A DNA stretch of 64,000 bases from Moniliella sp. 'wahieum' (Eukaryota): positions 1 to 64,000 of the forward strand of contig RSEE01000060.1 of NCBI GenBank assembly GCA_003971905.1. Direction: 5' to 3'. A program made the position numbers and the translations under genes. Under the pieces are notes generated by a model. The model was not told the origin of the DNA and ran no database searches. It saw only the letters and a program-made list of their open reading frames with translations. How positions within the stretch are numbered: the stretch's first letter is position 1; each line of letters opens with the position of its first letter. Positions 1 through 64,000 of the stretch are shown here, piece after piece.

Positions 1-520
1 AGTTGGGGCCATCGTCAAAGGTCAACCCCCAGGTCTCGGGCTCGTCACAGGTGTACACATCGGGGGGAATGCCGGCGGCCTTGGGGTGGACACACTTGGT
101 CTCGGTCACCAGCAGGGGGTCTTGGGCAGTGTTGTAGGTGGTGCCTTGTTCTGAGCCGGTTGGCTGGCCCTTGGGGGCAATGTTGGGATGGTGACCTGCT
201 TTTGCAGGCTGGCCCAAACCGAGGTGGCCTCCTGGTCGGAAGGCATGATGTCGGCAATCTCCCACACGGTGGGGAAGGCGCTGGTGAAGGACGAGGCAGG
301 AGCGTAGCTGTAAGGCGTGCACTCCTGCTTGGGGGTGGTGACCGACTGCCAGGTCTGGTCGTTGTAGGCGGCCTGGCGGCGCTGCATGCCGCGCTTGGCA
401 GCTTGCGCCTGGAGTGCGCGCGGCATCCGCCCGGGGAAGCCGGCACCGAGATGTGCGGCGGCCTGACCGGCACCGGCAAGCAGGCCGCCAAGAAGCGCGA
501 GGCAGAGTAAGATGGTGCAT
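1..520 (-). CDS. Chitin deacetylase (CE4 polysaccharide deacetylase), 5' part; runs off the window's left edge
   Basis: Signal-peptide-like ILLCLALLGGLLAG, then QECTPYSY..FPTVWEIADI..CW as in basidiomycete Cda proteins. After a 1-bp slip: TETKCVHPKAAGIPPDVYTCDEPETWGLTFDDGPN, containing CE4 motif 1 (TFDDGP). Start approximate. Confidence 0.85.
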   Translation of the reverse strand, partial: MHHLTLPRASWRPACRCRSGRRTSRCRLPRADAARTPGASCQARHAAPPGRLQRPDLAVGHHPQAGVHALQLRSCLVLHQRLPHRVGDCRHHAFRPGGHLGLGQPAKAGHHPNIAPKGQPTGSEQGTTYNTAQDPLLVTETKCVHPKAAGIPPDVYTCDEPETWGLTFDDGPN

Positions 521-1680
521 CGTGGCGATGTGTGCAAAGAAGGTGGCGGTGGCAGATCAGACGAGGGGGCGAGGCGACGAGGTATAGTCGGGGCCAGCGC
601 TGAGCTGAGGCGGGACGAAGAGAAGGGAACAAGTAAGGCAGGCGGGGCAGGCGAGGAGGCAGTTGTAAGATGCTAAGACGCACGAACGCCCTGTTGCGCA
701 TCGCATTGGCAGTGCGCCCCTGCGCCTCGGCCGGGTGCAAGGGATTGGCGTCGATGGGCTAGGCACAGGCAGAGCGTCTGCTGGGGGGGGGTGGGGCACG
801 GCGTCTGTGGCCCACCCTGCAGCAGCTCTGCGGCAGGGCGATCGAAAGCAGTGCGTCGCCTTCGGCAGCACGGCTGAGCCTCAGCAGCACGCCTGTGCGC
901 AGCAGCCACGGCAGCAGCCACCGGCAGCAGCCACCGGCAGTGCAGCAGCAGCAGCCCCCCGGCAGCCACCCCGCAGCAGCGCCCCCGGTTTAGCTAGTTC
1001 ACTATAGCGCACACCAACCATCGATCGGCGTCATCGATCATCGACCACCGACCATCGTCGTCCGACAGTGGCCCCACGGCCTCCGACGCCCGTCCCCGAC
1101 GCTGAGCTGACTAGTGACTAGTGACTTGCCACTGGGGTCGCTGCAAGGCCACCGCCAGCGGCTGCACTGGGTCAGCCATATTCGTCTCTCCACGAGCTAG
1201 CGAGAGGGATGCAGGATGGATGGGATGCCCGCATGATGCATGATGCACATGATGCATGATGGTTTGGAACTGAATATTAGCGAGAACCCGCTGCAGAGCG
1301 CTGCGCCGCGTGGTAAGCCCAGAGCGCACAGTCTGTCCATGTGACAGCGTAGAGCACGAGTCGAGTCACTGTCACTTGCCACTCGTCCCTGGTGCCCTAG
1401 ACACCAGCTCACTAGGCTCACTCGCCGAGCCACGGCGTGGTCGGTGTCACGTGCCACGCGCTGGAAGTTTCGGGCTGAGGTAAGCATGCATGCGCAAGGC
1501 AGGACGCGTGCGGCGGCGGCTGGCCACTTTGAAACATCCAGCAGGAAGAGGCGCGTGGCTAGCGGCCAGCTGCCAGCGGCCAGTTGCAAATTGCAGGGTG
1601 GAAGTTGGACGCGGCAAGTGGCCCAGTCAGCCAACCTCCGTCGCGAGCCCCAGCTTCCCCCCCCCCACCACTCTCGCCGC

Positions 1681-3690
1681 ATGGCCACCCACCCGAACCC
1701 ACCGACGACCAGGGCCTTCCCCTCTGGGGCCGAGGTGCGTTCCCTGTCCCCGCACCCCCCTCCCCGCGCCCGCCTAACCCCCCTCTCTCCAGCGTTGCTC
1801 TGCGGTGCGACCGACTTTGGCAATGTCGGCCGCAAAGCCAAGCCCGTCGCGTCCACCAAGGGCCCCGCGTATCCCGACCTGTCGTCCGTCCACATTCTCC
1901 GCAGCCTATCCAACGTCCGCATTTCCAAGATCCGCACCAGCCACTCCTCCGCCCACGTCGTCTTTCTCTCCGTCGAAGGAAACGCGTTTGTGCTGGGCCG
2001 CAATGAGCATGGCCAACTGGGCTTCAAGCCCTCCCAGGCCCCGGCCGCTGCGTCGGGCAAGCGGGGCAATCAGGACGTGTATGCCGGTGCGGCTATCCAT
2101 ACGCCGGCGAAACTGAGGAGAAAGGACTTTGACCCACCATTCCTGCCGGCGCGGACGGGGACATTGTCGAGGCGGCCACCGGACGACACCACACTCTCCT
2201 TGTCACTCGCAGTGGCCAGCTCTACACTGCCGGCCAGGGAAACGTGGGACAGGTGCGTAGGCGGGATGTGATGAGAGCAAGGAATGCGATCCTGCGGCCG
2301 TGCAGAGACTGACCTCTTTTTCTTTTTGCTTGTTCAGCTCGGTCGGTCGCGCGGTCAGCAAGGATCAGTTCAGTTTACTCGGATTACTGCCGCGCCATTT
2401 GTCAAGGAGAAGGATCCGGTGGTGCAAGTGTCGGCGGGGGTTGACTTTTCGTTGGTACTTACTGCTTCAGGAAAGGGTACGCCCCCCCCCCGTTTCTCCT
2501 CTCCCTCGCGCCTGGCTGGCACGTGCGACAACAGGAGGAACATGAGAAACTGACATGTCTGTAGTGTACTCGTTGGATCGATGGAGAGCCGGCAGCTGGG
2601 AAATGGAACGTCGGGAGAGTACATTGTGCAAGCGGGCCGGACCGCGTTTGGAGAGAGGAGTGAGCCCGGGTTGATCGAAGCCTTGGCTGGGGAGAAGGTG
2701 ATCCAAGTTGCGTGTGGCCAGCACCATGCCATTGCGCTGACCGAGCGAGGCATTCCGTACGTCTGGGGGGCCGGCGGGTATGGTCGTCTCGGCTTAGGAG
2801 ACGGACACGATGCCAACCCGACGGCCGTTCGGCACTTGATCGGGACAACGACAAGCTCAAGGCGAGAAAGGTGATTGCTGGTCCGACAGCTTCGGTTGTG
2901 ATTGATGGACAACAACAGTTCTGGCTCACTGGCAAGTGGAAAATCACTGGCCAAGGCGGCGCAGGTCAATCCAACATGCACTTTAGCTGTACGTTGTTCG
3001 TCGAATGTGGGACTTGTACCCGGGCCACGGAAGATGACTAACGCAGAAAAACCAGATGACCTTGACCTAATGGGAGTCAAGGTCAAAAGTGCCGCTCTGG
3101 GCGGGGGTGACGCTCTTTGTTGTGGCAGAGGATGCCGGTTCGACATCCAAGTATGGCGCGACGATGAACGTGTGCTGGGGTCAGAATGCGACGTATGGCG
3201 AGCTCGGGTTTGGCGAGGGAAGACCAAAGAGCGCCACGCGGCCGCAAGTTGGGAGGCACTGGACAACATTGCGGTTTTGGAAATTGGCGCGTCGTTGGGG
3301 ACCACGTTTATTCTGGCGCGCAACATGGGCGACGCCTATTCCGACCTTCCGCGCTACCCGAGACGATCGAGGTCGAGTCGGATGCGTGCCAAGTGTGTGG
3401 CAAGAACGACGAGGAGGCAGCAGAAGAGAATGGCGACTTGCTCGAGTGCGAGAAATGTGACTTGGCGTATCATCTCAAGTGCTTGGACCCCCCCTGGACG
3501 AGGTGCCAGAGGGGGAATGGCACTGCCCGTGTGCAAGGACCGTGGGCTACGGGAAGTCGGATTTCCTGAGCCGAGCAAAGCCGATGACCCAGATGCGCCT
3601 CTCGTCGACCTCAATGACGCCTCCTCTAGCACCAAGCGACCGGCTAACGGCAGCCCGCGCGTTGCGCCTGCCAAGAAAAGCAAAAAATGA
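1681..3690 (+). CDS. RCC1-repeat (RCC2-like) protein with C-terminal PHD finger
   Basis: RCC1 repeats (GRNEHGQLG, VSAGVDFSLVLTASGK, VACGQHHAIALT..YVWGAGGYGRLGLG). PHD finger CQVC..[30 protein letters not shown]. GT-AG introns at about 1735-1792, 2252-2337, 2477-2563 and 2988-3054; several indels. Confidence 0.85.
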
Positions 3691-5766
3691 TCTCTGCCCC
3701 ACTTTCCTTTTGCGGCTGCCCGAACTGGAAACATGTTGGGGCAGCGTAGTGCCTCCAATCTTACACCACCTAGTCATGAGGCTTGAGTATGCTGCACAGA
3801 ATGGATTGCTTGTCCTGCCATGTCCACCTCGTTCCGCATCATGTAAGAGCCTAAGCGCCTGGCCTTCAACCAAGGGGAACAGGTACAACCAGGTGAGAGG
3901 AAGTGCTCCATCAGACGCGCGGACACATGGCACCGCGCCGCTCTTGGAGCTCAGGCCGACCCTCAGTGCATGTAGATGTGGGTGCCGCTGACGTGGCGGG
4001 AAAGGGGCCGGTGATAGGCCCAAACATCAACCTGCGCCAGATAGACGTTGCGCGCAGACTGGGACGCCGACAACACAGCTGCAGACCCTCCGACGGTATA
4101 TATAGAGATGCTGAAGAATTTGGCTTAGCAAATATGCTCCTCCTGCAATCCCTGGCCGGACGCGCGACTCGCCACGGAGGATCTGGACCCGGCGGAGCAT
4201 GGGCGGGAGTATACATGGGCACCCGTTCCCTGTTCTACGTTTCGCTTGGGCACCAGGGATAAGGTCAACCACAACCCAAAGAGCAGGCTAGGACTAGGGC
4301 ATGTGCTACCGGTTACCCCCCCACCTGATCCCACCAATGGCAGGTAATACCCCGACGAGACGCGCCCTGACAAACGGCTAGGCTTGCGCTGCGTAACCCC
4401 GGTGGGATGTTCGGGCGTGTTCGACGCGATCAACCCCACAGCCTCTGAGTGCGTCTGCCCCGGCTCGCCAGGCCCATGTCGGCCGAAACCTCTGGGAAGA
4501 AAGCGAGACGCCGCTGGTCCGGCTACCAATAAGCTGGAGAAACCGTCGATGATTGCGCCCATCAACAAGCCATTGCGCATCCAGCGAATGCCGCGCCTGT
4601 GCTGCCCTCCAATTGCTCTGCAGGCTAGTACGCAGGGCTGAAGCAGTGGGGTTCTAAGGGGGGGGGCACATTGGGAAAATGCCAACCAGGTATGAACGAT
4701 TTCGTCTCTCGTCCCCCGGAGCAGTTGCACAGACTCGTGTCTAACTGCCTCGAGGTCAGCCCCAGCTTTATCATAGGAACCATGCGCGCCAGCGAGAGCC
4801 GATCTGGCGAACACGATGATCCCGCAGCCATTGCGGTGTTTGAGAGAGAATGCCCCCGCCAATGCGGGACTCAAAAAGAGTCTATAGACTGGCCCGAGCT
4901 GTGAGAGTGACTGGACGCCAGACCGCCTCGGATGTCTGACTAAGTAGTATAGTACCAAGATACACGTCCAAGCCCCCCCCCCGCACGATACCGAGAAGGT
5001 CAAAAAGGATACGGAAACGCAGGAGAGCCGCTTTGGAGGACGAGACCAGGGAGGTTTCAGACAAGATCCAAGCGGTGACAAGGTGCCGGACTAGTATGAT
5101 AGAACAGGCGCAGATTTCTCCTTCCAACTAAGCTGCGTGGGAGTGTGAAGTCCAAGAAAGGGGGTGGTGACAAGCGTATATGCGGGCTCTGTCAAGGGGA
5201 AAGCAGAGAGCGGAGGCAGGACAAAACGACAGCTCACCATTCTTTTGCGAGAACCGATCAAGCCCACAACTCCGCTGTGTGGGAGGCGCAAGGGTATACA
5301 TGTATCGAGCGATGGTGCACCTCAAGCTTACTGAGTCTGCGGAAGCGCTTCAGCACTGACATGGGACCCTCAAGTCGATCCCAAAGAGACGTCAAGACGT
5401 ATATTCGCTAAAACCAATTGTACTGGCCGCGATGAAGAACAAGCCGTTGCGGCCCAGTACGCGAGGCGATGAAGCAAAAATACAAGGCGGCCAAGGGAGA
5501 GGAAGGAATGCCAGTGAGAAATCCAAAGGAAGCATGCCGCGGTTAGCGAGCGGGATGACGAGAGACGGAGGAGCACTGCAGATACACTGCTGGCAGTGGA
5601 AGTCAATGCAATTCAATGTTGTCTCCCGTTTTCCCTTGGCGCACAAAACTGCTGCCCCAGAGGGCCTATTGCACATGCTGGTACCAGCCTGCCAGACCAC
5701 TATGTAGGAAAGCATCTGGCCAAACGAGCTGGCCAGTGGGGAGCAAGGGAATCGCCCGGAGGCAGT

Positions 5767-6596
5767 TTACAGGTTCATAGTCTCCAGCGGCGGCCGAGCT
5801 GTCGGGGCAATCTTGGTGGTGCCCTGCAGTGCGGCAGGCTGGGATGGGGCAGGTGGTGCGGGCGTGGCATGCGCAGCATACACTCCGCCCATGGCCGTTC
5901 GGACTTGGGATATGGTTGGTCCGCCGGTCGACGTGTCCTGGACCAAGTCGAGGCTTAGGCCGGGCATGCCGCCTCCGGGGTGAGCAGCACGTGCGGGCCG
6001 GGCTGCGGGTCAAATGACGGCGGCGGCACAGCCGGCCAGCGTCGGGAGGCGCGACATCCTGGTCTGGATGTGCGGCTTCCTGGTCCGGAAGCGCCAGGGC
6101 CGGAGGGGACGAGGAAGGAGGCGCAGCGAGGCGGTTGAGCGCGGCGACCAGGTCGTCGGCCAGGGTATCTTTTCCGGGGCCTGTTCGGTGGTGGGGGCCC
6201 AGCCGACGGGCGGGCTGCCCGGCGGGGAGATGAGAAAATTCTTTTCGGCCGGCGGGACATGCAGGTGGACATCGTCTTGCAGCGGAGCCCAGACCAGCTC
6301 GTCGCCCGGCTGGCCAAAGTAGACGCGGATTGCGTCGGGAGCGGTGAGTGGCAGACGGTCGAGGCGCGCCTTGGCGCGTGCAGCGTCCTGCGCCGACTCA
6401 AACACCACGATCGCCCGGTGGTGCGGGGCGAGGGGCACGTACCGGCGCAGCGGGCCGTACGCATGCAGCAGGTCCAGCAACGTGCGGCCCAGCTGCGGCG
6501 CAAGGAAAAAGTCGGGCGGGAGACGAGTGAAGATGAGGACGGAGGAAGCAACTACGGGAGCGACGGGAGCGGCCTGCAAGCAACCGGGTCAGCCAT
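5767..6596 (-). CDS. RCN1: Calcipressin / regulator of calcineurin (RCAN family)
   Basis: RRM-like N-terminus (RAIVVFESAQDAARAK), hallmark NFLISPPGSPPVGW, and C-terminal PTARPPL in the 5767-5967 frame. Confidence 0.9.
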
Positions 6597-6772
6597 TTCC
6601 AGGCGCGCAAAAGCCGCAGACATTGTGCTTATTCAACAGACAGGCGCATGCGCGCTGTGGGAGCCCCCGGGGGGGGGGGGCGTACATTAGGGGGGGGGGG
6701 GGAAAAGGGGAAGCGGTACAGCGCAAGAACACTAGTAGGGACGGAAGCGGTGGTCGCGGGGCGGCTCGTTTC

Positions 6773-7440
6773 TTACTTTTCCTGGACCGCCGTCTCCTCC
6801 TCCTGCTCCTCCTGCTCCGGCTCGAGCGGGTCGTCGTCCACGATGCCGCATGGCCCGCCGGCCATGCAGCCCGTTCCGAACGGCCCGAATGCGGCGAGCG
6901 GGTTGTCGGCGGCAGCGGCCGGGGCAGGGAGGAGGGTGGCGGCATACGAAACGGCGTCAAAGGCGTCTTGCAGTGTCGCGTCCGAGTCGGGGGCGACGGT
7001 GACCCACATTTCAGTCAGAGTGCCGGGGCCGTCGTCGTCGTCGTCGTGCTCAGGGGCATCGTCGAGGTGGAGGTAGAGGGCGGGGTGGCGGCGGTGGCGG
7101 CGAGGGGCGGCGGGAGGGAGCGGGTGAGGGCGTGGAGGGGAGGTGATGCCGCTGTGGGCGACGCTGAAGCCGGGGCCGGGGCGGGGAGGAAGCTGAGGGC
7201 GGCGTCGGTGATCCAGAGCTGGCCGGGGCGTGGAGGGGGCGCTGTGGGGGGGGGGTGGGGCGCGAGCGCAGCGCCGGCGAGGGCGGGCGGGGAGGGCGGA
7301 GAGGCGGAGGGGGCAGCGGGCGGGCCAGCGCAGGACGGGCGGCACGCGCTCCAGCGTGGCAGGCGTGGCACCGGCGCTGTGTGCGGCGGCGGCGGGGAGT
7401 GTGGGCGGGGGGCGTGGAGGAGCGCGAGGGAGGGGGGCAT
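6773..7440 (-). CDS. ICln/Lot5 (Voldacs domain) protein
   Basis: TPATLERVPPVLRW..GQLWITDAALSF..GFSVAHSGI(T)LHALTR..ALYLHLDD..LTEMWVT..AFDAVSYAATLLP, then an acidic tail; frameshifted. Confidence 0.7.
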
Positions 7441-7738
7441 GTGGGGGGGGGGGGGTGGGGGGGAGGCAGGCCGCGGCGGAGGCCGCGCAGGGGGCGCAGG
7501 CGGGTGCAATTTCAAACTGCAGCGGGTGGGTGTTGCCGTGTTGGGCAGCCAACAGCCGGAGAGCCGCGGGGGCATGCGCATGGCCTGGGACATGTGATGG
7601 CCTGGGACATGTGACTGCAGTAGACAGTTGAACGTAGATGGCTGACCTCAGCCAGCAGCAGCAGCCGCCTGCCCACCCATGCCCCCTAGGTAGCCCGCCC
7701 CCTGCACCCACCAGCCCCACCCTCCCCTGGATCCCACC

Positions 7739-10568
7739 ATGGCTGCTGCCCCCCGCTCGCCTGGGCGCCCGAGCCCGCCAGCCCCCCGTCCGCTGCATGC
7801 GCTCGCCGCCGACTCCAGCGCCTCCTTCGCCGCCGACTCAGACGCCGACGCCACCTCAGCCACGCCGCCCCCACCACGCCCCACCCCGCGCCCCCTCGCA
7901 CGCCCAGCCCAGCCCGTCTCTCGCCCCCCTCCCCCCCCCCCGACCTCTCCCTCGCACACGCACACGACCCCCCCCCGACCCGCTCAGCACCGCCGCCCGT
8001 GCTGTCGATGCCGCCGCCCTGTTGATCGAGCAGCTGCGCCAGGCCGTCTACACACTCGAGGAAGAGCGCCATCGCTCCGACGCGGCCCCGGCCCACCCCC
8101 CTCCTCCCTCTGCGCCCGAGCCCGACGCCCCGAGCAGGACACACCCCAGCCGGATGCCCCCCCGGCCCACCACCGGCGCAGCCCACGCTCGACACGCTCA
8201 TGATCGAGTTGGATGCCAAGTTGGAGCATACCAACCGCGCCTTTCTGCTGCTCGACACGGCGCTCGAGCGCGCCCGAGGACGACCACGCTTCCTCGTCCC
8301 ACAAGCACGGCCTGACGCTGCACACCTTACCCAGCAGTTCCTCGCTTGCCTCCCTCACCAGCGCAACCAGCTTTGACGACGAACTCTGGGCGGCCGGTGA
8401 CATGTCGAGCGATGCGGCGCTGACGTTGCCGGACACGGCCCTGCGCGGCTCGGGTTCGGCACGCGCAGCCGCAGCGCTCCGGACCCGGGCTGGTGGCTTG
8501 GGCCAAACCTGGTCTCAGCTCCAAGACGAGGTGGAAATGGTGCGGCGCGAGCTGGTGGACGACAAGCAGCAGCGTGCCTTTTCCGGCGTGGTTAGCGCAT
8601 GCGCACGAGCTGATGGACAGTCTGGCACGTGCGTTGGATGCGCAGGATGCCGTGGTGCGCGACTGGCCTCGGTCGAGGCGGCCTGTCTCAGCGCGCTGGC
8701 CGGCACCTCGGACCCGGACCCGGACGACTCGGGCCACACGCTTCTCGACCTCGACACGGCCTTGTCGCGAACCGAGACGTACGGGTGGATCTGCCTCGGT
8801 GGGCCGCAAAACGGACGTGAAGCTTTCGTATATGTGCCCAGCGTTCAGCGCGCGTTTTCCGGATTGGCTGCGATGCTCCACAGCCGCAACACATCCCATG
8901 GCGGCGCGGAGCGCATGCGCCTTGCCGCGGTCGAACGGGAGAAGCTGACGCAACGCACTGCCACCTCGGCCCGGGAACGTCGGAGAGTAGCGCATGCGCA
9001 TCGAGCCGTGGTGCGCAAACTGGCTGCTGCCGCGTCGGTGGATCCGGAACGCGACGGCCTTGGCAGCTGTGCCGCTGCTGCTGCCGACGCAAGCGCGACC
9101 TTTCCAATAGCTTTAGCTCGATCGGCGACCTTAGTTCGTCCGGTACCATCGTCTTTCCCACACCCCTCTTCGCCCACCGAGTCGAGAGGCACACGGACGC
9201 AGCCAGTTCCACGCCCCGCCATAGGGAACGGCGGCTGCCTTCTGGTTCGCGTCGGGTCTGGCCCGAACGGCCGGTCGGCTCACAGTCTTCTTCCTCTCCC
9301 CGGGCGAGGGGAGAGAACGGCCGGGTCCGGAGGTGAATACGCCCAGCTCCCTTGGTCCACGCCGTCCACCTAGGGACCAAGACGGGTCAGTGACGCTTCG
9401 TCGTCGGCCCCACCTAAGCCCCCCCGTGGGATGGAGAAGCGCTCACCGCCCGCTGGAGTACGCAGCCTGGGGCGTAGCGCGCCGCGCGCGCACTTACCCC
9501 GCTCGCATGACTCGGTGGTCAATTTGGCGCGCGCACTGGACCGTCTCGCGCTCGATCCCGAGAGGATCCCCTAGCTCTCCCGCTGCGTTGGCCGCGGGGA
9601 CGGGGCGCGCTGGGTCTATCTCTCACGCGGTCGATCTATGACGATGCGCCGCCCCAGCCGCACTCGGTGCCGCTGCGTGGAGCCAGTCCTGTGTCTTCCA
9701 CCAGTGGCGAGACGGCTACCACAGCCAACGGCGCCCAGTGTCGGGGCGCGTCAGCCGAGCCGCGGGGCAAACGATTGTCGCGCATTCCACGGCTCTCCTC
9801 CAGCCTCGCGCTGGGCAGCCCTTCTCGGCCCGGCTCGGCGCGGCCTCCGTCGGCGCTCAGTTCGCATGGGATGGAAGGTACGCCGCCGGTGGGCAGCATG
9901 CACCTTCCGCGTTCTCCCAGTTCGCTCGGAGCGTCGTCGCACACGCCACGTACGCCACGTTCGCGCGGCCCACCACCGTCGTCGCGCAGCCCAGGCCGCG
10001 CTCTCGGTCCGAGGCGGGCCGCGCACCGTGGCGCAAACCCCCGACCCAGTGATTGCTCAACGCGCCAACGTTTCTGCGTTTTACCCGGGCGTGCGTCGAC
10101 TCGCGCCCAGTCCTGGGCCAGGGAGCCGGCCAGCTGCGGCCAGTGGCGCACGGGGCGAACGTAGTGCGCAACCGGTGTCGGCCCCCCCGGCCGGCCGAGC
10201 AGTACGCGGCCCAGTTCGCGCATGCGCCCGCGTCGCGCATGGATGAGCCAACGTACGGCGAAGGTGTGGGGGGAGCTACGTGCCGAACGCGCTGGACGAT
10301 CTGGATGTGGCAGTCGGGGGTATGCGAATGCGGTCGGGGTGGCGATCGCGGTCTGGAGCCGCCTTTGGGGCGCGGACAGCGCCTGGTCCTGGGGCCAGGC
10401 AAGGAGGCTCATGCGCGGTATGCGCTGGGGGCGTCCGGTCATGTGCAAGATCCTCGAGTTGCATCGGCCGGGCGCCGCGTCAGGACCAAGAACGACGCGC
10501 AAGACCATGGTCCGCGCCGAGGGTTCTGGCAAGACCTCGAGACGTGGCTTCTGACGCGGCTCGAGTGA
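7739..10568 (+). CDS. Kar9-like coiled-coil protein with C-terminal GAS2/GAR microtubule-binding domain
   Basis: WSQLQDEVEMVRRELVDDKQQRAFSGVV..AHELMDSLARALD resembles the fungal Kar9 domain. After a Ser/Pro/Arg-rich linker, YVPNALDDLDVAV..RPVMCKILEL..KTMVRA(G)GFWQDLETWLL matches the GAR motif VMVRVGGGW. Many indels. Confidence 0.65.
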
Positions 10569-11565
10569 TGCGTGATGTTGCTCCGGAGACGGGTGCGACA
10601 GGAGGAAGAGGGAGAAGTGTACCAGCTGCGCTGGATCGTTGTCTGTTCCTTGTCCGTATGTCGTGTCTACCGTGCTCATCTTCTGTCTGCCCGCCTGGCC
10701 AGCGATGGGCCGGGCGGGGTATCTACCACGTCTCGGTGGCCTCTTTCTGTTCTCCCCTTTCGGTCTTTGATGACGATGGCCCCAGGGCGATCTACATGCT
10801 GTACACACCAATAAAGAGACGCGTATGTTGTTGGCGTGCGTGCGGGATGGTGGATGGTGATGTAGCGTGTATAGCTGTAGCTTTTCGCTGTGCATGGCAA
10901 GGCTGAAAGCCGATATCTGAGGTTGACGAGGGCGATGAAGGCGATGAGGAGCATCGTGTTGGACAATGAAGGAAAGCACATGATTGACTGGGGCTTGCTC
11001 CGGCCCGAGAATGGCAAGGCGCCATCTTTAGTCTTCGGACAGGATCGCCTGTACTTGATAACGGCCTGCCCACATGCATGGCTGCGGCCGGCAGACGGGC
11101 AGGACTGATGCGATTGAATACGGAGTGTACTGAGTACTGACTATGATGGGGGCGGGGGCAGAGAGAGTGAGATAGCATGGTGATCGATAGTGCGACACCC
11201 ATCCCCCCACTGGCGCCATGCCGCGTGCAGATCGCATGGTCGATCATGCGGCGCTGCCTGGCATTGCACCGCCGAGGGCACTGGCCCACTGTGCTGGGCT
11301 GGCCAGCAGCGACCTGGCGAGCGCGCAAAGCGAACGTCTAACGCGCTGATATGCACACGGGCATCTGACTTGTGACGGGATGCTACGCCACGAGCCACTG
11401 CTCGGCCCAATCAGCCTGCGTCCTTGGAAACCAGGAGCAGGTCTCGCGCTCGCTGCTGCTTTCGCACGCTCGCGCCTTCCGTCCCATCGCATCGCCCCCA
11501 CCCCCACCACCCCATCTCTCGTCTCTGTCCTCCCTTCGCTATCCCCCCCCACACGCTCAACCTGC

Positions 11566-13470
11566 ATGCGCACCCTCCTTTGTCTCGCGCCGCTGCGTGG
11601 GCGGTGCTCCATGCCCACGCCCACGTCCACACCACACCCACGCCTCCCCCTTCCGCCGCGGCCATCACCCACGCTCTCTCCCCGCGAACCCAGCCACGGC
11701 AAGATCCGTGGGTTCGAGCTCAACACGCCCCGCCGCTGGATGCTGGCCAAGTAGGCTTGTTCCGCCAGTGTCGGCATCAGCTGCTGTACAATTCGTTTGG
11801 TCTCAATTCGAGCCAGCTCAAGACGGGAGCGTGGAGCCCGGAGCTGGTCAGCGACTGTGGCCACCATCACCTGGCGTGGAATTGAACTGGAATTGTCCGG
11901 TACAGTGCGTGTTTTTCCCACCCTATGTTTGTCCTCTGGTGGCTGTGCATTGACCTGAGGTCGCGGTCCATCCTATCCAGGTTCCGGAACACAGTACGAC
12001 CGTCTTGCCTCGATCTACCTTGATGGGGTAGAGCTTTGGCGGCACGACAATCCCGAGCCCACTAAGTGCTGCGTTGTCTGAACACACGCAAGGACGTGAG
12101 CAAGTACTACCATTTGATTGCCAAGAAGGAGAAGGGGAGGTCGTCTTGTCCTTCCCCAACTATGTCAACAACATTGACAATGGGCTGTTGAATGTGACGC
12201 TGGATATTGGGTTCATGTGCCGCGCAACCCGGAGGGGTACACGGGCCCCAGTCCGCTTGTCCACCGCACGGCGCAGCACATTGTGCCCATCTCCTACAAC
12301 TCTACCGACAATGATTCCAAGTTTTCCGTCGGGGGCGACGGCAACCCGCCTTCTGGCAACACCACCATCTCCCTTCCCGCCACACGCGCGCGGCCGTGGT
12401 GGAGATTATGCGTCGGGGACGAACGAAGAAGAGTTTTGGTACACATCGGTCAGTGACGATCTGTACCTCTCTTCTGCCAGCACAGTTGAGAATTTGGGGC
12501 TCTACCCTCATGGGCCAGTGCGAGAGGTGCAGGTGCTGGTGGACAATCGGTTGGCAGGGTTTGCCCAGCCAATGGCGGTCATCTTTACTGGTGGCATCTG
12601 CCCTGGCATGTGAGGGCCCATGGTCTTTTTGGAACGTTCAACCAGCCTACCTATACACTCGATCTGACCCTTTGTGCCCATCCTGGCCGATGGCCACCCG
12701 CACAACGTATCTCTCGCAGTGGTGTCTGCCGAGAAGAACGGGACGATTGATGCGTCGTGGTTCGTCAGTGGCAAACATCCAAGCCACCTCGACCCGTCGG
12801 GCCAGCCTACCACGGGGCACATTGTGCATTACGAGGCGGACGAGCTGCCGTACGGTTCGCTGACGAGCCACTACCGCCATACGGGAAACAACTCGTTTGA
12901 GGACATCATCCAGAGAGCAGCCGCGCACGCTCAAGATCGAAGCGGTGGTCAGACGGGTTCGGATGCACAGGCAAAGCAAACGGATCCGATGGGAGCAGAC
13001 GGCTACCCCTTTGCCAACAACACGGTCACCGACAATGGCAATGCCCAAATCAATGTGGTCAACTCGCAGGGCCATGCGCATTCCTCCCATGGGCCAGCCC
13101 TTCCGTCGTACCGCTGGGAACTGCCCTTGCACGTGACCACGTTCAGCACGGAAACCAGCTTGACAACGAGCGTACACAAGGGGTACGATACCCACCTCGT
13201 CTCCCACGACATCGTCTCGGTCTGCCGGTCTGGACGCACATTCGCACGCGCCAACTCTCCTCGGGCGGGTACGGCATCAACGCACAACAGGAGCTGACTT
13301 CAGTGTATGGCAATGCGAGCCAACACTATGCTTACTCGGATGCCAATCGCAACACGTTTGATCGCACCACGCATGTCTGGGACGTGAACGCCACCACGTC
13401 GGTCACGCACGACCGCGTGGGCGGATCGCTGGCCGTGTATGCGGCGGAGATTGAGCCTCCGTCAGCGTGA
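11566..13470 (+). CDS. Secreted peptide-N4-(N-acetyl-beta-glucosaminyl)asparagine amidase A (PNGase A family)
   Basis: YASGTNEEEFWYT, HGPVREVQVLVDNRLAGFAQPMAVIFTGGI, PTYTLDLTP(F)VPILADGHPHNVSLAVV; hydrophobic N-terminus; frameshifted. Confidence 0.85.
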
Positions 13471-14885
13471 GAGGGAGTGGTTGGTGGTTGATGGAGATGC
13501 GGACGTCTGGGCGTCTTTGCGTCTTGGCGTCATTGCCGGATGAAGAGTTGGCTGTATATTCGCTCGCGCTGTGTTCTGAGCATGTTTTGCGATTGCTCCT
13601 ACTTGTGAATTACTCTACCGAGCTTGGAGGTTGAAGACATTGAAGCCGGTGAAGCTTGGAGGATTTGAATGTACGTTGAATGTTCAGTGGCATAGAAATG
13701 CCAGAGGTCAATTGAGACTGGCTTGCCCTAGAGCTCGGCAGACGCTTTGAAGTCGGGTTGTGATTTCTACACCAAAAGCTTGCAGGGATAGATGATGGGG
13801 CGGACTAAGAAAACGCGAAAGAAGCATGCCGGGTTCAATGTGGGTCATTATCAGTGGTACGGTCCACCGTGGTTGCTACTCTCAGATCTCACGAAGGGCG
13901 AGCTGTTCCCAGCATTGTGGCATTCCCCAGGTACAGCTGTCCTGGTGGGAGCGGCGTGGCGTAACCGACTCGGAAACGAAGCAGACTGAGGGGGTAACAG
14001 AGACCTGAGGCGAAGCCGATGATGATACGATTTGAGCCTCCCTTGTCCGCGCGCCCGAAGGCCGAGGGGCCCCAGACGGAAAGAAGGGATGTCGATGCGG
14101 GTGGAATGTGGAATGTGAGGCCAGAGGGTGGCAGCCTTTTTTTGGTGTGGGTTGGGTTGGTTTGATTTGGGGATGGCCGAGGCGAGCGGCGGTGACGCGT
14201 GATGCTTAAGGGTGAGTGGTGATGGATGATCTCGATGATCGATGATCGATGAGGATGAAGCCGAAGGAAGGCGTGGTCACTGGCGAGTGTCGATTGGGCG
14301 GGCTGAGATTCTGAGAGGAGCGCTGTGCTGCGGCAGCGGCGCTAAGATGATCTGTGGATGATCGAAAACACGCAGTGCCGAGAGTGCGCCAGTGCCAGCC
14401 AGAAGGCGAGACGCGCGCCATGTCAGACACGAGCCAAAACCAGCGCCTATCGCCTATCGCCGCCGCAGCAGGCCTGCGACCCAGGCATGGGTTTGGCTGC
14501 TGCTTGTGGCCACGTGGGTTGTCCTGGGCGCTGCGCCGCAGTCAGCTCGCGCACCACGTAAAAGCCGCCCCCAACGCCCTCCCCCCCCGCCCCGCACTGA
14601 ACCTTTCAAGGGCAGACGCCTTTGTAGCTGCTGCACACCCCGTCCGCTACCGTCCGTTTGCCCAAGTCCGCACAGGCACAGCGCCCGTGTCCCATGCCGG
14701 TTAGCACCTGCCGCCTCTGCTGCGGCCGCGTCGGCACGATATATATATCTCCAGTCTGGCCCGACCACTGCTGTAACCCTCGTCTTGCCGCGCCGCTCCG
14801 TCCTCTGTCCTCTCCCTCCAGCCTCACCCGCCGCCCCCACCGCCGCCTCTCACGCCTCCTCGGATCTCCTCATCGACCATTCACC

Positions 14886-15869
14886 ATGGCTCCCGTCCAA
14901 GGCGGCTTTTCTTGGGCCAACATTGCCGTTGGCGTCACGATGAACATGTTTGAGGTAACCACGCTGGGCCAACCGCTGGAGGTGGTCAAGACCCAGATGG
15001 CCTCCAACCGATCCCAGTCGATGGCGCAGGCGTCAAGACGGTGTGGTCACGCGGAGGCATCTTTGGCTTTTACCAAGGCCTTATCCCATGGGCCTGGATC
15101 GAAGCGTCGACCAAGGGGGGCGTGCTCATGTTTACTGCCAGCGGCATCGACTCGGCCGCCCGCAACCACCTCGGTCTGTCTGCGAGCTGGGCCGGCTCCT
15201 GGGTGGCATGGGCGGCGGCATTGCACAAGCATATGCCACCATGGGCTTTTGCACCACCATGAAGACGGCCGAGATTACGAGGCACAAGCAGGCAGCCGCT
15301 GGCGCGCCTACCGCCTCCACCTGGGCCCTGTTTGCTGATATTTATCGCCGTGAGGGCATCAAAGGCATCAACAAGGGCGTGAATGCCGTTGCCTTTCGCC
15401 AAATGACCAACTGGGGCAGCCGGATGGGCTTTGCCCGTCTGGCGGAGGCCCCGGTACGCCAGCTCAGTGGCAAGTCGGCATCGGACAAGTTGTCGGCGCC
15501 CGAGCGGATCGTGTGTTCCTCCCTTGGTGGCGCTCTGGCTACGTGGAACCAACCAATTGAGGTGATCCGCGTCGAGATGCAGTCCATGGCCAAGGACGCC
15601 AATCGACCAGCCAACATGACGATCGCTAGCACCGCCAAGTACATTTACACCAACAATGGCATCCTTGGACTCTACCGGGTGTGACGCCGCGAATCTGCTT
15701 GAGCGTTTGGCAAACTGTACGTGACGTGTTCCGTTGACCCGCATGCAATGTGCTTTATTCCTGGGTGATTTGATGTGCTGACTGCCCCGTGGATTTGTGT
15801 ACCTAGATCTGTATGGTCACACTGGCGGATTATGTCAAGGAGTTCATTGCGGGCAAAAGCACCGTGTGA
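14886..15869 (+). CDS. YHM2: Mitochondrial citrate/oxoglutarate carrier
   Basis: [74 protein letters not shown]; intron at about 15717-15807. Confidence 0.92.
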
Positions 15870-16560
15870 TCCGCTGACTGTGCGAGAGGGACTTTCTTTC
15901 ACACCTGGCTCTTTTTGTGTCATCTGGAGGCGTGCGGAAGAAGCACAGAGAACGGGTGCTTGCGCTCATCCGCCATCCCTGTGGCGCAAACATCACATAA
16001 CTGGGGGGACAGCGAGAGCTCGCTTTGGGACATATGAGAACTCAGACGGGGATCTGATCCACCCTGTTCCTAGCATGGAGATCCTCTTCGTATGCACCCG
16101 AGGTGCTGTGTAACCGGCGTATGATACTAGTGGCTGGCCTTGGAAATGACCGAGCCCACAAGTGGGAGACGGCTACTTGGGGGCCTGCTATATGAGTGTC
16201 AGCAGCCTGCGTCAGCTGGGCAACGTCGTTTGGTAGTGCAGAAAAATGAAAGTTAGTATAGTGGCAGTCGGCCTTTCCTCGGCCTTTGGCGGCGACGGGG
16301 GGATGGGTGAGCGATGGATGGTCGATGACGTGCACGGGGCACTGAGCACTGAATAGTACGGAACACTGCCCAGCTGCGAGGGGGTATGACATTTGTTTGT
16401 TAGGGTTGGGCCACTGTGCCCCGGTGCGCTGCTTCCTCGGGGTTAATCGGCGCTTCCGGCCCGAGCGCGGTGGGCCAGGCGCCATCGTTTGCCACCAGCG
16501 CTCCTGGGGACGGGGCGTCGCCACCACCACCACACATACTGACTTCTGCTGCTGGTGCCC

Positions 16561-18222
16561 ATGCCGTCCGCCCGTGCGCTCCGCACTGCCCTCAACGTCC
16601 GCCCGGCCGGTGCGGCTGCTGCGTGTCTGCGCAGCTCAACCGCCGCCACCGCCGCTGCCGCCGCCACCCTGGGGAGCGCCCAGGCTGCGCCTCACCCCAC
16701 CTTGCCCTCCACCTCCACCAGCGCCTTGTCCGCCCTGCGTCGGCGCGATGTTGCCTCTTCCACCGCACTCTATCCTCCTCCGCTGCCCCACCGCAAGCGG
16801 TGCCTGTCGATGTCCCCACGTCCAATGTACGTGCTTCGCGTGGCACGTCCCAAAGCAGTGGCCACAGTATGTCTTCATGTCCCGCTCCCTGTCCGCCCCT
16901 TGTCGCAGGCACCTGTCCTAACATATGCCCTACCTTTCAGATCTACTGAGCGAGGTGCTAGAGGCACGTCCGAAGCACCAAAGCGCGCTTCGGCCCATTT
17001 ACCTTGACTCGCAATCCACCACGGCTCTCGACCCGCGCGTGCTGGACACGATGCTGCCCCTTTTGACCAACCGGTACGGCAACCCCCACTCGCGCACCCA
17101 TGCGTATGGATGGGAAGCTGAAGACGCGGTGGAAACGGCGCGCAAGCACGTTGGTGCCCTCATCGGTGCGGACGCCAAGGAAATCATCTTTACGTCGGGC
17201 GCTACCGAGTCGAACAATTTGGCGCTCAAGGGCGCAGCCCACTTTTATGGTGCGAAAAAGAACCACATCATCACGGTGCAAACCGAACATAAGTGTGTCT
17301 TGGACTCGTGCCGCACGCTGCAGGAGGAAGGGTACGAGGTCACCTATCTTCCTGTCCAGAGCAATGGTTTGATCCGTCTTGCCGACTGGAAGCGGCGCTG
17401 CGGCCCACTACGGCCATTGTCTCGATCATGGCGGTCAACAATGAGATTGGTGTGATCCAGCCGCTCAAGGAGATTGGTCAGCTGCTCAAGACCAAGGGAG
17501 CGCAGCTGGCAAAGGAGGCGGGGCTAAGTGGCAAGCCGCTGTTCCATACGGACGCTGCCCAAGCGGTGGGGAAGATTGCGTTGGACGTGAATGAGATTGG
17601 GGCGGATCTGGTGTCCATGTCGCACAAGATTTATGGTCCCAAGGGCATTGGCGCGATCTACATTCGTCGTCGACCCAGGGTGCGCTTGACGCCGATCATT
17701 TCGGGTGGAGGGCAGGAACGTGGATTGCGATCGGGCACGCTGGCGCCGGCGCAGGTGGCCGGGATGGGCGAGGCAGCGCGCCTGGCCAAGGCGGAGAGGG
17801 AGTACGACTATGCGCATGTGTCGGCCTTGTCCAAACGGCTGCGGGAGCGGATCGAGAGCAAGGTGAGCCACGTGTTGTTCAATGGCGATGAGGGGGGCTA
17901 TCCCGGGTGCGTCAACTTGACATTCCAATATGTCGAGGGCGAGTCGCTGCTCATGGCGCTCAAGCGGGTCTGTCTCTCGTCAGGCTCGGCATGTACGTCC
18001 GCCTCGTTGGAGCCGTCGTATGTGCTGCGTGCGCTGGGTCTGAACGATGAGAATGCGCACTCGTCGCTCCGGTTTGGCATGGGTCGGTTCACCACAACGG
18101 AGGAAGTGGACTTTGTTGCGGACCAGATCATTACGGTGGTGGAGAAGTTGCGCGACATGTCGCCGTTGTGGGAGATGGTGCAGGAAGGGATTGACCTGGA
18201 TTCGATCGAGTGGTCCGAGTGA
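16561..18222 (+). CDS. NFS1: Mitochondrial cysteine desulfurase
   Basis: [55 protein letters not shown] (PLP lysine), [18 protein letters not shown]; Arg/Ala/Ser-rich presequence. Confidence 0.97.
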
Positions 18223-18378
18223 TTTTCAGCCCAGTATTTCGTTTTGGCCCTGTTCTTCTACCTGCTTGAATCAAGGTGCATGTGTACCCGCGTGTGCGCT
18301 GAGATGGACATGACGTGTGTGACGATAATTTGAGACGCCAGAGCGTTGTTTGCCAAAGCAATCCGTAGAGAGGGATGT

Positions 18379-18496
18379 AGGCAGGGCAGGCAGGGCAGGG
18401 GCAGGGCAGGGCAGGGCAGGGCAGGGCAGGGCAGGGGGGGGCAGGGCAGGGCAGGGCAGGGCAGGGCAGGGCAGGGCAGGGCAGGGGGCAGGGCAG
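18379..18496. repeat. (GGGCA)n pentanucleotide microsatellite
   Basis: Roughly 22 tandem GGGCA units with minor variants, read directly. Confidence 0.95.
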
Positions 18497-19226
18497 CACA
18501 AGTAAACCTTGCGGATGGACCCACGGCAGGCGACGGCCCCAGAGCGGGTTACCGGTTGCAGGTTGCTGGTTACTTGCATCGCTTGCGCGTCGGCAGCGTT
18601 GGCTCGCGCGGTGCTGCGCAGCAAGCCGAGGCATGGTCGATGGCCACCTAGCGATACAAGCGATCGCACCGCATCGAAGCCGCTCTGCATCGCAGCGCGT
18701 AAGCGAATATACCACTTGCGCTGCCCTGCGCTGCTAACCCTTGCCCCGGCCCGGCACAGCGCCAGAGAGATGCACTGGCGTGCATCGACACTGGACAGGT
18801 GCCGAGCCGACGCTGGCGACAGGAACCAGAGCCGCAGAGCATCTGTGTACACTGATCCGTCGCAAGTGGAACGGGGCTAGTGTCGTTGTGGTGTATAGCC
18901 GAGATCTAGCTTAATTTGTGCCCCCCCCTCAGTGCTTCTATATACAGCCCCAGCTCCCAAGCGAAAGGCTTGGCCCATTCAGCAGCTGCCCTCGCTTCCA
19001 CCACCACCACCACCACCACCACCACTCTCTATCCCAGCCTCGCGCGCATTCGCTCCCCCTCCCTCGCCTCCACCTCGCTTTCCACAGCTCCACACCCGAC
19101 GCCTCTCTTTCCGTCCCCCCACTGGTCTCTTCTTACTAGCATAGCAAGTGAGTCGCTTCTGCCAGCTGGCCTGACTTTCATTCATGCATGCATGCGTACT
19201 AACCAACCCTTTTTTTGTGACAGATC

Positions 19227-20130
19227 ATGTCTCCATCCCCCACCGATTCTGCAACACCGCGCTCCGAGGGGTCCACCACCCCATTAATACCAGGACTGAG
19301 CCCGCGCCTACTCCCGGTGCCCAATCGTTATTCTCAAAGCATGTAGGCCAAACGAAGCAAAAGCTATCGCCGAAGAAGGCCTCAGGTCTATTCAAGCGCT
19401 TTACTCGTAATATTACGTCCAGGATGCCTGGTCAGAAGAAAAAGAAGACGGCTGTTGAGGCACCTGCCGCTGTTGTTGACGCTCCTTCCGATGCTGGTCA
19501 AGCGGACGAGCCTTTCCATCTTTCTGAAGCGCCACCCCCTGCAAAAAAAAAGTTAGAGCCAAGGCCAGCTGGGTACCCTCCCAAACCAGGTGCCAAGGAC
19601 CTGAAACCGGTTATACAGTATCCCCCCGCCCGGAGAACCATTAGATGGCCCGTTCGTCCTGTCAAGACAGAAAGCAAGGCAGATGATCTCCCCCTAGCAG
19701 CGAGAGAGGACCAGCATATCGACACCCCCAAGCCCCGCATCCGCAAGCCCAAAATTGTCTTGGCCATCTTGAAACGCATCAAGAGGGGTAAAAAGGATCC
19801 CAAGAAATCTGGTAAGACCGCCTCAACCCCAAAGGGAACCGAGGCTAAGGCCGAAACCAAGGCCGAGACCAAAGCACAGACTAAGGAAGAGACCAAGGAA
19901 AGACCAAGGCATCAAAGACCAAGGCAAAGTCCAAGACAACAAAGACCAGGCCAAAGACCAAAGGACAAGAATCCGAGACATCAAAGACCAAAGAAGAACC
20001 CGAGACAGAAGAAAAAGGCAACGTATCGGGAGCCGAGGATTTTGCAGATGCGATCACGAGTCTTCCCGACGACGACAGTCCTACTGAAGGGGAAGGCATA
20101 TCTGACGAAAAGGGCAAGTCTGAGCAGTAG
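19227..20130 (+). CDS. Hypothetical Lys/Pro-rich protein with KAET/KTK repeats and an acidic tail
   Basis: TATATA at about 18939, a 5'UTR intron (GTGAGT ~19148 to CAG 19223) and ATG at 19227. Long ORF 19184-20290; the acidic C-terminus lies in another frame ending at TAG 20130. No family recognised. Confidence 0.55.
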
Positions 20131-21260
20131 GGAATGTCGGAAGAAGGAAAGCCTGAACAGCAGAAACCCAAAGTCTAGATCGATCAGAACGATGAGGCCG
20201 ATTATCGTAGCCTGTCGAGACTTGACAGGCTCTGTCTTCGTTTATATACCGTATCACCACTCATGCACAGTCATTCTCTACTTTGCGTGATGTCGTGTGC
20301 GGCATTATCCTTGGTCCACAATCACTCTCACTCCTGTTCACACCAATTGACCCCCAACATGTACATCACTACGGGGGGCCCCATACCCAGTCCCAACTGT
20401 GCTCCTTTCATTATATGAGCAACTGATTCCCCCTTCTCTCCCCTTATTCTTTGCTATTCGATGTTCATCATCCCCTGTGTCCATGGCTTATAATTGCCGT
20501 TTTCGTCTCCCGTATATGTTGTCCACGCGTGGTCTGGAAGCCACAGTCACTCGTACTACTATAATTCTCATCCCCACGTTCCTTTCCGGCGCTCTCTATC
20601 GACTGGTGGTGAAGTTCCGATGAGGTCTTTGGCTGTAGTAGGAATAGTACGCCGAACCTGCTTCTTGGATGAACTTATGCTTCTTTCCCCTCTCTACGAG
20701 CTTGCCATCTTTGTCGCATGGCAGGCCTTGTAGCAAGGTGTCAGCTGTTGGCCGTTACTAGTCCAGAGCGATACGGTATCAGAGGATGGAGTGGCAGTCA
20801 GTGGGAGTAAACAAAGTCAAGGGTGTGCGCACAGAAGCAGCTGTTAGTATTACTGAGTGGGAGGCGAACAAGGCAGGAGGGGAAGAAGTGATGGTGATGG
20901 AATCAGGGGAAGGCAGCCCGGACGCAACAGGGAGGGGGCGGAAGAGAGGCGGCCCCCACGCGCACAATTACAATGAGAGACCGGTTTGCCCCTCATCCTC
21001 TCTGACCTTAGGCCTGAACAATGCGTAAGGCCAAAGGTTTAGAGATAATCCAATGGATACTATGAAGCTCACACCCGTCGAATACCCGGCTCTGTGTTTG
21101 CAGGGAGAAGATGAATTGAATCAGGAGGCAGGCAAGGGCGTATGCATGTTATTACTACGCCCCGAGTGAGTGGAATACAAAGAATGAGAGCAGCCAAGGA
21201 ATGGAAGGGGCAAGGGAGAAGTGGGGATGGGGGTAGGTTGGGGGGGGATGTGGGTCTTCT

Positions 21261-23633
21261 TTAGTCCACGTCCATGTTGTCCTGTTGGGCCTTGGGCTCT
21301 TCAGCAGGCTGCTCCTTGGGTGTCTCGGTAGAGGGCGGAACACGGGGCTTGGGCTTGTTAATAATTGGCCCGCAGACGTACTGCACATCCTCCTTGGCCT
21401 TCATCATCTCCGCCGTGGTGATCTTGGGTGTGACGTTCTTGGGCTGCTCAGCAACCTTGACCAAGCCATCCTCAAGCCACTTTTGCGTCTTGGCTACCTT
21501 CTCCACCACCTTCTGCCGGTCCTCGTCCGTCAGGTGCGCATACTTCTCCTCGCCACCAGTCACGGCGGACATGAAGAAGTTGAGTGCCTCGCGCAGTGCC
21601 GACGCAGCCTTGGGGCGGTTCTGTGCTTCGGACCAACGGAAGGCGATGGGCTGACCAATGGCTTGAAGCGCATCCAATTTGGCCACATACGCCGACTTGG
21701 TTGTGTCTTCACCCTCCTCCGAGTAGAGCCACTCTTCCGCCTCGTTGAGCGCAGGGAGGAACTTGCTCTTTTCCTCGGGCTGGACATAGGGCTTGTATCG
21801 GTCCTCCAACTTGGACCGCTCGTCGTAAATGTACTCTTCCAGTGCATTCTTGCGGTCCTCAGTGTCGATCACCAGCTTGTCCGCCGCATAGAGTTCCCCT
21901 TCCTTCTCCTTCATGCCTTGCAGCACCTTCTCATCCCGTTGGTTCAAGCCTGAGATGACGGTCAAGTCGCGGGTACGCTCCAGAACCTTCTTCTTCTCCG
22001 TCTGCGGCTGACCCTCGGCCGCACCGGCAATCGGGACTTCTTTCTCCACTTCCTCCACCACGTATGCAGAGTCAATGTTGAGCACGCCGTGCAGGTTGAG
22101 GCGCGCCTTAACCTTCACGATCGAGTGGTCGCCCTTGGCATCGGGAGTGACACCCTTAATTTGCACTTGGCCCAAGACAGGCGAGACGCCAGCGGGGAGG
22201 AGGTCAGCTGGGCATACACCGCCTGCAGACCAAAGTCGTGCTTGCGGTAAAACGTGAGGACCTTGGTGGGGGATAGGGTTGTTCGGCTTGAACACTACCA
22301 ACTCGGTCTCCTCGTCCGGCACGTCCGGCACCGCGTCCCACATCACCTTGATGGGGTAAGGAGTGGTGTCGTGCACAGAGAACTCGCGCACGCGGAAGAC
22401 AGGAGAGAGAATGGCGCACGCCAGCGTGGCCCCACGACACACTGCTTCGTCCTGGTTGGAAGTGAACGAGAGGGGTTTGCCAAAGAAGGCGGCGATACGG
22501 TCCTTGATCGCTGGCACACGGGATGAGCCACCGACCAGCTCAATGGAATGAATCTCGTCCTTGCTCAGGCCGGACTGGGCCAGTGCCGCCTGGAGGGGAC
22601 ATGCACCCGCTCGAGCCAAGGTGCAATCAGCTGCTCAAACTCCTCCCGCTTCAGCTCCGAGCTGGCGTCAATGTCGTTCATCAGGGACTCAACGTTGAAG
22701 GGGGCAAGCGTGTTGGCCGAGAGAACCTTTTTGAGACGCTCGGCCGCCTGGGTCAAACGGAAAACAGCCTTGCGGTTGCTAAAAACATCAATCTTGTACT
22801 TGTCGGCAAACACCTTGGCAAAGTGGTTGACCAGTGCACGGTCGAAGTCACGGCCACCAAAGTGGCGGTCTTGCGCGGTACCCAGAATTGTGAGCTCGCC
22901 CTTGACAAACGCAACGACCGACACCTGGTACGACGAGTGACCGACGTCGCAGAAGACCACATGGCGGGGCTGGTCGGGCTCAGGGAGGTCGGTTTTGGTG
23001 ATACCATAGCCAAGCGCGGTGGCGGTAGTGTCGTTGATCAAGCGTAGCGTGTTGAGCCCCGCAATCTCCGCTGCGTCCAGCATCGCACGGCGCTGCACGT
23101 CGGTAAACCAGGCTGGGGTGGAAATGACCACATCCGACACGGACGTTCCGTGATTTTCGGCACTGGCCGTGTCGCGCAAGTTGGTCAGGAACATGGCCAT
23201 CAGCTGGGTCGCACTAAATTCGTGGGTCGTACCAGCCAGCTGCACCTTGACACCCACTTCGCCTCCGACATCGATCAGCTCGCTGCTGATAAAGTTCTTC
23301 TCCACTTCTTGGATGTCGGCATCTTGGAGCGAGCGGCCGATCAGACGCTTGAGACTGCCGACGGTGTTCTTCCAGTTGGACGTTTGCTGCGTGGCGGCGC
23401 CCTCGCCGAGGGCGCGGGCCTTGGTGTTGAACCCAACCAGACTCGGCGTCTGCCGGTTGGAAGCCGAGTTGAGCAGGATGTCAATGCCGGAGCGCCTGTT
23501 GAGACGAGAGACAAGCAGGTCAGTATGCGCAATCCAACGACAGGGCGACAGCAAGGCGGCGGGCGGGTGGCACGTACCGAGCGGCGCCGATCTTGCTGGA
23601 GGCGGTGCCAATGTCAATGCCAATCGCTGCCAT
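21261..23633 (-). CDS. SSE1: Hsp110 (Sse1/Hsp88) chaperone
   Basis: MAAIGIDIG, SNRQTPSLVGF, LRLINDTTATALGYGITKTDLP, FGGRDFD, KVKARLNLHG, DTEDRKNALEEYIY, C-terminal MDVD; intron 23496-23577. Confidence 0.96.
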
Positions 23634-23882
23634 CGTGCTGGGGGGGGCGCGTGCGGAGGAGAGACGGGATGGAGGCGGATGGGAAGACGGGTCGTCAGCA
23701 GCACGGGCCACGCGCCCTTATTATACGCTCCACCCGCCTCCCGACGGCACCTGAAAATTTGGTCTCGGGCCGCGCCGCCTGTCCTACGTCACTCCGTCTG
23801 GCACAGCGCCTGTGTCGCAGCTGATTGTCCGCCTCAGCGCCCCAGCGCCCCAGCGCCCCAGCCTCAGCCGCCACCTCGACAC

Positions 23883-23895
23883 TTCCTGAATGTTC
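23883..23895. promoter_or_regulatory. Heat-shock element (TTCnnGAAnnTTC) upstream of Hsp110
   Basis: TTCctGAAtgTTC is three perfect alternating nGAAn units, 250 bp upstream of the Hsp110 ATG. TATAATAA on the minus strand at about 23718-23725. Confidence 0.75.
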
Positions 23896-24310
23896 GGTCT
23901 CCTTCGCCCCCGAACCACGACGTTTCAAATTGCAGTGACATGTGACACCTGAATGGCCCGCCGCACGTGATGGACATCACGTGCCATCACCCGCCCGCAC
24001 TGAACCTCAGCCATGTGCATGGCCTGTGCCATTGAGCTAAGGCTGCCTAGGGAGGCCTACCGACCGAGGCAGGCTCCCGCGCGCTCAGCGCTCACGCCGC
24101 TCCACGGTCTGTAAACTGTGTGTATGAAACCTGTGTATTTCTACCTAGATGGGCCGGGGAAGCAACCAGCGCAGGTCACCTGGGCGACATAGAGGGCACG
24201 ATCAGATCAGATGCATGTAGAGTACACGGGAAAGTGGGCGTCGGTGCAGCCCCCAGGCGCCAAGAGGAAGAAGGGGACAAATGTGGGCGCGCGCAGCACG
24301 ATGAGAGCAC

Positions 24311-25188
24311 TTAAATGTTGGCCAACAGGTCCTGCAGCAGCTCCGTCTTGTCCTTGCCCGAATTCTTCTTGACCCATGCGTTCATCTTGGGGTCCTTGTA
24401 TGCCTTCGACGGGGGCGGTACCTCGATTGGCCAGAGGAACTGGGATACTGCCTTAAAGTTCTCCCCAACCGTCGCCAGTTCATGGACAATGTCGTCGACC
24501 GAGAGGATACCGAGCTCGCCAAGGTGTTGCTCGATGAGTGCATTGTCGGCAATGGGGACTTTGGTTGTCTCTTCCCCCTGGCCAATGCGGGCATGACCAC
24601 GTTTGTAGATCAAGTCGCGGATCACCTTAGTGCTGGGTTCGCCAAACGCCACATAGGGCGCCACGACTGCCAACATCGTAGCGGTCGCCGGGGTGAGACG
24701 GATAAACACGCCTGTCCAAGCACGCGTCAGGCGCAGCATCTGGAGCACTTGGTTCGGCTTGGTTGCAGGTCGTGTCCGTCCCACATCCTGCCGCACCACG
24801 AACACACACGTCGGGGTGTCGGGAACAGCGATGACAGAACCGGCGCCCTTGGTAGCCAGCCTGCGCAACCGCACCTGTTCCCGTCCTTGGCGACGCGCCT
24901 CGTCAACAAACGTCTCGGCACGCTTGAACGCGTCCTTGCGCTCGCGCTGCTTACGCTTCTGCTTCTGCTCGTTTTCAATCCGAGGAAAGAGTATGGTCAG
25001 CAAGCTGGTTTCCTCCTGCTCGGGGCATGTCAAGGCCCAAACGATAGGCATGGGTAAGTACGCACAGTTTGGATGCTGCGGCGCTTGACAATGTTGGCCT
25101 CGCGCTTGGCAGCATCCACCTTGCGGCGACGAAGGAACGTCTCGGGGTCAGCGAGGTGAGCGTCGGGAACGGCAGAAGGGTCGGACAT
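24311..25188 (-). CDS. RLP7: Ribosome biogenesis protein Rlp7 (uL30/L7-like)
   Basis: PETFLRRRK, FKRAETFV, VLQMLRLTR..GVFIRL, PYVAFGEPS..IRDLIYKRG, DNALIEQHLGELGILSVDDIVHEL..FLWP. Divergence from L7 fits Rlp7; intron donor at about 25065. Confidence 0.8.
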
Positions 25189-28100
25189 TGTCAGAGGAAT
25201 GGTGGAGAGAGCAGGACAGTGCCGTGAGGATCCCATCCAATCTACTGCAGCCGGGGCGAGCAAAAAAAAATGGCAGGATGACCTAATCAGCAGTATTTTC
25301 CGGCCAAAATGGATTCCGCTCTTCAAGCTTTAAGCTTTAAGTTTCATCGGTCACGTGCGTTTGATGAAATTTGCATTTTGAAAGCTTGCAACTGGACTGC
25401 TGCGATCGGATGAATATCAAGCTTCCACGTTGCAGCGCCGAGTACCAACGCCCAATTTGAACGTTCAGTTGCAAGAGCTCATACTGAAGCCACAGAAGAC
25501 GCAGTAGGGTTGAGAGGCTTGGGACCAGTGTGCTGCTGGAATGCCCCAGTTACAACAATCTGACACTTCGTCCATGATGCATGATGCATGATGCATGATT
25601 AATGATTATCTCATCGATCTCAACGTTCAACTGAACGTTCAACTACGTGCCGCGGAAAACTGCGGATGGCTGCGGGGCTACATGCTACACAGCTCTCTGC
25701 TATACAGCCAGCTATACGGCCTGCTATGGCTTCGTATTCCACTCGGATCCCGTGGCCGTTGCACGACGAACGCCTAATAGCGCGCAAAGGAGAGCGGAGC
25801 GCTGGGAATGGAGGCTCGGCTGGGCGCAGACGGTGGGGCACACGAACCGAGGATTAGAGTGTCTGAGCCCTACTGAGTCACTAGTCACTCCAGGCACCGA
25901 TACTGCCGTTCTAATTCGTCGACACCAATCGAGAGGAGACCGATGCTCGAGCCGAGCTTTTGATGAGACCCCCTCAGTCCCTTCTGAATTCCAGCGGTGC
26001 CAGCGAAGAGATATGCAACAGAAATCGCCAGATGGTGGAGTGCTATCGATTGCTGGCTCCGGGCGAGGCCAGAGTTTGGCGCCACACTGGTGTAGTGGTG
26101 CTAGTAGCCCAAATCGGGAACCTCCCGGTTCATTCCTTCCAACATTCCTTCCTGGAGGGCAGGAATATGGTCTTCTACAATCAAAGAGGAGCAGAGGATG
26201 GAGAAGATGGCGGGTGGGGAGAGAAGAGAAACAGTAAGGGAGACCAGTATAAGAACACCTGTTCCTCAGTCTCTCGACAGCGGAGGGCGAGTCGTCTTCG
26301 ATGTCATCGATCATCTGCATCCGATGGATCCGATGGGAGCAGCAGGAGGCCCGCCGGCCTTCTCATTGGGGTCACACGACCCGTCGCAATGCTCTGCCAA
26401 GCCTCGCCCTCAGCGAGGGCTGAGCTCAGCCTGAGGGCCTGAGGCCTGAGGTGAGGTTCAGGGCCCAGACTGAGCTGAGCGCGGCTGAGCGCACGCTGAG
26501 CGCGATTTAAGATCTAACGATCTAACGCGCGACGCGTAACGTGTAACGCCTAGGGCCTCAAGCCACAGGGCCTGCGTGTGGCACTCTGGTTTGCGGACTT
26601 CCGGGGTTGGTGTCGCAGATGGCATCCGAGAGGCTTGAGGTTGACGCGTGACCGTGACCAGTGAGCTGGTGACGACGAGCGCTGAGCTCACCGGTGAAGC
26701 TGTGCGGGGGCACACGAGGCGCATGTAGACGGACCGGCCGGTTGCAGTGTGGGGTGGGGTGGCGGCATGGCAATGTTCAACGTTTCAGCGTTCTCGATGA
26801 GGCAGAGTGGGGGAGCAGGCATCGCAAGCTACTGCCTGCCAGCAGTCAAGCGACGGTGGCGACACACTTGCGACACCAAGCGTTCAACTCTACCCGTCGG
26901 CGTGGCAGTGCCTACTTCGACAAGGTTCGGGGATCGGAATGATCGGATCGGTTGCCCGCGAAATCGTCGGGTGGAATTAGCGACGAGTGGCTGGTAACTA
27001 GGTGCCTGGGCTACTATATAGGACGAGGGGCACATGCCAAGAGTGCTTCGTGACGAAGCGACTACTGTGAGTCGTGACTAATTGCTAGTGACGAGTCCAT
27101 GTGACATGTGATGGTGCCTCCATCGAGGGCACAGCGGCGAGTGGCTGCTCGGCGAGGCAGTTTGGGCTGTGCGGCCGTAAGATCGTAGAAGATCTGAGAT
27201 CTAAAATGTACACGATGCCACGGCCAGGCTCCTGTCCGATCTCCCTCTCCGTACCTTCGGTGTATCATCCACGTGCTAACATCCACATCCACAGAGACGA
27301 TGCAGATGTTGATCATCATTCATCAATCAGCGCCGAGACTCGACTCTGCCGTCGGCAATGCATGTGACTGAGAGAGGAGAGTAGGAAGAGAGGAGAAGGG
27401 TGACCGGGTGGAGGCGGGAAAGAAAAGGACAGATATCGCGATAGAGAGGGGCGCAGAAGTTATGTGAGGCGAATAAGGGATATCGATGCATCGACTTATC
27501 TATGGCGTGCTTGTAGGTGGGACCGGCGGGACGACAGTACCCACACAAAGCGCTGGGGAAACCATGACAAAACACGCGAAAGAGAGGAGGCATTCCGTCT
27601 CAAAAGCAAAACCATCAGCACAGCGCAGATTATTATTCCGCGCACGTCGGTCGTGTGGTCCACGGATTGTTGGAGAGGCAGGAGAAGGAATGAGGAAAGA
27701 GTGGGATGGGCTTTGTGGATAGCTATCTGTCTGGGTGGCCGTATACAGCATGAACTATACGGTGCGGCGTTTGCGCTGTAGTCACTATATTATCAGACAC
27801 AGGCAAGTGTGACACGTCGCCACCGGCCGAAGTAGGCGGTTCGTGCGTTGATCGATGACGAAGAAGTCGATGGAGCTTGAAGCCGAAAGCATGGAGTCCC
27901 AGTCGTGAAAAGGTAATCAAACCGTAGCCTTGCCACACAGGCGATCAGTCAGTCTCTAGCCCGACTGCCAAAGCATTATTCTTCCTGCTGGTCCTGCTCT
28001 GGAATCAAGGATAGCGGGGCGGCAGCAGCGGCTCACGGCCAAGGACTAGTGACTAGGGAGTAGGGAGTAGAGCGAGGGCCGGTGTTCTGTGCCCAGTAGC

Positions 28101-28634
28101 CATGCATCCCTCCCTGATGGAGGGACCGCGGCTGCCGGCTGGCACATGTCATAAGAGGAATCCTTACACTGTCGCGCAGCAGGGAGGAGCTCACCCCAGC
28201 GCGGTAAGACCCTGGCGAAGGGGCAGTCCGCCGTGGGTTACACCTCGCGTGTTCAGTCTTCCTCTCCCGTCTGATGGATGATCCGCCGAACGGCCATGGG
28301 TAGGCCACTGCCCCTCCTGCTGTGTGTCGGCCGGCGAGGCAGTGCGCCTATGGCAGAGCCAATTGGGGGAGTGCGTTGGGGCAATGCTTGTAGGGAAGAG
28401 GCGCGTTCGCTTCGCTGGCCCATCCCTGCCGCACGCATCTGCGCCGCCATCGTCTGTGTTCGCACGCATTCTGCTCGCCCAGTGCCACCCCCTGCCGTGT
28501 TCCCCCTCTTTGTCGTGGCCCGCTCTGATCCTCCTGTGCCACTTGTGGGGGTTGAGGCTCCAGGCTCAACACGCGTGTCCAGCCTGCCTGTGAGTGCGGG
28601 TGCTGGCGCTGCGTCCAACCCTCTCCCGTTGCAC

Positions 28635-30462
28635 ATGAGCGACCTCCCCCACGCCGTCCCCACGCTTGCCCCGTCTGGGTCCAGTTGGTCTCCTGCACGC
28701 CGCTCGCCACCCCGGCTGCCCGTCCCTGACACCACACGGCAGCGGTGGGCGTGGCGGTGGCGACTACGTGTGTAATGTCTGCGGCAAATCCTTTGCGCGT
28801 GAAGACCTGCTCCGGCGCCATCGCCTGCGCGAGCGACGCTCGGCCTTAATCCAGCGCCCGCCACGTCAACGCAGTTGCGCCGAATGCTCCCGCGCCAAGA
28901 GCCGGTGCGACCTAGGGCAGCCCGCTTGTGGCCGATGCGTCAAAAGAAAGAAGGCTTGTGTACGTCTCCAGAACAGGACCTCCTCTCGTGGCTCTTCTCC
29001 CTCATCCTGCGCTTGGTTGGCAAGCAGTTGCTGACGTTGGATGGTGGATGGCCTTTAGATTTACGCGAACAACCCGCTCAGCGCACGCCACGCACTCTCG
29101 ACTGCGCATCCCCTGTCTCCCGGCTTGTTCTCCCAAGCTGCTGGTGTTGCCCCGGCGTTGCGACCGCGCGCGTCGCTGCAATCGAATTTGATACCACTGC
29201 CGCTTCGGCTTCTGCTTCGGCTGCAGCCGCCGCGTTCGGCAGAGGCGAAGATGGGCGGTACGCAGTGGCGTACGAGTCCCAGTCCCGCCCCTCTGACTGG
29301 GCAAACATGCCTCAACCGCCAGCAACGCCTATGCAGCCCCTCCTCCTCCGCCATCGCAGCCGTATGGCCAGCCGGACCCCTTCGACGCCGATTGCAATCC
29401 CTCCTATCCTTTCCTACGCTCCTGGTCCGAACCGAGCGATCTCCCGCCCGATCTTCTCACCCGCGCGGCCCCGAACCCCCGGCCCACCAGTCGCCTCCTT
29501 TTCGTACTCCCCTCCCGTGGGCTCACAAGCAGTAGCACTCCGTCTTTCCATCCTCCTCCCCCGCCCCAACACGGCGTCCTGCACCCTGACCCGCCTGCGC
29601 TACCCCACCTCCATTATCCTGGCCCTGGGGAGAAAAACATCCCAGAGGGAGTGCTTGCGCCCCTGTCGTCCTCGGTCTTGGCTCCTCAGCCGTATCAGTC
29701 CCCCTCCGGCCTCATCCCGCAGGCGGGTTCGTCCTTACTATTCGACCCCGCCGTACCCATCATGCCTGCTCAGCCTCATCCTGGCCAAGCCCCATCTCAC
29801 TCTCCCAAAAACGTGCCTTGGGACGTGGAGAGACTCGAGGCGGCGCCCTTTCAAGCAAGCTCTGTTACTGACTTTGGGCTGATGGAGCCGGTGGGCATCA
29901 CCGGGGGATCTCTTCTGGCCCCGCCACTTCATTCCGCGCTCTCCACACCCCTGTCATCTCAACCTCACCATCTTGTCTCTCCTCTTCCTCCTCGGCCTCC
30001 TCTTCCACGCTCCATCCCCATCCAGACCCCTCACTGGCCCTCGTTGGCCACTCCTTCCCTCCGCCATTATCCCAAACCGCGGCTTGGCACCCCGAATCGG
30101 GCGGTCCAACGTATCAGGGTACCTCCTCCACATACGCCCCAGCCTCGGAACCGCCACATCATCTGCCTTCGGCCTACTTGACTGCGCTTCCGGGACACCA
30201 GAACCCAGCGACGCTGTCGGATCGGCAGCAGCCCCCTCCTTTCCTCACGCCACTAGGAGGAATCCAATGGGCTTCCCCCTCGATTCCCTCCGGCTCAGAG
30301 TGGGCGGACGCTTCGGGACCAGGAGAGGGGGAGGCTCATCCCCAGGGTCCATCGCCTATACGCAACAACCAGACCGCAGGCGCTCCTCTTGCTTTTGACC
30401 CAGCCCCCGCCCCGATCAATGGCATGCTCATTGAGAGTCTTTCTCTTGTTCTGAGGAGGTGA
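28635..30462 (+). CDS. Transcription factor with a C2H2-like finger plus a Zn2Cys6 cluster
   Basis: YVCNVCGKSFAREDLLRRH followed by SCAECSRAKSRCDLGQPACGRCVKRKKAC; intron donor GTACGT at about 28960; Pro/Ser-rich remainder. End approximate. Confidence 0.8.
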
Positions 30463-31307
30463 GCATGATGGCTTGTGATGACTTGGTGGAGTTTGTTATG
30501 CATGCTTAATCTTGGAGTTGGGCTTAGCGAGCGTTCGTTGGCTAGGCTTGGCTTGAGAAGGAGATGGCTTAGCCGGGGGAAGGCTGGTGGTTCTCACATT
30601 AATAAGGCACACACACCAAATAAATGAAGTTCTCGGACCCTCGTCTTTCCTCCTGATCGGAAACACCACGAGCAGAAAAGCTGCAACCGAATCGATGGGC
30701 TAACGAGTTAAGACTGGAATCGTGCGAAGTCTGAGCATCAGTATGCTGCTACTGCGAGCGTTGGGTACGTTAAGGCTTCTGACGTGAGATGTCTCGTGCA
30801 TGTCCAGCCGCGCCGCGCGAGAAACCTCTGTCCCTACCCCCCTGCGGCTCACAAACCTCAGTTACCCCGCACCCTTCCTTCTCCCGTCAACATTGCAGGT
30901 CATGCTGTACCTCAAGAGCAGATGAACCTCCCTCCATTACTGCCACCCGAATTTTTGCTCCATTGGACTTAAGGCGTTCTTTGGTCCTAGGACTACAACA
31001 CGCTCGATTCCCTTCGGAGCATGCAACAGGAAGTGCCTCCTCTTAATACTTCTCTACTTGGTCTCTCCCCTTCTCCCTTTGAATGTGGGGCAAAGATTCA
31101 CATGGACCATTTCCGTGCACTTCCTCTTTCTTGCTATCCAGGAGCGTCCGTAGGGGGGAGACGCCAGGAGCAATTCCGCCTCCTGCATAGTAACACGCTC
31201 GCTTTTTGGACTAATACTACATTTGCATCTACTCTGCCTCCCGCAGACGTTCATTCACCTCTTACGCCTTCTCTTCTCCACTTCGCTCTTTCCCACACCT
31301 AGACCAC

Positions 31308-32211
31308 TGTTACAGGCTGCGTTGGATGTGAGATGGTCTGGTCCTATCTATGGCCCGCCTGCTCTGCGCATGCCCAGTAGAGTGCGATCCGAAGTCCCCC
31401 ATGCTTAATGAGTGGTTGGTCCTACCATGTACCGTGGCGCGAGTGGCCACGCACCCGCGGACAAGTGTCGCGCCCCGCTCAAGTCAAAGTCGGTTGGCCT
31501 AAATGAGGCCACCAAGTTTCCGGTATCTTTGCGACGACTGTCGACCCGTCACCACTTACTCTATCTTTCTCCCCTTTTGCGCCTGCGACAATCAACCCTT
31601 CTTTTGACGTGTTTTCCTTTCTCCACCCCTATCACGTCTCCGTTTTCCCTTTTAGATCTAGCCTGCACACCTGGTTGGTGGGAATCCTTGCCCCACCTTC
31701 CATTCTCGTCCCTTCCTTCCTTTCCTGTCCAAGTCCTGCTCGTTTCCTGCCACTTGATTCAGTACAGGCAACTCCTCGTCTCCACTTAGCTGCCTCCCCG
31801 TTTTCCAACCTCATCCTCCACAGCTTTCCATCCGCCCAGTCGCGCGAGCCTTCCTTCAACCGCGTCGATTCCCTGTACCAACTTATCTCATGGGTTCTTT
31901 TCCAGCCATGTCGACAGCAGCCCCTATTCAGTCCCAGCTCCGGCAGTGTTTGTCCTCCACTGCCTCTACCCAACCTTAAGGGCCCGGAGGCTTCAGAAAT
32001 GTTACTACGACCGAGTCGATGGATACGCAGCCTTGCCACACCTGCACCCGCCTCTCCGCTTCACGCCCACGGTTTCCCCTCGTCCCTAGCTCTTCGATCA
32101 GATCCACCAACTAGCCCGAGACCGAAACTACCGTGACCTGTCCTCCCGTCTCCTATGGGATTTTGTACCCCCATACTTGGTTGAGCCCCCTGGTGGGTGG
32201 GTGCATGCTCA
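31308..32211 (+). mobile_element. Solo LTR, family 1, copy A (most diverged)
   Basis: Starts TGTTAC and aligns by eye along its length with 35567-36440 and 53562-54434; flanks ACCAC / ACCGC resemble a 5-bp TSD. Confidence 0.8.
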
Positions 32212-33881
32212 CCGCTGGCCTGTGGTAAGGTTCCTTCTTTGGCAGTGCTTGGGCTCAACGGGCGCGATTGGAAAGTTGCCAGGTTCCCCCATCTACCGAA
32301 GACTGCTCGAGATGATCAAAGAACTAATGATGAATCCCTCCGCCTTCTGTCCACGGCCTACTTATACGCTCTCACTGATGGTTACACGATACATTCGACA
32401 CATAATCTGATTATTAGACGCTGGGGATACATGTTGCGTGGAAGAATCGGGTCGAAGAGTTTTATTGGTGAGATGGAGCATCGCTGGCATGCCGACCCAA
32501 CTCTTTCGTATTCACTCTCTCGCGCGACATCTCCGTTTTGGAAGTAGCGGAAATTGGAGGGGGGCAGAGGGTGTCGACCTGCTGCTATGTTGATGGCTTC
32601 CCACCCGGGGGGGGGGGGGCACGAGCGATATAGGAACAAATGCCCGATAAGCGAGCATGTGGTGTATAGGCGCAGCGTTGCTTATCCCTGTCTTACGCTT
32701 TGTGCGCGTGATACGGACGCGACATTGTAGGATTCAAAAGGTATTAACATACAACGTGTGAGTTCCTTTCGCCGAGCAAGGAAAAGAGCAATGCATCTCT
32801 TGGCTGAGTGAAGGGTAATGGAGACGAAAGCAGAACACAATGTCTATTTGGAACAAAACTGTCTCCTGTATATTACTTCCCTCATTTTACCTTCCTTCAT
32901 CCAGCAAATCAAGAAAACGGCGCATTGGAAAAGAAACTTCCATCTTCCAGCTCGTCTCCCCGACGATTACCCCTCCACTTACACTGTTTGTTCGAGCAAG
33001 ACAGCTCCTCTCCCGGCCAACTGCTTCCATGCCCCCCCCCCCCCCCTCCAGTATCATCTGTATATCCCTCACTCTCTTTTGAAGCGAGCGCAAAGCATCT
33101 CGCAACTAAGGGAGGAATACGGGGTGCAAATTGAACACGCAGCCAAGTTGGCGAAGAGGGGTAGGTCCCGGAAGGTGTAAAATCTGTCATTTTGCATCTC
33201 CACATCTCTTCGCCCCCTCTTCATTGATGCCCAGATCGTCCACCCCACCAACCGACGCAGCTGGTGGACGGACACGGGCCACAATGTGAGATCCTCCGTT
33301 CCATTCCAAACCATCATTTCTCCCCTCCCCTTTCTCCCGCCCGCTTTTCCCTCTCTCTCTCCTTACAGTTGTCTGCGCATATTGGAAATCTTGGATCTTG
33401 TACATTCCCTTCCTCTCTATCCCGGCATATCTCTGTGGACTCGCTCACGACCCTCCTACGTTCACGCCCGTGAGCCTTGGACTTTGGATCTGAAACGCGT
33501 TCAGTCCTCCGTGAGTCTTGTCTCCGATGGGCAGGGAAAAGGTCTCCGCCCCAGTGGGAAGCCAACCATCCTGTCACATCACCCCTCTTATCCGCCCGGA
33601 CGCTCCCTCGGCTCCGTAGTGCCCTCGGCTATATAAGGCTCTATAACCCTTCTCATAGCCTCCTGTACCTCTCCTCAGAACTACATCGTTTATCCTCCTC
33701 CTAGTTCAGCAGCTGATCCAGCACCCAAGCCATACATCCCACGATCCGTAGGTGCTTGATATCTGGGTCAATCCCAAGACACAATGGCTACAGAATCTGT
33801 TATCAATCTGTTAACAGATTCGCTGTTATCTCCGCCCCGCCCCCCTGGAATCGACCACCACGCATCAGTCATGTACATCAC

Positions 33882-34390
33882 GAGGAGACCACCGGGCCTA
33901 CGGCCCGGTCTGCTGTGTCGCCACCTTAGCCACCGTTCCCCCGGTCCACCGTCGCCGCCGTAGCCACCGTTCCCCCGTCGCCACCTTAGCCACCGTTCCC
34001 CCGGTCAACCATCGCCACCGTTCCACGTTGGAACCCGTCCACGCTGGAAAGACGAAATAATATCACCGATACGCCCTGGCAATGGGTGGCTGGGAACGTG
34101 GCGCGGGGCATGCTGATGTAAAAAGTGCACAGGGCGTTTGGACGAATCCCTCTTGAAAGCGGCGTGGACGTTTGCGCAATGTTCTGACGTAAGCCGGACG
34201 TGCCACGGGCGTAAGAGGGAGTCACCCGCGCACATGGGTGATAAATTCTCTCCAGCGTGGAACGGTGGACCGGCGGCTGCGGTGGTGGCGGGGGAACGGT
34301 GGCTACGGTGGCGAAGGTGGACCGGTGGCTGAGGTGGCGAGCAAGCACCAAGCACCAAGCACCTGACCGGGCTACGGCCCGGTCGTCCTC
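33882..34390. mobile_element. Foldback/MITE-like non-autonomous element with terminal hairpins and inverted subterminal repeat arrays
   Basis: The left arm (~33882-34050, units TAGCCACCGTTCCCCC/GTCGCCACC) is an imperfect reverse complement of the right arm (~34250-34390). Both ends carry the hairpin ACCGGGC(C)TACGGCCCGGT. No ORF and no clear TSD. Confidence 0.65.
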
Positions 34391-34615
34391 TAGTCTTAAT
34401 ACATAAGACTTACATAGAGATGCATCACTAGCGCGCATCACTGCCGCTCACAGATCTTACATCCGTGCGTCTTATATCCGGTGCATTGCGTTGTAATCCT
34501 CAGGCCCCACGCCCCCAGGCTGAGAGGCCGCCGGCGTTATGCAGCCCGGTTGCATCAGCCAAAAGGCGCCGTCCCCGTGTCCCCCCAACCCCCCCATTCT
34601 TCCGCCAGCCGCCTG

Positions 34616-35553
34616 ATGCCCTGCAGCAACACCCCCCCAGCGTGGTCCCAGGCCAACATTCCGGACCTCACCGGCCGCACTGCCATTGTCACCGGAGCCA
34701 ACACGGGGCTTGGGCTGCAGACCGCCCGGGATCTGTGTGCTGCTGGCGCCGCAGTGACACTTGCATGCCGCAGCGAGGTGCGCGGCAAAGCAGCGGTGGA
34801 ACAGCTGGCATCCGGAAACCTCAAGGGACGTGTTTCGCTGCAGCTGCTCGATCTCGCCGCCGATCTGGCATCGGTCCGAGCGTTTGCTACGCGTTTTGCC
34901 ACCGAACACTCCCGCTTGGACCTCCTTGTGCTTAATGCTGGTGTGTTCGTCACGCCCTTTGGCGCGCCCCCTGATCCCCCCCGCACCAAGGATGGGTTTG
35001 AGCTCATGTTTGGCACCAACCATTTGGGCCACTTTGCCTTGGCCGCTCACCTGTTCCCTCTCCTCCGCTCCACTGCCAACAGCCGCCTCGTCGTGCTCTC
35101 CAGCGCCATGGCCACCCGGGCACAATTGACATTGCCGACCTCAATTACGAGCACCGGGCCTGGGATGGTACTACTGGGTACGGGACGAGCAAGTTGGCCA
35201 ACCAATGCTTTGTGTACGAGGCCCACCGCCGTTTGACTGAGGCTCACATTGAGGCACCGACGGTGTACTGCGCTCATCCAGGCTGGTCTCAGTCGGACCT
35301 GGGACGGTCCAAAATCATCAATACCCTAAACTGGCTCGGCGCCCAAAAGACCGAAATGGGAGTGCTGCCCACTGAATTTCAGGCGACCGCGTCGGAAGCT
35401 GTTCCAGGCTCCTATGTTGGACCGTCCCGCTGGGGCGGCATGCGGGGTCCTCCTGGTGTGACCGATTTTTTGCCAGCCGCAACTGACCCACAGACAAACG
35501 CGGCGTTGTGGGAGCAAAGCGAACGCATGACGGGAGTGACATGGGCTCTGTAG
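34616..35553 (+). CDS. Short-chain dehydrogenase/reductase (retinol-DH-like, PRK06197-type)
   Basis: IPDLTGRTAIVTGANTGLG, LDLLVLNAGV, DGFELMFGTNHLGHFAL, YGTSKLAN (YxxxK), AHPGWSQSDL, LWEQSERMTGV; intronless; one indel at about 35122. Confidence 0.93.
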
Positions 35554-35566
35554 CTCAGTCTTATGC

Positions 35567-36440
35567 TGTTACGGGTTGTGGCGGACCCGAGATGGTCTGA
35601 TCCAAGCTAAGGCCCGCCTGCTCCACACATGCCCAGTAGAGCGTGCTCCGCAAGCCAACCAAGTGCGATGATGGTTGGCTAAATTAGGTGCGGTGGCTCG
35701 AGGGGCCCACGCATCCGCGTGACAATAGTCGCCCCCCGCCCAAGTTCAAGTCGACTGACCTAAATAGGGCCCCCCGAGCTTCCAGTGCCGTTGCGACGAC
35801 TGTCGCCCCGTCCCCGTTCCCTTTTCCCTTCTCGGTCGCACCAGCGGCGACCAACCCCGCTTCTGACGTGTCCTCCTTTCTATACCCCCTCTTGTATCCA
35901 TTTCCCCTTTGATCTTGCCTGTACCCCTAGTTGATGGGGATCTTTTCCCCCACCTTCCATTCTCGTCTCCACTCTCGTCTACCCTCCACTCTCGTCCTTT
36001 CCCGCCTATCCTGTCCGACTCCTGCCGTTTTCCAGCCAATTGATCCAGTACAGGCAGCCTGCTCTTGTTAGCTCTCGACTCCTCCTCCGACCTCGTCCTC
36101 CAGCAATGCCGGTCAGTCCAGTCGCGCGAGCCCTCCTCTGGCCGCGTCGATTTCCAGTCCCTATCCGGTCCCAGTTGAGGCAGTGTTTGACCGCCGCTGC
36201 CTCATCCCATCCCTATTAAGTCATGGAGGCTTCAGACACGTTACTACGGCCCAAACCGGCGCAGACGCAGCCTTCCCACACGTGCAGCCGCCCCACCAAA
36301 GGCCTCTCCTCGTCCCTAGCTCCGCTCGGATTCACCAACTAGCCCAAGTGCGAAACTACCGTGAGTCGACCTACCGTCGCCTAAGGGAACGTACCCCCAA
36401 AACCCTGGGCGTGCCCCCTGGCGGGGCCCGCCCCGTGACA
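35567..36440 (+). mobile_element. LTR, family 1, copy B
   Basis: TGTTAC...GTGACA termini, 874 bp, clearly homologous to copies A and C. Flanks TATGC / GTCAG do not match (no TSD). Confidence 0.88.
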
Positions 36441-36442
36441 GT

Positions 36443-37304
36443 CAGGAGGCCAACCGTGTCGGGGAGATCCTCGTCAGTCGACGCGATGGACGGGCCTACT
36501 CCTACTTCGTGTGTTGGACAGGTTTCCCTGTCAGCCACAACGAGTGGATTCCAACGTCGGAGCTCAGCCATCGAGCCCCACAGCTGTGGTTGCTTTCCAT
36601 CGTGACCGCCCAGATGCCCCTTGCCCCACGGTGCGCCGTCGGCAGGTGGACAAGTAGTACCTACGATCAGTCACGAAGCTTAGTAGGGAGGTAATGTCAC
36701 GGGGTGACGACTAAGCCGCCTCCCACACCACCTCCACTTCCTTATCGTCGCTACCGCTTCTCGGCTTCTTTCCCTATCGTGACTCGGATTCTCTTCCTAT
36801 CTACAAAACCCACAGGAATCATCGTTTCTCTGATCCGCTCGCGCTCGTCTAAAATCCAAAACACACCCATCATTTGTTTTCGACTCAGTTTCTCGCCTCG
36901 TTTCTCACCTCGGCTCCACTTTGCCCTTGGCCCTCGCCTGGTCTCATGCCTCGTCCCTCTCGCGTTTGGTTCCCATCTCCCCTTTGCCTCGTTTCCCCTT
37001 TTACACTATAGGCCTCTTGGACTCCCCTTGTTCCCCTTCTCTTCTATAAATAAATTTGCCTGTTCTTAGATCCAATACTGATGGCCCACGCCGCCGACCA
37101 TTATTTCCACTTCACCCTTCCTCTAGGCACTCCACTTCTAGAAGAACACCTTTCGATCAGCTCCCTCGCCCTCTCCCTCGCCCATCGGAGCTCCCCGCTT
37201 TCCCATCCGGCCCCTACACACGCAACCTCTGCTCGCAGATCACTGCACACAGGCTCTGCTCAACGTACAGCAAAGCTAACTATTGCTCCCAGATTATGGT
37301 GACA
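36443..37304 (+). mobile_element. 3' remnant of a chromoviral Ty3/Gypsy retrotransposon: chromodomain, PPT and 3' LTR (family 2)
   Basis: 36443-36657 translates as RVGEILVSRRDGRAYSYFVCWTGFPVSHNEWIPTSELSHRAPQL(V)VAFHRDRPDAP (chromodomain). Purine tract AGTAGGGAGGTAA at 36682-36694 is followed directly by TGTCAC (36695); matching GTGACA ends at 37304. Confidence 0.8.
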
Positions 37305-38253
37305 GACCCCCAAGGATGCCTTTTTGTAATCCCCAGTGCCGCTGTGTGTCCGACGTGGAAGACTTGCATTATTACCGATACGCACACGATAGCAAGTCCT
37401 GTTAGCCAGCACCTCTGTCTGTTTTCTGGAGAGGCAACAGAAGAGGTGTAAAGAACCACGGATGTATATAAGGAATGGGAAACGCAGCAAAATCAGACGT
37501 ACTTGTTGTCGGAAATGTCTTTCTCCCCTCGTTGGCATGTATTGCAGCAATAAGGCACCCATAGGTGCCGGAAGCAACACAACTCACCAAGGTCCAACCC
37601 GACCCCAATCAGGGCCTGTGTTGATACTGTGACTGACTTGCCCAGTTGGGGCGCACTTCCCGAACCACTGAGCTCCGATGCTCCGCGGACCCCGAAGGTT
37701 GATGTGGCGTGCGTTTGGCCACGTCGTATACAAGCCACTGGCAGCCATCAGTGAGTACATGAGCAGCTTTCTCCGGCAGTACTCTTCGTACACCCAACCA
37801 CCACCACCACCCATCTCTCGCAAGCCAGTGGTGGCCTACGCTGCTGTCCTAATACACCTCAGCCGCCATTGCAGTCTCTGTGGCCGGGTGAATGAGGAGG
37901 GACGTGGCTACGCCTATAAATAGTAGGCTCTTGATTGGTCGAGGAACGCCACATGCTGGATGTGGACGCCTCAATTGAGGGAGAAGACATCTGTTGAACG
38001 TTTAAGCTAAACGCTGAAATTAAAAGCCACCATGGTGCCCGATGTTCGATGACCGATGACCGATGACCGATGACCGATGATGGGACAGGCGATCGGTGAC
38101 CCCCGCAATTTCTTTGCACCGATCTCTTGCCTCCTCTCTCTGTTCGTATCCTGGTCCTGTTTTTTGGTGGCACACCGACAAGCCAACCACGACCCGGCCG
38201 TTTGGAGCGAGCCCTGCCCCCGGCCAAGGTTCAACAGGGGTGTCCCAGCCGCG

Positions 38254-39213
38254 ATGTCCAGCTCCAGCTCCAGCTCAAGCACCCGTGCAGCCCCCGCGCC
38301 GCGCACCGCGTCCGCGTCGTTGGTCAAGCGGCTGGAGCGGGATACGAAGCGCAACTGGGACGTGTTCTACAAGCAGAACGAGACGCGTTTCTACAAGGAC
38401 CGGCACTGGCAAGACCACGAGTTTGGAGCGTTGGAGTGCGCTTCTGCCGCTGTGGCCGGGGACGAGGCGACCTCGGCGGCGGGGGACGAGTTTGGTGTGC
38501 TGCCCGCCGATGCTCCTTTGGTCCATCCGGTCCTGTTGGAGCTCGGGTGCGGGGTGGGCAACGCCCTGTTCCCGCTTCTCAGCCGCTACCCTACGCTTAC
38601 TGCCCACTGCTGCGACTTTTCCCCGCGAGCGATCGCGTTTGTGCAGCAGCACGCGCAGTACGACCCGCACCGAGTGCACGCGTTCGTATGGGACTTGACC
38701 GCTGGTCCGCCCCACTCGTTGGCCGAGCAAGTCCGCAGCGACCTGCGTGCCGGCTCTGGGTCGGACGAGCTGCCGGTTATCGGCACGCCCACCGTAATCA
38801 ACATGATTTTCGTCTTGTCGGCCATCCCGCCCACGGAGCAGGCAGCGGTCCTGAAGCGGATTGTGACCTGCTTTGACCCGGCGGTAGGTGGCGTGGTGCG
38901 GTTCAGGGACTATGCCGAGGGCGACCTGGCGCAGACGCGGTACGACAGCAAGGACGCCAAGAGTCCCACGTACTATGAGCCTGCCCGGCTCGACCCCAGT
39001 CTGCCGTACTACCGTCGTGGTGCCGATGGCACGCTTGCCTACTTTTTCCGCCCGGACCACCTGGCTGCCTTGGCCGCCGCAGCCGGGCTCCAAGGCCCCC
39101 CTCCAACGATCCAGGAACGCACCGTCGTCAATCGCAAACAGCAATCTACCATGCACCGCCGTTTTATTCAGGCCCAATGGACCTTCCCTCCGCAACCCCC
39201 AAGCAGCAGCTGA
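38254..39213 (+). CDS. tRNA m3C32 methyltransferase (METTL6/Trm140-141 family)
   Basis: NWDVFYKQNETRFYKDRHW, LLELGCGVGNALFPL, CCDFSPRAI, IFVLSAI, FRDYAEGDLAQTR, DGTLAYFF, MHRRFIQAQW; intact ORF. Confidence 0.92.
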   Translation: MSSSSSSSSTRAAPAPRTASASLVKRLERDTKRNWDVFYKQNETRFYKDRHWQDHEFGALECASAAVAGDEATSAAGDEFGVLPADAPLVHPVLLELGCGVGNALFPLLSRYPTLTAHCCDFSPRAIAFVQQHAQYDPHRVHAFVWDLTAGPPHSLAEQVRSDLRAGSGSDELPVIGTPTVINMIFVLSAIPPTEQAAVLKRIVTCFDPAVGGVVRFRDYAEGDLAQTRYDSKDAKSPTYYEPARLDPSLPYYRRGADGTLAYFFRPDHLAALAAAAGLQGPPPTIQERTVVNRKQQSTMHRRFIQAQWTFPPQPPSSS

Positions 39214-39312
39214 TCCTCCGCCTCGGCTCCACTAGCTTACAGCGCACCGCCTATTAAAAGCATCATCGACTTGCTCATCGCAGTCTCTCCCGGTGAAGCC
39301 ACGGGAGATTCA

Positions 39313-42927
<3,615 letters not shown>

Positions 42928-44582
42928 GCCGAGCGGGTGGCGGGGCGAAGAAGGGCGGCGGCGGATGGGCGACGGGCGGCCCAAGCGCAGCTGGGCGTGT
43001 GCGTCGGCTGGGCGGGGCAGTGAATGGGCGGCTGCCGGCTGCTCTGTGCAAGCGATGGAGAGCGAACTCCGTGGGCCCTATCCTCTCAGACGTGTTTTAA
43101 GAGCGCACATATATATTTACTCGCCGCTCACGCGCTCAGCGCTCAGCTGTGGCTGTTGGCAGACGGTGCGGCCAAGCCACTGGGCGTGCACCACAGCTAG
43201 CCCACATATGCCACCTGTGTCCCACGCAGCGGAGGCGGATCCAGCGGATGCAGCCCATCCTCCAGCTTGTCCGCCTCATCCTTCCCATCCAGCTCGTCCG
43301 CTCGCTCGCAGCATCGAAGCACATCGAAGGACTGTCGTGAGAGGCTACTCATGGCAGCGGCGGGGCTCCATCCGTCACTTGCCCGGTACCACGACGAACA
43401 GTATGTGATGCCATGCCCCTGCATCACACATCAGGCATCCTCGCTTGTGGCAATGTGACATGTGACATGTGGCAGCGACCCTTGTACCAAGCTGTACCTA
43501 GGAAAGCTCTCTTCTTCTTTTTCAGAGCGCCATCGAGCCGGCGAGTCTGCTAGTCCCACACGCCGCCATCCTGACATCGACACAGAAGAGCTTAATCGAT
43601 AATCGAGGTGTCAGCTTCCACTACGACCGCGTGATTACAACTGGTCAAGCTGGTCAAGGAGCTGGTCAAGAAGCTGGTCAAACTGCTGCAAACGCTTCTT
43701 CAAGCTTCCAAAGTGCTTTCAGGGAGAAATGAATAGTGGAATATCTCCTGCGATAAACGCCTCTTTCGACCCTCCCTGAGGCCTTAGGCCTTAGGCGTAG
43801 GCGTTATCGATTGCTCGATTCTCGCATCTGCCTACTGTCCTCGGCAACCTCCTGCTGGAATCTCAGTCTGAGATCTGAGACGCCGCTCCTTCTAGTGTGG
43901 CAGTCAGATCTCAGAACGAGTGGCAACAGTCTCAGATTCCACCAATCAAAGACGAAGTAAACTTTAGAACAAGTAACTAGTAAGTAGTAACTTTAGAATT
44001 TTACCGGAAGCGCGGGCCTTGCACTGTTCAAGCTCGGACTAGCTAAGACGCCCGCTCCGTCTCGGCCGCTCGCCGACGTTTCAAGCTACCCATATCAAGA
44101 CCAATGTACCCAGCACTTGTACCCAGGACGAGGCGGTCCCGTTCCGCCTTTTTCCGCTATTTCCTGTTGCGCTTCCAGCCGGCTGCCTTCCCCCTGATTG
44201 CATCCACACCACCTCTTCCCCTGCCTTGCTTGCCTGCCGCTACCACAGCACTCGTCAGCGTTTTCTCCCTCTACTACTCAATTCAACACTCAGTCTTGAG
44301 TCAGCTCAGGTACTCAGCCTGTAAGCACCTGCCTTATGGGGACCAGCTTCACGAATCAAGATCATCATCAAGGAGGATCCGGTAGGTACCCGCCCTTGCG
44401 CCCTCCGGCAAAGGGGAAACCAAAGCGAGCACCACGCTGTTGCTCCTGTCACTCAGCCTTATAGGACAAACGATTGCCACATGGTGCATAGCCCAAAGTT
44501 CCCAGCGAATCCCATTGGTCCGGTAGACACGCGCAAAGAAAACATGTGGAATGGAATTGCGGCCCCAGGGCAAAGCCAAGGC

Positions 44583-45775
<1,193 letters not shown>

Positions 45776-46600
45776 CGTGCCTTGCTGAGGGGGTCGGGGG
45801 GGGGGCAGGGGTGGTGGGAAGAAGAGAGGCGGGACGGGAGATGGAACAGCTGGGCTGGCTTTGCCTTGGCTTGGATTCGAGGCGCCGTTTGGGTTTGCGC
45901 AGGGGCAGCCAGCCCCCGCATGGTGCCGCACCGCAGGCGCTGCAGGGGGGCAGTGTTGCGCGCCACACCCGCGGCGCGACACTGGCGCTGCGCTGGAGCA
46001 GCCAGCGGGGGGCGGCTGGGCGGCGGCGTGCATCGGCGCCGTCATGCATCAGCGCATCCGCAGGCATAGCCTAAGCGCTAAGCGCATAAGCCCACTCGTG
46101 CCAGGGCGAGCGCAGGGGGGCACTGCAGGGGGGCAGTGCTACGTGGCCCCCGCTGCGTATGACGTGGATGACGCGCTGACGTAAGGAGCCTACCTATGCC
46201 TGCGCCGTCTGGCCAGCCCACTGACGGCATCACTAGTCACTAGTCACTGGTCACTGCCAGCCCCTGGCCAGCCCCGTATTCGACACGGACGAGGATCACC
46301 GATTCGATGAGGCCCATCCCGCATCACCCATTGCACCAGCCGTTGCAGCCAGGTCAAGCTCTCTTGAACGTTTCAGCCACACGAACCGAGCGAGCGCACA
46401 GGTTGCGTCTGTGCACGGCCGGAATACCTTACCTAATCCAACGACTTCTTCCGACTTCGACCCATTTCCCCTCCTTTCCCCCGTCTGGACGTGGTGCGGG
46501 AGCCGAGCGCGGCGGGCTTTAAGCACGCCTGCGGGCCCGTGCTGCGCCCTCTCCCCACCACACACGCCTCCTTCCCGCGCGCCCCCGCCCTCCTCCCAGC

Positions 46601-47846
46601 ATGTCCACCGCACCCACCCTGCCCGAGCCGGCGCCCGGCAACCCGATTGTCTTCTCGATGTCACGCTCGACGGCAGCAAGAGCCAAGCGCATCGTGCTCG
46701 AGCTCTTCAAACAACGCCCAAGACGGCCGAGAACTTCCGTGCACTAACGACGGGCGAAAAGGGCAATGCGACCACCGGCCAACCGCTATGCTTCAAGAGT
46801 TCTACCTTCCACCGTGTCATCCCCAAGTTCATGATCCAAGGTGGCGACTTTACCCGCGGAAACGGCACGGGCGGCGAGTCGATTTACGGTGCCAAGTTTG
46901 AGGATGAGAATCTCGAAGGGAAGCACGACCAGCCGTTTTTGCTTTCGATGGCCAATGCCGGACCCAACACCAACGGCAGCCAGTTCTTCATCACCACGGC
47001 CACGGCCAGCCATCTGAACGGCAAGCATGTTGTCTTTGGTCGTGTCTTGTCAGGCAAGAATGTGGTTCGGCAGATTGAGCACACACCGACTGGCGCCAAC
47101 GACACGCCCGTGCAGCCCGTGACGATTGTGGACTCTGGAGAGCTGTCGCCTGCGACGTGGAAGGAAGAGACCAAGCAAGATGTGCTGGACAAGTTCCCTG
47201 ACTACCCGGAAGACTATGGCAGTGAGCTCTTGGAAGAAGACGTATGTATCGCATCTACTACTACCCTCTGGGAATTTTGTGCTGACCCTGTAGGATAGCC
47301 CCACAAGGCCTTGGATGCTGCTGAAGAGATCAAGGCGCACGGTACGACCTTCTTCAAGGCTGGCGATTACCCAAGGCCCTAGCGCAATGGCAAAAGGCTG
47401 TGCGCTACGTGCTAGTGCACCCTGTCACGCCCGAAAGCCACCCGAGGCTGAGGCGATTGAAAAACGGAGGAACGACATGTTTACCTCGCTGCAGCTCAAC
47501 ATTGCCCTTGCTGCCCTCAAGGTGACACCTACTTCGAGTGCGATGCAGAACGTGGCTATCAAGGAGGCCAACTCGATCCTGGCTCGGACCGAGGCTGTTT
47601 CGCTGCTCGATGCGCCCCAAGACAAGCTTCCGGACACCAAGGGATCGATTGCCAAGGCATTTTACCGCCGTGCGATGGCCTACAGCGCGGGCAAGCGTTA
47701 CGAAGATGCATTGAAGGACCTTGGACTCTGCCCTGCACTTTGCCCCCACGGACCAGGGGATCAAGAATGAGCGAAGGGCGGTGGCTAGCAAGATGGACCA
47801 GCGCCGCAAGGCCGAACGCGCAGCATACAGCAAAATGTTCAAGTAA
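46601..47846 (+). CDS. CPR6: Cyclophilin 40 (PPIase D with TPR domain, Cpr6/Cpr7-like)
   Basis: [63 protein letters not shown] region [10 protein letters not shown]; ends AYSKMFK; intron 47242-47293. Confidence 0.93.
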
Positions 47847-48015
47847 CCTGCTACCACCATCCTTGGGTGGGAACCTCATCGGTCTGTCTGTACCCCCTTG
47901 CAATGCATATACAAGCCATGGGGTCTATGTTCCCTTCCATAGTTGACTCCCAGGCAACTTCAAAACCGGACCGCTGATTAATTTTTGAGCGCGAAGAGGT
48001 GGAGTCAGAACGAAG

Positions 48016-49314
48016 CTACTCAGATGGAGGTGCTCCAGGGCACGCGGTGAACCGGCTCCCCTGCGCCTGCCACGGGAGCGGTGGCGGCTGTGTCTGCGCT
48101 TGCGCCGGTGCCTGCGCCTCCCCCTGCGACGGACGCTCAAGGCGGACGTCTACCGGCCATCCCCGCAGATCCTTGCCATTCAACATGCTGACAACCTTGT
48201 CGGCCCCCGCCTTGTCCGGCACCACCACCACTCCCATCCCGCCCCCATGCACATCCGCACGTACCGGCGGCACCCCCGTCGTCCGCACCATATCCTTCAG
48301 ATCTTTCCACCCCACCTCTGGCGCCAACTAGTTCACCTCGTCAGTTCGGGTCGGGAGCATGGCAGGCTAGAAGGGAAAAGAAAACATACGTTAGAAATCA
48401 ACACTGTCACCCCATCTCCCCCGGGGCGCCCATGGTGCCCGGGCGCGGGCGGGTGGAGAAGCGGCTAGCCTCCCGATCTTCTCGGACAAACACCCTGCGC
48501 CCAGCAAAGGTAGCTTCGTTCAGCTGATAGATGGCGCGTTGGCATCGTCCTGCGTCGCATACTCCACAATGCCACACCTTTGCTCTGACCATTGGGCAGA
48601 GTAAGGATATCGGCAAACAGGACGTTGCCCGCCGAGCGCATGAAATCCTTCAATTCGGTCCAGCGCACATTGTACGGCAGATTGCCACATACACACGATT
48701 CCTCTGCCGCTCCACATCGGGGCAGGGAAGCCTCCTGCTCCTGTTCCAGCTGCTAGCCCTGCTCCTGTTCCTGCTCCTGCTCCGACTCCTACTCCTACTC
48801 CTGCTCCTCCGCCCATGCTGCCGGTACTGCCTCCACCATAGGAAGCAGGAGGACCCACCGAGCCCGGGGGAGGCGGCTGCGCGTACCCGCCATACGGCGG
48901 GCGGTAGCTGTCGCGGTACGGTGGACGGTAGCTGTCGCGGTACGGTTCGCCATACGGCTCACGGTACTTGTCACGATACGTGTCGCGGTACGTGTCGCGG
49001 TACGGCTCGCGGTCGGGGTACGGAGGAGCGTCCCGTAGGTGGAGGGATCGATGCTGCACGGGTACGCGTACGAGGTGGGCGCGCCGCATAGTGGTTGGGC
49101 GGCTCGGCGTAGGGAGAGGCGGCAGCGGCCGCGGCACTGGCACTGGCAGGGGCAGCGGCAGCGCCAGTGGCGGGGCGGTGCGGGCGGGGTTGTACTCGTC
49201 CCGCGACGCGCGGAGGCTCGGAGACGAGGCACGGCGTGGCTCAGGCGAGTGGGAGCGGCGGTGGCCGGCGTAGTACTCGGCGCGCGGCGGCGGGTACGCG
49301 GGCGTGTCGGCCAT
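48016..49314 (-). CDS. Gbp2/Hrb1-like RRM protein with SR/RD-rich N-terminus
   Basis: [56 protein letters not shown]; second RRM LAPEVGWKDLKDMVR; YRD/YRE repeats; intron 48328-48389. Confidence 0.85.
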
Positions 49315-50973
49315 GGCGGGCGGTGGGGGCGGACGGTGGAGGTGGTCAGAGGCCGCAGGCTGCCGATGGACGCTGGGCCGCTCCGAGCCGACAGGCTGGC
49401 TGATGAGGTCATCCATCATCCACCCGCTTGGCGTGGAAGAGGAATTGGAAGGATTAGGTAAGCCAATACTGCAAATTCAATATTTACTCTTGGTCGAACG
49501 GATTGGAGCGGGGAGCGCATCGATTTTTTGACAGTTTGGCTGGACCGAAGAGCCCATGATCGCATGATCGGAATGGGTGGATCATGTATACTCCTTCTCC
49601 TCCCATCCAGACCCCCCACATCCATCCACCTCCCATTCCCCATACACACAGCACCCTCACAGCAGGACCCACCGTGCTCGTTGCCATCGATTCCAGAGCT
49701 TACATTGTGCCATGTGCATCCACACAGAGTGCATGTTGGCGTTTTACCGCGGTTACGCCCCTCCGGTTGGAGAACAGGCCTCCCACATGTAAGCGAACTT
49801 GCACAGCAACCTTTGCAAAAGAGGAACACGCGTGTGAAAACTCATGCACTGGATCTGGGCCAGAAACCTCATGCCTTGCACAACGGCTCCTGGGAATGAG
49901 AAAAAGGTGTGCATTCTGGGAGAAAGGAAAGGCTCCCATATGACAACTGAAGCGAAAGGTGGAAATTGGGAAAATGGCAGCCACTCATCGCTTTGTTCGT
50001 GGTTGGACACCTGTCTGTCCCTGTCGCCGCCGCCCCAAATGCGGGGGTCCAACTATCACTGTGTGGATGGCTCATTCATGTGGGTCTTTCTTCACCCCCG
50101 GCAACATATTGACGGAAAACATGCCCATCATTTTATAGATCTTGGTCAGCCTGGTCCCAGGCACTTTTGTGGCCCCATACTATATTCATCCACACATCGT
50201 ATCTCGCTAAAAACATGTTCGCCAACACGATGTGTACGCAGGCGGGCGCCCTCATCTCCATCCACTAACGAGTAGTATTCTGGGAGGTCCTCGCACCGAC
50301 CCTGATTCCCTTCAAGTGCATTCGCATTTTGCCTTGGGCCTGACCATGCCTCAAAACACCCTCATCGTCTCAACAATGGCTGTTCTACTGAGTGCGTTCT
50401 ATTGACAACCACGTCTATAGACGATTCCGAAGAGACTTGATACACAAAATGAAGGGCACAATTAGAAGTAACGCATAACTGACCTCATCATGTAACCTCA
50501 AGCATCATCTGCATCGCCCACAGCACCATGGGCCATGCATGTAGGTGCACATACGATGTGCGGGAATCTCGCCCCCATGTCTCGAGACGAATACAGAGGT
50601 TGAACATGCATGGCCACGCATTCAGTCCTGGGTATGGTAGCCACAGGTCATTAATATGTCGTGGCATATCAGTACGCGCGCCCACAGAGTGTACGCGGAG
50701 GTAGGACCATATAAGACCAGTACCAAGCGTAAGGCCCATGCGAGAAAACTAAAAGCGAGCAGATGGAATTCGATACTGGCAGGTCCGTGCACCCTGGGCG
50801 CGGGGGTTGTGTTCTGCGTCCAGTGAGGGCTGCGTCATAGAATGCACAGCGCGGGTTGCCCACGGGGGCAGTGGCAATTACCGGGCTTGGGCAGTTCGCG
50901 ATTATGTTGGCTTTTCGCTAACCGATAAGTGCGACCCCATCCCCTCGAGGCCCAACTTGGTTTCGTCCCACCA

Positions 50974-52800
50974 ATGTCTGCCTCCACGGAGCGTGCTCCC
51001 CTTCTGGGGTCAACGACCCCAACTACGCCTCGGTTGAGGCCCAGGATCCTGCTGCCACTGCTGAAGAGATTGCGCAGGAGAGCGCGTTCGAAGCCAGTGC
51101 GTCTTTCCCTTCCTGTTTGCGAGAATCAAACTGACGCGCTCGTCTCAGTCCAAGCCGCAGAGCATGGCGTTGACCCCGACTCGTCGGCTTTTGCGCCGCA
51201 CGTATCGCGCGTCTCGCTGCGTGGCGCGCCTGAAGAACCCGGATTGCCTCCCAAATCAGAGGTGCTGGTGATCTTGAGTGCGCTCTGGATCGGCAGTTTC
51301 CTCGCCGCCTTGGACGGGACGATTGTTGCGACCATTCTCGGCACGGTCGGTTCGGAGTTCAATGTGTCTAAGGAGATCTCGTGGCTTGGAACGTCCTACT
51401 TGCTACCCAGACAGGTTTCCAGCCACTGTACGGAAAGTGCTCCGACATTTTCGGACGCAAGCCTGCTACTCTCTTTGCCTCGGCAGTCTTTTTCCTTGGC
51501 TCGCTCCTTTGTGGGCTATCGCGCACGTTTACCCCAGCTTTGTCTTGCCCGTGCCTGGCCGGAATTGGCGGCGGGGTCTGACGACCATGTCGACCATTGT
51601 CACATCGGACCTGGTCTCACTCAAAGAGCGTGGCACGTACCAAGGCTTTGGTAACTGGTATATGCGGTTGGCGCCTCTGTTGGTGGGCCACTTGGAGGAG
51701 CGCTCGCCGACGGTGGCCTGGGATGGCGCTGGGCTTTCTTGATCCAGGTTCCGCTCTGTATGATCCACTTTGGCGTTGTCTCGGCCAAGGTCAAGATCCC
51801 GCCCGGCCCAGGTTCAATGATTGAGAAGTTGAAAAGGATTGACGCATTGGGTGGTGCGACGCTCGTCTTGTCCGTCACGCTTGTGCTACTTGCCCTCAGT
51901 TGGGGGGAAACACGCGCCCTTGGTCGGATGCCCTTGTGCTTTGCTCGCTCTTCAGTGGTATTGCACTGGCCGCAGGGTTTATCGTGGTGGAGAAGTACGT
52001 GGCACGGGAGCCGCTGATGCCGCTGCGTGTTCTTTTCCGGCGCACCCCTGGCGCCGTGGCATTGGCAGCACTCTTCACCTCGGTTAGCCAATTTGGGATC
52101 TTGTTCAACATTCCTCTCTACTTTACCACGATTGAGCGTACCTCCTCTTCCTACGCTGGTCTCCACTTGATCCCCAACTCAGTCCTTGCCTCCTCGTGCT
52201 CGATGGGCAGCGGCCTGATCATGGCCTGGACTGGACGCTACAAGCTAATGCTCCTCATCGTTTCGGCGGCGCGGCAGCGGTAGGCCCATTGGGAATGCTG
52301 TTCTGGCACCAGGGCACGTCTGAGTGGTTCTATTGGCTAATGATGCCCTGGAATGGCATTGGCTTTGGTGGCATCCTGACCATCACGCTTGTTGCGCTCA
52401 TTGCCTCGGTTGATCCAGCTGACATGTCAGCCGCAACCGGCATGACGTACCTCTTCCGTGCTGTGGGTTCGATCAGTGGTGTGTCGGTTTCGCAAGCCAT
52501 CCTGCAGCCCGCTTGCAGACAACGCTCTCTGCTGCAGGGCTCAAGCCAAAGATTGTTTCGGCCATCCGTGACGATGTGAACGTGATTGGCACGTTGCCAC
52601 GCAAGCTCCGCGAAGCGGCGATTGGCGCCTACACCCATCTCTCCGCTCCGTCTTCCTATTCATTTTCCTTACGACTATCTGTGCCTTCTTGGCGACCATC
52701 CCCATCCAGGAATTTGCCCTTCCCGGAGCCAAGCCAGCCCAGGCCCCCCCGTCGGCCCGACACACGAAGCCCATTGCAGAGGAGGAGGAACCTGCGGTAA
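50974..52800 (+). CDS. MFS drug/H+ antiporter (DHA2/Vba-like)
   Basis: LWIGSFLAALDGTIVATIL, SWLGTSYLL, FQPLYGKCSDIFGRK, IVTSDLVSLKERGTYQG, WRWAFLIQVP, EPLMPLRVL, ATGMTYLFRAVGSISGVS; intron at about 51098-51148. End approximate. Confidence 0.92.
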
Positions 52801-53253
52801 ACTTTCTTGTCGTTTACTCTTGTTTTCTTTTCCCTTTTCCTTTTTCTTTTTTTCTCTTCCCTGTTTCCCTATCAATTCTTTCCCTTACTCGCATTATCAT
52901 CTCTTCTGAGGCAGTCAAGCACACAGAGAGAAACTGATTACCCACAATGGGATGAGAACAAAGTGTCAGAGTTGCAACTCGCAGGAGGAGCGCAGGGAGA
53001 GGGGTACCCCCGAAGAAACTGCATTAAGCTGCGGAGGTTGATGCCTACAAAAAAGTGTTTTAGCGTCGTCGATTATTGGGCAAAAAGGGCAGCTACCGTC
53101 GCGGTCGAGCTAGGGGAATTGTAACTGTAGGTTTTGTCCGAATAGCATGACAGGCAGTCGTAGCAGAGAAAAGGGAGTTCGTTTTTGGCATCTCTGTGCG
53201 AGAGACGTTACAATCTGCAATTTGGGGTGAAACTGGTGTTGTGTAACAAAAAA

Positions 53254-53351
53254 TCTCCCCTCTGGGAGTCGAACCCAGGACATTCAGAGCGGAAGGTTTC
53301 TTCCAATAGACCAATTACAATCTGACGCTCTTCCAACTGAGCTAAGGAGAG
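53254..53351 (-). tRNA. tRNA-Tyr(GTA) with a 25-nt intron
   Basis: Acceptor stem CTCTCCT/AGGGGAG with C1:G72 and A73 (eukaryotic Tyr identity). D arm GCTC-AGTTGGAA-GAGC; anticodon stem TCAGA/TCTGA with GTA; intron 53290-53314 at 37/38; T arm CTGGG-TTCGACT-CCCAG; T6 Pol III terminator follows. Confidence 0.93.
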
Positions 53352-53561
53352 GGCTGGGCTTGGGGGTCTCTGGATGGGTAATACTGACTAGTCTTTGTGT
53401 GCACGAATTACTTGACTCGCTCTTCTTTTGGACAGGGAGAACGCTACATTCCTAGTGGACACAAGTCTGTTCATTGATACGCTCACGTTCAAGTTCCCGT
53501 TCACATAAGAAATTGATATGCTCATCTTGTCCTTGTCTCCCCTTTGATTGCAGACCCGCGT

Positions 53562-54434
53562 TGCCACGGGCGGGCGCCGCCAGGGGGCCCGCCCTGGGGT
53601 TTTTGGGGTACAATCCCTTAGGCGACGGTAGTCGACTCACACGGTAGTTCGGGCTTATATGCTGGTTGGTGTGTCCGAGCGGAGCTAGGCGAGGAGAGGC
53701 CTTTGGTGGGCGGCTGCACGTGTGGCAAGGCTTCTTCGTCTGCACCGGCTTGGGCCGTAGTAAACGTGTCTGAAGCCTCCGGGACTTAGGGACGGAAGGA
53801 GGCAGAGGGGGACAAACACTGCCTCAACTGAGACTGGGAATCGACGCGACCAAAGGAGGCTCGCGCGACTGGACTGACGAAGGCTGGAGGACGAGGTCGG
53901 AGGAGATGTCGGACGCTAACAAGAGAGCTGCCTGTACTGGATCAATTGGCTGGAAAACGGGCAGGAGTCGGACAGGATAGGCGAGAGGGTAGACGAGGGG
54001 GTTGAGACGAGAGGGGGACGAGAATTGACGAGAGGATGACGAGAATGGAAGGGGGGGAAAAGATCCCCATCGACCAGGGGTACAGGCAGGATCAAAAGGG
54101 AAACGGATACAAGAGGGGATGTAGAAAGGAAGACACGTCAAAAGCGGGGGTGGTCGCCGCAGGCGCGACCGAGAAAGGAAAAGGAAACGGGGACGGGGCG
54201 ACAGACGTCGCCACGGCACTGGAAGCTCGGTGGCCTTATTCAGGCCGGCCGACTTGGACTTGGGCGGGGGGCGACTATTGCCGCGCAGATGCATGGCCCT
54301 TCGGCCACGATGCTTAATTTAGCCAACCATCATCACACTTGGTTGGCCTGCTGAGCACGCTCTACTGGGCATGTGCGGAGCAGGCGGGCCTTAGCTTGGG
54401 TCGGACCATCTCGTGTCCGCCGCAGCCCGTGACA
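53562..54434 (-). mobile_element. Solo LTR, family 1, copy C
   Basis: Minus strand TGTCAC...GTGGCA, 873 bp, close match to copy B; flanks CGCGT / CGCGG (4 of 5 TSD match). Confidence 0.9.
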
Positions 54435-56684
54435 CGCGGGGTGGACTTCAGGCGGATGGCCCTGCGGTTCGGGAGGCTACACGAAGATCAAGCTTGCTCA
54501 GATTTGTGGGACTGGACGACCCATTTGTGCACACCCTCCTATACCATCCCAAACGTGGAAAGCTAGCATCGTTGGCCGTTAGCACACTCTTTCCGCGATG
54601 ACCCTGTCCAACACGGTCACGACTTGTATTTTCCCTCGACTGTTTGCCAATGCGACTAAAGCGCCCACTTCAGTTCACCAAGCATTGAAGTTCAACGACG
54701 CGCTTTGGCCGAGAGGGAGTGCAGTTTGCCACTGCAGTGACTTTAGTCACACGGGCGCGCGCTGGTTTACTACGCACAAGCCCGATGCGCTGGGTGCTTA
54801 GCTGGGAGCCGATTGGCCCAACAAAAGCAAAGTCTTGGCAATGCGTACAATGCGTAGAGGCGGAGTGGAGTGGCCTGTAGTGTGCTGTGCTCCTCGGTGC
54901 CACCCATGGGTGCAACCAACACTCCTTCGCCTCCAGCTTAGACGAGACCTAGTTTGGCCTTGCGGCCTAGCGCATCCTGTTTACCACCAAGTCTTTGTCG
55001 ATACATTCTCCGCCCTCTACGTACATCAACGGAAAGAACGCACTGGATCCTAGTACACCGGTGCAGGTGAGATGATACCCCGAGGTCAGTGGTGTGGTTC
55101 GTATTGGGTGGGTTATGTGAAGCAATGCGACTGAGACGTGTGTGGGAGTCTCGTGGCGGGAAGCAAGGATGAGTACCCGGCGGGATTCGAACGGAAAGAT
55201 GGCAATCTATCATCAGTGGTACTTGTGTACCCTAGCCACCGCCAAGACGCTTGGCAATGCCGTCGGCGTGCGCGGAAGCGGGTCGCAGTAATCAACATCG
55301 CCTCAGCCCTTTCCGCCCCGGTAGTTGGCGACCTCTGTGCCACTAGGTCGATATGGCGCTACGAGAGCGGGAGACACGGAAGGGCGCATGAACGAGCAGA
55401 TGGGCAAGGCGTCCGGTTCGCTGCTGGAGGCTCGGGATCTGACGTGGAACTACGATTCTTTGCTGTGGTGCAACGGGCGGCTCTCAAGGACTGCCTGTGC
55501 TCCGAAGAGCAGACGAGGACTTTGTATTGGTGGTGGCAGTAGCGGTGGCGGAAGAAATAGAAGTGGAAGTGAGAGTGGAAGTGGAAGTGGAAGTGGAAGC
55601 GATGGTAACGGCGACGACGGGGGTGGGGATGGGGGTTGGGATGAGGACGCGGTATAGTGCTGGCAAGGGCATTTCACCGCCGTTGAATTTTCTACTACCT
55701 TCTCGATCCCGCGGGGGTTGGGCGGTGAGGGGCGTCGCCGTCATCCTGAGCGATGTGTGGGCATGGAGACTGGCCCACCGGCTGCTGGCTAGCATGCATC
55801 CTGCAGAGCGGCGCAGTGCAGAGCGGGGGACGCCAGGGCGCAGGGGCAGTGTCAAGCTGCGCTGGCTTTGGGTTGGAGCGGGACTGCTGCAGACACGCGG
55901 GCTAATTTTGGACGGACGGCCGGTTTGGATTTGGAAGCGATTGAAGCTGGTGGCCGCCGGGCAGGCTCGGGCTCAGCGCAGGGCTGGCCATGGCTGTCGA
56001 CGCTGGGCTGCCTCCATCGCTGCGGCCGGGGGGCGATGGGGGGGCAGCCGCACGCGTCTGGGCAGGCGAGCGCCTACACCAGCCAACACTCCACCCGCGT
56101 CGGTCGGCGGGCGTTCTGTGGCATCTACTACTACTACTATGGATGGCTCAGCTGGCCAGCGCCATATGGCCCCGCCAGAGCGCGCCACCAACCGTCCCTG
56201 CCACCACCTCCATCGCGCCAGAGAGGCGACAGCACCCGGCGTCTGCAGTTCCATCGGGCCGGAGCTCCCGTAGGCGGCATTGAACGTTGAACAAGCCTCG
56301 CGGGCTGCGAGCAGAGATAGGAGAGGCCGTGACGCTGACGCCCGTCACGCGTAGCCGCCCCAGCCGGGGATCGTCTGTTGGATAGCGAATCCCCCAACCT
56401 GCCCTGGGCGGCTGGAGCGCGCTTGTCAGATATACCCGCCTTGCGCCAATCCCCTCGGCCCACTTGCCGCAGTTTTCCCCTCTCTTTTCAGCTCTCTGGC
56501 CCTCGCAGTCTCTCTTGCTTTCCGTCCACCACACCACCCCCTCCCTGTTTCTGCATCGCTTCGTCAAAACAGCACCGTGTATGTCCCCCTCCTTCTCTCC
56601 CCCCTCTCCTGTCCTCCCCTTCTCTGGCTGTGGCTAGGCGCGGCTATGGTCTGCATGTCATGCCCAGACCCGCCGCGGCCATAG

Positions 56685-57327
<643 letters not shown>

Positions 57328-60300
57328 GGCCCCGGCCCTTTTTCCGTACATGCACCAGCCCGTGCATCTCTTTGCCTCTCGCGCTTCTATGTCTCGTCCT
57401 GTTTTTTCCCCCCCCTGCCTCCTCTCCCATTGGATCCGCCTGTCTGCTGCGCCCTAGTTGCCCCGCAGCAACAACTATGACGTGTTTCCTTCCCTCCCTC
57501 GCCTCGTCCTCCAGTCTCGTCTGTTTCCGTGCGCAGGAGGAGCGCGCGTCGCCCTGGCCATCTACACTTCGTCTTCTCTTTCGTACGCGCATTTTGCGGT
57601 GCTGCGCACCACGAGGTAGTTCAGTATAGACATATGTTTAGCCTACAGTGAAAATGGTACGGTGGCCATCTTAGAAAACCCATCGTATTGAACAGAACAG
57701 CAGGCCGGGCGACTTGGCACCTCTCTTTTCAGTTTGCAGCCGTGCGAACTGGCGTTTGGCCCAGGCGTCAGGAGGTACAGCGGGCGAATAGGAGTGGGAA
57801 GCGACGCTTCAAGCTTCAAGCTTGACTTGAAGATTGACTGGACGAGCTTCGTCGATGAGTCGGCCCGGGGCATCCCTGAGATTGATTACGGCCTGTGGAA
57901 CGGTGAACGTCGAAGTTGAACGTTGAAGTTGAATGTTGATCACAGAGATCACCGCTCAGATAGATCATCGATCACCAGTAAGATGGGCCGCAACACTGCC
58001 GCAACAGAGCTGCTGAATCAGCAACGGGCGCCAGTGGCCATATGCGCAGCGCCCCCCAAACGAGCCACGGGTCAGGTCGTCGCGTCGCCCTTCAGTGTTA
58101 TGGGCACATCACGTGACTTGTAGCGCGCATCGTACTAAGGACGAAGATAGAGATACCAGACCGCGTCCTTGTTACACACTGAGGAGATCTTCATCACCTC
58201 CACTACGCCCATACACCTGCTGGAGTTCAGCTAGGGAGTGCTACAGCCCGCAGGAGAGATCAGCTTCAACATGTGCGGGAAGGCAGGGTGGTTAGTTACA
58301 CCAGTCGTGCAATTAAAGCACGCCAAAAGGGAAAGGAGACAGGAAAATAAGAGCAAATCCGTGTGATGAAGCAACCAAAAGGGGTTTGCACAGCTTGTAG
58401 AACGAATCTGGCCAGCTGTTATAGTAAGCAAGCGTTGCAGATCAATTGCGGGAGTGCTGGGGAACTGTAGTAGTAAGTAGCACGAACGTCTCCCACGCCC
58501 CTGCCTCTTCTCCCTACTGCCGTCTCTCTTCCTCTTCCCTTTTCTCCATTCACTCAGTTCACACAACTCTTTCTAACACCAGAAGATTTTGCCGTTATTT
58601 GGGTCGTCCCAGCCGCAAGCATGCGTCTCTCTCCGCGCTGCCGGTGCCCAAAAAACCTGCCTCAGAGAGTGAAGTTCTTACTACCTCCTTTTGAAGAGGA
58701 AAACCGTGAAATGGTCGAACAGTTTTCTTTCAAGTAAAAATGAAGACCACTCGGCTTTGAACACAACTGAGTCGGGTTGAATGCTGACTCTGTTTGCCCT
58801 TCCCGTATAATAGTCATGTTCCGATTCAACCGTCATATTGAGGATCCTATCTACACGCCAGGAAGGGAAGTGTATGCAGCAGACGCGCGTGGGTCCATAG
58901 TGAGAGGTCTGAGTCAGGTCACCGTCAGCGAGCCCTCTTGTCATTTTATTGCTGTAACCCTCAGTGTCACAGGTCTACTTTGCTATGGGAAATGGAGATT
59001 GTACTGCAGAGCTAAATGAAGAACTAGTAGGCTGTAATACGTTACGAAGCCGTATGCCCGTTTGAATTCTTCCGGAACGTGCTGGCCCCATTCTACCCTG
59101 CGTGTGCCGAGCCACGCTGTGTCACTTAATGCCCATGAGCGCGTGAGATGTTGTGGACCGCTGGTGTTCAACCCAACGCTCAGGATTATAACATTTTGTG
59201 GCCAGCAATACCATGCAACGATCTGCGCCCACCTCTCTCACCGGCCCCAAGAGTACGGTTGCCGTTGTTATTGAGATTATCATGGTTCATCTCCCTTCCT
59301 CTTGATCGCCCCCGTATGGTCTCGTTGTGCTTGCTTAAGGATCGATATCCATCAATATTGAAGAACAACTACTTCAGCGCAGACAGACCCCCCGTGACCA
59401 ATGTCAGTGGCAAAAGGGATTTGCTCACACGTCGGCCTAATAACCACACCTTACCCCCTTTCTTCTCAGCGCAACAGAACCGGTCTCCCCGGAAGGCATG
59501 GTTGGTCCTTCTGTGACGGTGAGAATTAGGGGTGTGGACATAGCCTTGCAGGGCGGAACAGAGACCGGAGCCAGGTTTCGGGCGCGGGGACCACAGGTAT
59601 AAGGGCCGAGTCGATGCATCTCCCTTTTCCTAATGCACAGCCCTCGATCTCTCAATAAAGGCCAAGAAGCCAGGTTGAAGAAGGAAGTCGTTATACAATG
59701 TGGTCGATGACCACCTCCCCGCGGGCCAAGACTAGACCAAGTTGTCACACGATTCGTCTCCACTCTCTAAGACGCAGGGGTGTCGTACACTGTGCCAGCG
59801 GCGCGGGACGTTCACACGGTTTGGTAAATCATGGTTGGCGCCGTGTTCGCGCTTATGCTTACGAAGTTCACGTGTACGTGAACTTTTGGTGTAAAGGAGC
59901 CACGGGGAATGTTGATCTTCTCGATGTATAATAGAACAGCTCGATACCTTTGTCGGCCAGCATCATTGACCGAAGCCCCTTCCGTGGTTTCCGCTTTCAC
60001 CGTCACAGAATACAACACCCCTCCATCCGGACGATGGCAGAGGAAACAGGAGATTGGTTTTTTGGTCACATCACGGTAAAAAGCATAGTGAAAGGGGCAG
60101 GCGGCCGGACAGGGCAACAAGCGACCGCGGATGTAAGAAGTGAATGGATGAAGCTTTGAAGCTTCAAGAACAGACAGGGGAGGGTATCACCTCGAATTGG
60201 GCGCTGGGTTGGGTAGCACACCGTCTTGTGATTTACAAAAGGGCATCTCACCGGCAGAAGCAGGGGCCTGGCTGTTGGTCGCACCTATCAGCCATACCTT

Positions 60301-61783
60301 TTTGCACTGCATCTGCGCCTCCGTCGCACCAAAAGGCGGATCGGTATAATGTTCCATGTTCCCCGAGAACAGCTGCCTATGCACAAAAGGTCTCGAGCTG
60401 GGATCTGACATGGATAAGGCGCGCAGAGAAAGGGTTTCTACCTCTCGATGATCATCGACGGTGAGTCTGAATATGGATTCGGTTCTCAGTCGCGCTCTCC
60501 TCCGCGTTCCATGTCACGAGCATCATTCATCACTCTGTTAATTCCATCCATCATTGGTCAAGCGGTTGGGTAATCAAGATGTCTGAATTCCCCAAAAGGG
60601 GGAACGCTGGGGATCCAAAAGCATAACACGTTTGTAGCAAGTCACGTACATAGGCCAGGCACCTTATCGATTATCCTACAACAAGCCCCTCTTACACGCA
60701 TCGCTGACCTCCGAAACCTATACGGTATCCAAATCCCGGGCCGGCCCAATCCCTGTCTCTTCCAGATGTGGCTGATCATGAGCACAAGGCCATGAGACGG
60801 TGCATGAAGCTTGAAGCTTGAAGCTTGAAGCTTGAAGCCTGAGGGCCTGAGACTTAGACCTCAGGGTATGTGAGTGCAGTGTTGAGGCGCTGAGGCCTCG
60901 CTTCAAAGTTTAACCGAACGTTCAAGCTGTGAACGTTGAGGTCAAAACCACCACGTTCCTCATTACATGATCCGTTGCCCTCCGTCTGTCGAGGTTCTCT
61001 AACACCCAGTACTTTGGGTTCCCTCCGGTCCATCTCATGTTGCTCCTGACAATTGGGCTGCAACCAGACGGGCAAAAGACTGAGTACTGAGTAGTAGTAG
61101 GTGGAAAAGACTACTAAACCGCAAGTAGGAGAACTGAGGTGAACCCGGTGAACAAAGAATCGAGCTGGAAAAGGAGGTGTCGGAGGCCATGGAGAGAGAG
61201 AAGACAGGAGAGAGAAGCGGATTCAGAGTCAAAAAGGAAGATACAGGGCGAGGACATTGAAGACAGTAGCCTGTGTCAGAGCGTCGCAAGGGAGAGGAGA
61301 CACTGTGTCATCTCTGCACCACAACCAATATGCTCTCCCCGGGTGCATCAGGTGCATCCTCTGGTATTAGTTCTTCGAGGCCTAAGGCCTAAGACGTGAC
61401 ATCATCATCGCGTGGCGGTTTCAGCCTGTGCTCGTAGGGGTCCTGGCATCCAAAACCTCCAAGCTCAAAGCTAAGCTCCACAAGCACCAAGCGCCAAGCT
61501 CCAAACTCCAAACTCCAAACTCCAATAAGCTCCGAGAGTTCAAGCTCCAATAATAAGAAGCTCCGAGAACTCCACAAGACCCCGCATCCTCAGCTGCATG
61601 CATCTAATTTATCTGTGCATGTGACATGTGACATCGCACAATCCGCCGCCAGCATGAAGCTTCTGAGCTGGAGCAGGAAAGACGCATGTGCATGTTACAT
61701 CACATATCACATGTCACATGTCAGGCCTGCCGGGAAAGTTTCCGTGTCATGTTATTTTTATGGTTCGCTGCTATGACTGCAGT

Positions 61784-62012
61784 GTGGACGCGCGTGGACA
61801 GTGGACCGTGGACGGTGGACCGTGGACGGTGGACCGTGGACGCTGGACGGTGGACGGTGGACCGTGGACGGTGGACCGTGGACGGTGGACCGTGGACGGT
61901 GGACCGTGGACGGTGGACCGTGGACGGTGGACCGTGGACGGTGGACCGTGGACGGTGGACCGTGGACGGTGGACCGTGGACGGTGGACCGTGGACGGTGG
62001 ACCGTGGACGGT
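61784..62012. repeat. 14-bp tandem repeat (GTGGACCGTGGACG)n, made of two alternating heptamers
   Basis: About 15 near-perfect units read directly. Confidence 0.95.
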
Positions 62013-63179
62013 AACCGGGGTAACCGGTTATACGTATAACCCGTAACGCGTAAACGTTAAATGGTGGAGGGCTAGTACGTTTTGTGACATGTGACATCTA
62101 AAAGTACACCGAGTCGTGTGTACACCACAGCGATTGTGGGTTTGAGAAGGACCGTTACACGCTACGCGTTACATCATACCATACCGGGTTACTCGGTCAC
62201 ATGTTGCACGCTACATGGATGTTCCGAGTCACTATCGCCTGTGGGCACACCGAAGCACCCAGATGCATCCAGAGGCTGTGAAGGGCACGATTGGGGGGGG
62301 GGAAAGTGGGAGACACTCGCTATGAGTCTCGATCCATTTAGATCTTAGAGAAAGTGTGCATATACGTACCATAGCGTAGAATAGCATGATGCATGGGTCA
62401 GATGAAGCTTGGAGCTTGAAGCTCTTGAAGCTTGAAGCTTGAAGGCCGGAATAGTGGCACAATAATCTGAAGCTTTTGAAGCTTGAAGAAGCTTGAAGAT
62501 GTTTTGCCGCCGTGTGATAAAGTGTTTCTGCCACAAGCATATGTGGATTGGTTATCTCGATCATCGATTATCGACTAATCTACCATGCACAACTGCACGA
62601 TGTATAGGCACGAGATCGTTGAACGTTGACACATTGACCGTTGATACGTTGATCGACCTAGGAAGAGAAATATATTGGACCCATGTGGATTCAACATATA
62701 TTCAACACGGCTGAAGTTCAACGTTGTTCAGCCTTGAAAACGTACGTTCAACGTTCAACGTTCAACGTTCAACATTCGCTGTTCACTATAGTTACCTAGT
62801 TACCGGTTACCGGCACATGCACAACTTGAACAGGTCCTTTATGACGGAGAAGACATAACGTTCACGACGTTCATGTCATGATGAACAAGTTCATCGATTC
62901 ATTTTCATCGAATGCATCGATCCTCGCTCAGGCGCTCAGCTGAGCGCTGCTCGTCGAGTGATTATCGAGAGTATCGATAAACCATCTGCGTCGTTAACGT
63001 CATTAACGTCATTAATCATCGACCTCTTGAATATGGTGGACTGTGGCGAGCGAGGCTCTCGGGAATATTAGTCGCAGTCACTAGTCACATGTCACATGTC
63101 ACATGTCACACCTGGAAAGCTTATTAAAGTTGGTATCTGTTGGGACCCGTGGTCCCGTACTTAGGCCAAGGCGCCTCAT

Positions 63180-63491
63180 CACCCTTCACCCCTGATTTGT
63201 CCTCCGAAGCCTCCACGTGTACTCAGGCTTGTCTGAATCCCTGTCTCTAGTGTGGCACAAGGCTTAGACCGCAACCACCACCATCGCGATTGCATTGCTC
63301 TACATTTCCAGAGGTTCTTCACCCAATCCCTTGGGTTCCTCCGGTCTTACAGTATCGCCGTCGATGGCCCCCCACAACGAATGGTTTTTGAACACGTTGA
63401 ACAACGATTCGATCAACTGATCAACGTGGTCAACGTCGAGTCGCACGTTGTCCGACGGATGGGTGAGAGGTTCAGCCGCTAGCCAAGGCAT
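63180..63491 (-). pseudogene. Possible decayed Ty1/Copia-type gag N-terminal fragment
   Basis: VFKNHSLWGAIDGDTVRPEEP..*SNAIAMVVVAV*..DSDKPEYTWRL resembles the LWxxIDG..P..A..W pattern of Copia gag; in-frame stops. Confidence 0.35.
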
Positions 63492-64000
63492 GGTTACTCC
63501 GATTACTCCGGTTACTAGTTACTCCGGTCTAGTTACCAGTTCCATGTTGAAGCCTACGGCCTACCTATACCAGGAGATACTATGGTTACAAGTGCCAAGT
63601 AGGTACTTGTCTGTTGCTAGCGTTTACTGGTTACCTTACCATTACCAGCCTGTTGCCGGAGATGGATTATCGATTATCGAGATAGGTATATCCTGGAATC
63701 GACGGGCATCGATGATCGATGGTCGGTGATCCGGTGATCCGCGACTGTCTGAGATCTGAACCATTGGTGATCGATGATCGATGATCGATGATCTTGTTTG
63801 GGGATGCTCGATGCCAATGCCCCCCAATGCCCCGCCTGCCCGTCTTCTCCCGAGCAGGCAGAGGATGGCAGGTGCGCCGAGCGCTGTGGGCCGAACGGGC
63901 GCCTGCCCGTGCTACATACGCTGCCCTCCGTTGTACGTTGTACGCTACGCAAGTGGACCGTGGAGTGGCCGTACAGCAGAGCTAGTAGCGCCCAGACACG

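Follow-up and report, generated by a model that had tools for sequence, protein, structure and literature searches.

Heptamer tandem repeats in a Moniliella genome are probably footprints of a cut-and-paste transposon excised through flank hairpins

The window, that is, the whole stretch of 64,000 nucleotides analysed here from the genome of Moniliella, an Ustilaginomycotina (smut-related) fungus, holds 16.5 kb of coding DNA with bounds set by hand from Pfam matches and reading, and its non-coding DNA carries tandem repeats with a period of 7 bp (Table 1). A preliminary description had claimed a family of palindromes that start with A, end with T, and are separated by one base. This family is real, as A..T palindromes make up 23 of the 24 overlapping matches to a strict palindrome-N-palindrome search of the window, with eight distinct palindromes, and GCGCGC at 9477 is the sole exception. 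The examples given at 1110, 14238, 25325, 25577-25603, 27190, 43458, 43779, 46232, 60807-60833, 62750, and 63770 match, and those at ~24081, ~43132, 61083, and ~62802 are period-7 repeats with one complete palindrome each. TNA-palindrome-TNA arrays number 50 in the window, with 13 cores, and the reported absence from coding sequences is borne out, as none of the 50 lies within the 16.5 kb.

Table 1. Scar loci in the window, and candidate elements with terminal inverted repeats (TIRs) elsewhere in the genome (G000); C numbers are contigs, and C58 carries the other haplotype
Feature	Position	Strand
Scar array AGTCACT x2 + founder AGTCAGC, divergent promoter	1106..1126	-
GATGATC x2 + founder GATGAGG	14234..14254	+
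Unscarred TGTAACC; C58 haplotype TGTAACA TGTAACC	16100..16125	+
Unscarred GCTAACC; C58 GCTAAGC GCTAACC, clean +7 pair	18730..18750	+
Single scar GCTCAGC GCTCACG, common to C58	24083..24096	+
AAGCTT-T array	25325..25341	+
CATGATG x3, founder CATGATT, then AATGATT: two-sided array, an event from either end; C58 lacks it (84-bp gap)	25573..25608	+
Single scar GATGATC GATGACA, common to C58	26302..26315	-
Single scar TGTGACA TGTGATG, common to C58	27100..27113	+
GCTCAGC array; C58 has one unit fewer	43132..43147	+
TGTGACA array	43453..43471	+
CCTTAGG array	43779..43796	+
AGTGACT x2 + founder AGTGATG; actin and cyclophilin genes either side	46228..46248	-
CTTCAAG array, then inverted-N unit	57806..57823	+
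CTTCAAG x4 + founder CTTCATG; C58 minus one unit	60803..60837	-
ACTGAGT array	61079..61093	+
12 arrays, differing in core, densely clustered in 1.5 kb of non-coding sequence	62336..63793	.
GTTCAAC x4; 21 bp missing in C58	62744..62773	+
Two-sided array: AGTCACT, founder AGTCACA, TGTCACA units	63076..63110	+
GATCATC x3 + founder GATCACC	63766..63793	-
Whole TIR-family copy	G000 C23:154552-159519	
Whole TIR-family copy	G000 C34:500340-505284	
Whole TIR-family copy	G000 C35:43991-48846	
Whole TIR-family copy	G000 C29:72158-77127	
Whole TIR-family copy	G000 C11:228241-233089	
Mini copy of the TIR family	G000 C20:546811-547188	

The heptamer repeats are a real feature of this genome. In a genome sample of 60 x 10 kb (600 kb), 118 of 124 palindrome-N-palindrome matches are of the A..T type against ~0.6 expected, with 11 of the 16 possible A..T palindromes in use, and spacer lengths of 0 and 2-5 yield only 1-5 A..T matches. 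Enrichment over shuffled controls is also seen for period-7 runs in general (458, against 50 in local dinucleotide shuffles), and 202 of these 458 runs belong to the class of TNA scars. One 20-mer has 1042 matches genome-wide and its reversed control none. Scars number ~35 per 100 kb, and ~20,000-24,000 are extrapolated for the 69.5-Mb assembly. In 514 kb from other fungi, scars with mirrored filler amount to 3 of 45, versus 209 of 296 in the Moniliella genome. A separately assembled haplotype has 50 of 97 scar rows in common and unchanged, which argues against an artefact.

As had been proposed, it is a rule rather than a single sequence that recurs: the scar unit combines a duplication of 5-7 bp, with TNA at its centre, and two bases that mirror the start of the right copy. 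This mirrored filler is present in 144 of 207 5-base duplications with a TNA core, versus 2/78, 3/75, and 6/106 with the palindromic cores ANT, CNG, and GNC, and in 0/2, 0/3, and 1/3 duplications of 8, 9, and 10 bp, small numbers on which the upper limit of 7 bp rests. There is no enrichment of plain 7-bp duplications at TNA (20, versus 51-78 for other cores), nor of the other stem lengths and loops that we looked for. With informative flanks, net gains of +7, +8, and +9 occur 216, 34, and 30 times (4.0, 0.5, and 0.2 expected), and in the latter two classes the filler follows z1 or z1z2 of the founder y'x'TNAz1z2. The mirror is even-centred (292/2423) and starts exactly at the duplication border, whereas odd-centred mirrors of the hAT type are found at about chance level (1/1034 and 15/1134); the mirror is thus of the kind that RAG and Transib make and is not hAT-like. 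The conserved geometry had been described as alternating dyads, which our data contradict: N repeats directly in 30 of 30 triples, and the units are direct repeats with a mirrored two-base filler. Among 565 TNA-palindrome-TNA arrays of the 600-kb sample, N is direct in 471 and inverted in 47. In a separate count, the inverted-N class of scars has 28 cases against 2.9 expected. N is mostly G/C (236/292), and not any base as previously stated. All 16 cores are used among the scars, each a copy of the adjoining sequence on just one side. A single transcription factor motif is insufficient, as had been argued. The commonest core is the bZIP-like TGA/TCA. Scars also recur locally, with 17 two-sided arrays (1.6-3.9 expected), a neighbour within 100 bp in 127 of 369 cases, and same-site re-hits 4-11 times above chance. 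A locus set including four loci that overlap the window served for phase and core lists only and does not enter the counts.

The haplotypes diverge by 3.6% (substitutions), and pairs of them present a scarred and an unscarred allele at the same site, gain versus loss not being polarised. The scarred allele has new mirror-templated bases that are absent from the founder, so that plain slippage is insufficient, in agreement with the preliminary description. From the ~6-9 clean scar pairs per 3760 substitutions and a fungal mutation rate, we estimate ~1e-5 events per genome per generation, which by this estimate lies within ordinary transposon activity. Arrays vary freely between haplotypes, and unit differences of 14 and 21 bp suggest that slippage acts on existing arrays. 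The remaining four genome copies form two further pairs that are too distant in non-coding DNA to polarise indels. Large haplotype indels are LTR elements with 5-bp duplications or ambiguous, and a 1.39-kb indel that first looked like a 7-bp duplication belongs with these. One site, seen through a rearrangement, exists in three states, which are plain GATCAAG (C60), GATGATC GATCAAG (C58), and GATGATC GATGAAG abutting a TIR end (C23, C8). No site was found at which one haplotype holds an element and the other a canonical scar; the one homeologous site that was read, the C8 homeolog of the C23 element site, is rearranged and ambiguous between readings.

A candidate source is a young family of elements with TIRs, whose copies differ by 0.13-0.57% substitutions, versus 3.6% between haplotypes. 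Its ends, none of which was found in the window (1..64000), are flanked by nnTNAnn in 14 of 14 cases (control matches 0), TNA is present in 7 of 7 target sites that are independent of the search pattern, and the five whole copies have exact 7-bp target duplications. The ends read CTCACTG..CAGTGAG (CT..AG, not CA..TG), the TIRs align over 78-97 bp, and tandem subterminal repeats are present. The gene of the family is EnSpm/CMCT-like but looks defective: it aligns to an HMM of Tilletia Tnp2 proteins (PF02992) with 25-27 bits at the H..H/E motif in 4/4 copies and has the motifs CRPC (C(2)C), SVHNTLHW (H..H), and the last E, but the second catalytic D reads E in 4/4 copies, the first was not found, and there is an LTR-like insert near the first-D region. 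A solo-LTR-like insert of ~240 bp is carried by five copies, and this repeat has many copies. No intact transposase was seen among the copies, Pfam gave no transposase match in 15 frames, and a word-index search with the reading frame gave no match. At C23 and C8, weaker matches that resemble ends are flanked by sequence other than TNA, and TIR ends at C11 and C38 have unequal flanks. CATCAAC was rejected as a Plavaka-like terminus, both ends showing direct duplication, and a script that scanned ~0.94 Mb for elements with both TIRs and duplications of 7-9 bp returned arrays and one fold-back only. Position 2 of the target is A/T in 10 of 11 sites of the family, four of them picked by the search pattern, versus 134 of 292 scars; the targets are thus narrower than the scars, and other or older families must have contributed. 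Fewer than 20 ends of the family were seen, versus >20,000 scars.

Fungal EnSpm/CMCT elements (Tilletia Tnp2 proteins, CNEST, ESTA, Plavaka) resemble the TIR family in the C(2)C, H..H, and E motifs, in TIRs with subterminal repeats, and in a length of about 5 kb, whereas CA..TG ends and duplications of 2-5 bp, as opposed to CT..AG and 7 bp, are the norm among them (PMC12730594, PMC12810828). The P nucleotides of RAG coding joints and the flank hairpins of Transib share with the scars the even-centred mirror, mostly two mirrored bases, and end joining (PMC2175297, PMC5499845), and for RAG hairpins the main opening position is +2 (PMC2175297). In Moniliella, however, the flanks are a 7-bp duplication, the hairpins are deduced from the products, and one +7 product dominates and is fixed genome-wide; it seems that the TNA core determines the joint and hence the prevailing product. 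Footprints of Ac/Ds and other hAT elements, including hAT7 of rusts with its likewise 7-bp duplications, also keep the duplication with mirrored bases and microhomology (PMC5873905, PMC12730594), but the Ac/Ds mirrors are odd and centred on the complement of the border base, the class that is at chance in Moniliella. In profile searches of the genome, the hAT dimerisation domain (PF05699) and the KDZ domain had no match, the control for each also matching nowhere, and the MULE domain had none. PIF/Harbinger elements, previously suggested as a source, have a T-N-A-like target core as in the scars, but their duplication is a 3-bp TWA and their excision usually precise (109/110 for mPing; PMC2836001). 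We reject them, given an N that is mostly G/C, a duplication of up to 7 bp, the scars left behind, and the lack of genome matches to PF13359 (DDE_Tnp_4).

Hairpin opening after transposon excision, one of the processes originally suggested, holds as the leading idea, and we consider it probable that the repeats are footprints of insertion, excision via flank hairpins, and joining at TNA, with repeated hits and slippage building the arrays; the source is most likely a cut-and-paste transposon of the EnSpm/CMCT clade. An element would insert at nnTNAnn and duplicate these 7 bp, as seen in the extant TIR family, and would be excised flush with its ends, each flank being sealed as a hairpin like those of RAG/Transib, to which the even-centred mirror points. 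A host nuclease would then open the hairpin a few bases past its tip and leave a short mirrored tail, whose T may pair with the A of the TNA in the other flank before the ends lose two bases and are joined. The founder y'x'TNAz1z2 would thereby become y'x'TNA xy y'x'TNAz1z2, the observed product with a net gain of 7. Joining at T instead would give the rarer inverted-N class, and less trimming the +8 and +9 classes. New insertions into the same site or its vicinity, together with slippage of the new unit, could account for the observed re-hits and for arrays and clusters. A gain of 7 disrupts reading frames, so that scars would be retained in non-coding DNA. That all units might come from one transposon family, which had been named as a finding that would speak against a recurrent process, does not apply, because the units would be footprints rather than element sequence.

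An enzyme that acts on nnTNAnn with no element inserted there, be it a free transposase, a domesticated one, or some other nuclease, is an unlikely source of the cuts and hairpins; it might, for example, cut both sister chromatids, which are then joined crosswise. The >1000-fold excess of scars over elements and the same-site re-hits would fit such an enzyme, as would two TIR-less Tnp2 genes (C17:557k, with a C62 homeolog, and C34:515k), of which the C34 gene keeps the D, D, and E positions in the alignment. However, the duplication requires a staggered insertion step, the estimated rate fits ordinary transposon activity, and domestication of the C17 gene finds no support, as its substitutions between haplotypes (12/14/15) have no third-position bias. 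Replication fold-back, in which a 3' end that has frayed folds over T-N-A, uses itself as the template for two bases, and resumes at the branch point to insert a 7-nt hairpin, would need no element to account for the two-sided arrays, the direct N, and the predominant +7 class. It is nevertheless quite improbable, as it predicts the other stem lengths and loops that are not enriched, cannot yield the +8 and +9 classes, and explains neither why the TIR family duplicates exactly this 7-mer nor the absence from other fungi; nick-and-foldback at a TNA loop, as first suggested, also leaves the 6- and 7-bp duplication classes unexplained. Selected binding sites of a protein that reads spaced TNA half-sites would agree with the location in promoters and other non-coding DNA and with the bZIP-like commonest core, but the one-sided copying from the flank, the use of all 16 cores, and the free variation between haplotypes make this highly improbable, even if some arrays may have been co-opted later as binding sites. 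An artefact of long reads or amplification is hardly credible, and neither is ordinary microsatellite slippage, despite many assembly errors of 1-2 bp (in Hsp88, 26 indel events over 2.2 kb) and the 14- and 21-bp unit differences, in view of the rows common to both haplotype contigs, the lack of arrays in coding sequences, and the inability of slippage to write mirror bases missing from the founder.

Our literature search, which covered mostly titles and abstract beginnings, found no description of the pattern, and a 7-bp EnSpm family could be held in the target-site duplication figure or Data S1 of PMC12730594; it also found no paper showing second-strand cleavage by EnSpm/CMCT transposases, which is no proof of absence. 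On balance, we lean towards an EnSpm-related lineage, so far undescribed, whose ends are CT..AG and whose target is a 7-bp nnTNAnn; it would have remained active in very few copies throughout the history of the three subgenome pairs and left >20,000 footprints, the source of nearly half of the heptamer tandem repeats of the genome. Transposon footprints are normally rare, mixed, and invisible after element loss. Being stereotyped and so frequent, the scars would allow insertions to be mapped and dated in a fungus, along with target choice, local hopping, and hairpin repair. EnSpm/CMCT transposases are relatives of Transib and RAG1, and the scars bear on how these transposases cut the second strand. 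If our reading is true, the genome is a large natural record of EnSpm-type transposases cutting with RAG-like geometry, and a whole class of microsatellites in promoters can originate from transposon footprints. The scars would then represent a route to microsatellite birth besides slippage, and a caution that strong intergenic "motifs" can be mutational scars.

Tandem 6-bp palindromes had been described as a family of A..T palindromes (starting with A, ending with T) joined at T-N-A, and this family proved real: A..T palindromes made up 23/24 matches of the P-N-P form (two identical palindromes around one base) in the window and 118/124 matches in a 600-kb sample spread over 44 contigs, where ~0.6 would be expected, and in this sample the enrichment was limited to the 1-base spacer. 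Period-7 runs numbered 458 versus 50 after shuffling, and 202 of the 458 belonged to a class that we term scars, 7-bp-unit repeats at TNA proposed to be excision footprints. The preliminary description had noticed no such arrays inside coding DNA, and 0/50 window arrays lay within 16.5 kb of CDS whose bounds were set by hand. Other fungi were at chance, with the signature in 3/45 versus 209/296 in this genome (control of 55 Hsp88 loci, 514 kb, several near-duplicates). At a density of ~209 scars per 600 kb, 20,000-24,000 would be expected genome-wide by extrapolation; the scripted analysis covered ~1.4% of the genome.

The preliminary description further read the arrays as dyads alternating between palindrome centre and T-N-A junction, a geometry that had to be abandoned, since the central base N is copied directly in 30/30 triples, and in 471 direct versus 47 inverted cases. 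The minimal scar is y'x'TNA xy y'x'TNA z1z2, in which five bases are duplicated and two more are the mirror image of the bases with which the right copy begins; array runs most often ended with two extra bases on one side and zero on the other, in a sample that included four duplicate loci. In 734 kb, mirrored filler was seen at 144/207 TNA cores versus 2/78 for ANT, 3/75 for CNG, and 6/106 for GNC. Scars with informative flanks that keep 0, 1, or 2 further bases numbered 216, 34, and 30 versus 4.0, 0.5, and 0.2 expected (control counts for the latter two forms, 3-11 and 4-7), and filler accompanied 0/2, 0/3, and 1/3 of the duplications of 8, 9, and 10 bp. The duplicated block therefore does not exceed the TNA-centred 7-mer, whose border is where the mirror begins. 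Plain 7-bp duplications at TNA were not enriched in the informative-flank test (20 versus 51-78).

The assembly comprises 69.5 Mb in 223 contigs, with eukaryotic genes in the window (actin, Hsp88, histone H3), and the closest named relatives of Hsp88 are from Ustilaginomycotina (Tilletiaria anomala, 67%). As Hsp88 is present in six copies that form three pairs (93-95% within, 79-85% between), the assembly probably contains three subgenomes with two haplotypes each, of a hybrid or polyploid; the signature is present in all three pairs. Contig C58 is the partner of the window (contig C60, positions 1-64000), at 3.6% substitution divergence, and 1-2 bp assembly errors are frequent (26 indel events across 2.2 kb of Hsp88). 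Indel lengths between the two peak at 7 (45, versus 30 at 6 and 17 at 8), and new mirror bases appear in some haplotype pairs (CCTAACA versus CCTAAGG CCTAACA; GCTAACC versus GCTAAGC GCTAACC). Among 97 scar rows, 50 were common, 9 differed in unit number, 23 were ambiguous, and for 15 the partner was scored as free of a scar, ~6-7 of them clean on reading, with gain and loss unpolarised.

A search of the genome with two short words gave 6 matches, 4 with a common TIR, from which a TIR pattern was built. It found 14 ends, all 14 flanked by nnTNAnn, and no control matches. Exact 7-bp duplications flank four copies of 4.9-5.0 kb and one 378-bp copy, whereas the two nnTNAnn flanks of a fifth long copy (contig C11) differ; the 7 target sites independent of the search pattern all carry TNA. 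The copies are 0.13-0.57% apart in substitutions, with 82 private versus 4 shared gap columns, and so moved after the haplotype split. The extant family is narrower in its targets than the scars, with A/T at position 2 in 10/11 target sites versus 134/292 scars. One site exists in different states: it is plain on C60, carries a scar on C58, and on C23 and C8 has both a scar and an adjoining TIR end; no site with an element in one haplotype and a scar in the other was found among the haplotype sites compared. The element (loci L106-L109) itself holds two scars of the same rule.

By its sequence, the gene of the element is EnSpm-like: two weak matches led to Tilletia Tnp2 proteins, and the Tnp2 profile matches all four copies. 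No intact transposase was found in the copies examined, and their solo-LTR-like insert, an E in place of the second D, and the missing first D suggest that they move in trans. Two TIR-less Tnp2 genes are present in the genome. The one on C17, which has a homeolog on C62, is fixed in one subgenome pair, and its core bears no mark of purifying selection; a third-position bias of 3/4/13 in one piece hints that its C-terminal domain may be kept. The other, on C34, is a candidate helper.

Coordinates of features in the window and on other contigs (C, contigs; L, loci)
Feature	Location	Strand	Remarks
TIR-less Tnp2 gene	L093/L095, C17:555.9-558.9k
Piece with third-position bias	L095:6859-7224
Paralogs of C17 Tnp2 gene	C17:410k and C65:367k		other pair; start and 3' part alike, middle gone
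Second TIR-less Tnp2 gene	L096:3700-6300 = C34:513.7-516.3k	minus	catalytic positions apparently kept; TIR copy 9 kb away
Short-chain dehydrogenase region	window 33399-37275		3.9 kb, missing from C58 haplotype
Haplotype rearrangement	C60:81.1-83.4k vs C58:73.8-82.9k		local inversions, lengths differ widely
Inverted arms	L039 (C23:100001-109288)		3.45 kb, 99.4% alike, 2.4 kb between; real fold-back or assembly artefact
Dispersed repeat	window 26074-26168		~95 bp, >25 genome matches; tRNA-like boxes; possible SINE or tRNA pseudogene
Solo LTR	window 63138-63351		214 bp, 5-bp duplication
Full-length member of same LTR family	C58 109.2-114.8k		5.5 kb
14-bp-period array	window 61790-62012		long; GTGGACC/GTGGACG, 7-bp subunits, TGGA core; outside TNA rule; mostly missing in C58

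The family is related to EnSpm by protein but lacks two features of that family, the CA..TG ends and the 2-5 bp duplications, as summarised in PMC12730594, and CNEST makes TA duplications (PMC12810828) versus 7 bp here. The mirror was even-centred in 292/2423, and odd-centred mirrors of the hAT type, based on the Ac/Ds geometry (PMC5873905), were at chance level in the same test, which sets hAT7 apart. Replication fold-back, our first reading, was dropped in favour of a 7-bp target duplication, since the 9-base scar class counted against it. PIF/Harbinger, named in the preliminary description, is ruled out as a source; searches of the genome for hAT, MULE, PIF, and KDZ gave no matches, with the hAT and KDZ controls also silent.

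We propose that insertion would duplicate nnTNAnn, as seen in the TIR family, and that excision would seal the flanks as hairpins, as is known for hAT, Transib, RAG, and Muta1 (PMC5499845). Cleavage of a hairpin a few bases beyond its tip, which for Artemis occurs mainly at +2 (PMC2175297), would leave a tail able to pair with TNA, which is self-complementary, on the opposite flank. A joint at A would give the main class and one at T the inverted-N class (28 versus 2.9 expected). Arrays may be built by local re-insertion and slippage; 127/369 scars lie no more than 100 bp from another scar, and there were 17 two-sided arrays, each requiring separate events from its two ends, versus 1.6-3.9 expected.

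Judged from their sequence products, the scars resemble those of RAG/Transib excision, which goes through flank hairpins and leaves P nucleotides. Our literature searches gave no description of a scar class of this genome-wide kind. At roughly one clean new scar for every 400-600 substitutions, and with an assumed fungal mutation rate, we estimate that a modest hopping rate would be enough if long-lasting.
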